Assembly: GCA_050084515.1 (NCBI GenBank)
Contig: CM114271.1
Location: 24,862,001 to 24,926,000 of the forward strand
Reading direction: 5' to 3'
Source: Blasia pusilla
Taxonomy: Eukaryota
Length of the DNA: 64,000 nucleotides
The position numbers and the translations under genes are program-made. Positions 1 through 64,000 of the stretch are shown in pieces. Below the pieces are notes generated by a model, which was given only the letters and a program-made list of their open reading frames with translations, made no database searches and was not told the DNA's origin. Each line of letters begins with the position of its first letter. Position 1 is the first letter of the stretch.

Positions 1-560
1 TCAAAACCTTCAATTTGTGAACAACCTTGTGCAACCAATCTTGCTTTGAGTTTATCCAACATACCTTTCAACTTCTACTTGGTCTTGTACATCCACTTGG
101 TACAAAATATCTTACTCTCCTTAGCTTCTGAACCAAAGTCCAAATTTTCTTTCTTTGAATAGCATCCATCTCTATTTGCATGGCCTCTTTCCATTGAGAA
201 TCCACAAGAGCCTCGTCCAAGCATGTTGTTTCTTCCACCTTCAAGAACTTTATTATTAAGGCCATATTGACAAGATGTGCATAAGCTCTATTGCGCTCTT
301 CTAGTCTCTTGGATCTCCTTGGATATGTAGTTGGTGGATCCTTACCATCCAAGAACAACTTTATCCACTCAAGGTATAATGACCATAGGGGAAGAGCAAG
401 TTTCTCTTTGTACTTATCACTAAATTCTTTTTCTTGGTGATTTGGTGCATGCATTGATGATGTGTTTGGGTGGGTTATCTCTCTGTTTGAGGATAATATG
501 GATGGACCACTAATATTTGCTACTTGACAAGGTTGTTCTTGAAACAACACATCAAAACTC
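1..560 (-). mobile_element. Ty1/Copia pol remnant (start of reverse transcriptase)
   Basis: Minus-strand translation EETTCLDEALVDSQWKEAMQIEMDAIQRKKIWTLV, then after a frameshift WMYKTK*KLKGMLDKLKARLVAQG, matching the Copia RT N-terminal motifs. Continues off the window edge. Confidence 0.85.
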
Positions 561-3500
561 CACCACTCATTGAAGTCGGTAGGAGATTTCACCGCCACAG
601 CCCCAATGGCTTATCCAAATAATGTGAGGGTAGGGAAGGAGAGTGTCCCCCTCATCCCTCCCCTTATAGGTACGCTTGAATTTTATCCCCCTATTCATCT
701 TAAAATCCCAATTCCCAAACCACTTGCTCTCAACAAAGAACTCATCTTAAGGCTTGCTTCTCCCTCTTGGCTCTCACTTAGTTCCCATAAGGAGTTCCAC
801 ATCTTTCCCCCAAAGACTTGTATAAACCCACATATCTATCTTGCCTCTTGGCTAGTCTTAGCATGGGGCCTAGGTATAGTTTGCCAAACCTCGGTCTTAA
901 GGGTTGTATGTTTTCTCACATATTTTGATCTCCCTTAGGTATATTTTTTTTGCCCTTTCTCCAAGCGCAAGGCTTATCTCGTGACTTGCCGCTTACCTAG
1001 TCTTGTGAGTGACTCAGTAGTGTTTGTTCTACCTTCGTGCTTCCATTAAGATCGATCCTCATTTAACGTGCAACCATAACTTGCTTGTTGAATCCCTCCA
1101 GTGTATGCATCCAAGACTTAGCTATTTATGATGACTTTTATTCCTTTTCTTTCAAAATACCTTAACTTTCGCCTACTATGATACGTTTTCAACACATAAA
1201 AACAACATGTGTACTACCATCACCCATATCTATTGGAGTTCTCTCACCTTGATCACAACTAAAAAGAGTTACGAATCCCACCCAAGAAATTACTCAAACA
1301 TGATAATCAAGTTTATTAGGGTGTAGATAATCAAGTTTATCTTCCTATGTCTATTTGTTCCCGATGCTCTATCTTTGGAGACATAAAACTAGACAAAAAG
1401 AGAATGTGAGAACTTTATACAAGAGAGGACGGAAAGATAGGAAAGCATATCCTCCTCCTTTTCCCCACCCTCCTCTATTTAGTGGTAATATTATAACAAA
1501 CTGTACTAATCAACACCAAATAAATATAATAAATACCAACACTAGAGAGAATCCATGGCATTTAACATTGAATCTTTTACAACTAGGTCTAAGAAAAATG
1601 AGCTTCAAACTAGTCTAATTGGAAAATTCCAACGTGTAAAATTCTATTTAAAAGAAGAATATATACAAGACTATTCAAGTTCAAAAGGAGGACGTGTCCA
1701 TAATATTCAATTTTATTTGAAAAGAAATAGTCTTAAAATAAGTAATTAAGGATATTTCAAAGTGGTTATTTTGGTTTTTTACTAGTAAAAGTACGTAAAG
1801 TTGTAGTAAATAGTAGAGGTGAAATGAAATGTGTCAATTTAGCTATTTATTTTTATAAAAAATAAAAATTTTAAAAAAATAAGAGAAAAACTTCATATGA
1901 ATTTTAGAATATAGTGTTATGGCTAATGTTACTTCTAATTTTTACAACTAGGTGAACCAACAATAATGAACTAGAATTTTTTACAAATCCTTCTTCTTCT
2001 TCTTTTTTCACTTTTTTTGAGCCCAACTAATAATTATGTGTCACTTGTTATAATTAAGAGAATTAAAATTAGCCTCTTATTACAATTAATTTATGTGTGG
2101 TGGCCATAGTGTGCAAGATTAGATATATATTTTCGTAATCATTGTTCTTGCCCACTTAGAGAGTGTTGTTTGTCGTGCGCCTTCTCCTCTTGAACATCAA
2201 TCTTAGATGTTGCGGAAGCGTGCGTTCAATAGGTCACACTCACTCTATTGATCTACATCCAAACATACTCTCATTAGCCTTGGTTTGAATCAACCAACCT
2301 TCCAACTCCTCGAGTTCTCAACTCGGGTCATTCATCAAGCTCAACAGGTTCGAACTTCTCACTTCCTAACACGAGCAAGTCTTCTTAGACTTGGGACAAA
2401 CTTTCTGGATAGTCCAAGCACCTAAAATGGCGCTCGCACGCCTAGCGGTCCCAACTGTCCAATGGACACACATGAGTCTCTCACTGAGACCAAAAAATGA
2501 GTTAAGGGTTGGAATCCAAGGGTGATCTTCGAAATCCACTCATTGGGACTTTGCTTGGTGTTCGCATCCTGACGCTAACCTCCCAATCCATTGCGTGCAC
2601 TTTGTTTTCCCCGCGGCTCTCCAAGGTGGAGTTCAATTTCCAAGCACCCTTGGAGATTCTCCCCCTTCTATATACTTTTGGGGTTCTTTTCCCTCCCCCC
2701 ACCTTTGGGAAAGTACTCTCATGCCGCTCATTCTGGCCCTCAACCCAATTGTCCTTCTAACAGTTTTTGGAAAATTTCTAAGTCTTTACTATTGCATTTG
2801 TCAAGATCTTTGGTTTGTTGGAATCATCTTTATGTAAGGTTTCCAACGCCATCTTACTTGTCCCAAACACATATCAGGTCTAGCCGTTATGACCTAACAC
2901 ACACTAAAACCCCAAACGCTAGTAAAGCTCCAAGTCTAGTTCTCATCGTCTTTGGCAACCCACTCTTCTTAACCTTGACTTCTCTCAAGTGTTGGTTCGT
3001 ATTTGATATAGGTTTCCCGAGTTGCAATTGTTAACACATGAAGCACTCCATCTTGCTCGCCTCTCGCCTCTCACATCTCATGTCTCCTTTAAGAGACTTC
3101 TCCATCACGCATCCATCTAAGTGTGAGCCTACTAGAGTCCTAATATTTCGCATTGACGCACATTTGGCGATGATGTTGGAATCTCAACATCCACTTCTAT
3201 CAGCACCATTAATCAGATCGGCCCCCTTGTATGAGGAGAAGCCTAGATTGATGGTTCCGCCTTAGACATCGAAGGAGTCATAGTAATATGACGTAGGTGA
3301 TTTCACGAGTAGCGTTACTAGGATTATCTAACCCTATATGGCATCAGGGTGCGGGACACCTTGATGCGTTGTAGGGGTCTGGGGGCGCAGCCCCTGGAAA
3401 ACCTTTTCTATGAATAGAAACGAAGAAAAATAGGTAAATACTCTAGTTTCCCGAGTAGTGAAATAGTCGGGAGCCGCAACGGTAGCGCATTCTCGTATGT

Positions 3501-3599
3501 CGAATTATCTCCATGTTCAGGTTCCATCAAAGCTCTTCTGTGAGCACACGGACAGACTAGGCCAATTTGTATCTCCAAGTTTTATAAAGATTTCAGTGA

Positions 3600-4950
3600 T
3601 TCGTCACTTTCTGTTTTCTCACAGTTAAGGGTTGCAACATTGTGAGTCTTGTAACAAGAAAATGAGCTTAGTTGTTTCTTTTTAAAGCTCTTAATGCAAT
3701 TGGAAAGTGAGTAGATATTTTTTTGAAACAATAAAACTTTATTTACTTTGGCTACTCCATTGATGTAGTATATTTTTGGCTTCAAATTTGAGCTAGTTGA
3801 TCAAATATAGCCATATTTACAAAATTTGGCAAAGGATCGTGCAAAAGTTTGTCACTTTCTAGCCATGCCTTCCATAGCAACCCTAAACCAGACTCCTCAT
3901 AGCCCCCCTCTCTCAAGAAAATATCCATGCACAAAGGAGGACAAAGGATTGAGGAGAAGAAGGAGTAGAAGAAGAAGAAAATTGTCGCCAAAGACAAGTG
4001 GAGAGATTTCCAGAATTGGTGATGGAAGACCTCTAAGTCTCACCAATTTGATTGTCAATGTTACATTGAGGTTTTTTCTTGCTTATCTGGGAGAAATTTC
4101 AAAGTTTCAAAATATTTTGGTCTTATTCTTGTGGGAGTGCATTCCACCAAGAATGATTAATGATCACATGCACAAGTTCAACTGGTTGATGTGGGTCAAC
4201 TAGAATTCCATTTGGAACAAGGCAACTTAAGTCTTTCTTGTTAATGATGAGTAGAGAAGCTAACCAATGACAAATGGACAAGTTGTGTCTTGGCGCTACT
4301 CTTGGCAATGTTGGTGTTGATTGCCACAAAAGGAAGATTGTAGGGAGTGAACAACTTCTTGTTGGTATGTGTGAAGCTTATAATGACTTCTTACCTTGAA
4401 ATTTTGATTTCTCCACTCCTTTACTCTGTGCTTCATCTTCCAATCTTCATGCTCTCCAATCATTATGTACTTGATAATTTAAGTTCCAAGGTGGGATGTA
4501 TTGTAGTATTGGAGCATTATCCCTATTTGAGAATATTTTGTCACATTGCAAATGAGGCAAGCAGATCTAATGTAAGCATCATCCTAAAGGCAAGTAGTGT
4601 GGTCTTGAGTCAAAATGTTATAATTTACTACTAACTTCTAAAGTTGCAAAAATTTTATCATATGATGGAAGTGAGTATGTTGATAGTTGTGATATTTGTT
4701 TGCTTATACATAGAGGGGATGTAAGACATAAATCAAACCTAAATGAATCATATGTTCCATTCATAAAAAATTCTATGATGACACGGGTTGGCATGGTGGA
4801 ATACTATTTAAGAGTTTTCAAGATTCTGGAAAAAGGATATACTTAGTGATCATTTGACCCATCACCTTTAAAGAGATCTAAGCACAATTTTGGAACTCCG
4901 TAGGAATAAAGTTTTGCATCTTGTGATGATACAAATTTGTAGTAGTGTTC
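3600..4950 (-). mobile_element. Heavily decayed retroelement-like coding remnant (possibly Copia gag/protease/integrase)
   Basis: Only short patches (e.g. QYIPPWNLN, CCYGR) resemble Copia pol; many stops and frameshifts. Confidence 0.25.
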
Positions 4951-5215
4951 AAAATATCTACCACACGCATATGCTACCCACACACATGTTTACAAATGAG
5001 GCAAAGAAACTTCTTCACCTTATCTATAGTTGTGGTTCATAAACTCTCTAACATGAGAGTTCTCAAGCCTCACATACAACCGCTTCACTTGAGGTGGATT
5101 ATACACCTTAACACCGACATCCATATCCTCTACTCTCTCCCCGCCACTCTATCCCCGTCCGCTCAAACATCAACCACAGTAAGACTAACATGATGGCGGA
5201 AATAAGTCAACTACA

Positions 5216-6987
5216 TGTCATGACCTTGCGGATTATGTCGTACAGTATAGTCTGCTAGTAGAGGCCATACCTTATGTAGGACCGTAGTGGCTAGGTAGAG
5301 ATGTGGTTTCATACATAGGGTTGGGGGTTACTCAGTTGGGGGTGACTTTCCCAGTAGGGCCCGCTCTTAGGTTGGAGGATATAGTGTGGCATGCACCCAA
5401 AGAACAGTCAGTTCTTTGAGTTGAGCCTGTTGCGTTGGGAGTTAGCCTTGGTAGTGAGTAGAGCTCTTGGCTATGGTGTTTCCCGCAAGCTTCGACCTAG
5501 ATTCTCCCATCGTGGAGTGGGTTTGGCTCGATTTATGTGATTCTATACGTGTTTTATGATAGTAGGTCCCTCACGGATTTCACTCAAAGAACTGGAGTAG
5601 ATTGATGGTAGCTTCGATTGTGGATCAGTAGGATCTGGTTAGGGCTGATTGTGTACTCAGCCGTGGATGTTTGTGGCTTGTGGCCTATGTTGGAGGTAGG
5701 AATCTGGTGCGTGGTTGGTTGGGAAAGAAGCGCTTTCTGAGAGCTTTCCAACGTGCTTTAGATCGCCGGATTTCATCAATGGAGTTGGAAGTTATCAAGG
5801 ATTGAAGATTCTGGTTCGTGTTTGTCGGTTTTCTGATGTGGAGAGCTTGGAGTGCGGAAGCTCTGTTGAAGCTCATCCAGATCGGGTGAGAGTTTCCTAT
5901 TGCTACTTGTATTGTGATCTCATGTCAAGCTATCTGCTTGAATGTGTGGAGCGTTGCAGATTTCTGCGTGCATGAAAAAGGGCGGAAGCGTTGTCGGATT
6001 TGCGATTCTGGAGGTGTATGGATAGCAAGTTTGTCTCACTTTTAGCTCGGAGTACAGAGCTCAATTGTACCTGATTTTTGTGGTGAGATAGCTATGGTGG
6101 TCAATTGAATTCTGGTTGAAACAGATTCAATTTTGGTCGAGGATTTGTGGAGTAATTGCTGATCAAAATTTTGCGGACTAACTCAAGGTCTATGGTGGAC
6201 AGCGGATCGGAGGGGTTGGTTGGTTGGTGACTCATTCATTGTTGGAGATGCCTATCCCGTTGGGGGCGCCCTGGTTGGGCCTCTCTCCATAGCAAAGCAT
6301 GGCAAACGGGGCGAAAGGGGCATGTCTCGAGCATTTTGAGGCTTCGAGGCAACTTGTGGTAGCTCGAGGCGAGTGGGAGTGAGAGGCGGAGTAAGGAGCA
6401 AGGAGCAAGGAGCAAGCAACCAAGCTTGCTTGCTTGGGCGTGAGGCAATTTTTTCAGGATTTGTGATTTGAGTGTTGCATAACTGGTCACCCATCTTTGG
6501 GCTATTCTGCCTAGAAGACGCTTAACTGCTGAGTTCTTAACTATGCCAGTGTATACACTGGTGTAGCTCATTTGGTGCTATTCGGAGAGGTGTTAGGCAT
6601 TTTATGCATCTCAGGTTTTTGGTTGATGGACCTCTAGCGCATAGTACGGTGTAGCCTCTCCATGCAGGTGATATTTTCAGGTGCTGCGAGTCCGAATAGC
6701 ACGTCATCGACCCGCGGCGGAGTAGCAATTGCGTTAGAATTGTGTGGTGGGTTCTGTGGATTCAGGGGATGCCACATTTGGTGGATTGTGTTATCTTGAT
6801 TTCCATTTGGGATTGGAGGATTGTCTTTGGACTTCCTCGGTTGGATCCCCTCCATCATTGCTTCTTGCCTGGCACCCATTGTTAGGGTTGATGCTGATTT
6901 CCAGAGTAGTGTTACTCCTGTGTGCTACCGGTAGTGAGGCTCGAGTGATGACCAGTAGACCGTGGGAGGCTTCTTGTGGTGATGACA
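5216..6987 (+). repeat. Putative 5' LTR of Gypsy copy A
   Basis: Non-coding G/T-rich block directly upstream of gag, starting TGTCATGA and ending TGATGACA (imperfect terminal inverted repeat). No partner LTR or clear PBS in the window. Confidence 0.4.
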
Positions 6988-7093
6988 CGTTAGGTTGCCT
7001 ACACCCATAGCTAGTAGAGCTAGAATAGTATAGCGACATCGACGTCACTTGGTTACTTAGTGGTGGTAATTTGGTGGTGGTGCGGCATCGGCG

Positions 7094-8640
7094 TTGGTCA
7101 TCACGGAGCTGTCGGGTGGTCTCGTTGGGGACCGTGGTACGGACAGTGGTGGTTTCACACAGAGTGGATTTAGGTATCGACTACCTTTTCCACTTCCGAC
7201 GGTTGATGAAGAGGAGGACGAGGGTGTTCCAAACACCGAGTCTTCTACGTTGTTATCGAGTGTTGCAGCTCCATTGATTTGGGACATGGACGGGATATAT
7301 GGGGCCATGAAGGGCCCACAACGATACTCGGGTGCAATGGGCACCATTGAGTTGGAGGACTTCATGGAGGAGTTTGATACGTGGTGTGATATGCAGATGT
7401 TGCGGAACGCCACGTTGTTTACACCCTTCTTAGCTTGGAAGGGGTTGTTTCACCACTTGGAGGGAACACCCATGGATGATTACCATAAGTTTAGGAAGGA
7501 CCATGTTGCTGAGATTGAGACGTGGAGATAATATTGGTCTCCAGGCTATGTGTCTATCACCCATGGTGGAATTGGTAGTAGTGCTCCTACTATGCCAGCC
7601 AGCCCGACGTTGAGTGGTACGAGTACGAGCCGGAGTGGGGATACCAGTGGAGGTACCCATGGAGGTAATAGTGGGGGTACTAGTGGAGGTACTAGTGCCC
7701 CACCATCGTTTAGCCCGGTTGCAGAGTTCTTCAAGAGGTTGAAGAAGAACTATCAGGGAGTGAAGACAGAGAAGTTGAGGAGTCTTCAGGAATTTGAGCG
7801 AAAGACTGGTGAGAGTCTTTGTGAGGCATACACTCATATGCGACGCTTGATTTCAGTTACCCAGGGTGTGACTGAGGCTGAGGCAATCCAGTTTTGGTAT
7901 GGGATCTTGGACAGAGAGTTGCGCCACACGGTACGTGATGCTACTCTTATGAGTGATGATTCACCCACATTGACCCATGTGTTTGCTCTATCTGAGAAGA
8001 TTGAGCTTAACATGGTGAAGGAGAGAGTGGTGACATCCGCATTCAGTAGGGATACAACTACTACTTCTCATGTTCCGGAGCCCACCTCATAGTCTTGTAG
8101 TAGTGGTGGTGGTAGTAGTAGTGGGAGTCGTGGGGGTACACACGACCTCAGTCAGGTCCTAGAGGGACACTTGCGCAGAGACCATTTCCTTCATTTGCTG
8201 CCCCGCAGCAAGGACAGTCATGTTGGACATGTGGAGGTGATCATGTTAGGAATTTTTGTCCCTAAGAGGATGGGAGACGGACTTTGGAGAATGGGCCTCA
8301 GTGGGCCCCAACTCAGTGTGATCATTGCGGGAGACCACGTCATCCTCGAGAGCGTTGCTTTGATCTTCATCCAGAGTTGAGATCAGGCCACGGCTGTGGT
8401 GGAGTAGCTCCGAGCGGCCGAGGTGGTAGAGGTGGTAGGGGTGGAAGAGGTGGACCAAGTGGTTGGAGAGCCTATGGTGGCCACCCCTTCCACTACGACA
8501 GAGTCAGCTATGGCTGCCAAGAATGAGCAGTTGGAGCAGAAGTTGGCTACTATGGCTGGTATCCAGCATAGATCAAGTTCGGGAGCAGGGGCTTCCATCT
8601 CTTATGGAGGGGATGATCTCTCTTATATGGCAAGTGCAGA
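7094..8640 (+). pseudogene. gag: Retrotransposon gag with two CCHC zinc knuckles and an RGG tract
   Basis: Gag-like segment FFKRLKKNYQGVKTEKLRSLQEFERKTGESLCEAYTHMRRL; knuckles CWTCGGDHVRNFC (~8221) and CDHCGRPRHPRERC (~8317); GRGGRGGRGG; in-frame stops at 7529 and 8090. Confidence 0.8.
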
Positions 8641-9219
8641 ATAGGTTGAGGCATTAGCTGTAGTTACAAGAGGAGCCACTCAAGCGTTAGAGCCACGTGG
8701 TGCTACTGTGGAGTTGGACCCATAGAGGGGTGAGGCTGGGAGGCAGGCTAGGCTTCCCCAGTCATTCTTGTTGTCTGAGGTGCTTAGGACTCCATCCATG
8801 GTTCCTACGCCATCTATTGAGCCAACACTGGGGACTGAGGCATCTACATCGCGTGTAGTAGACACGGATGCAGCATCCAGTGCAGTATTGCGAATGGCAA
8901 CTTCGGTGTTGGGATCCCCATTGTTTTCGGCCACGGAGCTGATGGCTTTAGGAGTTAACTTAGCTCCTGTATTTCAGCTAGCAGCCACGTTGTGTAAATG
9001 TGGGGGTGTTACTGCTGAGGTGGATGAGGGTGTTGCGGTGGAGCGACCCTCTATGTCAGGTGTAGCATTAAGTACCAGTGCTACTTGGCAGGCAACAACG
9101 GCGAAGATGGATGCATTACCAGCCCGGCCAGCCATTGATAGCGAGAGGCTTACACCTGGTGTATGTATGTTGGACAACTAGAGTGGGATATTCCGATTGG
9201 TAAGTCCTACAGGACAGAT

Positions 9220-9560
9220 GTATAGACCAGATAGAGTCTTGTTAGACTCTGGTGCCCAACCTTTGATGTTGGGAAAGGCGGCATGTATTGGTTTGGGTAT
9301 TCGGAGGTTAGAGCTTGAGCCTTGCCCATTCTAGATTCAAACATCACTTGGAGGATCCAATGAAAGGTCTCAATTCATGACACGGGAGAAGTTTTTTGTA
9401 GAGTTGAGACCAGATCATGCGACTGATAGCTCCCGATTTGGAGTACCTGTAGTGGTCACATCAGCCGAGTCGTATGATGTACTAGTTGGAGGAGCAATAT
9501 TGTACCCGATGGGTTTTCAAATGGATTATTGGACTGAGACAGCGTCTTATAGACCAAGTT
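9220..9560 (+). pseudogene. Retroviral-type aspartic protease domain
   Basis: YRPDRVLLDSGAQPLMLGK (catalytic DSG) and downstream ESYDVLVGGAIL. Confidence 0.85.
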
Positions 9561-9949
9561 GGCAGTCCGCGGATGGATGTATGAGCCAAGTTCCTGTGAG
9601 ATATATTTATGGGGCTCGACCAGGAGGATCTTCCCCAATAGTGTTAGCATCTGTGGCTGGTTTTAGTGGAGTAGTCACTTGGCCATGAGACTTTTTGGAG
9701 GGTAATGTTTCTGCTATGGATTCTCCTGTGCATGAGGAGATAGAGGAGGTCCCTATTTTTGCAGCAGTGGCATCCTCATCGTTGGATGTGCCACTTTGGA
9801 GTTCAGGCGATGCACTACGGCAAGAGGCTGATCGCCTAGTGCATGAGGCTTGGTGTGAGGCTATTATACCTCACGAGGAAGAGGAGGCCCCATGGCGGAC
9901 TCCTACTTCTGGTCCAGTTGGGTTATCCCTTTTGGATACTACACCCATT

Positions 9950-10920
9950 GTATGGCAGTATCCGCCGGAGGGCATTTGTGTGTTAGATCTCTTTGGTGGG
10001 ATTAGCACTGGTTTGGATGTACTATTGCAGGCCGGTATTCCTGTGCGGAGATACGTGTATGTGGAGCGAGATGAGACGGCCCAGAGAGTCTCATCCCGAC
10101 ATATTGGTCAATTGATGCGGAGATATCATGAGTTGTTTCCGCCATCAGCTATTCGTGGGTACCAACATGCTTTGCCGTCACACATTGCATTGTTGGTGGC
10201 AGGACCTTGAGAGGGTTGGTCATGTGGATTTGGTGAATCCTGGATGGCCATATCAGGGTCATACACGTGCTGGTCGTGGTGAGGGATTACACGACCCTAG
10301 GTCTTGATTTTTTTGGGAGATGTCACGGGTGTTACGACATCTTCAGGTTCATCAGGCACGTGCTCCAGCTTACATTCTGGAGAATGTTCCATTGTTGGGT
10401 GACACTTACACCCGGATGATGGCGAATGTTCATGAGGTGCGGTCTTGGATTGGACCAGCGGTGTTGTTGGATGCAGCGCGAGTTGGCTCGCGTGCACATT
10501 GTCCACGCTTGTGGTGGACAAACTTGTTGCCTAGGGAGGTTCTACGTCGAGCATATGATGCAGTGCAGCGGGATCCTTGCCTTACAGTGGATAGTATCTT
10601 GGATACTGGATGACTTTCTCAGGTGGTGAGGGTTATTGATCGGTCACCCATGGCAGTGGTGAACCATGTGGGCCAGCCTAGGATGGCACTACCCATATTT
10701 GTGAGTTTTCCTCGTCATATGCCTATAGGGAAGGTGGTCCCGGGCTTGTATGGGATTCTCATGTGCGATAGTTGGTGGAGCCTAACGCTGATGAGAGAGA
10801 GAGCGTGCGATGGGATTTGCTATTGGTGTGACAGCGGTTGCTTCCAATTCTGAGGCTTCACGATGTTATGTGTTGGGTCAGGCCATGGACCTGAATTGTT
10901 TGGCTTGGATTTTGAGTCTT
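9950..10920 (+). pseudogene. C5 cytosine DNA methyltransferase domain (DNMT3-like) within pol, copy A
   Basis: Motif I VLDLFGGI (9980-10003); II YVYVERD; IV VDLVNPGWPYQG (catalytic PC read as PY, 10248-10253); VI YILENV (10371-10388); VIII SRAHCPRLWWTN; IX EPNADE/RERAMGF; X LGQAMDLNCL. Broken by frameshifts and stops. Confidence 0.9.
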
Positions 10921-11229
10921 GGTATGGCCGAGCAGCGTCGACTTCGGACTATGTCTATGGGTCTTCCACCCCTTGTAATGAGCTCGATGGCTACCGGGAC
11001 GGTAGAGGCATCGGTGGAAGCAGAGAGAGTAGTATTTTGCATCATTGGAATAAATGGGATGTAATGGCTGGGCATGTGGAGTTGGTTGCTCATGCTAGTG
11101 GAGGAGTTATTTGCTTAGATGATGGTGTAGCTAAGGGTGTACCATTTTGTGAGGGGGTTGCGTAGCAGCCAATGGCATCGTCCTCTCCCTCTAGTGTGCC
11201 AGTGGAGGAGACTTGGGAGCCATTATTGG

Positions 11230-11962
11230 TGCCCCAAGCTTACGGGAGGTGAGAAACGACGCTTGACACAGTTCCTACATGCTTATAGTAGTTGTTTTGT
11301 CTTTAGCATGAAGGAGTTGGATGCTCTGGTTGGACCCGGTATACGGATTGATTTGGCTATTGATACGCCAATCTTCCGTCGTCCCTATCGATATAATGAT
11401 ATGGAGAGGGATCTGATTCAAAGTAGGACGTTGGACCTTTTGGAGGCTGGATTAGTGGGGTTATCGCATGGAGAGTATGCATCAGCCAATGTCATGCGTG
11501 CTAAAAAGAATATGCATGGCAACCACACCAATAGGCGGATGTGTGGAGATTACAGTCCTATCAATCAGCAAACCAAGGCCGATAGGTATGCCATGCCTAC
11601 ACCTGAGGAGATCTTTGATGTGGTGGGACAGGCAAAGATTTTCAGTACTTTGGATCTTCGGGCAGGATACCATCAATTGCCGATTCGGGAGAGTGACAAG
11701 GCCAAGACAATATTTTGGGGTGTCAATTCTCATGGCAAGGATTGTTTGTGCCAGTGGAAATTCTTACCCTTTGGGTTGAAGAATGCACCTGCCGAGTTTC
11801 AGAGAGTGATGGACAAGATCCTAGCTGGGTTGGATTTTTTTCGGTGTTACATTGATGATATCTTGGTGTTCAGTAACACGGTGGAGGAGCATCAGATACA
11901 TTTGCAGATGGTGTTTGAGCGGTTGAAAGCTCATGGTCTACGTTTGCATCGAGGAACATGCA
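11230..11962 (+). pseudogene. Gypsy reverse transcriptase, truncated, copy A
   Basis: [70 protein letters not shown]. Confidence 0.95.
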
Positions 11963-12755
11963 CTCCTCCACTATGAGGACTTTATAAGTCTTCTTTATAG
12001 AGTTTCCGATTGTGAACATGTCAAAGATCTTCAATGAGCGGATGTGAATTATCTTCGGGACATACCCTTTGTTAACAAGAGTTTTAGCAGCCCAGAGAAA
12101 ATAGTGTCTCATTCGCGTAAAGGTGAGGATAGTGATATCTTTTCCACGCCTCACCATTTGTGCTCCCTCAAGGCAACATACACAGTTCTCATCCGGAATT
12201 GTCTCCTTTAAGTTGTATAATAGCACATGCCCAAAAAAAATCACAGGGTTGTTACTTTGAATGGTAGCCTTCTTGAGACCTTTGGTTTTGTAGGAAGTAA
12301 AGCAAGCAACTAATTTCAATCCAGGCATAGATTGGAAGTAGGATTCCAACCGATGAGAGTATTTTACCCCGAGTTTTAATTTTCTATCCAGTCCACAGGT
12401 GACCTGAACCTCTGATAACACATCGGATAGTGAAGTGGCCTCCCGAGTTCTAGTGTAGCATTACACAATTGTTGGAGATCCGGTTGTAGGTCAACAATAG
12501 GAAACCCAAGTTCATGCCTTCTATAACTTGCGGAAATCCAATCATGGCTGCATCAATTGCTATCCCTATGAAGGAATTTTCAGCAATTGGAGTGTCCAGC
12601 AGCCTCTAGTCACCAAACTTTTCTGCAAAGCCTTTTGTAACTTTGTAAGAGCCAGCACTATGACCAACATCCTCTCCCATGAGACAAACTCTAGGGTCTC
12701 TCTCCATCTCCTCTACAAGACCCTCATGTAGAGCTTCATATATAAGAAGCTCATG
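11957..12755 (-). pseudogene. pdhB: Plastid pyruvate dehydrogenase E1 beta subunit pseudogene/captured fragment
   Basis: [56 protein letters not shown]...[11 protein letters not shown]...[14 protein letters not shown]...[16 protein letters not shown]...VLIVEECM. Contains stops and frameshifts, no introns seen, 3'-truncated. Confidence 0.9.
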
Positions 12756-13859
12756 CATGCTTGTCAAGACAGTTTACGAAGCACCAATCCCTAGCTCTCG
12801 CGGCCCTAGCGCGCACCAACTTTGTCAACCTCAACTCGCAGCCCTTGCACGCATCTCGCTCACAATCTCGACTTGCTCTCGATTGTTTTGCTATTAGGAC
12901 CAACTCAACTTGCTCCAACATTTGAATCTCACTCCCTCAATTCATCCATACCAATGCACAAACGTTGTAAGATGCAAATTTTCTTATGCAAACCCTAAGC
13001 AATAGTTAAGGGTCATGACACACTCTGAAGAGCACCCTAGGCGGGTATTTTCTCACCCGCCCTTTAGCTCGATCCCTCCCGCCAAAACTTTCGCATATCA
13101 TTTTCCATATTTTTCTAGTTCTCATCCATATATATATTCTCCTATCTAAGTTATAATTTCAAAAAAAAGTATACTACTATTATACCTTCCATGTCATTAA
13201 TTAAAAAATATAATAATTAAAAATATTTTCACTATTTCAAATTTTATATGGACAAGTTTTATCGTTGTTATAAAACTTAGTTCAACATAATTTAGTGCAT
13301 GTGACTCCAAAAGGATTTTAGATAAGACACAATATTCTCAAATTAATATAAAATAAAACTATGTAATATTAAATTTTTGGAAGGAAAAATAAAATAACAT
13401 ATAATTTTTCTAGTCCATATCTATTACACCTTTATCTCCATCCCTTTCCTAAACTCTCACCCTTCTCTCAATTTACAATAGTAAGTAAATGTGACTCTAA
13501 TATCTTGTAAGTAATTCAAGAGTCAATTAATTGGTTTTGGCGTAACAACGAGTAATTTAAATGACTCTTAGTAATACGAGTCACAAACATGTGGATTCAA
13601 AAAGGCCTTTTTTCTACCAATATATTTATGTCTGGTGACAAAATACTTGAGAAAGGGGAGAGGGGGGAATATTTGAGAGTGAGAGTGAGAGTGAGGGAGG
13701 GGTAGGATAACCCCTCTCTCCCCAATTCCTGGTTTCTGTCTCATGACAGAAACCTTGGAGAGGGGAAGAGGGAGGAAACATACACTTAGGAAAGGGAGAG
13801 AGTGGGGGAGGGGGCCAAATACTTGATGTTTACTTTTGTTGTTATAACAACAACAACAC

Positions 13860-14390
13860 CCCTATCAACTCAAGCAGCAGTAGCAAAGGTAGTCTAAGGT
13901 TGGCTTAAGCAACTCAAAGAGTGGCATCAGCATTAGAAGCAATCTGAGGTTGGTTGTAGCAAGAGCAGCATCTGAGGCAGTCTGAGGTTGGCTACAACAA
14001 GAGTTGCACCAAGAGATGAGCAAGAGCTTGGAACCAGCAGTAGCAACAAGAAGAGCTCCAACTAGACCTGGTGAAGCAACAACAACAAGAAGAGGGGGAG
14101 CAAGAGCAGCTAGAGTCCGGGCTTGGAACTGCCAACAGTAGGATCTTAAGTATGAAGAGCAGCAACAACAAGAGCCGGGCAAGAGCAACAGCCAACAAAG
14201 TCCGAGATTGGAACCTCTAGAAGCAAGAGCAAGAGCAAGAGCAAGAGCAAAGCAAGAGCAAAAAGAGCAAGAGCAAGAGCAAGAGCAACATGATCTCCTT
14301 GATCTGCAATAGCACAAGCAAACCTCCCTGCATATGCACTAGAGCAACAACACAAGCACAAGCAACAAAAATTGAAATGGAAGCAGCAAG
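13860..14390. repeat. Low-complexity (GAGCAA)n / (CAA)n simple-repeat tract
   Basis: Run of GAGCAA units at ~14220-14290 within a CAA/GCA-rich block. Confidence 0.85.
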
Positions 14391-14484
14391 AATGGGCCAA
14401 GGCTTCACCTTCTTTGCTTTGAATCTGACTCCCTAACTCTCTCCCTTGAAAAATAAGGGAGAGAATGGCATTAGGGTTTGACTA

Positions 14485-14650
14485 TCCGTTCTTCCTCCCT
14501 CCACCTCCACTCTGGATCCCTCCTCCCTCATTGCTCCACTCATCCTTGCCTTGCGTTCCATCATGGATTATAAGTGTGGGTCCCACCTCTTGGAACCCAT
14601 GTCCGTGGATATGTCCGAACTTGTCCATTTTTGTGCAACCATGCTTGCCC
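14485..14650 (+). repeat. Dispersed non-coding repeat family, copy 1
   Basis: TTCCTCCCTCCACCTCCAC...AAGTGTGGGTCCCACCTCTTGGAACCCATGTCCG...GTGCAACCATGC; recurs inverted at ~33630-33890 and ~35040-35150. Confidence 0.8.
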
Positions 14651-15197
14651 CACAGTAGTCCGAGCCTACAAAGCACTCTGTACCACTAGAGAAAATTCAG
14701 TTAAGCCGTGTCCTAGTTGGACAAACCCATCGGCGTTCAGTCCTACAATTTGAGGTGGCACCTCCACTTGTCTACAATATCATATCCTTAACTAATCCAA
14801 CAAATATAGCAGTTTGTTCCACTGAGGAAAATTCCGTGCATCCTTGCCTTAATTGGAGCTTGTCTACCTACAGCCTTCTACAACTTGAGTTGGTAGGTCG
14901 ATTAATGTGAAATATCATACACATGGTGGAATGAGCTGCATTATGAGAACTTCAACTTAGCAGTGAACATGTCTGTGCCTACGACCAATGGTTTTGTTCA
15001 CACTACATGTTGCTTCACCCTTATCTTTCCAACTATTTGGAGGAAATATGCTTCTCCCAACCCCGGTTTGATAAGGATTGCAAATAGGCCTATAGGAAGT
15101 TGAATCACCAGTTGAGGGGGAGTCCACACTCTCCACACACTTGATTTTTGGAAAAACCTTACAAATGAGTGGTACGTAGGAAGAAAAAAATCTTCCA

Positions 15198-18100
15198 CTA
15201 GGCCTTCGAATTCCTTGACCCCTTCGCCTTTGCTTTCAAGCCGGTGGTGGATTTGTCGTTGGCGGTGATTACCCTGGACACCAACTCAATTGTCTCGATA
15301 GCTTGCTCCTCCGCATCTCCTTCAAAAGATTTGTCACTCTTCACAAAGTTTGGGATGTCTTCCTTGCCGGCGACGACTGCGTCATACACCACCCGTAGGT
15401 TCTTGTCTGTCATGTCCTCCGGGTCGTTGAAGTCCAACGAGAGTGGACAATTCAAGACCTCCCACTCCGACATGTCCTGCCCCATCTCCATGTCGTACAT
15501 GGAAAATCCCTCTCCATCAAGAGGAGAAGCCCATAATTTGTAGGCTACCAGAAATTTGCGCCAAGTACATTCACACAATAGATGAGGTACTTGTAGACCA
15601 TCTGTTGGGCATCTATTTGGCGGGATGACTTGGCCGCCTGCTCCTCAAGATCCCGCTTCTTCTTTGCAAAATCCCATTTTGCGCATGTATTTCTTTGTCT
15701 AGATCTGCCTGAGGGAGGATGTGATTCCTGAACATGAAAGCCTGGGTTTTTCATCAACTTATCCTTGATGTCATCAAGCCACACTTCAAAATCTTCTACA
15801 GCCTCCAGGTTGGCCTCCTTTGGAGCAAGCTCAATCTTTTTGAGCTCTAATTGTAGACCCACGATCTTCGACTTCCCGAGAAGTCGTAGGGCGTCCTAGA
15901 AGGACCATTCTTGAAGGCAATTGGAGATCACTAGGTCTGATACTCCCGTAGGATGGTCTCCCGCCCGCTTCTGCCTGAGTGCCCTTGAGACTCATTTTCA
16001 TTTTCTCGATCCGCCTAAACTCGGATATCGCGGAAAGTGCAAACATGTGCAAGCAATATAGAGAGAACTTCTTTGTGATTCGACCCTATGGATCCTCGTC
16101 CCTCTTCTGCCAGCGCTTGAATATCACCTTCAACTCCCTGTAGAACTCGGGCCAAGTTCGGGGTTGAGGATTGCAATGTACTGCTGCACCTTGCTTGCAA
16201 TGTACTTTGTAGCTATAGACATAGCAGTTTGAATGAATTTAGGCTGCTCCGATGCCGAGAGAAGTTCACTCTATATCGTAGAGAAGTTCTCTCTATATCG
16301 CTTGCACAGGTTTGCGCTTTCCGCGATATCCGAGTTTAGTTCGCGAATCTCTTCGAGGCAATTGGAGATCACTAGGTCTGATACTCCCATAGGATGGTCT
16401 TCCGCCCGCTTCTGCGTTTGAGTGCCCTTGAGACTCATTTTCATTTTCCCGATCCGCCTAAACTCGGATATCGCGGAAAGCGCAAACCTGTGCAAGCAAT
16501 ATAGAGAGAACTTCTCTATGATATAGAGCCTAGTTCCAATGTGGCACTCTTCTTGGCTGCCACAATCTTGGACCAGCATAGAATTGTCACCGTTGCATCT
16601 TGAGAGATGAAGGTATTCGCCCAAGTCTTCTTCTAAATTTGAGCATCCTTTGCAAGCATCTCATCAACTAGATCCTTATCGAGGAATCCCTTGTGCTGCA
16701 ACAGTTGCGTTGTAAAGCACCTTCTTAACTCTGTTGCATTTTTGGATCCAGTGGTGGATGACGTTCCCCTTAGATACAATCCTGCAAATGCAAACACAAG
16801 GTTAGAATAATGATCCCGTGCCACCCGTCGGTTTCCGTCTGGTTGCACTAGAGAGTCATGTGCAGAGTTAATGCAATCCTTCGGACTCCGCTGGGTTGCA
16901 CAACCCGTTGGACTCTGACGTGTTGCGAAAATCTCTTCGAGTTGCAATCTCTTGGAGGCCCAATGTAGTTTGTAGAACCTATCGGACTTTGACGGGTTGC
17001 ACCACTGTCCGTAGATGGCAACGATGTGTAACCCATCGGGGTTTGACGGGTAGCACATGGATGTCCATCGGCATGAAGTGATGCAACCAGTTAGAGTTTG
17101 ACGGGTTGAAGGGAGACCTCAGAAGCATAAATTTAAAACTACTTTTGAACCAAATTACTAGAAAGAAATTTGGTTGCAACCCATCGGACTCTAATGGGTT
17201 GCGAAATGACAAAGATTTTAAGTGAGGTTTCTGGATGAAACTTGTGTTCTGCAACCTGTCATAGTCCCACAGGCTGCATAATGGTCTTATTTATAAGTCA
17301 TCGAGGCCTAAAAGCAACCCACCGGACTCCAACGGGTTGCGAAAGGTGAAATAATCAACGAGTAGGAGGCACTTTTGGGGAAAATGCAACCCATTGGAGT
17401 CCGACAGGTTGCTTTTAGGCCTCCGATGACTCATAAACATGACTATTGTGCAACTTTTTGAACTCCAACGTGTGGCAGAACACAGGTTTGATCCAGAAAT
17501 CTCACTCAAAATCTCTATCATTTTGCAACCCGTCGGACTCCAACAGGTTGCAAAACACAAGTTTGATCCAAAATCTCACTCAAAATCTCTATCATTTTGC
17601 AACCCGTTGCAGTCCAACGGGTTGCAGTAGCTAGGATTCATCTAGAAATGTGGCTACCAATATCTCATTTCGCAACTTGTTGCAGCTCGACGAATTGCAA
17701 GATGGTTAGGAAAATCTGATGAAAGACGTAGTTTCAACCCGTCGGACTCCGACGGTTTGTTGGAGTGTATCCCAAATTTCATGTTAAAGGTAAAAAAGGA
17801 TTGCATCTATCGACTCCTATGATTCCTACCAATCTACAATCTGAAAATTTCTGCAACCCGTCGGACTCCGACAAGTTGAAGCAATCAAAGTTTATTGAGA
17901 GAGAAAGATCAACTTACATATTCATGGAATGTATTGCCACCTCCACCATTGCCATGTGATGCAAAAATTGATGGAGGACGACTGCCCTCATGTAGAAATG
18001 CACCTCCAATGAATTCGGGCGCTCCTCTACAAACGATGACCATGCCATGAACTTGTGGTTCCCATCCCCGATAAAGAAGTAGAGATTCTGCATCCTATAG

Positions 18101-19123
18101 TATTCGGTTCCTTCAATAGCTCTTCTAAATTCCTCCTCTCTAATCCTCCATAATGTGTCAAAGGCTTCCAAGTCCTCTTCCATCACTAGAGCCTCTCTTC
18201 CATGTTCATCATAAGGCTGAACATAGAATGGACGGAAGCTGTTGACAAAGGATCGATGTTGTCGCAACCGACTACTTCAATTGTGCGATGTCCTCGTTGG
18301 ACAAAATTTCGTGGATGTACTCCATTTTCCATAGTCAAAAAAGTGGAATTCGTGGGGACTTGTGATTGTCCACCAGTGTCATCTGCTTAACAACCTGCAA
18401 CAATGCCGAGAATGTCAATAAGCTGCTTTTTCAGATTTTGTGGATAAAGAGAATACGATTTCAGATATGCCATTTTCTACTTACCCTCTAGAAAATTGGT
18501 TCAATGTCGAGGCCGGCCAGCTGCTCTAGGACAGCAGGTGGCAAGTCCACAGGAAATTCATCGATGTGGAAGAGGTCGATTTCTTCCATCGGGCTCAAGG
18601 ACAATGACGACTCTTATGCTGCTTCTTCATAGATGTCTACCATCTCCACACTTGTTGTCCTCATGACCTCCTTTTCTGTCTCCTAAACTTCTGCGGTTTC
18701 CTCAGCCGATTTTAAGTTCATCATGTCCCTAGACCTCATCAGGGACACATCCTCCATCTCAACAATGTCCGTAGGATGTGGGCGGCTTTCTTCCACGGCG
18801 ATAGCCTTTTCCCTCTGCACTTTCACCAATTCTGCTCTCCCGATGGAGGCGTCGAGATGCTTCTTCTCTTGCTTTGTCTGCGACTCTTTTCTTCTGGCCT
18901 TTGATGCCTCAGCCTCTCCACGTTTTTCCTTGCAAGCTGCTCCAGAGCAAGCTTTGCCACAACCTCCTACATTTGCATTTTTGCTTCCCTCTCCCAGTCC
19001 TCTATCTCTTTAATGTCTAATTTCCGCCGAGGAGCGAGGGTCTGGAGATGGCGATGTAGGAGTCTTGATGGACTTGGGAGTGACGCTCCCAAACTTCGTT
19101 GCTTTTTTTTTCTTCCTCGTCAT
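15198..19123 (-). pseudogene. MULE accessory gene: K/E-rich N-terminus, ParB/Srx-like DGNH motif, coiled-coil C-terminus
   Basis: Start MTRKKKK at 19123; exon with YFFIGDGNHKFMAW (~18040-18080); donor GTAAGT at 17917 and acceptor TTTGCAG at ~16782 on the minus strand; downstream ORF pieces at 15198-16780. Stops and frameshifts present. Confidence 0.55.
16819..17880. repeat. Array of ~16 degenerate 29-bp palindromes TGCAACCCGTCGGACTCCGACGGGTTGCA
   Basis: Copies at about 16819, 16872, 16973, 17027, 17082, 17175, 17250, 17313, 17385, 17450, 17524, 17598, 17671, 17733 and 17852. They lie inside the intron of the minus-strand MULE gene. Confidence 0.9.
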
Positions 19124-19483
19124 TGTGCACGTTGATTGTGTTTTCTACCTCATCAATGGGATTTGCACCTGTGCACTCCTGAAAGTATATTGAAACCCAA
19201 TCTCGAAGCGTCTATGGATTGTCTCAACCCAACTCTCAAAGCATCGTTACTTTCCATCAAAGAGGCTTTGAGTTACCGTTGTGTTCAGCAGACACGAGGA
19301 TCTCAACTTCCGGGAGGACTCGTCGTAGGAGGAAGAGCTCCAACTAAAATTGCCGAATGAAAAAGGAAAATGAGAAAAATCTATGCCTTATATAGTTTTT
19401 GAGCCGTTGAGTTGACTATTTTCTCTTGGGCATCGTTGGCTGTTACCGTGCTTTGTACGTGGGAAATCCAGGCGAGGTCCCCG

Positions 19484-20400
19484 TGCAACCCGTCGGACTC
19501 TGACGGGTTGCATGATTCCTCGACAAGGGAAATCTAGGCGAGGTCCCTGTGCAACCCAACGGACTCCGACGGTTTGCATGGGGTCCATGCATCCTAGAGG
19601 GCCATCATCAACGTGCAACCTATAGAACTTTGATGGGTTGCAAGGACAAAGGTGGCCAAGGGGTTGCAAGTTGTCAGATTCGGACACATTCTCGATCATT
19701 GTCGGGACTTCCCTAAATCCCATGTAACCCTTCGGACTCCGATGGGTGGCAGGGGGGGTAAGATCAAACTCGGCTGTCCCTAGGGTTGGTGGGGAACATA
19801 AGGAAATCTTCTTCGCTTTCTCTCCCACCATTCTGAATGTTGCCAATAGTTTCAACCCCATCTGATTGCAACCTGACAGAACCTAACATATTTGCGACAT
19901 GTCGGACTCTGAAGGCTTGTAAGTTTTCGGAGTCACAGAGTTTGCAAGGGGACGAATTCAAAAAATTTGCAACGAGACGGACTGCAAGGGTTTACAATCT
20001 GTCAAACTCTGTCGGGTGGCAACTTGGCGGAGTTGAACAATTTGCAAATAGTTAGATTCCGAAAAATTTGCAACCAGACCAATTTTGTGGATTTGCAACA
20101 TGTTGGACTCAGACGGGTTGCAACTTGTCAGAGTCCAATGATTTTCAATCATTTGGATTCCAAAAATTTACAACATTTTGGACTCCGACGGGTTGCAACT
20201 TGGCGGAGTCAGAAAATTTGCAAATAGTTAGATTCCAAAAAATTTGCAACCAGACCAATTCCGTGGGTTTGCAAACTGTCGGACTCCGACGGGTTGCAAC
20301 TTGTCAGAGTCTGAAGTTTTGCAACCATTCGGATTCCAAATATTTGCAACCTGTCGGACTCTGATGGGTTGCAACTTGTCGAAATCCAACGGGTTGAACT
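19484..20400. repeat. Second array of the 29-bp palindrome, including a ~177-bp tandem duplication
   Basis: Near-perfect copy at 19484-19512; further copies at ~19550, 19614, 19723, 19893, 20095, 20170, 20270 and 20345; duplicated units start at ~20019 and ~20196. Lies between the divergent MULE genes. Confidence 0.9.
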
Positions 20401-22679
20401 AACCTCTTGAATAGCCAACCCGAGGCAATCCGGTAAGTTTCAACAACTCAACGTGATCAATCCCAAGGGAAATTTATTTGTATTAGACAGCGTTAGACAA
20501 TCTCACCTACCAACCAAAAGCTTGTCAAACGATTTATGTCAGAAGAGTAACGGTCACTATTCACTTTAAATTAAACATTCTCTTTCTCTTTCTCATTCTC
20601 CTCCGGGTGGAATCATCTCCATATGGATAATTATATGAAACTCATATATGGCAGTCATCTAGTGGCCCTTCCTCAATCAGAAATAATTCTACCGCAAGCT
20701 TGAGAGTCTTATGTACAAGTGGATGAAAATTTCCTCTCACTCCGATTTTCTTCTCCAAATTGGAACAATCTTTGTTTCCAAGAATGGAAGGGTGGACGGA
20801 ACGGAGGAGGTTGTAGGTGAGACAATCCAGCCAGTGATTGGAGACTCCAAAGTATGGAATCTCCTACCTTACACAAATGGACAATACAGAGTTTATGGCT
20901 TGCCTCTTAAGCCTTCCGTTTCCCAAGTTGATGGTCTGCAATTTCCTAGTGCACCAAGCTCCACGTTTGCCACTCCTACTTCTATAGATCTAGCGTTGAC
21001 TCCAACTTCACACATTCGTGATAATCTTGTGCTTCCTGAAGAGATTTTGGATGTCGTCAATCTCACGGGATCTGTTGGGCACTAATCGGACCCTGCTTCT
21101 GGCTACTCATTCATGTTGCAAGTTTTGGGAAATAGTTTGTTGTCGTCTCTGCCCTTTAAAATGTTCAAGCACATTCTTGTCGACGAGCTGCCGTCCATGT
21201 AAGATGGAAATTGAATTTTAGAGTGGCCTCCACTTGTTGGTCCTGTTTAGAAGAAAGATGGAGGACGCTTGAAGGGTATGGACAGAAATTTTGACTGTCA
21301 TCGATGGTGTAGGCTACAACAGAGTAGTGCTTCAATTTCATGTAGTCCTTGAATTGTTTCCCGCTGCCAATGTGTAAGAGCCTTGGAGTGTAGAAGTCCT
21401 GGCTGCCCGTTTCTAGAGCGCAATGGGTGAGTCAATACATCACAATTCCCCCCATAGAATGCAAAAACTCCATATGAGGTTGGTGCTATACCGCCAAGAG
21501 GCCATCGATGTCCTCATTGTCAAGCATCCCCTTTCTGCATTGGAGCGTGTCCAACTTACATATTTTTCATTGTGCAAGACTACATTTCTACGTCCGAGTA
21601 CACCAGGTTGGCTGTTCATGTTGGATCCCACACTCATCCTAGTACCGGTACAATTCAGAGACACATCAAGGAGGATGTGGCAAAGAAAGTGGCTAAGATA
21701 TATAGAAATTCTCTGGGATCAAAGCCTGGAGTGATCAAATTGGCAACAAAATCAAAAATTTGTGAACAACTTCTTGGAATCCTTGGCCAGGGCGAGATCA
21801 CGATTGTCGAGGAGAAACAACTATGGGAAAATCTGGCATTTCTCTTTGATCCTTAATGTTTCAGGAACTTGTTGCGTCAAATATAAGTACTTGATGGAAA
21901 GACAGCCAAAATGGATACCATCGCTAGGACCAAGGCTAACTCCAAATTTCCATTTATTTAGAGATGGCAGTTCATTGGTCAGGGAGGCAAGGGATCTAGA
22001 GCTTATGTCTTCAGAATGTCTATGACAGGGCCATCAAATGGCCTTGATCTTATTGATAGAATGAGGGAAGGAGAAGATCTTTAGGCAAGCTGGGTAAGCT
22101 TTTATATTTGTTATAGGGTGTTGAATGGATGGTTGACCATGGGTGCGCACGTTTACGACCATATGGAGAAGGGACTCAAAACCATATTTGTTTGTGAGGT
22201 AAAAGTAGAAGACGTTGGCAATTTCAAGATGTGTTGGTTATTCTTATTAGAGGTGGTAAAGGAAAAAAAAAGGCCACCTCTTGAAATTTATGGGTTCATG
22301 GCGGACAATGCATAATCAGGATGGATTGCTATCAGGGAAGTGTTTTGGGGTAGAGAAGTTCAACTAGAGAGGGAAAGGTGAGATGCTTTCCATTGGCAAT
22401 AGTCTATGACTCGCTACACCAAATCTTACATCAAGGAGAATAATAGAACACAACATGTTGCTCTACTCCAACATTGCAAGAACATCAAAATCTTGAAACA
22501 AGCCATGGAGTGCCAAGAAGAACTTCATGGGTGGTCGAGGAAGCATGCGATTGAGGGGAAAAACAAAGATTTTTGTTCTTGGCTCAGTTGGTGGACCATA
22601 CGAATGAGAGAATGGGGAAAGTTCATGCGGAAGGTGAGTTCAGCATTTGCAAGTTCCAAGTAAAAAAATATACTTAGTT

Positions 22680-23300
22680 TGCAAACCGTCAATTTTTCAC
22701 GGGTTGCAAGGTGGATCTGCTTGCAATTCGTCGGATCCCGACGGATTTCAAGCTGCAAGTAAGAAAGTATACTAAGTCTGCAAACTTTTGGTTTACAACG
22801 AGTTGCAAGGTGCATTTGCCTCCAATCCGTCGGATCCCAACGGGTTGCAAGTTGCAAGCAAGAAAGTATACTAAGTCAGCGTACGATTGCAAGGTGCATC
22901 TGCCTGTAATAGGTTGGATTCTAACAGTTTGCATCAATCTACAAGTCATCGGATCCCAACGGCTTCTTGGTTGCAAGATCTAGAGTGTGAGTTTACTCAA
23001 TCTGCAACTTGTCGGATCTCGATGGGTTGCAAGTTCCAATTGTGCAAGTTTACTGCAACCTGTTGGATTTCGAGAGGTTGCAGATCTTCCCTTGTTGACA
23101 CTTCTTGCAAGCCGTCGGAATTTGACAGGTTGCACATGGATTTTTTAGTCTAGACTGACCTCCTTCTTGCAACATGTCCAATTTTGACAGGTTTTAGTAG
23201 GAAGTTCTTGGGTGTTGCAACCCGTCGCATTCCGACGGGTTGCACATAGATATTCTTGGGATACCTCCGACTTGCAACCCGTCAGGTTCTGATAGTTTGC
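22680..23300. repeat. Third array of the 29-bp palindrome, inside the transposase intron
   Basis: Examples: TGCAACCCGTCGCATTCCGACGGGTTGCA at 23216-23244, and variants centred on GGATCCC at ~22722, 22821 and 22950. Confidence 0.9.
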
Positions 23301-24147
23301 TATTTTCTTTGCTTATAGAGCTTTTTTTGTTCTCGTCTCATATTTTCGTCTTTGCAGGGATTGAACATTCTTGAAAATGTCTTCTCCCCCAACACAAGTG
23401 GAGTTGAAAGTGTTCATTCCTCATGGAGATCGTCACAAGCATGCCAAAAAATTTCACTCGTGGAGGCATTTCAACAAGACCAGACAAGGGAAATGCTACA
23501 ATCTACAACATCCCATATTTTCCTCAGAAATGGCATAACCAAAGGAAAGGAACCTTTGATTTACTCGCTCAATGTTAGGGCCGTTGTGAGATGTGGTGAT
23601 GAGAAATTGTATGTTGAAGCCTTCAATCGGTGCGTATCTGGAACTCCTCTCGAGGAAGACGTCCATATTGGTGGGGATATTGGTGGGCGTGTTTCAAGAC
23701 GTCCCATACAGATGGTGGTAGAGCGGTCTGAGCGAGACTCTTGGAGACCAGATAAGTATCTTGACTTCAGGCAAGTCAAACATCAACATCGAGGAGCAAA
23801 CCCGATGATTGATTTGGATGAAGAGATTACCCGGCCTAGATATTTAGAGACACCGGATTGCTCCCAAATTCGAGTAGAAGTATTTTCTCCAAAATCAATG
23901 AATGATTTATTTCAAAAATCTCTCTCTTACTAGAACTTCCCCAAATCCAATCTCGGGGGTAGTTCAACAATATAGGATTTCGGTCATTTAGGTCGGTTGT
24001 AACCTCAAGAGGTGGAATATATCTCGAAGCAAACCGATGGCATTAGGAGAGCATGCGGCACTTTCTTGAATAAAATTGTATAAGGATTGGACGACCACTG
24101 CTTGGCTTCTGGGGGTTGAAAACCTTTGATCGTTTTACTAGGACCGG

Positions 24148-25423
24148 TGTCGTATAGTAAAATCAGCCAGTGTGTAAACTCCTTCCTCGTTAAGTGTTAG
24201 ATAGAGTTTTATTGGCATTAAGTAAATTAGGTTAGGGAAAGGAAGTTCACATGTTTAAACACTTTTTATGGTGCCTCTTTAATACGGGCCAAACTTTAGG
24301 AAAAGAGGTAATAAATAAAAGATGACTTTATAAAAGTAAAGTAGTGAGGTTGGTACTTTAATGAAAAGCAAAAGTAGTCTTGGTTGGTGGCTATTTTTGT
24401 TTGGGTAATTTGGAAAATATCAAGTGGGTAAAAGAGGATATTTTGGAAGAGATAAGAGGAAATCTATTTGTGTCAAAATATGATTGGCTAAGCCTTGAGA
24501 GGAAGCCATGTGGCACAAGATAAGATTAGCTCTATTTCGTACTCTTGTGGATCACTTGTGAGTATATAAAGAAGAGTGACCTTCAAAGGTTCATCACCTT
24601 CTATTCCACATCTTGAGTCTCTCGTGTCACTCTTGAGTGTATGGCTTTGGGATTGCTTTCTCTTCCAATGAGAGCGGATCATCCCCTCTTGGGAAAGTAA
24701 CTTGACCATGGTCTATTCTTCGAGAGGTTTATAGAGTGTGGTGTGTGTCTTTGGAGATGAGAGGCTTGTCACCTTAGAGGAGTTTAGTCATGCTAAAATA
24801 GTGAATTTTTTTGGCTTGTGATTTTCCCAATGAGAGTGGATTATCCCTCTTGGGAGAATAATTCTTCCAAAACCCATTCTTGAGGAGAGTAGAGAATGTT
24901 TGTCAAGCATGGATAGGGATGGAGCACGAGTTGTGCCCGACTTTCCTTTCCTCAATCCATACAATGTCAAGGTACTCTTTGTAGATAAGCACTAGTTCAC
25001 TCGGTATTTAGTTTATCACTTTGGGGAGGTGTTCATGAACCAAGTCATGCAATCTCCAACTCCGATGATTCTTCCTATCGTCACATATGGAAGTACATGG
25101 GATTGTACTCTGTATATCCTTATATAGCGATCCATGGTTGTCAATAGACTTGCTCAAGTAAGGATTAATACTAGTTGTGCTATCTTCCTCGTGTACAATC
25201 ATAAAAGAGTTTATAGGGATTTTATAGTTAGAAATGTCGATGTTACGAAGAAATGATCGCCTCGGCACTTCCATTCATGATATCTATCGTGAGAGAATGG
25301 AGAGTATACATAATAATTTTTTATTGAATAAGGAGAAACTCTTAGAGAGTTCACCTTGCATCGATCACGTCTGCCTCAGCTAGAAGGTCTGCCCTTACTT
25401 GAAGAAAGGCTCTTGACACGGCA
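24148..25423. mobile_element. Solo LTR (or LTR-like insertion) in the MULE transposase
   Basis: Begins TGTCGTAT and ends ACACGGCA (TG..CA, imperfect inverted termini); flanked by direct repeat CCGG at 24144-24147 and 25424-25427; non-coding; transposase-like sequence resumes after it. Confidence 0.7.
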
Positions 25424-28164
25424 CCGGGGATCAATTGAAGTACTTCTGCCCAAATGAATCATGCACTTTCCAAAAGTCTTATCCGGCTACCATTGGAGCT
25501 CTAGGGAATACCCCAACAATTTGGCCCATTGCTACAACTACCAATTGCACTCAAGAGGAAGTGGACAATCTTACAAGTGTCGGATTCACACTCGTAGACG
25601 GAGGAAGTTCGGAACGTGTTTGCATTACAGAGATGTTTGCATTTTGGATCCAACCTAAGATTGATGTCAACATGTATCCAGAGAAGATGGATGATCTCAA
25701 TCCACTAATTATGTTCGAGTCAAAAAATGGGGTAAAGAGAAACAAAATTTGTAGACCAACAGTGGAAAGAGCAAAGCGAATTGCATAATCTCGGGAGGCA
25801 AATATGGAAATCATCGCCATAAAAGATGTTCATCGTGGCAATGGAATATGAAGGATGTATTGAGTCAAGAACAGCACTGTGAATTCAAGTGTCACAGGGG
25901 TGTATGTGGTATGGTACATATCTGTTGCTTTCCCACATGTTCCTGTGATGACTTTGTCCAAAGAGAGACAACTGGGAAAAGATATTTCCCTTGTAAGCAC
26001 ATGTACTATGTGTTGCTTGTAGTTTTAAGAGAGTCAGAGATAGGAGTAGGAATCCACCAACCAATTTTTTTCCCTCAAAGAAGTGTGAAGTATCTTAAAC
26101 AAACCACGTTGAAGATGGAAAATGAGGTCTTAGATTGTACTTTGAAGTGCCAGAATGTTCACGATGACCTTGAACTCTAATCAGCAAAGGAAAAATGATG
26201 AATTTTTTCAGACCTTGGATGGAAAATGTGATTTGTTCCACATTTTGATTCCAATGATTTTTCATGTTTTTTATTTTGTGCAAGTTGCAACCCGTCAGAT
26301 TGAGACGGTTTGCCAGAATGTGGAAGAGGAAAAACCAATCTGTGGGAGTGACTAAGCATAGAGAACAAATTGCAAAAATACTCACCAAAAATCTTCCTCT
26401 CTTCAACCCAACGGAAACTGTCTTCAAATCACACGAAACTCTCTTAAAATGTAGTTTCCTCTCTCCTCTCACCGCGCCTCGGGGAGGCCACCCTTACCTC
26501 AATGTGATCATTGTTAGAGATATGGGCACACACGTGAGAGATGTTTTGAGCTCCACCCCGATCTGTGCCTAGAGGGAGATTGAGGACCTCAAGGTGGCAG
26601 AGGACAAGGTGTAGGAGGACGAGGACGTGGTGGAGGCAGGACCCCACCACCTGCCAGAGTGAGTGCAGCACTTGCATCAGAGGCAACTTTGGCGAGGATT
26701 GCTCAGTTGGAGCAACGCCTTCAGGCTATGACGGCCCAACAAGCATCTTCATCGGGTGTAGGGGATGCGTCGAGGGATCAGCTAAGGCCTAGGATATGAT
26801 GGGAGATCTAGGAGTTATGGGATTTTTGTGCAACATTGCATAGGTGGATGCAGATGCAGTGGTTACAAGAGGTGCGATAAGAGCTTCTAAGCCGTGAGGA
26901 TCTGATGTGGATTGGATCTCCAAAGGGTGGAAGCTGGCAGGCAGGCTACACTTTCCTAATCTTTCACATTGTCAGAGGCTCTTCGGACCCCATCGATGGT
27001 CCCTAGACGGCCTTTGAGGAGTGTTGTTGTCGCAGATACCGATGTAGTTAGAGGAGCGGGTGAGGCGAGTATGTCTACCAAGCCCATGCAGCATTCGACA
27101 CGTCCTAGCACTGGCACGTTACAAGAGATGGCAACGACATTGTGTAGCGTCCCACTATTTATGGCCTGAGATTTGTTGACATGTGGAGATCGATCAGCTA
27201 AGGTCTTTTGGTTGGCAGCGATGCTATGTGAGAGCGATGAGTTTGGTTCTTCTAGTGTTGAGACTCGCACAACAGATGTGGCACAGGTAACCTTGGAGCA
27301 GGTGGTTGAGACAAGGATCACAGAGAGTTGGCATGCAGCAACGGCTAGAATGGCAGAGTTGCCAGCTAGACCATCGATGTAGCGTGCAACCGTCTCACCA
27401 AGAGTTGTTGTCCTGAACAACCGAGATGGAGTTTTCTACTTGGTTGGTCCATTTGGAGTCATGTATCAACCGCAAAGAGTGCTACTTGGTTCAAGATTAC
27501 AACCCCTTATGTTGGGGAAGGCATCATATGTAGCAATGGGTTGCGAAAGTGTGAGATCACTCCATGTCCAATTCCAGATTCAAGCTTCATTGGGAGGCAC
27601 ATCCCTGACACAGTTCATGACTCGCGATGAGATTGTAGTGAGGATTCGGCCCAATCATCCTACTGATAGTGCGATGGTGTGGACGTGATCGGTTGTGACA
27701 CCTGCCGAGTCTTATGATGTTTTGGTAGCGGCTATCGTATGGTATCCTCTAGGTTTCACACTTAACTTTTGGGAGGAGACAACTTCCTATTGACCAAGTT
27801 GGCAGTCAGGTGCCGGACGAGCCAATCAGCTACCCGTGCAGTATGCAGGGAGACTCGATGGGTTCACTTCGAGGGTCAACCACAACAATTTCTGCTTATT
27901 GTGGCATGTTATGTTGGCCTTGAGATTTACTGGAGGGGAACGCCGATGTAGAGGATAGTCATGAGGAGTGGCATGCGATGACGAGCGTGGCTACATCTTT
28001 TGGCGACACTTCTTCAGCTTTGTGGTGGGACGAGCATCCATTTGCAGAAGAGATCAGACAAGCTCAAGAGGCAGGCATGAAGCCGAGCCTATGCTCTAGA
28101 TCAAGACAAGATAGAGTTACCATATGCTCTAGGAGTGGAGACGTTAATACCCTTGGACACCACA

Positions 28165-28960
28165 CCGATTGTGTGGCAGTATCCCGAGGAGGATGTACTT
28201 ATACTAGATCTCTTTGGAGGGATTAGTACATCGTTGGTTGTAGTGTTGCAGGCCGGAGTACAAGTACAGTAGTACTTGTATGTTGAGAGAGATGAGACTG
28301 CATGAAGAGTCTCATTACATCATGTGTCGAGACTAGTCCAGCAATATCCTCAGTTATTGCTAGTGTCTACAGTCATGGGATACCATAGGTATTTTTGGCT
28401 GACATTTCATTGTTGGGGGCAACATATGTGGATAGGTTTGGTCCAATATACTTGGAGGTGGCAGGGTGGCCATGTTAGGGTCATTCTTTGGCGGGTTGGG
28501 GACTTGGCTTGCAGGACCCGAGGTCGACCATGTTTTGGGAGATGTTGCAAGTTCTTTGACACTTGCAAACTACCCAACAATGTTCTCTAGCTTACATTTT
28601 GGAGAACGTCCCATTGTTGTTAGTGTGGAGGACATTAGGATTTGATGTTGGATGCGGCAGTGTTGCTATGGGACATCTTTTACCATCAAAGTTCTTGGCG
28701 GGCTTTGATTAGAGCTTACAATGGAGTTGTTACTTATGATGATGTACCACCATTGGGTGTTCAAATCGTTAGTGAGTTTTCCGTCATCTCATGCTTTTTG
28801 TGGCATGATATGGGTTGAGCATGCAAGTTGGTGGAGCCCAACGGAGCAAGCGAGCTATGGGGTTCTCTGGTACAACGTGTGCCTATGATGGCGAGGCATC
28901 ACGAGACATCTATTGAGTTAGGCTATGGACCTAAAGTGTCTTACTTGGGTGTTCAATCTT
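28165..28960 (+). pseudogene. C5 cytosine DNA methyltransferase domain (DNMT3-like) within pol, copy B
   Basis: IVWQYPEEDVLILDLFGGIST; YLYVERDETA; VAGWPC*GHS (PC at 28470-28475); LQDPRSTMFWEM; AYILENVPLL; internal deletion; then VEPN..RAMGF and AMDLKCLTW. Confidence 0.88.
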
Positions 28961-29299
28961 GGTTGGCTTATTAGAGACGGATGCAAGAGGTATCTGTGAC
29001 ATTACGTCCACTTTTTCAGCGTAGCGTCTTTCAGGACGCGTGAGACATTGGCTCGGGGCACGATGGTGATGGAGAGGCATCCATGGACTTCATGGGATAT
29101 GTCACGAGAGCACATAGAGATGGGAGTTCATTTCGCTCATGCAAGACATAATGGAGTGCCAAGAGACTTGGTGTCTAAGTTGGGAGCGAATATTGCTGCT
29201 TCAGAGGTTGGTAGTTAGCAACCACCACCCTCCTCTTCTCCAGAGGTCACGAGAGAGACTTGGGAACCAGTCATTGGTCCTAGGTTGATAGGAGCGAGA

Positions 29300-32060
29300 G
29301 GAGATGAGTGTTGCAATTCTTGTGGAGATTCAAGGACTATTTTGCATATAGTGTGCACGACTTGGGTACGCTAAAGGGTCCAAGTATTTGGATCGAGTTG
29401 TATAGTGATACTCCTATCTTCCGATGACCCTACTGGTATTCCAACATGGAGCGAGCCTTGATTCAGAGTAGGAGTTGAGACTTGGCAGACGTTGGAGTGG
29501 TGGAGAGATCACTTGGGGAGTATGCTTCTGCCACAATTATGCCAACGATGAAGGATGCATGGCCACTAGATCGATAGGTGGATGTGTGGAGATTACCATC
29601 CTATCAATTGGCGTATGAAGGCCGATCGCTATGCTATGCCTACTCCCGAGGAGATCTTTGATGCGGTGGGGCATGCAAGGATCTTTAGTTGTTTGGATCT
29701 CCATGCTGGTTATCATCAGTTGCCCATCCAAGTGGAGAACAAGGAGAAGACAACATTTTGGGGGATAGATCCTTTCGGGAAGGATTGTTTGTACTAGTGG
29801 CGGTTCTTACCATTTGGTTTGAAGAACGCCCCTACGGGTTTTCAGCGAGTTATGGATAGGATTTTGGCTGGTTTGGATTATGCAAGATGTTACATCGATG
29901 ACATTATTGTCTTCAGTACCATGGTCGAGGAGGATTAGAGACATCTGGAGGAGGTGTTTCGATGATTGCAGTTACATGGGCTCAAGTTACATCTAGGCAA
30001 GTGCAAGTTCTTCCATGACCAGATCGAGTACCTTAGACACACCAATTATCCAGGGGGTATTGGAGTTGAGTAGACAAAGATGGAGGCCATAGCGCGCATT
30101 CCCCGCCCTACAGATGTGAGTCGAGTTCGAGCTTTCATGGGATTGGCAAACTACTACCGACGGTACGTGAAGGGCTTCAGTGCGATTGCAAAGGCACTGA
30201 CTTTGCTAACTAGGTTGGAGAAGGAGTGGTTTGGGGGAGATGATCAGGAGCAAGCATTTCAAAAGCTCAAGGATAGGTTGAGGTCCTCGCCCTTTTTGAG
30301 GAGACCTATGGGTGATCGTGCGTTATAGTTACATATGGGCTGGAGTATGTTGGGGTTAGGAGCGGTGCTCACTCAGAGAGATGATGGAGGGAAGGAGTTT
30401 GTAGTGGCATATGCAAGCCACTCAAACAACACTGCGGAGGCGAAGTATAGTTCCTATGAGGGGGAGTGCTTAGCTGCAGTGTGGGCAGTGGCCCATTTTA
30501 CATGTTATTTGTTCGGGAATCCTTTCACTGTCATCATTGATCATCAGCCCCTCAGATGGTTGATGGAGTCTGACAAGCTACAAGGAAGTTTGCCAGATGG
30601 TCACTCTTGTTGCAGGAGTATGATTTTCATGTTGTCCATCGCCCAAGACATTTGAACAAGGATGCGGACAGATTGAGCCGTAACCCATGAGCCACAGCGA
30701 TGCGACTTGAGTGTGGTGGCATGGTGAGAGTTATGAGGAGATGGTGGTGAGTTGGCATGCACATGCCAATTTGTGTCTATTGGCTGTGTCATGTCAGCAT
30801 GAGGCATCCACTCCATGAGGGAGGATGGATGCTAAGTCCTCAGATCCACATGCTAGTGAGGAGTCGACAGCGATTGGAGACATCCACCATAATGAGATGG
30901 TCTTGGAATACCTATGCATTGGTGTCTTAGCAAGCACGGTGGATGCTAGAGAGCAAGATCAAGTCCTACAACAAGCCAAGAGGTTCAGGTGGGAGGGGAC
31001 GCATGTGCTTCCAGTTTGGGAAGATGGACGAGTGCGGATGGTGCCACATCCTTTGCAACAAACACGAGTCGTGAGACATGCTCACAAGGAGTTAGGGCAT
31101 TTTGGAGTCAAGCGTACGTATAGCTTGATTCAAGTTCAGTATTGGTGGTGTGGTATGCAGACTAATGTTCAGCAGTTTGTAGAATTGTATGTGATAGGGT
31201 GTGGCCATCGTTCAATGCTCCCACACCACACTTGCATCCTTTACCGATCATGGGATAAGGATATCGCTCGAGTTTAGATTTTGCAGGGCCTTAACCATTG
31301 ACGGGATGCCGTAGTCCATACGTGTTGGTCATGGTGGAGTCCTTCTCCAAGTGGAATGAGTTGGTAGCGTTGCCGGATAGGTCAAGTGAGGGAGCGGTTT
31401 ATGCATTTCTTGATGAAGTGCTTAGTCATTCCGGCGCACCAGCAGAGGTGTTGAGAGACCAGGGTACTGAGTTTAGGGGTGACTTTCCGCCTTGTGTGAT
31501 CAAACACTGATAGATCATCATACGACTTCTCGAGATCATCTGAAGGCAGATGGTTTGGCAGAGAGAGTTGTGGAGACGATGAAGAGAGGACTACGCAAGT
31601 ATGGATTGCAGAGAGGACACTTGGGAGATTGGGACCTACAATTGGCGTGGTTGGCGATGGGTTATCGCTTCAGTTGGCACGCATCCTTAGCGTCATTTTC
31701 ATTGTATTTCTTGCTCTATGGGAGAGAGCTAGAGTTACTGGCGTTGATTCGACGAGATGTGGTTCAAGTGCTTGACTTCGACGATCCAAACGTACGGGTA
31801 TGACTGTCTTCTCAACGGGTGGAGAACGTGGCTATCGCTCAGCATTGCGATACTCTAAGGTACACGACTACAGATGGAGGAGGCTATCGACCTGGATTTT
31901 GCGATTCCATCCTGACGATTATATCTACCTACAGCAGACAACGCCGACGACATTGGACGTGATGGCGGGATGCACTATTCTGCGAGTGCAAAATTTTACC
32001 TTCATGAGTCCTTGTTTTAGAGGGTCGTGATGGTACCTTTTGGAAAGATCATGTGCGTAA
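29300..32060 (+). pseudogene. pol: Gypsy RT-RNase H-integrase region, copy B
   Basis: Gypsy domain order RT-RH-INT with the motifs listed above; many stops and frameshifts. Confidence 0.93.
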
Positions 32061-32135
32061 TTTGCACCATGTCATCTTCCAAACGTAGATGGGAGGATTG
32101 ATCCAAGCTTTGCAATTGTTCCTATAGGCTTGAGA

Positions 32136-32276
32136 TGCATGTTGTGTGGGTCTACCAAAGGTGCAGCCACGATGCTAGTTTGTGATGGGTGTTCTCGAGG
32201 ATGGCATATGTCGTGTTTGACGCCGACTCTTGACTTGGTTCCTTAGGGACGTTGGCTTTGTCCCATATATACTTAG
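32136..32276 (+). pseudogene. PHD finger at the C-terminus of the retrotransposon integrase
   Basis: CMLCGSTKGAATMLVCDGCSRGWHMSCLTPTLDLVP*GRWLCPIY fits C4-H-C3 with the PHD W-x-C signature; the last Cys is read as Tyr (TAT). Confidence 0.9.
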
Positions 32277-33629
32277 TTGTGATAGTTTGATACAAGATGC
32301 CTCTTGGTGTTATGGATTGCAGGAAGGTAACTAACGATGGAGCGACATAGCACCCGACCTCCTGATCTTAGCACCAAAAAGGTGCATAGCATTTAGACAT
32401 GTTTTGTAGGCTATCTGGAGTTAGAGGGACCTAACCACCAGCTAGGGGGGCGATTGGGTTTGTCCAGTTGTTCAAGTGTAGAGATGCTAGGATTCATAGC
32501 TAGATAGATCTTACACATGTGTGTTCATGACAGTCGATGTATGTTGGCAACGATGTGTATTCGCACGACAACTGTCATGGTAGATGAGGCGTAAGGCGAG
32601 ATAGTATCGAAGCCTTAGAGGGGTCTTGTACTTCCCTATTTTAAGAGGTCATATGTGACCTACTCTTAGGAGGTGACCTACGAGTGTAGGTCACCCTTCC
32701 CTTTATGAGGAGTGGCAATCTTGGAGAGGTTGACCTTCCCGGCCATGTATGGTTGGGAAAGTTCGAATAACATCCTATCTAATGTTTGAAAGTCTCTTCT
32801 TGAGGTATATTCTTATTACTTTGATTTTCTTATTTCATATTTTCTTCCTTTACGCAGACTTGGATTTAAAAGTGTTCTTTAGCATACCTCCTTTTTGTAT
32901 TTCCCCCAAAACGACCAATTTCTATAACAAAAACTAATCAAAGAAGTAACATGAGCATGATAACTTAGTGAGTTATATATCAAAAATTTAATTTCAAATG
33001 TACTTTAAGATGTACATTTGAATGGAATTTAACCATTGGGAAAATGGGCAGAGTGGTTTGCTAAATTAGGGATGAATTTCACTCACCAAACTCACCACCA
33101 TTGCCATACGAACAAACATATATACTAATTTTAGTTGTTAGACTATATTCAGTATTTATGGAGAGTAAACTAGATGAATTTCTGCCCCCTACCATGTCTT
33201 ATGTGAATGGGACTTTCCATCATGATTATATTGTGAATGTCACGCTTTTTGTAACAAGGATAGATTTGAATTCAAATTAAAACTATTATGTAATAGCTAT
33301 TGATAAAAGTGAAATCATATATAGACCTAAAAAGCAACCCTCCCAAGGATCTTCTAACTCAAGGTTAAGTTATCTAAACCATGGACTTTCGAATGGATAG
33401 AAGAATCAAATACCTAATGTTCCGTATCCTAATGTGAAGAACATTATAGCTCTATGGACAATATCTCCCCTCCAAATCAACAAGTCATAGCTAGGTTCAA
33501 GTATGGTCTCCTGCCCCGAGTTTTTTCCGAAGTCCTCCCTCTTATCTAACTCGCCTTTGACCATCCTTGAACTAACTCGAGGATAAATAGGGAATAGGAA
33601 TTTGACTAAGAAACATTGTTATAGTGCTA

Positions 33630-33890
33630 GAAGCATGGTTGCACCAAAACGGACATGGGTTCCAAGATGTGGGACCCACACTTTTAGTCCATGGTGGAAG
33701 GCAAGGCAAGGATGAGAGGAGCAATGAGGGAGGAGAGAGTGGAGGTGGAGGGAGGAAGAAATGGGGGAGTATGGAACACGATGGCAAGTAAGGGGAATGT
33801 GAAAGAAGGAAAAGGTGGGACCCATGCGGACAAGTCCTTCCATAGGACGGACATAAGTCCACGGACATGGACATGTCCACATGCAACCTT
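33630..33890 (-). repeat. Dispersed non-coding repeat family, copy 2
   Basis: Reverse complement of the 14485-14650 sequence (GGACATGGGTTCCAAGATGTGGGACCCACACTT...GTGGAGGTGGAGGGAGGAA). Confidence 0.8.
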
Positions 33891-35039
33891 GGCTAGAAGA
33901 CGAATAAAATTGGTAATAGGATTTTTCAAGTATGTGCTAGTATTTGGACATGATCAAAGTTAGCATACATCTAAAATAAGTATGAATAATAAATTTATAT
34001 GAAAATTCTAGCCATAAATAAATATTCTTGGAAAGAGGGGTTTCTACAAGTAGGAGCATAGTGATGGTGGGAACAATGCTAGAATATTCATAGATGAATG
34101 ATAATTGAAATGAGTTATTTAATTTCAGTCATACTGTTGTTCAACTATATATTTATTTAAGTAAATCATACATTTTGAGAACCATAGTAGGGATTGAGTT
34201 TCTTACTATAGATAAGAATGCATAAAAAAATCCATAAACCCAAAAATTTGGAAGTAAAGATAGAAGATGATATTTAAGAATCTAAAGATATTACAAACTA
34301 TGTCTTAAATCTTTCTTTGATGCCAACTAGTCTAGGTTTGAGTGATACATAAATGAGATTCTCTTATTAGTGGATCCTATACTTCCTTGGATATCTCTAT
34401 ATATCTAATCTTGATTATTGCCTATACTTGATGCATTTTAATAATGTAATGAATTATTTTAATTCCCTTGTCCTTTTTCTATGCTTTAAGAAAAAAAGCT
34501 CCTTTGGGCTTATGTTCATTATATTTGATCAAATCGACGTGAGAATTTGTGACCTAGAGAGAAAAAAATTTTAAAAAGGATTTTTCCCTTTTATAATTCC
34601 TCACTAATTCTTATTGAAATTGATTCCAAAATTATAGTAGAAACTTAAAATATCAATTTCTATGGTTTAAAAAATTAAAAGTAGAATTCTACTCTTACTC
34701 TACATCATTAATTATCCATTTTGACCTTTCATTCAATAACTCCACTCCCTTCTACCTTATTGCCCCACTTGCCTTTACCCTACCTTCCACCATGAACTTT
34801 AAGGGGCTGATCCCATGGACAAGCGCGGAGGTCATGGAGACCTATTTTCTGCGCCCAAAATGATTATCCAACTACACGAAAAAAGTCCAAATACGCAAAC
34901 TTTGTCCATCCTAGGGATGGAGTGTCCCTGTGGGGCCCAACCACCTGCATCTTGCATCCAAGCCTACCCTTGCATGCACCCCCCTTGGCCCACATCCCTC
35001 ACTCGACCCCAATCCACATCCAACATGCATCTTGCACAC

Positions 35040-35150
35040 GTCCGGCATAGTTGCACAAAAACGGACAACTAAAAAGTCTGTCCTTAGGACGGACATGGAT
35101 AGAAAAGTCTAGACATGGACTCCAAGAGGTGGGACCCACACTTAGGGCTT
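35040..35150 (-). repeat. Dispersed non-coding repeat family, copy 3 (partial)
   Basis: GTTGCACAAAAACGGAC...GACATGGACTCCAAGAGGTGGGACCCACACTT. Confidence 0.7.
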
Positions 35151-37397
35151 GATCCCATGCGTGCTGGATCGCGCAAAAATTATAATGTCGCCAATGTTTT
35201 GCCCAAAACTTTTCGGCGCACAATTGACCCAATGTCTTCACGATCTTGATTTAACGTAGGATCGAAAGTAATTAAGTCAGACTAGTTCTTTTTTCTCCAT
35301 AAAGAACATGTAAGTTGTAAACTTGCCCAAAATTTGGTACACTTCAAGTTTACATAGACACTAACATGGGTCTCAAGATGCACAGGCCATGCGCTCGACG
35401 AGGGGGGTGAGCCCATCCCTTGAAACTAAATGCTAGCCTTGGTGCCGAGCATCGGTAAACCTTTGGGTGCCAAACACTTGATGAGGTAGGGGGAGGTCAC
35501 GGAGGTGACTTAAGGGCATTGACGCCCATGCACTATCAAAGAGAAGGGGCATCGAGGTTATCAGTGCACCATCTGTACTCTAATGCACAACAACCCTCTC
35601 ATCAACAAAGCTTGAGGGCTTGACACTTGACCTTTGGGATGGCTTCCTACAATGACACCAATTGCATCTAATTAGTTTGTCCCATCAAGCTTATTTAGAG
35701 AAAAAGGGTGCAAGTTGTACTCGTCATTAACTTTCGTATGCCATGGGCACCAACTAGTATTTCTTACTTCAAAATTTATTTTTCTGTTCTTCAAAATGTT
35801 TAACATAAATGCAATGGTATCTCAAGTACCGTACTTGTTGTTTATGTGGCGTCCAATTCATTAGACCTTATAGTTGCATTGTTACTAGGGTGGTGCAAAA
35901 AGGAAATGGGTATTTGCTTTTCCCTACATGAAGAAGGTATAAGACATGATAGTTTCGTCAAGGAAAAGGATACGAAAATTTTCTTTTTTTCAAATAAGGG
36001 GGTTCTTGGTCTGATTTTCATGGTAAAAAATGCACCTACATTGCTATTTTTTATAGCTTCTTGCTTTTTAAAATATGGAAATGTAATGCAAGTTCTCGAT
36101 TTGTGGAGCATGCAAGAATCTTTGAACCGGAAAAAAATTCACTTGAAATTTCCATCATATTAAACACTACATTGGGAAAATTTTCATATCAATTTTTTTA
36201 ATTCCATCCTTTCAACCTAGTCTATTGGATGAGCAATATATTGCTAGTACATATTGAGGGCATTAATGATACATTTTTCACTTAAACATACTTCATGTAT
36301 TGTTAGTTGTAATGACATATGTAATGCATTGGGAACATGTCTAGTTTGGTACGAAAAACATCGAAAATATAAAATCTAGTAGGGAAAGCTTTGGGGATGG
36401 AAAATTGACAAGAAAAATTTTCATCATAGAAAATTAACAAAAGAATCGATCATAAGCAAATAAAAAAGAGATGACTTTTTTTTCCATCACTGGAAGGACA
36501 CAATTACACCCAAACATACAAGTCCCTTCCTATAATAGACAAGTAAGAAGTTAAGAATATGTCTATGTGGGAAATTTTTGAAAGTGGGCAACCAAAGTTG
36601 CTTATCTTGAGCAAGAAGGCATGGAGGAATACATGAGAAGTGGACAATGTGAGCAAGGGGACGGATTGGAAGGCAATAGAGGTGGCAAGGGAGGGATGGG
36701 CACACGTATGTGAAAAGGGGGAGGCTCAGTTGGCACAATTGAAGAGTAGGCTGGGGTAGGGGAGGGGCGAGCATATATAAGCAATAATGTTTTTGCATGG
36801 ACAAATATAAGTTTTTGTGTAACCTTATCGTAGAATGGATATGGATGACTTATGATATCTATCTTTGTAAGAATGCATATATGTGACACAAGCAATTTTT
36901 GAGAATGATAGAAATATTTCTATTTTTAGGGGAATTATGCACTATTTTATTTTAAAAATGTTAAAAAATATTATAGGCCTATATAAGGATAATAATACCT
37001 CATTTTTTACTATGAGTTTTAGTTTTTGAAAAATATTCTTTCTACACTAATTCAAAATATTTCCTTTTCTTAATTATAATATAGATGAAACTATTAAATG
37101 TTCCATTCATATGTTATCTTAATTTAGGAAGGGAATATTGTAAAAGGATTGAACCCTTGTAGTAGCATCGGAGGTTTGAGAAGAATGCATTAATGATGTA
37201 TTTGTCTTCTAGTGAAATATGTTAAGTTTTTAGCATGAGAGATGTATTTTATTTAAAAAATCTTTTGCAAAAAAATTAGTCTCATATTATTCTATAATGA
37301 ATTTATTTTCATAAAAGGCAAAAAAAACTTCCATGATAAAAATTTCTTCATTTAAAATAACCTTCCATAAGAATTCAATCAAAATTCTCTTTATATA

Positions 37398-38317
37398 CTA
37401 GTGAAATTATTGAATATTATTAAGATTCCCGCGCGATGCACATGAAATAAAAAAGTGTTTGAAGAGCTTTTGTTAGTGTATAGCCTGTGAAGGGAAAGGA
37501 TTCATGATGTTGCACACAAATTCAAATTTTTTTCTTGTTGCTCGTATAAGGAGAAACATTTTCTTGCTGCTAGTTGTTGCGTGTCAAACATAGAGGTGTT
37601 TGCAAATCAAGAAGGCACTCTCCCATCATAATATAGATGTTGCTTGTACCATGTACGCCTAACATAATTTCCACAATAGAAGGGAATAAAAACACGTGTC
37701 GATGATTTTTTTTACAATTATACTTCTAATTTCAAATTTTATTTAATTTCAAAATTGAAGTATAATTTCCACTTTTATAAGTCTTAAAAGAGTAAGAAAA
37801 TCACCTTTAGATAATATCCATCTCCCCTAATAATTACATTCCTCCCAAAAAGTTCCAACAATAATTATTCTTCCCCTTCCATTCTTCCCACCAAAATCAC
37901 ATTCACTAAAAAATTTCTTAATTATTTTCATAAACGAAATTATTTTCCTTTTCCATTAAAATTAATTTTCCTTTCCTAAAATATCACATGTGAATTAATA
38001 CCATTAATTTTAAAAAAAGCACATCATTCATTTCAAATTTTAAAAATAATTTTTATTTTCTTAAATCTTAGAAGAATAATAACATTTCACTCTTTCCAAG
38101 TAATTACAGTATTCCATTCAAATTTAAAATGATATACCAATCCCCTAACATGCTTACTATTATTATATTTGAATGCCCCCTCCTGTTCCTAAAGACCCGT
38201 TACTTGAATGCCCCCCCCTTAGCCCTCCCCTACTCCTAAAGCCCCGGTGCTTGAATACCTTCCTCCCCCGAGCCATCCCCGAGGAATTTGAAAATTGGAG
38301 GGGAAAAATAATATAGA
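37398..38317 (-). mobile_element. Probable non-autonomous Helitron
   Basis: On the minus strand: A|TCTATAT 5' end at 38317 (alternative at ~37638), subterminal GC hairpin CATGTGCATCGCGCGGG (~37428-37444), CTAG|T 3' end at 37398; AT-rich interior. Confidence 0.5.
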
Positions 38318-40466
38318 TAAATTTCATACTATTACTTGAACAAATATATTTAGGATTTTTCTAAGAGTGCCTCTCTTTTCACATGGCTTTTTTAGATTTC
38401 GAAATTCGTTCCTTTCTAAACCAGTAAGATCGTTGGAATTCAATTATAAACTAAAAACTAGACTTATGGCACATTTTGTGTTGCAGCAAATTACGAGTCC
38501 ATTCCCGTGGCCAAACCGTTTTTCCACGAAAATTTGTCTTCAATGAGCGGAATTTTGTCTTAAACGCAAGTGCATGAAACACTTGTAGACAGATGAAAGA
38601 CGAGTGTCGAACCTAACGTCATTTGACAATTCGTCAACGACGTGGCCTGTAAAATAGTGAGAACTATGCAGGAACTTTTGGTCCACAATGGGAACAAAAT
38701 TAGGGCTTTCCCAAGCTGCTCTCCGAGTCTAATGCCCGACTTTTCGGTAAATTGTAAGCTAACACTTGATGGTCGAGGTGGTGGGTCGGTTATTCATGAG
38801 GTAATCGTTAACGCTCTTCGAAGGACTATTCTCTCGTGGCCGTTGTTGGGTGCGCCTTACACGCACCTTCGAATCCTGAATTGCGATGAGTAACAGTTCT
38901 CGTATTTAACAATTAAACCTCACCTGCTATCGCGAGAGGCCAAGGAAACCCAAACGGAGCGAGAGCGAATCCTTCAGCGAATCCTTGGGAGATATCCGTC
39001 GTCGGTAAGTCAACAACAACAACAGATCTCTGGACAAAACTAGCAAACGATATCAGATTCGAAGCATGCTTCGCGGGATTCCAAACATGCCTCCGGCACG
39101 ATTTGCTCTCCCTCTCTCTACATATATCCCTTTCTATCTATCTGTGTTTTGTTTTCGTTCTTTCTACGAGCTAGAGTACAGTTCTACCGGGAGGGAGAGA
39201 TCGGGCATATTATATAGTATGACTTGATACGCATGTCTTCCGCGGCGTTGAGACACTTGTTTGGTGCGGAAGATTCTGGAGTCAATATGGTGGGGCCCGC
39301 AGTGGCGCTTTTGCGCAGGTGGCGCGCGGAGGGAGGCTGTAGATTGGGGGCAGAGCCGAGTCAGCAGGCAGGCCTACGGGCCTACAGGCAGGCAGGCAAT
39401 CAGGCCGACCGACCGACAGAGGGCGAGGGGCAGATGAGTTCGTCCCGAGCGCTAGCGGGACAATGTAGGAAGTCCTGCGGCGCACCGGAGTGCAGTCAGA
39501 TCCCTTGTGGTCGAATGGCTTCCCATCCGTAACGAAATTTCAAAGAGTCGAGTGAGTCAGTGCACGTGCTGGAACGATCAGCGCGCTCTTGAGCTGATCC
39601 GTTTCCTTGACACCGGAAGTGCATGACTGTGGTGTCAATAGTGGAATTGACCTGTCGCGCCCACACGCGTCCCTTGGAGCTAACAACTTCGGCTCTCTCT
39701 GTCCTCAGAAGGGGAACACACCAGTCTATCGCTGCGATGCCGTTGCCCGGCATGCAGAATTCCTATTTCTGTCTATCGGCGGTTTCGTCATCTTCGTCCA
39801 TTCTTGTTGTCACGGACTGTATAAATCGGATCGCCTGAGTCGTCCGCTATTATTTCCGTTTGGAAGAGAGGTGGATTGCCATCGTGGAGAGTGGAATTGA
39901 GACCGTCGCGGAAGTTGTCCGCAGTCGTGCTGCTTTAGAAAAGGCGGGCGGGGCCGAGTGTTGGATCGCGTGGAAATCGCTCGTCTGGAACCCATGCACT
40001 TGTCAATGTCCCTTTGGTTCCATTTGCGCACTGGCGATGCTTTGGATTCCCCGACAATTCGACTTTCTCCCGCGTGGAGTTCCCCTCTACGCATCTCGTG
40101 TATCGTAGTAGGACTGGAACCCCCGCAATCAGTTGTGCTGGCAGATTTTGTCCACCGCCGTGCAGCAAATACGCGTCGTCTATAATTCTCGTCACACCGC
40201 GATCAACTCGCACTATATGATCTTTGATGTCTGTGTCGCGAGGCGGTGATGTTTAGGAGTTCAGGCAGCGGTAGGCGGCAGACTTTAGGGTTTCGCGAGT
40301 TCGAAAGAGTTTAGGTTGAGTACGTCGATTTTGGGTGGAGAAATCGGAGTTCGAGGATCTCCACGAGGTCCACGTGAAAGGTTTCGATCGCCAAGATTGT
40401 GAAAATCTGTGGAAATTTCCTGTTTGTAAGTGGCTCAATCACCTCTAGTCCAGGGTCGATTCCGCC

Positions 40467-42170
40467 ATGGGAGGCCTCGGCTGCGTGGCATCGAGCGGCA
40501 TAAGTCATCTGCTCACATTCCTCATGACGTTACAATCAGCGGCGGTGAATAGCTCAGGAGAAGTCGATCCGAAAAACTACGTCGATCTGTCCCTCCGTCC
40601 GCATGTGTCCTTGGCCGAGGCAGAAACGGCCTTCAAGTTGCTTCCGATCGTAAGCGGCGTCGGGATCGCCAACGTCACTCTGCAGAGATTTGTGTCCGAC
40701 TACTTCGACCCTCCCGGATCCGAATTAGAGCGGTACCTGGCCATAGATTACAACGCCAAACCACAGGCGTTCCTCCGCAATGTGAAAAACGACGAGGTGC
40801 TCCAATGGGCGTACGAAGTGCACAGCATCTGGTTCGACCTCATGCGCCAGGAGATTCCACAGGTAGCTGAGGACCCCGACCGCTTCACGCTCGTGCCCCT
40901 GACGAACCCGGTTGTGGTCCCAGGCTCGAGATTTCGAGAAATCTATTACTGGGACAGCTTCTGGTCCATCCGGGGCCTGGTGGTGAGCCGCATGGTCACG
41001 ACGGCTCGTGGAATTGTGGACAATCTGCTCTCCATGGTGGAGACCTATGGATTCGTCCCCAATGGCGCACGGAAGTACTACCTGAACCGCAGCCAACCGC
41101 CTCTGCTGAGCGAGATGGTGAAGACAGTTTTCCTGGCCACTGGCGACGTGAGACTCTTGAAGAAAGCACTGCCGATCCTGGTGAGTGAACACTCGTTCTG
41201 GACTTCGCGGCCGCACAATGTCGTCGTTGTGGACGCCAAAGGCGTGCAGCACTCGCTGAGCCGCTACTACGCTAATTGGAACACCCCCCGGCCCGAGTCT
41301 TCCACCATCGACAGGGAAGTGGCCGAATCCCTGGGAGACGATACGCGGAAAGCGCAGCTGTACAACGACATAGCCACCGGTGCGGAGAGCGGGTGGGATT
41401 TCAGCTCGCGCTGGATGGCAGATCGGTACAGCCTCGACACGCTCCGCACTTCCCAAATCGTCCCGGCGGACTTGAACGCGCTCGTGTTCCAGATGGAGAG
41501 GAACATCGCTTTGTTTGCCAAGTGGGTAGCGGACAACGAAACCGGCCTGAAGTTCTCGAAACTCGCGCAAGCCCGGCGCTCTGCGATCGAAGCTATTTTG
41601 TGGAACGATGAGATGAAACAATGGAACGACTACTGGCTCCCCGCGAACACCAACTGCGACGCAGAGTCCACCCCTGCGATCTTCGACAAAAGGTCTCAAA
41701 ACGCCGACGTCTTCGCGTCCAACTTCATTCCTGTCTGGTGCGGGTTGCTACAACGCGACGAGAACGGAACCGCGAGGGTGGACGAACTGGTCGCGGCGCT
41801 CAAGAGCTCGGGGCTGCTGCAGCCCGCGGGAATCGCAACGTCCATGACCGAGACGGGCCAACAGTGGGACTATCCGAACGGTTGGGCGCCGTTGCAGCAC
41901 ATGATCATAGAGGGACTGGCCATGACGAAGTCCCGGGCTGCCAAGGCCACTGCCAAAGAGATGGCCGTGAGATGGCTGCGAACGAATTACGCATCGTTCG
42001 TGAAGACGGGAGCGATGCACGAGAAGTACGATGTGCGAGAGTGCGGTGCGTCTGGCGGCGGAGGAGAGTATGCAGCGCAGACTGGCTTCGGCTGGACTAA
42101 TGGCGTCGTCCTAGATCTGCTGAGACAATTCGGATGGCCTGCGAGCAGATCGATAGCCTGCTCTCAATGA
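40467..42170 (+). CDS. TRE1: Trehalase (glycoside hydrolase family 37), single coding exon
   Basis: 567-aa ORF with DPKNYVD, VVPGSRFREIYYWDS, YYLNRSQPP, PRPES, AESGWDFSSRW, QQWDYPNGWAPLQ, EKYD and GGGGEY..QTGFGWTNG. Confidence 0.96.
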   Translation: MGGLGCVASSGISHLLTFLMTLQSAAVNSSGEVDPKNYVDLSLRPHVSLAEAETAFKLLPIVSGVGIANVTLQRFVSDYFDPPGSELERYLAIDYNAKPQAFLRNVKNDEVLQWAYEVHSIWFDLMRQEIPQVAEDPDRFTLVPLTNPVVVPGSRFREIYYWDSFWSIRGLVVSRMVTTARGIVDNLLSMVETYGFVPNGARKYYLNRSQPPLLSEMVKTVFLATGDVRLLKKALPILVSEHSFWTSRPHNVVVVDAKGVQHSLSRYYANWNTPRPESSTIDREVAESLGDDTRKAQLYNDIATGAESGWDFSSRWMADRYSLDTLRTSQIVPADLNALVFQMERNIALFAKWVADNETGLKFSKLAQARRSAIEAILWNDEMKQWNDYWLPANTNCDAESTPAIFDKRSQNADVFASNFIPVWCGLLQRDENGTARVDELVAALKSSGLLQPAGIATSMTETGQQWDYPNGWAPLQHMIIEGLAMTKSRAAKATAKEMAVRWLRTNYASFVKTGAMHEKYDVRECGASGGGGEYAAQTGFGWTNGVVLDLLRQFGWPASRSIACSQ

Positions 42171-44688
42171 CGTGAATCGTAGACAAGGATTGGCAGTATG
42201 ATAAATTTTGCACTTGTATCACCGTTCTATTATCGAAGCGCTCATGAACTTACGTATTGCAGGAAATCCAGAGTAGAGGAAATCAAAGGCAATTATAAAG
42301 TACCAGAACAGTCGAGCAGAAACACTTCCTCAATTCGTGACCGCTTTGTATCATATCTCAAAAGTTTTGCGAGGTGGATCAATCATCCGCTGTCAACTAG
42401 TTTGAGAAGAACGAGGAATTTTGAGAGCTTACCCGCAGTTATTCACCGTAATCAACTAGATTGTGGACATGCCAAATCTCAAACAAGAAGAGCCCAGACT
42501 ACACTGGAACCTATGTAGTAGACACGATTCATAAAGGTCTTCCGTTTCCGGTTATTCCTATTTGGAGCACGCGATGAGCGTTCCGAAGTGAGCTTGCTAA
42601 AGAGTCGTGATTGTATGTCAGAGAGGTTCATATTGGCGCTTTGAGTGGTAAGGTTCAACGTAAGTTCATGAAGGTGGTATTGCTCGAGGTCTCAAATGGT
42701 CTGATTTGCATCCAATGGTTCACTTCCTGGTCCACCGCGAGCGCAGCAGGTGTTTTGCTGGAGGCGTTCCGCTTCACAGGGGGTTGTCTATCTACAGCCG
42801 TAGTAAGTCCTGCGCTCGACTGTCCATAAACCCACTATATGAAAAGAGAATAATTCTGCAATTTGTGCAGCTGCGAACTAGCGGACCCTACTCAGGCCAA
42901 CTTTTGTTTTTCTTTACCTGTCTTCCTTTTGTGTAACGTAGTTTCTTTCCAAACGATTGGTCAGGAGGGCACTGCGGTTTTCTGTTCCATACGATTGGAT
43001 GGTAGGGCAATCCGGAGCCAAATATGCTGTAGCTTTTAGAGCTGACGCTGCAGGGAGCCAATCGCAGCTTTCGGTTGAACAACGAGCGGGTGACGAACCA
43101 ACTGAGTCTGGCGCGGGGACCGAAGTGATGTGAATCTTGTCAAAAACACCCCGAACCGGAAGGTGCAAAGCCACGGACAATGGTGACAATGGTTCACACA
43201 TGGAAATAAGCTCACATGTCATGACGGCGTGCGTTGCCCCAGGTGAGTGGAGATTCTGTGGCAACATCTTCCGTGAATTAGGCGCTCTTCATTATTCTGA
43301 TCCAGAGACGAGTGGAAAAGTCGCCTTCGATTTGGAGCTCATTTTACTCACTACCAAGCACACTAATTGAGAAGTGGGCCGATCGCATAATAGAGAGCAC
43401 ACATGACCTAATCATCCAGGACGCCCTTACCAAAGTGGCACAGTTCCACTCGGGTACGCAAGTCAGAGGCGCACTCGGGTACGGAAGTCTAAGGCGAGCC
43501 GCGGTCCACAACTAATGGGGGAAACAAAATGTGATGTCGACTGTGACGAGATCCCTTCGTGGGTGCAAAGTGCAAGGAGTGCAAGATGCAGCATCAGACC
43601 TTCCGCATCTTCTCGAGCCTCTACAACTGAACGACAATGAGGTTCGTCGAAACAAACACGCACACTTGGAAGATAATTTGTTGACCTGTCAACTTCACGG
43701 AGTTAAATAGCATCGCCTTGTACAGGGGCTTGTACAGTGACCTGTGATAAGGAGTACTGTGTAACTGTGCTAGTCGGTCGTACGAGATGAGTACTGGCAA
43801 TTAAGACTGAAAAGAGAAGTACAGAGATTTATCACCGACAACATCAAGTGCCCCATCTTCTTGTTGGAACCAGCGGGATTCTTAAGACATGTGATGCGGT
43901 AAGGTATAATCATGCTATCACGCAGAAATTCTTATGGGAGACCGGACATAAGTTGAGTAAAAAGTCCATCGGGATTCAGGTTCTGAGAAAGCTTCCCCAC
44001 ACTCGTACGGGTCATTCGTACAAAAGCGTGCAGAATCAGTGATTCGGAATTGCCCGATGTGCCTGTCATACGCATTCTTAACCGGACCATAGATCCCAAG
44101 CCAAGAGACAGGGTATGAATTTCGAAGTCCTGCGAACATTACGGCAACATCTCTTGGCCTCCGGGTCATTCGCAGCTCGAAAGTTGTAAGACTTCGCCCT
44201 TCCTCCAAATTTGCAGGAACTAATCCAAATGCATTTCAGATGGAACAGGCAGAGAAGGCTCCTAAACGCTGAATGCAATCCGATCCATAACTGCTGGAGG
44301 AATGATCAAGATTGAAATAAGTATCCATGAACTTCAATTTCCGCCCGCAAAATGTTGAGCCAAAGACCGACTTCGATCTTTTCACCAACTGTGTAGAGGT
44401 CCCCATCTTTACAACCCCGTTACTTGTACCGTAGCTAAACACTGAGAAAGTTACAGTAAAATGCGAGTGAAATGTCGCGTATATGATATATGAAGAATAT
44501 GAACATTCCCTGCCTGTTATTGAAGATCAGTTCGGGCCCTTTGCATAGTGATTGGGACATAGTTTACGACCTCTTGACATATGTACAAATTTTACAATGG
44601 TCACCTGACTATCCTGTACCCGTGGTCAGTGAAGCTGTTGCTTTCTCATTTAACAGATAGCATCTTTGCAAAGAAGCGAGGTGCTTCC

Positions 44689-46369
44689 TCATATAAAATC
44701 TAATGCAAATGCAAAAGGAGACCGCTTTAATCTATACATAATGTCTCCCGTAACACACCGAGTGATACGGCTGGACATACCAATCCAGAAATAGAACCAG
44801 GCCATGGGAAGAAAGAAAAGGCCCTTCTCGATTACGTATTGAAGATTTCCCACGCCTTCCTGCAATACAATTGTTAAAATGATCCAAAGAAGATTAGCCT
44901 CGCCAGCCTCATCCTTTTTAGTAGACCAATAGTTTGAGTCCTTAGTATCCTGGTGCGGAACATACTGTGCCATCTGGGTTCCATCATCTGTCTTGTGGTT
45001 TGCCCGTACCACGGAAGGACTACCTTCAACATTTATCATTTTCCCGTTGGCTGCAAGCCATCTCAGCCACCTTCTCTCGAAATCCTCACCAGGCTCCAGG
45101 CCCTGTTCGACGATCTCTTTTCTAATCCAGTCCCACAGTGCCCAGGGTCCACCTTCTATGATCAATTTGAGCAGGTCTCGTTTTTCACCCAGCAGATTTT
45201 GTAATTCTGCTTCTTTGGCAATTAAAAGTCGCTTTGATTGCCTTGCTGCTTGTCTGCTTTTATCCAATGCTTGGACCATTTCGTCCAAATCTCTGATGAT
45301 GACAAAGACACAAGTTCGGTTTTAATCTCAGGCAGAGTTGCAAGCACTTCAAGCAGCCCAACCAACGAAGTATCTCAAGAACAAACAACGGTTTATCTGG
45401 ACAACTCTGCCGTGCACTCTTTAACTCCAAATTCTAGTTTCAGTGCTAGTTACATTTTGCCTCTTTCCATGTGCTGAAACTATGTGGATATTTGTAACCA
45501 ACAACACGGAGCTTTCAAATCATTTCTTTCAAATTCATCATTGGTTCTAAACTAGAAATAATCCTGCAGTTATAATACTAGGAAGATATTTCGACTTTGC
45601 GTATCTGGACGCTGATGAGAGTTCATGAAAACCTACATCACAAGTCTTTAAAATCCTAACGAAACAACAACAATTAGCAGACCGGCAGAAGCGAATCACG
45701 CCCAGACCACCAAACTCATGGAACACTCGGGATCTACATGGATACACAAGACACGTCTAATCGACCGGATAATTACAATGAGCAATTGCCACACCTGAGA
45801 AGAGATTCTGAGAACTTTTTCTGTTTAGCTCTCCGTTTCGATTCCTCCTGAAACTGCTGAATCGCTTTGTTCCGCTCTTCCAATAATAGGAGGATTTCAG
45901 ATGAGAGTTCAAGCTCTTTCTCTGCAGAGTTCTGTCGTTCCTCGTTCATCAGATTCTCTTGTTTTAACAAAATGTCCAAAACGGGTTCCAAGAGAACGTC
46001 TCGCACGCGTTGCGCTACATCAAGAATATTATCTGGCACTCCCTCTGCCTCGAGTTCCTTTAGTTCCTGTTGGAGAATATGTGCCACAAAGAGATGACCA
46101 GTGAGAAAGCTGAGGAACCAATCAATTTCAACCGCCACAAATCACTCGGTGGACTTCCGTAAAAGCGAATTTCGCTCTCTTGGTTCTGTGCTATCACATG
46201 GACCAAGCGTGACAAATTGTTTTCTCCGTCCACTTACCGCTAAAACGCCCTGAATGGCTGATTGGTCCCAGTGACTTGGATGTAACCGCATGATTCGGTC
46301 CAGAGTTTGCAAAAGCTCCACTGAGTCGTTTTCAATTGTAACCCGCTCTTCAGTCTCTACTGCCTCCAT
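44689..46369 (-). CDS. Hypothetical coiled-coil protein with hydrophobic C-terminus; exons 46369-46238, 46066-45795, 45292-44689
   Basis: Three ORF segments join in frame across canonical GT-AG sites (GTAAGT donor at 46237) to 1008 nt; heptad-rich middle. No family recognised. Confidence 0.65.
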
Positions 46370-49300
46370 GATACCCTCTCACCCTACGACTCCACGTATG
46401 GTTCTCCCTCTATGCCCGAAGATTTACTCGGAGGACTAGTCGGTTATATTGACCATTGCACCAGCAATTCACGATCACCAAACTTCAAGCCTTAGAACGG
46501 ATTACTCTCCGTTGACCGAGCAATATCGACTCCTTCCAGGTCAGTCGCTTATATTCTAGAATATACTCCAAAAGTTGCCTGCTTAACAATGCATAGTGAT
46601 TTTCGTTGAAGTTCAAACAGTGATCCCAAAAGAGTTCGCCTCTACACTATCCCGATCTCACATAATTTTCCGAACTTGATGCTCCGCAATCCGCAGAGGT
46701 TTTCAATCCTCGCCAGTTGCAGTCTATTGCACTTAACCTTCAAATTTGTATTCCCAGTACAAGGCCTTCTGGAGCCAGCGTCTACTTCTGCAAACGCCAC
46801 ATTTGCCGTCAAAACTCTGCGTGCGTTTAATTTATTTGACTCCAAGGCTTAGAATGCAATATATCATGCAAATGCATTGCGAAGTGGAACCTCAACATCC
46901 ATCTCCAGAAAATTTCAAATCGCAGCAGCCTAATCTGCACCATCTAGCACTCGTCCCACCATACACGTTGATTCCTGTTCGCATAAACAATGTTCAATTT
47001 CATACGGAATAGTATCCTGAAGAAAAACCGGCTCACCGTACTTTCGTTCATCACCTCAGAATTGCTCACCATGCAATCTCCCAATTGCTCAGACGCTCCT
47101 CATCGGTCTCTCTCCTCCTCCCGTCTCCACTAAATTTCTAGCCACAAAGGGACCTCTCACGTTCGAATTCAAACCTCTCCAAGATTCTTTGAACCTCCGA
47201 CTCGCTTTTCCGAAAGATATCCGATAATCAACGCCTTCAATAGCGGACGTTTCTCCTTGTCTCCGCACAGCATGAAATTCTGGCCTCCATCCTTCGCACC
47301 CCGCCAATATCAGCATCGCTCCTCAAGCTCTCCTCGTGGAACTCGTTGTCGGTCGTCGAGAGTACTCCAACACTGAATTCAGAATCCATACATGAATCAA
47401 TCAGGAAGGACGAATCGCACGCCAAGACAAGACAAAACCCTAGAGATGGACACAGCCACGCAAGCGGCAAATAACAACTGTCCTTGAGGATGAGGCAGCT
47501 AAATTTATCGGAGGGGAAGGTCGAAAAATACTGAAAAATTATTAAAAATCATATTTGTAAAATAAATGTGGGAGGGTTGTGTGACGGCTCCTTCTTTCAA
47601 AAGGGGTGTAGTAGTAAAATTGAAAAGTGTTATTTAAAAAGTGTTATAGGTTTGTAATCTTCTATTATGGGAGAGTGCCCTTTATGAGAGTTGTTACGTC
47701 TCCTCATGACACGTGTCTTTTTGGACCAATAAGATTCTTCCTCTTAATTCATCATTCCATGGGTTACATGTGCTCTCCTCTCGAATTTAGAATCGGTTAT
47801 GTTTTTTTCACCTATGCAGAGCACGGGGACCGTCTAGTTAGAATAAGAATTACTAGCTCTAGAAGCACAAAATTTTAATTTATGCAAAAGTATTCTTACA
47901 TCATAGAACATGAACCATTAGTCCCATATCTATTTGAGCAAGGAGAACTTACACAAAGTGAGAGAAGTACCATTTTTCTCATGTTGAGTCATGTCCTCTT
48001 CTAGGGGTTTTTAGGAGCTAGGGTGTTAGAATTTGAATTCCCTCGAGGGGGAGGATGGATGTGGCTTGAAATTATATATCATTGAGACTGGAATTCATCC
48101 TGTGCATCATTTTAACTTTCATTTTACAAAAGAAAAAAAAGTTAAAATGATTGGGGTAGGACGAATATTTTTATTCCCATACGCAATTAAATTCCCTCAT
48201 GGGAGAGCTCTAGTAGAGATATTCACTTTTAGAAGTTATTGATTTTTTGTTTGGAAGGTAGTGTGTGGAGGTAATGTCCATTTTTCCATAGGATTCATTG
48301 ATGGAAATCCAAAAAAGACGCAACATCAAATGAGTTTTGGGGAGATTGTTGTTGGTGTCCATTGAGAGGGGATAGAAAAATCAAGAAGATACATCTAAAA
48401 TTAGTGTGAAGTGGAGAAAATACTAAGAAAACAATATTTTGGAGGCATTTGATTAAAGTGGAATTTTAGGCTGATTCCAATGACTCATTTCTAAAAAAAA
48501 AATAGCATGTTATTTCCAATTGATTTTCAAGAGGTGTATTTTATTGCAAGAATCTTGTCAATTTCCTTGATCCTTTCTAACTAAATTTTTTCCCATTTGT
48601 AGCCTATTTTTGGCTCTTTTTTGCTTCAATTTTTCCAACATGAGTTGCAACTCGCTAATATTGTGCCAACTTATGCCAATATGGTAGCTAGCTACCAATC
48701 AAACTTCAATACATGCATACTTTGTATACCATGGTGTGAAAAACCCTCCATCTTTACATATCATACATCCAGTTAGTTTCAACCCCTATTCTAGTTTGAG
48801 TCATATCTTTCTATTGTCATTTTGATGCTTATAACCCCTTATCTCATTCAGGTCATATCAATAAATCCTAATATGTTAGCTTTATTTTACCCTTACAAAA
48901 ATAATGTGGTGGTATTCTCCCACAATCTAAGTTCTAAGGGGACTCGTAGGTATGTACATTGGGTCATGTTGGAAGTAATATTATGTTCATATAAAACTTA
49001 TATAGTACCTACATTATTAAGGTATTATGCAGTAATTTTGACATCATATGATTGATATTACAAAGAAAGTTTTCATGGTAGATGACATGTCGTGCATATA
49101 CACATAACATTTATTGTCGTTACTAACTACAAGCACATAAATATAAGATATCATACTCACTCATTGCATCTAAACTCTAAGACAATCATGTACAAAACTA
49201 TCTCAAATCACTCATGTTTAGATAGTTCTAACATGGTCCACACAAGTTTTGGTTAGCGTAGTAAGCCAAACCACTTTATTTTTGGAATTTCACTTCACTA

Positions 49301-50913
49301 TCGTACGACAATCCGAGTGGAGCTAGGAGTCGAGCCCTCTCAATTTACCCCATCTTGGATGCATCTCCCTATAACATTGGGTCAACTCACCCAAATAGTA
49401 TTTTTACCTCATGGTCCCCTAAAACAAAATTTCCCCTTGGCTTCCAACTAAAGGAAATACATTCGTACATGGTCTACCCTCCAAATTAGATTATACCACA
49501 CAATTTTGAAATTGCTCCTTCACATGGTAACCCCACAGAAATTGTCACCAATTTGCATTGTAGCGTTGAAATAGCATACCCTATTTTTTACAACATGCTT
49601 GACTCATTATTAGATCCTTCATCACACCTCATCTAAAACTAGTAGCAACTATCATACAACTTGCGACCTTAACTCCTACAAATTAATCGATAGCGCTTCC
49701 ACGTTGATTCCTTCCACATAAAATCATCAACCTGTGATTAAAAAAAAAACTCCAGCGTGCTCCCAAGAGCCCCAAGATGGTGGACTTGGTCCCGATACTT
49801 AAATTCTACTCAAAATTGGGTTGCGTTTTCGCCCGACTCTTAATTTCCAATTGCGAAATTGGGTAGCGCTTTTGCACGACGCTTTGCAACCATACTCTTA
49901 GTAAGAACTTACTTGAAATTCTAAGTTCCTCAATATGACTCCAAATAAGCCAAAGCAGAGGAGAAAAATGCTCTTAAGATACCCTAGGCCCCAACAGGTC
50001 ATCCTTGACCACTTGAAGTTGTCCTCTAATCTCCTTGAAGCTGCTTTATATAAACTCATCCATCTGTCCTAAAAAACGTGACACACCTATAATAGCACGT
50101 AGCATGAGATTTCACTAAGGATAGATTTTCTGTGCTCCTCCATTGCATGCCATCCACTCGAAGTCTAAGGGACTTGGAAGCTTAGTAAATAATCCAAAGA
50201 TAACTAATAAGAAAGACATTTCATCCTTAGCGCAAAGGAAGTTATAATATTATCACACGCCAGTGGTAGAGAGACTTGGGTGATGCCATAATTTGACCAT
50301 TTGAAGAGTCGGAAGGGGCCAAACTCATTGGTTTTGTCGTCCTGCTCCCACTACCCTACGCTCTTTTTCGACATTTGTCCTTGAACCTGAATCCACCAGG
50401 TCCACAGTGTGTACGTAGGCGAAGATAACTATGATCAGAATCATATTTCAGGTATGTACGTTTGTGGGTGGGAAGAGGCCACGAGATCGGAATGGCTGTT
50501 TTGCTGGAAAGAGCACGAGAAAAATGCTACTTTCTTTCCAGCTGAAGTGCACACAGCCGTCCCTTGTGATCAGCGCATTAACTACATTTGGTTCAGCACT
50601 CCATAGGACGCAAGAAAGCTGTCTACAAGTTCAGGTGGCATTACTCTCCAATTTGAACAAACTCGTTGTAGTACACTTCCCGTGTAGTCTGGTGCAGAGG
50701 AGATGAGCCTTCCAAATAGTAGAGAGTTTTCAAAAAAGATTCACGGATGGACAAAATGATTTGAACATAAGGAGAGAGGAATGGATGACGAAGTGCGAAT
50801 AAAAAGACGGTGATAGAAAAATTTGGAAATACACGAGCCTCTGGCATGGTGACCATACACACCATATGAAGGTTGGTCCGCCAGAAAGGATCTGAAATTG
50901 TAGCAACTAGCAT

Positions 50914-53900
50914 CTATGACATGTTCCTCTTCTTCACCTTCCCCTTGAGCGGTCTTTTTTGGTCTTTTGTCCTTTGTTTCTTATCAAACCTATTACCAGA
51001 TCCTTCTGACTTTTCAGTTCTTGTTTTCTTATGACTGTTGAAGTTCGACTTCTTCCCAGACCTATCACCAGCAAACCCTGGTGATTTTGGAGGTCCTCGC
51101 TTTTTCTTTTTCACATCCAAAGGTTCTTCTTCTAAATCATCACTCTCAAGATTTGCATCATCTTCGGCTTCATCGTCTGAGGAAATTAGAAGGTCCTCGA
51201 TGATATCGTCATCATCCTCATCTGAATCATCCACCTTTCTCTGTTTCTTGGACCCTTTCACTGGTACATTTGGTTCTTTTGCCTCTCTGGAAAAGCAATC
51301 CAACCACATCATATCGAATTCAGGATGGTCAGAAAGAGTTCAATGATTTTCTCATGCTTGTTACACAACAGTTCGTGTTTATGCCATTATGAAGGACAAG
51401 GCTTAAAACTAATGTATGGTTTAACAAAGGAGTAGCTACATGAAGACACCATTATGTGCTAGAAAGATTTGGATTGTTGAAGGAACATAGAGTACAGTAA
51501 GAGCATGAATTCTTATGTGTACATGATGTTTGAACCAGTCCTACAGTGAAGGATGAGGGTAATAGTATTGACAGGTGACTCCTTGAGTCTTTCAGGAAGG
51601 TTTGCAGACCAAGCGATTGTATCAAATTTTACATCCAAAATTCCTTCATCTACACATACGTACTGTTCCATCTGTGGTTCTCAAGTTAGAACTTACTCTT
51701 CAGATTTCTTCTTTGGTAACCATTCTTTGCTGAAAACCTGGGTTGCCTTTTCCTCATCATCTCCACTATCAGGTTCATCTTCATCTTTGTCATCATCCTC
51801 GCCTTCGCTATCGTCATCACCATCATTTCCTTTCCTTGCCTTGCGAGAGCGCCCTCCACCACCAACAACCTCACTGTATACCCACACAGATTACACAGAT
51901 AAATTGATGAGTTATGGCTCAGAAAAATGTTTTGAGCATTTTGCATGTATGGTTGGTGTATCCTGCAGCAACTGAGCACAATGCTGTCCGGTAGATGTTG
52001 GATCATCCCACAGTGTAAAGTAGCCCTGAACATGGTAGAGAGAAATTTCTCCTGGGTATGTAGGATATAAGGTCTTCAGAAAATAGAAAGCTGCAAAAAG
52101 AATATTCAGGTTACAAGATGGATCCATGATCAATTGAGGAACTAGCAGAATCATAATTATACAGTACCATGTGGTCCACACTTAATAGCCAGAATGTAGA
52201 ATCACCTGGACTTATGAAGATTACTGCTGCGTTGTTGGGCACGTTGGCGAAGAATGACTAGATATTTTGACAAAGGGCTGGTTCCTGCCTCCTTCTCAGC
52301 CTGCTCAGATATACCTGACAGTTACTTTCTCTGAATAAAAATTCTGTGTTAGCCTACAGTACCATAAAACAAATAAACAGTATTGCCACACACGAAGGGA
52401 AGTGGTAAAACCTGAAGGAATTCTTGAACAGATGCAGTGTCCTTTGGAGAAAAGGTCACCCCGTCTCTCTTACTTCCAACAAACTGGACGTTGCGATCTA
52501 TCTGCAAAATGGGTCAAGGTGAGTGATTGCTTCTCATCCAGTCTTGCAAAGCTTATGCAAAACTCCATAATTGCAAAGGATGAAAACTCGTCTTTCAGTA
52601 GTCCCAAGGCAGGGGCGAGTGAAAGACATATTTTCACCCCTCTATCAAGGCATAATACTTTCTGAAATCCAAGGCATTAACTTCTTGGTTGTGCTTGGTG
52701 TTTGGGTAAAAAATGAATGAGAACCAAGTTGTCAAAGGGGATCTGATGACTTAAAACATGTTAAGCAAAACCCCATCCATTCTGAAACCTTTTCAACTTG
52801 ATCAGGCACTTCCAGAGTTGCTAGAATGCATGCTCGTCCATTCTCTATTAAGTAACTCCTGATACATGGACAGAGGCATGTCCATGAATGCCCTGACGTG
52901 ATGGCTTCAACTGGTCCATCAGTATCAGTCAATTATAAGGATACAACAAACAGACCTGGTCAATAAGCTGCTTTGCTTGCCGCCGGAACCGATCCACGTT
53001 AGTCTTCTTAAGAAAGTGACGTAACTGCAGCAGAGGTACAACACATAACTCTGGGAATGCTATGGCGTAACTCCATTGGGCTAAATGCTCTCCAAGTTGC
53101 TCCATAACAGTAGCAACACACTCATCCTGAAAACCACGTGTTCTGATATCTGGTTTGGATACCTGATGATCAACTAGTGTCAGTTCTTCTCAAGTGTAAA
53201 TCCCTGCATACTTACAGCCACAGTTGAGACTCTTTAGCTTATGCAAAGTTAATACTAGAAACTATACAAAGGTCAAGATATGAAGGTTGTTCACACAGTA
53301 CAACCAACGGATAAATTCATTGGCTTTCAGAAAGTAACTTACCTTTATTGAGGTGTCAAAATCTATTGCCTTTCCTACACCACCAGTAGGTGTCATATGC
53401 AGCTCCTTGAACTGGAGCATGTCTAAGAGCAGCGCTGCCACAGGAGTGAACACATTGGTGGTACTTGCAAGCTGATTCAACATTTTCACACATTGTAGTC
53501 GTAGAGGGAAATATCGAGCAGTGGGGACCAGCCGAGCCACTCCTCCAATGATTTGTGCCAGAGGATACACTAACAGTTGCAAATCTCCTTGACCAGAGTA
53601 TGTACAAAGTACCTTGACCCACAAATGCAAAGAGTTGATGTACTGCCAGTTGTATACACTTTTGAAAGCATCCTGCAATTAGGACACCATTTGCATGCTG
53701 CTCAAATTCTGCCAATCAACTCACAAAGGGAATAGGAGTAATATTTTGTTCAGAAAATAAAAACTACAATAGCTATCCCATTGTCATACTTTTAAAGGTG
53801 AGGTAGACAACGTAGCTGGTGCAGAAATGCAATATAGCCACCACTGAAAGGTGGGTAAGACATACCTTAGTTTTCATGGTTAAGGCATTCCGTAGAATAA

Positions 53901-55672
53901 ATGCCATTTGACGTATGAAAACAAACGCAAGCTGATAGGAGGCACCCAAGTCAATGCCGTATAGTTCCACCACACAACTGGCTCTGAAGTGAATTCGAGG
54001 TAAAGACGACGGATTCACAAACTTAGAATTCGCAGCAAATTCCTTGTACATCCCTTTCAGACAGGTATCCAAAGAGTCTGGTCCAAGTTTCATTGCCATC
54101 TCTCGAATGAAGAATAGTGCTATTACAGGTAGAGCTCCTTCTCCACTGCCCCAAAAGTGCAATGCAACCTGCATTCCATCCGCTAAGTGTGTTACAACCT
54201 CGAATCTTTTGGGCTGCCAGCATGTAAGCCGATTGCGCATCACTACGAGTGTACACACTAAAACACTGTTTAACACCTCCCACTTCACAAGATCTCCTCT
54301 GGATGCCTCCCTGGGACAAAAATCTTACCTTGAGGAATCTCCGTGATAGTTTGGGAAAGGCTACCAGAAACGGAACTGACACCTTAAGCCTCCGAAGAGT
54401 GAAGGCAATCATCTCATTATCAGTCATCTGGTTCAATATATGGAGAACATTTCCAAGATATGACTTCACCAGTCGCTCCACTTTCTTCCAACGAGGACTT
54501 TTATGCAGATCAGTAGTACCGGATTCCTGGCTCTTCTTGTCTCCAGGGCCGCCCGAAGCAAGCATGTGCTTTAAGGCTCCGTCCATTTCGCAAAGCACAA
54601 AAACCATAATTTTATTGAAGACATGGCTGCTTGCAATGCTATACTTCGTTGACATGTTCTCTCCTTCTCCATCCCCATAGTGACAAGCAGAACGAAATGC
54701 TTGCAGAAGACTTCGAATTGCCGCCGGATGTTGCTTTTCACGAACTGCGACACACCATTCTTCGACCAGGGCCGTGGTCAGAGTAACTGGGCCGTCGTCA
54801 ATCTCAGAAGCTGGTCCATCCGTTTCGTTTTCTTCGTCCCTATCGTCCTCCAGATCCACGTCGCCATCGGACTCCTACAATTGAGGTTACCACAACAGCT
54901 CGAGGATCATGGATCTGGTATCGGCGATTTCAACGCGAATTTCAGTACTGGTCAAGAGGAGTTTAAAAGCTTCAGTTGTTCACAAACTCACCTCGTCATC
55001 TTCATCTTCAAAATCCAGTAGCTCCTTGTCGTGTTCTTTTAGAAACTGGTAAAACTCAGGATCCTACAATTGCGGATTGGCACCAAATAATCAGTCACGG
55101 GGCAGAGCCTTCACTGACATACCAAATCTAAGGCATTTAGTCTCCAGTAAACTTTAAATGCCTAAATGCCCAACGTTTCCGACCTCCGAACCTCCACCTT
55201 CAGACGTGAATTCTTACTGAAGGAAATATTTCTCTGCCACAACGGCGAGAATTCGTTCGAAAGTTTTTCTCTCGATCGTTTAGAGGTGAGATGCGGAACA
55301 ATGCGGTGCCTATGAACTCCATTTGTGGGACTTCCCACTTTTGCTCTGGCATTTCCACCCAGGATTGAAAGGCCATGCTGTTCGGCTTTCAAAAACAAGT
55401 CCTCCTACCTTCTGTTGAAGTTCGTTCAATTCCTGCTTATGCTGCGAACTCTCTGAATCGAGCTTCTTATTCTGGTCATGCCACCCTGTCCCGTTTGCTT
55501 CCGGCTTCTTTTCAGCTACCTCTTCACTCTCGTGAGCTGAGTCATCCGGTCTGTACGCAGCTTGCTTGCGTCGGATGGCTTGTTTCATAGGCTTGAGCTT
55601 CTTCCGGTGTTTCAAGGCAGCACCCAGGTGCTTCTGTGCGAACTTCTTCACGCTCTTGGAGGTTTTCACCAT
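50914..55672 (-). CDS. NOC2: Nucleolar complex protein 2 homolog (multi-exon)
   Basis: MVKTSKSVKKFAQKHL; DPEFYQFLKEHDKELLDF; LLQAFRSACHYG; VKSYLGN; YQLAFVFIRQMA; VYNWQYINSLHLW; YFPLRL; acidic/basic C-terminal tail; GT-AG introns between the ORF pieces. Confidence 0.95.
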
Positions 55673-56312
55673 CTTAGAGCACTCTAAAGCAGGCCGAACT
55701 AACCAGAAATGTCAAATTGCGCTCACCCTTCAGCAGCGGTCTCAATTCCGTAACCGCTGTTCACTTTGCCTAGTCCTCCACCCTCTCAGATTTGCGCAAT
55801 TCTCCGCGCAATTTTCAATGCCTAGCCAGTCCAGATTAATTCACCCAGCAACACCGTGAAAACATCCACTGAAACTCCCCCGTCCTCCTCAAACCTGCAC
55901 AGTAAGAAGCAGCACTGAACCGCTTCACAACAACGAAGTCGTAGTGGGCTTCAGCTTCCAACTAGACAGAGTTTGGCGTGTGCCTGTATCATTTCCGACG
56001 ATGCAATTGCGCGTTAACCTGGCGTGATGAGCGGTTGTTTCTGATTCAAGACCGCAATCGTTGAGGTCCCTACTCGGAAACCTGGCAGAGCAACCCTAAA
56101 GCCCTTGCTGGGGTTCTAGGTTTAGGGTTTTGCCAGTTCTGAAACTGGGTGGTCCTATTCCTGCTAAAGACAAGGGGGAGCGGGGCGATTGCATGTTGTC
56201 ACCCTCGTTGATAGAGAATTGTGAACCCGAACATCCCCCAGAGTTATGACCGCAGTTGTTGAAGGTGGTGCCTGGTTTCGGGTAGAAACTGGGTCGAGCT
56301 CTGGTTTGGGAG

Positions 56313-56726
56313 ATGGGTCGAGGTCCACCACCATTTCCTGGTTCGCCAGATGTGGCTCCGAAGCCTCCGAGTGCGCAGGTGCTCATAGATTTCTACAAGA
56401 AGAAAGGTTTGGATGAACAGGCAGCGTCTGTGAAAGCCATCGAGGATCTGCAAAAGGCACTCACGTATTCAGTTCAACGATTCCCTAAGCGCGCGCAAGA
56501 GATGGAGAAATCTATTGTTTCCATGACCGGGCACCTTGATACTTTAACGAAGCGTCTCGCCACCATGGAGGCTAAGATTGACACCAAACCGAACTTAGCG
56601 GGTGTGTTCGCAGCCGGTGTCGCAGCTGGGGCCGTTTTGCAAGCTACTTTTCAAGGAGTGCCTCACGTGTTTAGAGCCGTGACGCAGATTGGCCGGACTG
56701 TTGATGGGCCGACTTCATCTCCTTAG
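56313..56726 (+). CDS. Small protein of unknown function (coiled coil plus hydrophobic segment), divergent from NOC2
   Basis: 137-aa ATG ORF with coding-like composition (FYKKKGLDEQAASVKAIEDLQ...RLATMEAKIDTKP..VFAAGVAAG); telo-box-like AACCCTA/TAGGGTTT upstream at ~56092-56130. Confidence 0.7.
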   Translation: MGRGPPPFPGSPDVAPKPPSAQVLIDFYKKKGLDEQAASVKAIEDLQKALTYSVQRFPKRAQEMEKSIVSMTGHLDTLTKRLATMEAKIDTKPNLAGVFAAGVAAGAVLQATFQGVPHVFRAVTQIGRTVDGPTSSP

Positions 56727-58852
56727 CTAGTAGATACGAGAGTCAGTGAATTCTGAAGCACTTTCACGTTGGAGATGTCTGGGAGGTGTGGTCGTCTACC
56801 CAGATTGTCCGTGCTGCAGATAATGTTGAAAGACATTACGGGGCCCAGCTCCAGTCGGTATTACGAGTGCAGTTGTCCAGAGGATTCGCCTATCTGTACG
56901 GTCACACCTATATCTCCACAAAGCTCCCCAGCGTAGGATGTCCCATTCTTGTTGCAGGATGTGTTTTGATCGTGTGGAAGCTGTTCTGGAGAGGTGTTAG
57001 GCTCTCTCTCCACAATAGAAACCTCGAAATGGAGTAGACAGTCGTCTTGCAAGCGTATTCCTGAAAGGCGTGTCCGAGAGTAGAGTGATAGCCGAACGTG
57101 TGAGAAGATGCATGCGAATAGTGTGGCACCTCTACCAATTTGAAGATGTTGTTGTCCAACTGCCCCAAACTGACAACATGAGTGACTCTGGCAAATTCTA
57201 ATTGTTTTGGTGGTCGAAACGCTGCTGATTGAAAGCCATGTAAAGTGCAAGCTTTCAGAATATTGAGTCTTATCAGGTGCAGAGGGTAGCAGATTACAGT
57301 GTCTGGATGATCATGTAATTCTTAGCGCTTCCCTTCAGAGTTGCGATCTGATCAGTACCTGTTCCATCGCATCCTCTACTATCTCCATGGATCTTTTCTG
57401 CAACGTATATTGGGGATACGATGTTGCGTAGCCCTGTCTTTACTTTATGTGAACCCGAATCCTGAGCAGGTAGCCCAGGATTCGGCGTCGTCAATCTATT
57501 TGTCACAGATTGGACGATCAGTTCTCCGATCTCCAAGTCTGTCAGTTTGCAACGATTGGCCAAGCAATGGGAGGACCAATTGGAGGAAACTTCCCACTTC
57601 ATGGTCGTCTGATCTTCGATGGATCTGTGCCTCTCGTACTGGGGCAGTGATGAAAATAAACGAGATGCCAACTCCATGGAAAATTGCCACATTTGTCAAT
57701 TCTACCCCTGCCGTGATTATTGAGAGAAGTGGGATGTTCGAGTATGTGAGTGAGAGTTCAGTGGATCCTTGATGCTGGACAAAAAGGATGGGAGGCTCCA
57801 AGTTTGCTGACGGGCCTAATTTAACATCTTCCTCGCGTCCATTATTATGAAGGGGCCACTGAGTTTAACAAAAAGGGCCACAGGACGTAGTCAAGTTAGC
57901 AACACTGCACGTCATACGACTCATGGGGTTCTGCGGGGTTGTTTCTAACTCAAGCCAAGATCATCACATTATGATTAACTCGGAGATTCCCCATCGATGA
58001 AATCGTGTAGGAGCCCGAATCATCTCAGCTTACGCGAAAGCTGAGTGGCAGTCAAGCCCAGAGGAATAGATTAGACCACGATATGCGATACTATTCAGTT
58101 CCCTTAAAGATCTCGTAACGAGGATGAGTTGCTTTCTTACAATTATCGCCACGCACTCAACAAGCGTTGCAACGCTGTCCTGAGCGTCTCACTTCAGTTC
58201 AACCTCTGACTTGCAAATTCTACACTTCTAGAAAGAACACACTCACTGCAACTTTGCATTGGGAAGTTACAGAAGTGTGCTCATAAAAGAGGCACGATCT
58301 GACCTGAGCATCTCTCTTCAGATTGATCTTCTGACTTGCAAACTCTACGTTCCTAGAATAAACACACTTCCGGCAGCTTTACTTTCGGAAGTTGGAGAAA
58401 TGCGCTCATCAAAGAAAATAAATTTGGAAACCCATCCACGGAACAGAAGTGAACTCCGAGACACACACGCTGAATCCGCAACACTACTCACTCAAAAAAC
58501 GCGCTCCGAGCACGGGTCAACCCAAACCCGAGCATCTCTTCCTGTCACAGGCGCGGAGGAGTTACAGGTTGTAGCCCGAATTCGGGAAGCCCGAGTGACA
58601 CGTCCTGATGCCTCAGCCTCACCCTCAACCAAAACAAATGGCACGGCACACCCACAAAACGGAATGTCACTTCAAAGCGTGCCCCCTCCACCATGTCCCA
58701 GACCCTAACGTGGGGAGCCTTGTGCCCTCCGTGCTCGCGCGGTGAGAGAGGGTGGGAGGGAAGAAGAGAGGGAGCGTCACACAACTACTACATGAATCAA
58801 TTGAAGTAACTTGTTTCGTTAGCCCTTGACGCCATTTCTGGGATATGCTTTG

Positions 58853-60289
58853 ATGGCTTCCACTATGTTTTCGACCTATGGGCATCGCAGGCAAGGGGTG
58901 ACCACAATGGCGATGGCAGCCACATTTCCTCGTAGATTGGTGGGATTCACCGTCGACTCTCGAGTGTCTTCCGTGTGGCAGAGGGGGGAGGGAAGTGGAG
59001 CAGTGGGAGGAGGAAGAGAGAGCGACGTAGTAATGAGCAGTTTAAGACAGCAGAATCCGTGGAAGAGTAGAGGCCAGTGCGCGTGTGATAGGCAGAAATA
59101 TGAGCAGGAAGAGATAGGGAGTGAAAGGAGGAGGAGGAGTTCCAAGAATGCAGAAGGATTGGATGTGCGATTGGCGAGGAGACTGAGGCAGACGGTGAGT
59201 GAGAGACAGCTCTTGAGGCCAGAGCAAAGAGTGCTGGTGGCAGTTTCTGGAGGTCAGGATTCGGTGTGTTTGATGCACTTGCTGATGAGATTGCAGAGCG
59301 AGTGGGGCTGGAAAGTGGGAATTGCTCACTGTGATCATCAATGGTCTTCTGCCTCTCGCCAGCAAGCGGCGCATGTAGCTCAAATGGCACAGAGTGCCAA
59401 CCTGGATTACTACCAGGCGCTCACCACTCGCTCCGTTCTGGGAGAAGGGTTGGCACGAACATGGAGATATGGAGTTCTGCAACGGATTGCAATCGCCCAT
59501 GGATATGAAGTGATTGTCACAGCGCACACTGCGAGTGACAGAATCGAGACGCTGCTTTACAATCTGTTCAGAGGAACTGGGCTCCACGGCCTTCAGTCGC
59601 TCACTTGGAAGAGATTGCTGAGTCCTGTCCTTTGTCTCTCTCGCAGATCTGCGTTTCAACCGGACCGTCTGATCGACAGCTTCGAGGATCCCCATTTGGG
59701 GACAGTGGACATCTCTCCGCAGTCAAATCGATCTCTTGAGCTAGTGAGGCCTCTTCTGGATGTCACGAGGTCTGAGTTACGTGAGCTTCGGACGCAGTTG
59801 GAGTTGCCGTTGTGGCCTGATCCTAGCAATCATTCAATGGATATCGACCGCAACCGCATTCGTCACCAGCTGCTGCCATATGTGCGCAAGCACTTCAACG
59901 CAGGGATCGACAAATCTCTGGCAAGATGGGCTGAGATTCTTTACGGAGAGGAAGTTTATCTTGACAATCTGTGCCGTAGCATCTTGTCCAAGGCAGAGAC
60001 GGAGCTCCACGGCTCAGAACTTGGGAAGCAATTGGATGTCTCTCTTCTGCGATCTCTCCCCATCGCCCTGCAGCGACGCGTTTTGAAGCAATTCACCGAT
60101 GGCTATACCGGCAAGAGCTTGGGGTTTGATCTCGTTGAGCGTCTGCGACAAGCTGCGTGCTCCCACGGTTCGCGAGCTTTGCAAATGTCCATCAGAGGAG
60201 GTTACTATCTGCGGCTCCAAGACAACTTTCTCATAGTTGCTCGAGATCAAATGAAGGACTCGAGGCAATCACTCACTGTCGGTGATTGA
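58853..60289 (+). CDS. tilS: tRNA(Ile)-lysidine synthase, plastid/cyanobacterial type, with N-terminal extension; single exon
   Basis: PP-loop VLVAVSGGQDS, IAHCDHQW, ARTWRY, TAHTASDRIETLLYNLFRGTG, LVRPLL, WPDPSN, RNRIRHQLLP. Start is ATG 58853 or 58907; S/R-rich leader of ~100 aa. Confidence 0.93.
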   Translation: MASTMFSTYGHRRQGVTTMAMAATFPRRLVGFTVDSRVSSVWQRGEGSGAVGGGRESDVVMSSLRQQNPWKSRGQCACDRQKYEQEEIGSERRRRSSKNAEGLDVRLARRLRQTVSERQLLRPEQRVLVAVSGGQDSVCLMHLLMRLQSEWGWKVGIAHCDHQWSSASRQQAAHVAQMAQSANLDYYQALTTRSVLGEGLARTWRYGVLQRIAIAHGYEVIVTAHTASDRIETLLYNLFRGTGLHGLQSLTWKRLLSPVLCLSRRSAFQPDRLIDSFEDPHLGTVDISPQSNRSLELVRPLLDVTRSELRELRTQLELPLWPDPSNHSMDIDRNRIRHQLLPYVRKHFNAGIDKSLARWAEILYGEEVYLDNLCRSILSKAETELHGSELGKQLDVSLLRSLPIALQRRVLKQFTDGYTGKSLGFDLVERLRQAACSHGSRALQMSIRGGYYLRLQDNFLIVARDQMKDSRQSLTVGD

Positions 60290-61478
60290 ACTCGTGTTCG
60301 AAATTGGAAGATCAGCGAGAACATGAAACATTGAATTACTTCCCCACCCTCACACGGTGACTCACATTGTGAAAGGGCAATCGGTTTAATATTTCTGCTC
60401 GTATCTCGCTAAATACGCTCCTTGACGATATGCTCTCGCGTTCATTGCTCATACACCCATTGCTGCGAACCTGTGGTCGACTCGATTGCATAGATGCGTA
60501 GACAACAACTGACGTGCAGAAAACTTGTTGGCAAGAAGACGTCGACGATTCTCGCTGAGAACGTTTGCGCTGGAGTTTGAGACTCCTGTGAGGAAGTTAC
60601 GTACTCAGTAGAATGTGGAAAGAGGAGCGAGGTCCCATGAAGGTGCGTAAAGCAGAGCCTAACTCAGCGACGAGTGTGATGATTTTCTCTAGGCTGTGCA
60701 GAAAACAACGATGTATATATTCACTTCAGCTGGAGATCTTTCCTTCATGCAGCATTTGTTTACTACACCTATTTTTTCGTTTCCTGTTACATTCCGGTTT
60801 TCTGACGAATCGGTGTGTACTTTCTTTCCTCAGGGTTACACATCGTCTGATGGAATTAGCAGTCACCAGTCGGAATTACAGTCCTTGAATTTCGACAATC
60901 GAGGAGGAGAATAACGAGTCAAAACCAAACATCTGGGACGACGCAGTGGCAGCTGTACAATCTGTTGGAATACATCGGGATTACATATCACTATCCCAGC
61001 AAGAGTCACGAAATTAGAAGGGTGACTAACTTGCGCTTAATTGCAGAATGTACCTTTGAGAAACATACATCTTTAAGTTCCGATCGATCACATCCCGATG
61101 ATTACACCTCACATCCTTCATGCAGCAAATCAGCATCAGCAGTTTTACTGTTTCAATCAAGCTGTGGGGGTGGCAAGATGAGTAGGAGTTGAGTTGAATA
61201 TACGATTTGTGAGAGTTTATTTCTTGCTCAGTAACACACACATTTCCAGGATTCTGCCGGTACACTAGGATATTAGTAGTTTGGAACTGCTTCTGCAAAA
61301 CTTACATTACTCAGGTAGCACCGAGTAAGGTGTAGAAAACTCGTACGCTGACAAAAATAACCTAATCTCTTCCTACTCGATTTATCTTCCCCTAATAAAT
61401 ACATTTCAGTTAGATTGTACGATCATAATTTTAAATTCCGCTTCATTAGTAATTTTGTCGATAAAATGTTCGAATATG

Positions 61479-64000
61479 TCACGAGGGCTGGTTGGGACAG
61501 ACTCCTGGTTGCCTGACAATGTATACTTGATCACCAGCCTCTGAAAACATGTCCTGGTTGCGATGCCAAGTCCACAAAAGGTGGGTACTGTTGACCACCT
61601 GGCAACCACATTTACAGCATGGTCAGATGAATACCCAAGGCTATGAAAAAACATCGGGCTGCAATAGCTATTGGCACAGGCAATCTCGAAACAGCCACGA
61701 CCTATACTATATCTTCACGTGTGAAGCATTCAACAATCATGCACGCCTTCAACTGATCTACTCATACATTCTTCATCAGTACTACCAACTCTGCCAAGCT
61801 AAACGCACATGGCACCACTGGCTCGTTTTACGACTCTAGGACCAGACGTTCACGCCTACAGAAAGAGAGGTTACCGGACCAGCGAGAGCCTGCAATACAC
61901 TATAGGGCATCCATGAGAAATCGACCCGTAGCTTCTAAAACATTCAATGTTTCTCGTTGTTTAAGTGATGGACGGTCACAGGAGCATGGGGACACGGCGA
62001 GAGGAACAAATAATCGATCCTATTTTGAAGAGCTTCGCTTTGTGATCGTTAAAACGATAGTCAATCTGAAATCTTCACCTCAATAATTCCGTGTCCGAAA
62101 CTCGCTTCCCTATACGCACTCCACTCGGGTTGAGAGCTCCAGCAAAAACGTCCTGCTGCAGGACCCGAGTCGAAATTGAATCCACAGTATCCTCCCAGAG
62201 AATCTGGCGTACTTGCAGGTTCAGGACACCGGGATGGTTTATCGTCGGCATGCGTCAATGCCATCTTTTCATGATTCCCACCATCGCCAACTGTGATATG
62301 CACTGGGCCACAATTGTCTAGTGTGTAGTTGAATACCCGGTTCATTCGTTCATAGGCATGAATCTGCTCAGTTCGGCAAGCACACATCAATATAAGTTCG
62401 TGTAAGAAGGATGAGCTTCAATTGCAAAGTCCAACTTATGCGCTGACTCTAATCATCATGTTTCCAATGCCAGGATCTCACGCCCTTACAGATGGAGAAC
62501 TTGACTGAGAAATCTACAAGCAGGAAGGGTGTTTACACGGATTTACGTTTGTTGAGCAGACAACCAGTTTATGCAGACAACTCTCTCGTGTAGGAAGAAG
62601 AGCTTCTTCTATCCTAAACTAGAATATGAATCAGACAGAGAAAGATTGGGGAAGTCCAGAACTGTACATGTCCAGTCAAGACCAAGTCCACTCCATTTTT
62701 GTATAAAAGTTCCTCCATGGATATGCGCATGCACTCCACCTCCCGATAATGTGCAGTGTAACTGTTATACCATGGTGGATGCCATGTAGCTACAAGCCAA
62801 GGTGTGACGCTCCGATCCACTTTCGCCAAGTCCTGTTCAATCCACTTCCACTGCTCGCCTGCCATCGCATCCACCATCGAGGTCAGTCAGTGTCAGCCGG
62901 TAGCTCATGTCCATGAAAGACCGGCAAACAAACATCTTCGTCGCTCGCGTGCAAACATAAAACGAAAGAAGCGTCATCCCAGGGTAAGCAACCTCGAAAT
63001 GCAGACTTCACAGGTTAAGCGCTTACTCGTTTTGTTGTAGTCTATGTACGCTCCGAGCATCAGAAAGTGAATGCCACCCGCATTGAATGAATAGTAGAAA
63101 CTATTGGGCGATCCACTTTCTCTGAAAGGAACAGCGAATCGTGCTTGGTATGAGACGAACGTTTTACTGTTGATCTGAATCTCACGCTCATGATTTCCTT
63201 CAATTACCATAAAAGGTACTCTTGACGTTAATGGCTCCATGAATCTGCCACCGTGAAGGTCAACTTGTCAAACGAAAAGCACAGGAGAAAATTCTGCTCA
63301 CACACATAGGAAGATGGACCACTGACATTCCCCAATTCCAAGATTGTAATAGGGTGAACGGTCAACTGCAAAGACTACGGATCAATACAACTGGTCGCTT
63401 TTCACGTCGTCAACGAAGACCAGAACCACAGTATGCAACTGCTACCGCCTAATCTTAAGCAGTACTCGTTGTTCTTGAGCTCGGGCTATTGGCGGACCGC
63501 CACAGTCACCTTCTGCCTCAAGAAAACTGCTTTCAATTTCAACGATGCCTAAATTCTCGATCAAGAAACTCCTCATACCCAAACCTAATCACGAAAGACA
63601 AGCCACAAAGGGTCCAAAAGTAACTAGCGATGTAAGTACATCGCTAAAGCTCGACGATTCAGTGGACATTGGATAGTGGACCCACCTGCCCCATAGATCC
63701 CATCTCGGTTGATAAGTCTCGTGGATAGGGGTATCAGGAAATGCTTTACTGTAAGACGATGCTCCAGTGCCATTGGTAACGTAGAGGTCGGCATACACAA
63801 AATCGCCCACCATTAGAACTACATCAGGTTTGTTCTGCCGCAAATGGTCAATTGTGGAGGTCGAATTGTAAGTCAGCCCCAAGTCTCCGATGACGGCAAT
63901 GCGGGCAGGGAAATTGGTGGCTCCTGGAGTTGGCAAAGTTGTGAACGAATACTCGTTGCTCATCGCTGAAATTGCGGGATCTCCCACCCTGTAGAAGTAC
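61479..64000 (-). CDS. Purple acid phosphatase (PAP15/phytase-like), multi-exon, 5' part outside the window
   Basis: Metal-ligand motifs GDLG, GDFVY, GNHE, ATWH and GH/IHAYER over exons ~64000-63687, 63245-63027, 62858-62667, 62363-62079, and a last exon VVNSTHLLWTWHRNQD...PS* ending at 61479. Confidence 0.95.

Follow-up and report, generated by a model that had tools for sequence, protein, structure and literature searches.

Two decayed copies of a Ty3/Gypsy retrotransposon family with a DNMT3-type methyltransferase domain in Blasia pusilla

Two decayed Gypsy copies in the window

The DNA analysed here (the window) comprises 64,000 nucleotides of Blasia pusilla contig CM114271.1; coordinates refer to window positions, and all features described lie on the plus strand. 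Two diverged Gypsy copies, A and B, were found, each with a C5-methyltransferase domain between protease and reverse transcriptase (RT), as an earlier note, made from the sequence alone, had claimed.

Copy A, a decayed Ty3/Gypsy element truncated at RT, occupies 5216 to about 11956. Position 5216, the start given in the earlier note, is the exact first base of its 5' LTR, TGTCATGACC..., as seen from alignment with the LTR pairs of two relatives, L079 and L069 (92% and 88% identity, respectively, within each pair). The LTR (5216–5583, 368 nt, TG...CA) finishes with ...TTTCA and is followed by the leader (5584–7285, assigned by position between LTR and gag start), which, by blastn offsets, exceeds that of related loci by about 500 nt. 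The gag region (7286–8403) matched residues 1–358 of the Marchantia protein P0009 in tblastn with 56–67% identity; the match is split over two frames with 2 in-frame stops, and a CX2CX4HX4C zinc-knuckle region is located near 8320–8365. The gag C-terminus and aspartic protease (8465–9688) correspond to the 5' portion of a longer tblastn match, 8465–10201 (P0009 residues 384–956, 64% identity, 5 stops overall); the protease retains the DSG Asp codon at 9245, and LLDSGAQPLMLGK is present. The DNMT3-like domain (9944–10920), delimited by translations and similarity to relatives, with which it shares 70–80% identity, is spread over three frames and contains three stops and a Tyr at the position of the catalytic Cys. 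ORF1 ends at 11163–11171 with an in-frame TAG followed by CAG CCA, which fits UAG-CAR-YYA; altogether, ORF1 of copy A is interrupted by 10 in-frame stops and by 5 frame changes. The N-terminal part of RT (11233–11956; PF00078, E 3.8e-24) is free of stops and 74% identical to ORF2 of locus L038.

Copy B (about 26503–32453) is likewise a decayed Ty3/Gypsy element, more damaged than copy A, and its 5' end is absent. Of the boundaries proposed earlier, the start at 5216 stood; copy A ends at about 11956, and copy B extends about 170 nt beyond the proposed 32280. The parts of copy B are a gag remnant (26503–26754; tblastn, P0009 residues 334–420, 47% identity, 2 stops), the gag C-terminus with a protease remnant (26912–27853; tblastn, P0009 residues 460–760, 42% identity, 5 stops), in which Gly replaces the active-site Asp, and a DNMT3-like remnant (28129–28963; translations, and PF00145 on 28401–28619) in several frames, with a stop immediately 3' of the catalytic Cys and motifs VII–VIII deleted. 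The in-frame TAG CAA CCA at the end of ORF1 (29216–29224) precedes RT and RNase H (29246–30592; PF00078 E 2.4e-23, PF17919 E 1.8e-27, PF17917 E 2.2e-24), with 9 stops against L038 ORF2. The integrase (30690–31617) scored slightly below the cut-off with PF00665 (E 3.2e-7, 31 bits) and was also aligned by tblastn to the ORF2 products of L075 and L038 and to protein P0050; at its C-terminus lies a PHD finger (32136–32264; PF00628, E 6.5e-11, 42.5 bits) with one stop and a damaged final Cys pair, homologous to the PHD finger of the intact L075 ORF2. Similarity to family loci in blastn ceases at 32453, the end of the 3' tail (32265–32453); no 3' LTR of copy B was recognised.

Domain order is that of Gypsy elements (protease, RT, RNase H, integrase). 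Self-blastn showed the copies to be colinear and diverged, with 70% identity between 8641–8807 and 26840–27005, 66% between 9932–10397 and 28153–28619, and 73% between 11339–11916 and 29384–29959. All methyltransferase motifs listed in the earlier note were recovered in three-frame translations: in copy A, LDLFGGI and YVERD in the frame of 9689, GWPYQG, YILENV and RAHCPRLWWTN in that of 9690, and ERERAMGF and AMDLNCL in that of 9691; in copy B, LDLFGGI, YVERD, GWPC*G (the asterisk denoting a stop), YILENV, KRAMGF and AMDLKCL. Motif VIII occurs in copy A only and was not found in copy B, which has about 107 nt at 28619–28726 versus about 70 codons in relatives. The catalytic motif is broken differently in each copy, and GWPCQG as the ancestral form agrees with WPCQG in 15 of 16 aligned relatives. 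A search with PF00145, proposed as a check, succeeded for copy B (27.7 bits, E 2.3e-6) and fell just short of the cut-off of 22 bits for copy A, where 10200–10613 read through stops gave 20.9 bits (E 2.7e-4); unjoined ORF fragments searched alone yielded no match.

We are fairly confident that the window contains two dead, truncated copies of a single Ty3/Gypsy LTR-retrotransposon family with a DNMT3-type methyltransferase, and that each copy represents a different, diverged lineage of it. Both copies are pseudogenes and yield no enzyme; hence nothing is made from them. Related copies are transcribed: three RNA runs, tied by species label only to the DNA data set that best matches the window (0.45 of the window's sampled words), contained 2231–2988 reads at ≥85% identity, which covered all 30 bins of the element. 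Most reads were 90–99% alike, first mates were overwhelmingly of the minus strand, as expected for sense RNA, and reads differed in length from copy A at its frame-break sites and extended past its position 11956 into further RT sequence.

Architecture of the family and the ORF1–ORF2 junction

Intact relatives are bounded by LTRs of about 340 nt (TG..CA), the first of which is followed by a leader of about 1.1 kb. ORF1 encodes Gag with zinc knuckles, then the aspartic protease and the DNMT3-like domain; a single in-frame UAG, with CAA or CAG directly after it, separates ORF1 from ORF2, which continues in the same frame and encodes RT, RNase H, integrase and a C-terminal PHD finger. The DNMT domain, which had been placed inside pol, does not lie within a continuous pol but is the C-terminal domain of ORF1, with a conserved in-frame stop before RT. 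In L075, ORF1 (1369 aa; protease, DNMT) and ORF2 (1047 aa; RT, RNase H, integrase, PHD) lie in one frame with one TAG between them. PWWP and ADD domains were not detected in ORF1 by Pfam. The nearest solved relatives of the PHD finger are those of CHD4, PHF12, PHF21A, KDM5 and UHRF1, several of which bind unmodified H3K4.

Frame changes around the domain in both window copies could, taken alone, hide insertion boundaries, as if the domain had been captured only once or had inserted independently into the two Gypsy copies as a fragment of a host gene or as a further element. This is contradicted by the unbroken Gag-PR-DNMT ORF of L075, by the constant position of the domain in proteins of Marchantia and Sphagnum as well as in 59 loci which also contain the start of ORF2, by the absence of repeats of its own flanking the segment in the window, and by RNA and DNA depth without a gap over the DNMT bins. 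We regard an origin by one-off capture or nested insertion as exceedingly improbable.

The homologous stop at the end of ORF1 was present in 54 of the 59 loci (35 TAG, 19 TAA) and was followed by CAA or CAG in all 54; in the window, copies A and B alike read TAG-CAR-CCA. PMC3542737 gives UAG-CAR-YYA as the type I readthrough consensus. The conserved in-frame UAG-CAR suggests that ORF2 may be expressed by stop-codon readthrough. Termination-reinitiation, an internal start or splicing could serve as well, the stop merely closing ORF1; this seems to us a rather doubtful alternative, even though an in-frame ATG stands two codons past the stop in 47 of 54 loci (CAA CCC ATG) and in copy A, and a large moss-like group (TAG/TAA CAA CCC ATG) departs from the strict CAR-YYA at its final base. 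Besides the two window copies, only 5 of 54 loci (4 with TAG) have this strict context. The ATG is missing, however, in copy B, L038, L073, L075 and L077, ORF1 and ORF2 share a frame in every intact element, at least 50 codons directly upstream of the stop are open in 43 of 54 loci, and none of the 54 loci and neither window copy has lost the stop, the common frame or CAA/CAG.

Identity, selection and possible role of the methyltransferase

The designation DNMT3-like was borne out by profile and fold. Compared with PDB entries, the family profile ranked DNMT3A (E 2.5e-11) ahead of DNMT3B, DNMT3C, DRM (3.8e-7), DNMT2 and M.HhaI (2e-3). An AlphaFold (AF2) model of the domain (pLDDT 92.1, pTM 0.91) had 6w89_A (DNMT3A) as top Foldseek match (E 8.6e-19, target TM 0.83), and the matches listed, down to rank 50, were all DNMT3A, DNMT3B or DNMT3C. 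Intact copies retain GWPCQG and ENV; the catalytic Cys is invariant, and Glu and Asn of ENV nearly so, in 43 diverse relatives down to 29% identity. We know of no DNMT3L-like partner of the family enzyme.

As judged from substitution ratios, the DNMT domain is under purifying selection: dN/dS between intact copies was 0.14–0.16 (L075 vs L077, 0.035/0.254; L004 vs L038, 0.284/1.80). Over all pairs it was 0.52 for DNMT vs 0.38 for RT, which indicates that decay dominates most copies. The domain was free of stops and gaps in only 4 of 80 metagenome loci, and any ORF of at least 400 aa occurred in only 6 of 80.

A selected domain need not methylate DNA; it could methylate RNA, or act as a nucleic-acid- or SAM-binding module in particle assembly. 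The position in ORF1, adjoining Gag, would fit RNA handling, the domain of KnitGypsy-Dnmt3 from Klebsormidium nitens, the sole relative with a published assay, gave no DNA methylation in yeast, a result its authors call inconclusive, and RNA methylation was raised by them for another element class (PMC5890265). Yet all the DNA-methyltransferase motifs, catalytic Cys and ENV among them, are kept across the relatives, the nearest folds are DNA-bound DNMT3A/3B and not DNMT2, and CpG is depleted even in intact elements (observed/expected 0.28–0.55), as expected of CG-methylated DNA, of which host enzymes could also be the cause. A role apart from DNA methylation appears quite unlikely to us.

ORF1 would yield Gag-PR-DNMT in Gag-like amounts, and occasional readthrough of a putatively leaky UAG would add an RT-RH-INT-PHD fusion. 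Inside the particle the protease would free the DNMT, which could then methylate the new cDNA of the element or the insertion site, and the PHD finger may read histone H3 tails and thereby steer integration. As a whole this scheme is tentative, and we consider it possible but somewhat doubtful.

Distribution and comparison with known elements

The family, by similarity of its sequences, is present across bryophytes. Four bryophyte genera (Marchantia, Riccia, Calypogeia, Sphagnum) contain relatives with 60–80% identity, as do 129 of 275 pattern-matched metagenome stretches; these loci were retrieved via their DNMT, so that relatives without DNMT could not appear. The DNMT piece of copy A matched 55 database proteins (E 6e-64 to 1e-11), well beyond chance similarity; the species named among these 55 of 353 candidates at E≤1e-3 were Marchantia polymorpha, Calypogeia fissa, Riccia sorocarpa and members of Sphagnum. 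There were 62 longer proteins matched, Mesostigma and Haematococcus among them, and 306 representative proteins at E≤1e-30. The same architecture in proteins of the four bryophyte genera and in metagenome loci agrees with the earlier view that this was not a one-off capture. A land-plant host, also assumed earlier, is corroborated by a TilS-like ORF in the window, nearest to liverwort proteins (63–69% identity; moss 55%, fern and lycophyte 49–53%).

Bryophyte sequences formed one clade (SH-aLRT 99) and Marchantia was monophyletic (100); copy A branched next to the groups of Marchantia and of Sphagnum, and copy B took a deeper position within the bryophyte clade. Short branches between host groups, and a DNMT identity of copy A to Marchantia/Sphagnum (74–78%) exceeding that of the TilS-like ORF to Marchantia (68–69%), could point to horizontal transfer between bryophytes instead of long vertical persistence. 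This is unlikely in our opinion, since sequences group by host genus (Marchantia 14/14 in one clade, Calypogeia 4/5; 4/4 Sphagnum proteins in one clade with SH-aLRT 99, whose other 18 members are environmental sequences) and the window itself contains two lineages whose DNA differs by about 30%.

The kind of element is already known, as the earlier note had stated for algae: KnitGypsy-Dnmt3 was described from a streptophyte alga (de Mendoza 2018, PMC5890265). No published report from bryophytes was found in the literature; the window copies extend to land plants an element type whose printed descriptions come only from algae.

In chromoviruses, which are also Ty3/Gypsy elements, the integrase terminates in a chromodomain; the bryophyte family similarly has a chromatin-reader module fused to the integrase end, presumably guiding integration in both cases, but the reader is a PHD finger. 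Gammaretroviral gag-UAG-pol is an example of leaky-stop expression. The tobamovirus type I signal (PMC3542737) shares the in-frame UAG before the polymerase, the abundant upstream product and the following CAA/CAG. Unlike these viruses, the family is a plant retrotransposon with an upstream product including protease and DNMT, strict YYA in a minority and a putative readthrough. Catalytic domains of animal DNMT3A/3B/3C (PDB 6w89, 6f57, 6u8p, 8tci) are the best profile and fold matches, with motif order I–X; they are only 20–23% identical, and the family enzyme would be made within a Gag-PR polyprotein.

The comparison with the Klebsormidium elements rests on the published description rather than on K. 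nitens sequence. KnitGypsy-Dnmt3 is likewise a Ty3/Gypsy element of a streptophyte; its coding region includes a DNMT3-type domain that is not rearranged and is reported to keep key catalytic residues with Ka/Ks <0.2 (PMC5890265). Its host is a charophyte, whereas the bryophyte family lives in land plants (liverworts, mosses), its DNMT closes ORF1 before a conserved in-frame stop, and it has ordinary LTRs, compared with a DIRS-like repeat structure per the figure legend in PMC5890265; the family integrase ends in a PHD finger, and the term PHD does not occur in the text of that paper. SymbioDIRS-Dnmt3 and SymbioLINE-Dnmt of Symbiodinium are also retrotransposon-encoded cytosine methyltransferases under purifying selection, and the SymbioDIRS enzyme carried out de novo CG methylation in yeast, but they belong to DIRS and LINE classes and another eukaryotic supergroup and are described as an independent capture (PMC5890265). 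EpiLTRs and DAM-carrying LTR elements, as presented in a preprint (bioRxiv 10.64898/2026.05.21.726589), also combine DNA methyltransferases with a chromatin-reader domain, but these are adenine methyltransferases, a DNMT4-related cytosine methyltransferase and a chromodomain; the streptophyte Gypsy-DNMT3 is cited there as a separate, earlier case.

Copies A and B and their methyltransferase segments

Copies A and B, two decayed Ty3/Gypsy copies on the plus strand, were colinear and far diverged, sharing three blocks of 66–73% nucleotide identity. Copy A has a 5' LTR of 368 nt (5216–5583, TGTCATGACC...TTTCA), as delimited against the paired LTRs of two related metagenome elements (L069 and L079); the start at 5216, as placed by the earlier note, is exactly the first LTR base. 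Marchantia polyproteins aligned with copy A from the start of gag at 7286 to 11010; this alignment comprises six segments, changes frame five times and includes ten in-frame stops. The RT was aligned over 11233–11961. Similarity to the family stops at about 11956, where copy A ends; RNA reads from related copies extended past 11956 into RT sequence which is absent from the window. Copy B starts within gag at about 26503, followed by protease, DNMT, RT, RNase H, integrase and a PHD finger (32136–32264), with nucleotide similarity to the family up to 32453; its ORF1 part contains at least 17 stops and its ORF2 at least 13. A repeat search of the window found no LTR pair, because each copy has lost one end. 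Judged by their reading frames, both copies are unable to make protein.

Directly adjoining the cut end of copy A is a contiguous, intronless open frame of 196 aa on the minus strand (11870–12460), which comprises the end of Transket_pyr and the start of Transketolase_C; it may be a piece of a processed or captured gene. Just upstream of the shortened 5' end of copy B, an ORF at 25755–26180 (plus strand) resembled the SWIM zinc finger weakly, at 16.4 bits and so under the cut-off; it may be a remnant of a Mutator-like transposase.

Three-frame translation of copy A (9689–11200) yielded, in standard order, LDLFGGI, YVERD, GWPYQG, YILENV, RAHCPRLWWTN, ERERAMGF and AMDLNCL, i.e., motifs I, II, IV, VI, VIII, IX and X, with tyrosine replacing cysteine in motif IV. 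The corresponding translation of copy B (27900–29500) yielded LDLFGGI, YVERD, GWPC-stop-G, YILENV, KRAMGF and AMDLKCL; the stretch of motifs VII–VIII is missing, with about 107 nt (28619–28726) in place of about 70 codons in relatives. All motifs claimed previously for the two copies were thus recovered, scattered across three reading frames in each. The catalytic cysteine is intact in neither copy, being changed to tyrosine in copy A (GWPYQG) and followed by a stop in copy B. A consensus of 16 aligned relatives contained all motifs and read GWPCQG, the sequence which the earlier note had proposed for the ancestor, with cysteine in 15 of the 16 and tyrosine, as in copy A, in one. An environmental protein of 251 aa (P0034), an independent family member, reads WPYQG, with the same change from cysteine to tyrosine as copy A.

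Scores with the Pfam DNA_methylase profile (PF00145, cut-off 22 bits) were 51 bits for ORF1 of the metagenome element L075, 35 for Marchantia proteins and 27.7 for copy B; the central piece of copy A, translated through its stops, reached 20.9 bits, just under the cut-off. Raw, unjoined ORF fragments of the window copies gave no Pfam DNMT match; the match appears only when stops are read through.

Relationships and distribution of the family

When a profile of 16 sequences was compared with all PDB chains, DNMT3A ranked first (E 2.5e-11), followed by DNMT3B, DNMT3C, plant DRM (3.8e-7), DNMT2 (1e-3) and M.HhaI (2e-3). A structure prediction from 16 close relatives, a shallow alignment, was unusable (pLDDT 39.6); the model from 43 diverse sequences, down to 29% identity, reached pLDDT 92.1 and pTM 0.91. 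The Foldseek matches listed for this model were DNMT3A, DNMT3B or DNMT3C catalytic domains throughout, down to rank 50, the top one among them with E 8.6e-19 and a target-normalised TM of 0.83, at 20–23% identity. By profile and by predicted fold, the catalytic domain of the family is therefore nearest to DNMT3, as compared with DNMT1, DNMT2, DRM and bacterial enzymes. Its motif order is unpermuted, whereas that of plant DRM is permuted. Pfam found neither PWWP nor ADD in L075 ORF1 or in the Marchantia proteins; DNMT3 carries both as N-terminal domains, whereas the family has neither in ORF1 and a PHD finger in ORF2 instead.

A search with the central DNMT piece of copy A returned 55 proteins (E 6e-64 to 1e-11, 56–80% identity), among them gene models from Marchantia polymorpha, three Sphagnum species, Calypogeia fissa and Riccia sorocarpa; many matched the 333-residue domain without any gap, and several also contained RT and RNase H domains. 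Profile searches for longer proteins gave a first tier of about 50% identical sequences, all environmental, and a second tier of about 40% identical full polyproteins, in which a zinc knuckle and protease are combined with DNMT, RT, RNase H, integrase and PHD; Mesostigma viride and Haematococcus lacustris are represented in this second tier. The numbers of representative proteins matched in an exhaustive profile search were 3934 (E<=1e-3), 1019 (E<=1e-10) and 306 (E<=1e-30), with lengths of 1000–3400 residues in many cases; one of ten representative clusters looked up bore an organism name, a "pol" of Scenedesmus sp. No protein of Klebsormidium nitens was among the named matches of the protein searches, and the nearest named algal relatives were those of Mesostigma, Haematococcus and Scenedesmus. 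Of the 275 matches to the pattern in JGI metagenomes, 129 encoded relatives; 80 metagenome loci were fetched for the analysis of elements.

In a tree of the DNMT domain (95 rows, proteins with fewer than 190 profile positions excluded), the bryophyte sequences formed a single clade (SH-aLRT 99), within which those from Marchantia (n = 14) were monophyletic (support 100). Copy A stood beside the Marchantia and Sphagnum groups, with its exact placement not resolved, and copy B formed a long branch deeper inside the bryophyte clade. In three distant relatives (P0098, P0099 and P0101), the DNMT is placed behind RT and RNase H and not ahead of RT; the position of the DNMT is therefore not fixed over the wider superfamily.

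Element layout, the stop between ORF1 and ORF2, and the PHD finger

ORFs of at least 400 aa were present in just 6 of the 80 loci. A complete element was L075, in which ORF1 (976–5082, 1369 aa) encodes protease and DNMT, and ORF2 (5086–8226, 1047 aa) follows in the same frame after one TAG, encoding RT, RNase H, the zinc-binding and core domains of integrase and a C-terminal PHD finger; the junction is the same in L073 and L038. The Ty3/Gypsy order of PR, RT, RNase H and integrase was found in L075 and in copy B. Related elements have a total length of about 8.8–9.0 kb, and the LTRs of L069 and L079 (328–342 nt, 88–92% identical) have TG...CA ends. Element L038, otherwise intact, contains a second in-frame TAG (3192–3194) between protease and DNMT; either this codon arose by recent mutation, or it is another stop under regulation.

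A homologous stop codon was present in 54 of the 59 loci having the start of ORF2 (35 TAG, 19 TAA); the following codon was CAA or CAG in all 54, and in 43 of them the upstream frame was open over at least 50 codons. Several Marchantia and environmental gene models terminate exactly at this stop. The junction reads TAG CAG CCA in copy A (11163) and TAG CAA CCA in copy B (29216). The earlier note had placed the DNMT inside pol: it does lie ahead of RT, but as the C-terminal domain of a Gag-PR-DNMT ORF and not within a continuous pol, as seen from the L075 junction and the stops in 54 of 59 loci. The observation made there is otherwise confirmed, and its interpretation is supported with these corrections.

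UAG-CAR-YYA is given as the type I readthrough signal of tobamoviruses in the accessible text of PMC3542737. The full CAR-YYA context occurs in both window copies and in 5 of the 54 loci, four of them with TAG. Alternatively, ORF2 could be started by reinitiation at an ATG after the ORF1 stop; a large moss-like group, which reads CAA CCC ATG after the stop, offers such an ATG. Readthrough of the stop is the reading followed below.

The PHD finger (PF00628) at the C-terminus of the integrase was located at 8053–8187 in L075 ORF2 and at 32136–32264 in copy B. Chromoviruses carry a chromodomain in this position, whereas no chromodomain was found at the integrase C-terminus of L075 ORF2 or copy B, the PHD finger standing in its place. 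Among solved structures, this finger is closest to the PHDs of CHD4, PHF12, PHF21A, KDM5, ATXR5 and UHRF1, several of which read unmodified H3 tails. By analogy, and as a lead only, the PHD might read such tails and direct integration away from active promoters.

Selection, transcription and possible role

Decay in the family is mainly by point substitution: 73 of the 80 loci contain 1–10 stops in the segment where the DNMT aligns best, and the alignment is gap-free for 67 of the 80. A DNMT domain free of both stops and gaps was found in only four loci, all of which have kept WPCQG and ENV, and the catalytic cysteine was invariant across the alignment of 43 sequences. Since synonymous sites between copies A and B are saturated at 66% nucleotide identity, intact metagenome pairs were used for dN/dS (Nei-Gojobori): L075 versus L077 gave dN 0.035 and dS 0.254, and L004 versus L038 gave dN 0.284 and dS 1.80. 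The dN/dS test of the DNMT proposed in the earlier note came out in favour of its stable lineage between these intact copies (about 0.14–0.16); over all pairs the median was 0.52 (666 pairs, 37 gapless loci), and for RT it was 0.38 (91 pairs, 14 loci). Such all-pairs values are expected from neutral decay after insertion mixed with selection on active lineages. In their dN/dS, the intact copies are similar to the Klebsormidium elements, for which the published Ka/Ks is <0.2.

Observed/expected ratios of CpG were 0.57 in copy A, 0.59 in copy B, 0.55 in L075 and 0.28 in L038, compared with 0.70 in the remaining window; this depletion is consistent with long-term CG methylation, whichever enzyme was responsible. 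Copies A and B, L075, L038 and L079 also have a strong skew of G over C on the coding strand (0.2–0.25), and in the same sequences, intact elements included, the CpA excess (1.43–1.56) is higher than that of TpG (1.15–1.33).

Three RNA-seq runs were used, carrying the species label of the best-matching DNA set, which contained 0.45 of the sampled words of the window. Samples of 6–12% of each run gave 2231–2988 reads on copy A at >=85% identity, covering 30 of 30 bins at a depth of roughly 8–180. Just 13–20 reads per run were >=99% alike to copy A and most were 90–99% alike; the reads therefore come from other family members. First mates were overwhelmingly on the minus strand, which in usual stranded libraries means sense RNA. 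Length differences between reads and copy A were located at its frame breaks, where the transcribed relatives are therefore unbroken. Mismatches with A/T in the window and G/C in the reads outnumbered the reverse (e.g., 100+70 versus 48+51 in one run), as expected from the direction of deamination decay of copy A. In DNA contigs of the best-matching set, the depth of the DNMT bins was not below that of gag and RT. The family appears to be transcribed, and its catalytic residues are kept under selection.

The window also contains an intronless ORF of 488 aa (58823–60289, plus strand) for a tRNA(Ile)-lysidine synthase (TilS, PP-loop), with 69% identity to Marchantia paleacea, 68% to M. polymorpha, 67% to Riccia fluitans, 63% to Calypogeia, 55% to a moss, 53% to a lycophyte and 49% to a fern. 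Nuclear liverwort gene models were nearest, and chloroplast-encoded and cyanobacterial TilS more distant; the window therefore belongs to a liverwort or a closely allied plant, different from the species named in this comparison. An intronless trehalase ORF of 573 aa (40449–42170, plus strand; PF01204, E 2.6e-164) has a GC content of 58.5% and a CpG observed/expected ratio of 1.12 in far AT-richer surroundings, and the Protein Atlas clusters nearest to it were for the most part TreA/TreF of bacteria. The plant may have acquired this gene, which would be of bacterial type, or the assembly may contain foreign DNA here. An exon-like ORF on the minus strand (53773–54324), which matched the Noc2 domain at E 2.1e-22, is presumably part of a host gene. 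Tandem-like direct repeats with units of about 101 nt, 61–85% alike, occupy 19890–20400, with start-to-start spacings of 101, 75, 101 and 25 nt.

The architecture and fold of the family, the conservation of its catalytic residues, selection on it and its transcription are shown above; beyond these, a cycle may be proposed. Genomic RNA would be translated as Gag-PR-DNMT, and a minority of ribosomes would read past the UAG, adding RT-RH-INT-PHD. The protease would release the DNMT inside the particle, placing a putative de novo methyltransferase beside the nascent cDNA; the element could then insert pre-methylated, or methylate its landing site. DNA marked in this way might pass as silenced, escape recognition as foreign or restrain the element's own copy number, possibilities which the accessible text of PMC5890265 discusses for algal elements. 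According to the same text, the one Gypsy-DNMT3 domain assayed in print gave a negative result, which the authors call inconclusive. The comprehensive version would be a transcribed bryophyte Gypsy lineage with its own epigenetic toolkit, in which a DNMT3-type enzyme would be made at Gag level from ORF1, ahead of a leaky UAG resembling that of tobamoviruses, and a PHD-tipped integrase by readthrough. The element would methylate its cDNA or landing site and pick chromatin by histone state; the self-written silencing mark could let it pass as already silenced or limit its copy number, and the lineage may have swapped DNMT3 catalytic domains with its plant hosts. Taken as a whole, we consider this version rather unlikely. 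The position of the DNMT in ORF1 before a leaky-looking stop and the PHD-tipped integrase do provide concrete hypotheses on dosage and targeting.

Since cytosine methylation is the main weapon of plants against transposons, a transposon with a methylating enzyme is counter-intuitive. To our knowledge, transposon-borne DNMTs are documented in print solely for a charophyte alga and dinoflagellates. Marchantia polymorpha is transformable and has published methylomes; with the family widespread in liverworts and mosses, including this species, the role of a transposon-borne DNMT3 becomes testable. Public family sequences are annotated as hypothetical proteins or host methyltransferases, and Marchantia and Sphagnum models named "DNA (cytosine-5-)-methyltransferase" or "CCHC-type domain-containing protein" are transposon ORFs and not host DNMTs.

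As far as the accessible texts go, KnitGypsy-Dnmt3 of Klebsormidium nitens and elements of Symbiodinium were described in 2018 (PMC5890265), a "streptophyte Gypsy-DNMT3" is mentioned in bioRxiv 10.64898/2026.05.21.726589, and DNMT3s embedded in retrotransposons "in streptophytes" are mentioned in PMC12344493. No report of DNMT-bearing Gypsy elements in bryophytes was found in the accessible parts of PMC12344493, PMC11982613, PMC6453930, PMC9033089 and bioRxiv 10.1101/2021.02.12.428880, nor, for bryophytes or other land plants, in the full-text literature as far as accessible; supplements, e.g., the DNMT catalogue of PMC12344493, may list them. A readthrough-coupled arrangement of writer and reader in a land-plant transposon was likewise not found reported in the literature. 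The principle is thus already published, while presence in land plants, apparent activity and gene layout seem unreported. The present family extends the known systems by its range in land plants, a tractable model among them, by the place of the DNMT in ORF1 before a conserved stop that looks leaky, and by LTRs of the ordinary kind, an integrase with a PHD tip and evidence of transcription.

Follow-up and report, generated by a model that had tools for sequence, protein, structure and literature searches.

This locus raises the question of why the polyprotein (Pol) of a Ty3/gypsy-type retroelement should end in a PHD finger when the same kind of element also encodes a DNA methyltransferase (DNMT). 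The window, by which we mean the whole stretch of 64,000 nucleotides of Blasia pusilla DNA that was analyzed, contains two elements of this kind, called copy A and copy B (Table 1), and the finger follows directly after the integrase C-terminal domain of copy B. Our reading is that the stretch is the decayed C-terminal PHD finger of a dead Gypsy-DNMT3 Pol and that, in the family, the finger would tether integration to chromatin unmethylated at H3K4, after which the DNMT would methylate DNA. We give this reading as a whole, which draws on sequence comparisons and a structural model, a probability of roughly 0.55.

Table 1. Retroelement and host features located in the window.
Feature	Positions	Strand	Evidence or description
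Copy A, second diverged element of the same kind	8798..11964	+	RVT_1, E 3.8e-24; tblastn; family HMM
DNMT3-like region, copy B, strongly decayed	27858..28619	+	tblastn with P0004 residues 277-523, 32% identity; family HMM
Reverse transcriptase and RNase H, copy B	29293..30687	+	Pfam, tblastn, family HMM; 9 in-frame stops in three aligned pieces
Integrase H2C2 and catalytic core, copy B, broken	30819..31563	+	PF17921, PF00665 (below cut-off), tblastn, family HMM
Integrase C-terminal region, copy B, with helical part and SH3-like barrel; reading passes through several frames and stops	31546..32070	+	tblastn, family IN-C HMM
PHD finger relic, end of copy B Pol	32136..32276	+	PF00628, E 2e-8; family HMM; tblastn
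Host gene, trehalase	40449..42167	+	Uninterrupted ORF of 573 residues; most GC-rich stretch of the window (0.57)
Host gene, Noc2	53265..54324	-	Two exons
Host gene, PP-loop/TilS-like	58823..60286	+	ORF of 488 residues

Translation of 32100-32290 in the frame of position 32136 gives the spacing C-x2-C-x11-C-x2-C-x4-H-x2-C, followed after about 16 codons by W-x-C-P. The limits given in the preliminary description turned out to be exact, running from the first Cys codon (32136-32138) to the stop codon that ends the open reading frame (32274-32276). Among the 89 ORFs scanned with Pfam, the stop-to-stop ORF at 32061-32243 matched the PHD profile PF00628 with an E value of 2e-8 and 34.6 bits, above the gathering cut-off of 24, over profile positions 1-33 of 47. 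The translation and this match bear out the C4HC3 PHD motif that had been described behind the integrase of copy B. The family HMM matched the finger at 32133-32243 (E 7.5e-17) and found no second PHD finger within the 64-kb window. The finger is genuine and beyond chance, yet it is a relic in a dead copy, with defects that the preliminary description did not mention. An in-frame stop at 32244-32246 lies inside it, between the sixth and seventh ligands, and a Tyr stands at the position of the eighth zinc ligand (32268-32270), which leaves seven of the eight ligands and an incomplete C4HC3 set. This particular finger cannot work, because stops and frame changes riddle the whole of copy B.

Copy B is a long-dead Ty3/gypsy-type element of the Gypsy-DNMT3 kind. 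The order reverse transcriptase (RT), RNase H, integrase is present as in Ty3/gypsy (Metaviridae), with plus-strand Pfam matches to RT/RNase H at 30329-30652 (E 4.8e-25), to the integrase H2C2 domain (PF17921) at 30819-31274 (E 7.1e-12) and to the integrase core rve (PF00665) at 31295-31507, the last having an E value of 2.9e-7 and 31.1 bits, slightly below its cut-off of 32.6. The family HMM for the integrase C-terminal region (IN-C) matched in three pieces, 31546-31791, 31819-31997 and 32008-32070, and the path from integrase to PHD finger shifts frame several times. By tblastn, copy B is colinear with the intact relative P0003 (1,039 residues), the finger included; residue 32 aligns at 29293 and residue 1035 at 32264. 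That alignment is broken into seven pieces. Reading from RT to PHD requires at least six changes of frame, and the aligned pieces contain about 20 in-frame stops, for which reason we consider the copy long dead. Further upstream, motif I of the DNMT is visible in the ORF at 28081-28269, and the family DNMT profile finds remnants at 28195-28269 and 28479-28556. A protease lies upstream in the relatives P0123, P0148 and P0160. A blastn self-comparison and a repeat search found no LTR pair bracketing copy B, which is weak evidence given the age of the copy and the disturbance of its 5' side.

Copy A shares 66-73% nucleotide identity with copy B over three segments of the blastn self-comparison. 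It holds a nearly complete DNMT profile, in six pieces at 9971-10920, just upstream of its RT at 11239-11964. Integrase and PHD finger are missing from copy A because the element is broken off after the RT, near 11970. A fragment of a host transketolase gene on the minus strand (11873-12460) abuts this broken end.

The surroundings of the two copies show some other features. Arrays of palindromic subrepeats of about 30 nt (TTGCAACCCGTCGGA...TCCGACGGGTTGCAA type) occur at 19460-20400, 22650-23300 and 26281-26325, with inverted partners up to 6 kb apart, and an ORF at 25755-26177 (+) gives a weak match to a SWIM zinc finger (E 0.0067, below cut-off). Together these have the look of a DNA transposon that carries subterminal repeats and is situated next to the 5' part of copy B or within it. 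The GC skew of the coding strand is positive (+0.13 to +0.25) at 4000-12000 and 22000-34000, the regions of both copies, unlike the rest of the window.

A search of longer proteins with the RT gave 346 matches at E <= 1e-10 among 2,865 candidates. Liverworts supply the best matches, Calypogeia fissa at 78% identity and Marchantia polymorpha at 65-79%, ahead of Sphagnum fallax, Klebsormidium nitens and Closterium. Pfam was run on 24 family proteins. In 11 of them Pol closes with the PHD finger, which takes up its last ~45 residues and lies about 210 residues downstream of the rve core; the remaining 13 end earlier or are partial. When the integrase C-terminus and PHD finger of P0018 were used as the query, PF00628 was found after the integrase C-terminus in 47 of 48 proteins; the one exception, P0023, carries a strongly altered variant finger in that position. 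Intact relatives have the finger in frame as the last module of the integrase, joined by a short linker to the SH3-like C-terminal barrel. The in-frame fusion to the integrase that the preliminary description had left to be confirmed in intact members is thus present in both samples, and the concern that the finger might be absent or out of frame elsewhere, or of recent host origin and private to this copy, is answered by the same 47 relatives.

The finger is well conserved across the family. Seven ligands are invariant in 53 of 53 family fingers, with Cys (43 fingers) or His (10) as the eighth, and all zinc ligands are kept in 18 metagenome loci. The median pairwise dN/dS of the finger is 0.047 (30 pairs) versus 0.051 for the integrase C-terminal region, values that are rough given a dS near saturation (median 1.49) and a finger of only 46 codons. 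They indicate, roughly, that the finger is under purifying selection in intact relatives. Both this selection test and the structural model described below were made on metagenome relatives of the Type II layout (see below), not on the window's own lineage.

The family is both repeated and transcribed. In a sample of about 1% of a genomic run of organism A, 15,592 reads matched 29300-32400 at 85% or more and only 17 of them reached 99%, which marks the family as highly repeated in that organism. Three RNA runs of the same organism each placed about 800 reads on this interval, the bins of the finger included. The first mate is nearly always on the minus strand, which fits sense RNA under the usual stranded libraries. 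Since most of the RNA reads are only 85-95% alike to copy B, the transcripts come from related copies and not from copy B itself, and no RNA run was listed with the exact copy B stretch. Near the junction of integrase and PHD finger, most reads of related copies differ from copy B by one base in length at three places, which fits frame breaks private to copy B.

The DNMT part of the family is DNMT3-like, with DNMT3A/B/C as its best PDB sequence matches (E from 8e-7). The earlier claim of a chromatin reader and a DNMT in one retroelement is upheld by the copy A profile, by the copy B remnants between 28195 and 28556 and by single ORFs such as P0018, which, like P0004 and P0010, combines PF00145 with RT. 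Local HMMs distinguish two layouts. In Type I, to which the window copies, the Marchantia proteins P0004 and P0010, and P0018, P0148 and P0160 belong, the DNMT stands before the RT and the PHD finger lies within 19 residues of the C-terminus. In Type II the order is RT-RNase H-DNMT-integrase-PHD, and a tail of 100-490 residues follows. Type II members (L002-L015, proteins P0121-P0154) often consist of one intact ORF of about 2,000 residues. In five scanned proteins the C-terminal tail matched nothing in Pfam at E <= 0.01, and a G-patch domain (PF01585) appears in the precomputed Pfam lists of some members (P0127, P0135 and P0154). Beside the intact ORFs of L003, L005, L006, L014 and L015, no direct or inverted repeats of 80 nt or more were found over up to 5.7 kb upstream and 4.5 kb downstream. 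A metagenome scan with P0013 returned only Type II relatives, at 38-55% identity.

We compared the occurrence of the two domains in several samples. The PHD finger is present in all six near-length relatives of the P0018 DNMT part. Among 21 metagenome loci, 12 carry both domains, five begin inside the integrase, three end before the PHD position and one (L013) has neither RT nor DNMT in its upstream DNA; counting only the 13 loci whose contig spans both positions, 12 have both, at least seven of them with one intact ORF of about 2,000 residues. The 150 library representatives, a list collected with a profile of the whole Pol (1,043 positions) and inflated by concatenated unrelated Gypsy ORFs, include 72 with a PHD finger, 60 with a full DNMT and 53 with both. 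Seven representatives bear a DNMT and no PHD finger: five of these end in the integrase C-terminal region, one has a decayed finger and one (P0212) ends fingerless, being close to Closterium P0030 in a DNMT-bearing branch without PHD. Conversely, 19 of the 72 PHD-bearing representatives are without a full DNMT. Ten of the 19 start within 270 residues of the RT and hence cannot be judged, four have the order RT-PHD-IN, and P0190, P0228 and P0247 are long and DNMT-less. The family proteins also include 19 ORFs of about 1,000-1,170 residues with the order RT-IN-PHD. The pairing of PHD and DNMT is therefore the rule, as 53 of 60 DNMT-bearing representatives share both, but it is not obligatory, because DNMT-less PHD members and a PHD-less DNMT branch exist; the PHD finger is the more constant partner of the integrase. 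Of the self-contained reader-writer module put forward in the preliminary description, the co-occurrence across the clade stands (53/60) and an obligatory coupling does not, as P0190, P0228, P0247 and P0212 illustrate.

The relationships among these elements were examined with fast trees, built without bootstraps and with outgroups and chromodomain rows that were all hits of one RT search. FastTree with 137 RT-RNase H rows recovered a clade of 57 rows (support 99) that contains both window copies together with every row bearing a PHD finger or a DNMT. With 218 rows it gave a clade of 114 rows (support 81) containing an inner clade of 110 (97), and Type II formed a nested clade of 59 rows (99). 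An IQ-TREE quick search with 71 chosen rows gave a clade of 44 rows (SH-aLRT 98) in which the Type I group branches first and Type II is nested (15 rows, 99). In this tree the window copies group with Calypogeia and Marchantia (99), and Klebsormidium nitens P0025 lies with both window copies inside the 44-row clade. The earliest branches of the clade already carry both DNMT and PHD finger, which suggests that both were present early and that the DNMT changed place once; a second, separate capture of a DNMT within the clade is also conceivable. The four RT-PHD-IN representatives lie at the margin of the window's clade or beyond it. One of them, P0259 (1396 aa), combines a Dam-type adenine methyltransferase, protease, RT, RNase H, PHD finger and integrase, a different combination of reader and writer, and together with two other RT-PHD-IN rows it lies outside the 44-row clade.

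The same trees bear on the statement that the PHD finger stands in place of a chromodomain, which we can keep only as an analogy of position. None of the nine chromodomain-bearing elements sampled, all hits of one RT search, falls in the window's clade in the 137-, 218- and 71-row trees, and we reject the reading of a chromovirus whose chromodomain was swapped for a PHD finger. The chromodomain profile PF00385 gave no match in the ORFs of copy B, where the PHD finger occupies that position. The two kinds of reader may moreover stand behind one integrase: in P0161 (853 aa), residues 569-615 form a PHD finger and, further on, residues 768-824 a chromodomain-like stretch that scores 24.7 bits, slightly below the cut-off of 25.1.

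To assess the likely ligand class of the finger, the P0003 finger was compared with the PDB by phmmer, which returned 104 distinct sequences at E <= 0.01. The best matches were CHD4 PHD1/2 (E 9.6e-20), DPF3, PHF12, MLL3, DPF2, ATXR5, KDM5 PHD1, PHF21A, KAT6A, WSTF, BAZ2A/B, UHRF1 and AIRE. We take most of these to be readers of the unmodified H3 N-terminus, and presumably CHD4, DPF3, KDM5, PHF21A and AIRE can be labeled H3K4me0 readers. The classic readers of H3K4me3 (ING, BPTF, TAF3, PHF2/8, RAG2 and PYGO) are absent from the best 60 of the 104 matches. Two residues ahead of the His ligand, where we take the cage Trp of H3K4me3 readers to lie, the consensus of 53 family fingers has Gly instead of Trp. 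An AlphaFold2 model of the IN-C and PHD regions of the Type II relative L001 (258 residues, 17-row alignment, mean pLDDT 73.9) consists of a long helix, an SH3-like barrel, a linker of lower confidence and the finger (pLDDT ~78-84). The modeled finger superposes on those of BAZ2A/B, ATXR5, DPF3 and ORC1b with 1.4-2.3 A over 47-50 columns, so that the model of this relative shows the PHD fold. The individual values, with peptide states taken from the titles of the PDB entries, are 1.7 A for ATXR5 with H3 (53% identity), 1.5 A for DPF3, 1.8 A for BAZ2A with an unmodified H3K4 peptide and 1.4 A for Arabidopsis ORC1b with an unmodified H3 peptide. Foldseek matched the integrase part of the model to foamy-virus and Ty3 integrases and gave its top ranks to the Tudor-PHD cassettes of UHRF1, PHF1 and MTF2, a ranking that may reflect only the presence of an SH3-like barrel beside a PHD finger. 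The PHDs of CHD4, DPF3, BAZ2A/B, ATXR5, ORC1b and UHRF1 share with the family finger the C4HC3 spacing and the consensus around the fourth to sixth ligands, with phmmer E values from 9.6e-20 to ~1e-8 and the modeled deviations given above. They differ from it in being parts of host chromatin proteins, whereas the family finger ends a retroelement integrase and has a putative ligand. Taken together, the likeness seen in the matches and in the model makes it likely that the finger of the family belongs to the H3K4me0 reader class.

Chromodomains steer chromoviruses to H3K9-methylated chromatin, and we propose a comparable role for the family finger. It would hold the intasome on nucleosomes with unmethylated H3K4, a mark we infer because the nearest solved fingers were crystallized with unmodified H3 tails. 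New copies would thereby be steered away from active promoters, after which methylation of the inserted copy or of its surroundings would fall to the element's DNMT.

The strongest alternative is that the PHD finger serves the DNMT of the element rather than its integration, directing or activating methylation on H3K4-unmethylated chromatin in the manner of an ADD domain. Host DNMT3 pairs its catalytic domain with an ADD that reads H3K4me0, and this precedent, the co-inheritance of PHD and DNMT over most of the clade from its earliest branches and the direct neighborhood of DNMT, integrase and PHD finger in one Type II ORF all speak for such a service. The arrangement of the domains points the other way. 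The PHD finger remains on the integrase C-terminus in both layouts while the DNMT moves, and in the layout of the window RT, RNase H and integrase lie between the two; moreover, P0190, P0228 and P0247 keep the finger without a DNMT, and the branch of P0212 and Closterium P0030 keeps the DNMT without a finger. We therefore consider this alternative unlikely. Somewhat less probable still is a finger that makes no choice of chromatin, binding a non-histone partner (a host protein or nucleic acid) or merely stabilizing the integrase. The His at the last ligand in 10 of 53 fingers and the strongly altered finger of P0023 do show some freedom of form, but the consensus is otherwise tightly kept, the finger is selected as strongly as the integrase C-terminal region, and in both sequence and modeled fold the nearest fingers are those solved with H3 tails. 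PHD fingers are common in host genes, and this is the only point in favor of a chance match or a recent host-exon capture private to copy B, both of which we rule out for practical purposes: the Pfam match, the colinearity with family polyproteins to the end of Pol and the recurrence of this finger, equally placed, in 47 of 48 relatives and 72 of 150 representatives speak against them.

Integration tethering by the finger, our preferred reading, has several relatives among known systems. DNMT3-carrying Gypsy elements of Klebsormidium (KnitGypsy-Dnmt3) have been published, with the DNMT domain assayed in a host free of methylation (PMC5890265), and a preprint (10.64898/2026.05.21.726589) names "streptophytes (Gypsy-DNMT3)". 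As in the window, PMC5890265 describes a Ty3/gypsy Pol with a DNMT3-like domain inside the ORF, and our K. nitens representative shares the RT clade of the window copies, the difference being that the latter group with liverworts. The main text of PMC5890265 mentions neither a PHD nor a chromodomain, while its figures (Fig. 4c) may draw a PHD, and one of its supplements lists neither PHD nor the liverworts Calypogeia and Marchantia. The two positions of the DNMT are not described in the parts of PMC5890265 and 10.64898/2026.05.21.726589 that were available to us, and a literature search that covered the main text and one supplement of PMC5890265 yielded no account of a PHD finger paired with DNMT3 in Gypsy-DNMT3 elements.

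Chromoviruses are Ty3/gypsy elements whose integrase ends in a chromodomain (Gao et al. 2008, cited in PMC6673714). They too have a histone-reader module after the integrase C-terminal domain, presumably used to tether integration to a chromatin state, but they differ in having a chromodomain where the present family has a zinc-bound PHD fold, in a mark that is probably different and in their position outside the window's clade. A PHD finger inside a Gypsy Gag-Pol, as found here, has been reported for the Chlamydomonas elements Gypsy-7a_cRei and REM1 and was proposed to limit harmful insertions (PMC9940879); in Gypsy-7a_cRei, however, a figure legend of that paper lists the PHD before INT, and no DNMT is reported there. 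Fusions of PHD fingers with transposable elements have been noted more generally (PMC6673714; preprint 10.1101/2021.11.30.470311). The "EpiLTRs" (10.64898/2026.05.21.726589) combine a chromodomain, an adenine methyltransferase (Dam) and a DNMT in one LTR element and so, like the present family, unite a chromatin reader and DNA-methylation writers in one retroelement. Their reader is a chromodomain, their DNMT is sister to DNMT4 and lies at the 3' end of pol, and they belong to other lineages; a PHD domain is not mentioned in the available text of that preprint. Against this background our additions are modest: a family-wide fusion of integrase and PHD finger, the likely assignment of that finger to the H3K4me0 class, the occurrence of the fusion in liverworts and two alternative positions of the DNMT.

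The locus itself is a fossil, and its value is only that of a pointer to the family. For the question of how retroelements choose safe landing sites and handle host silencing, chromodomain tethering is the best-known worked example. The clade described here would offer a second reader at the same position of the integrase, tied to a DNA methyltransferase encoded by the element, and because many intact, transcribed relatives exist in bryophyte and algal genomes for which chromatin maps are available or feasible, the reader-writer idea can be tested. A broader proposal, tentative and rather doubtful as it stands, is that an H3K4me0-type PHD reader and a DNMT3-like writer form an ancestral, selectively kept pair in a large and still transcribed Ty3/gypsy clade extending from streptophyte algae to liverworts and mosses, that the pair was rearranged once, with the DNMT passing from before the RT to between RNase H and integrase, and that new copies choose quiet chromatin and mark themselves. 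If this were true, the element would carry its own version of the logic of host DNMT3, which is to read unmethylated H3K4 and then methylate DNA.
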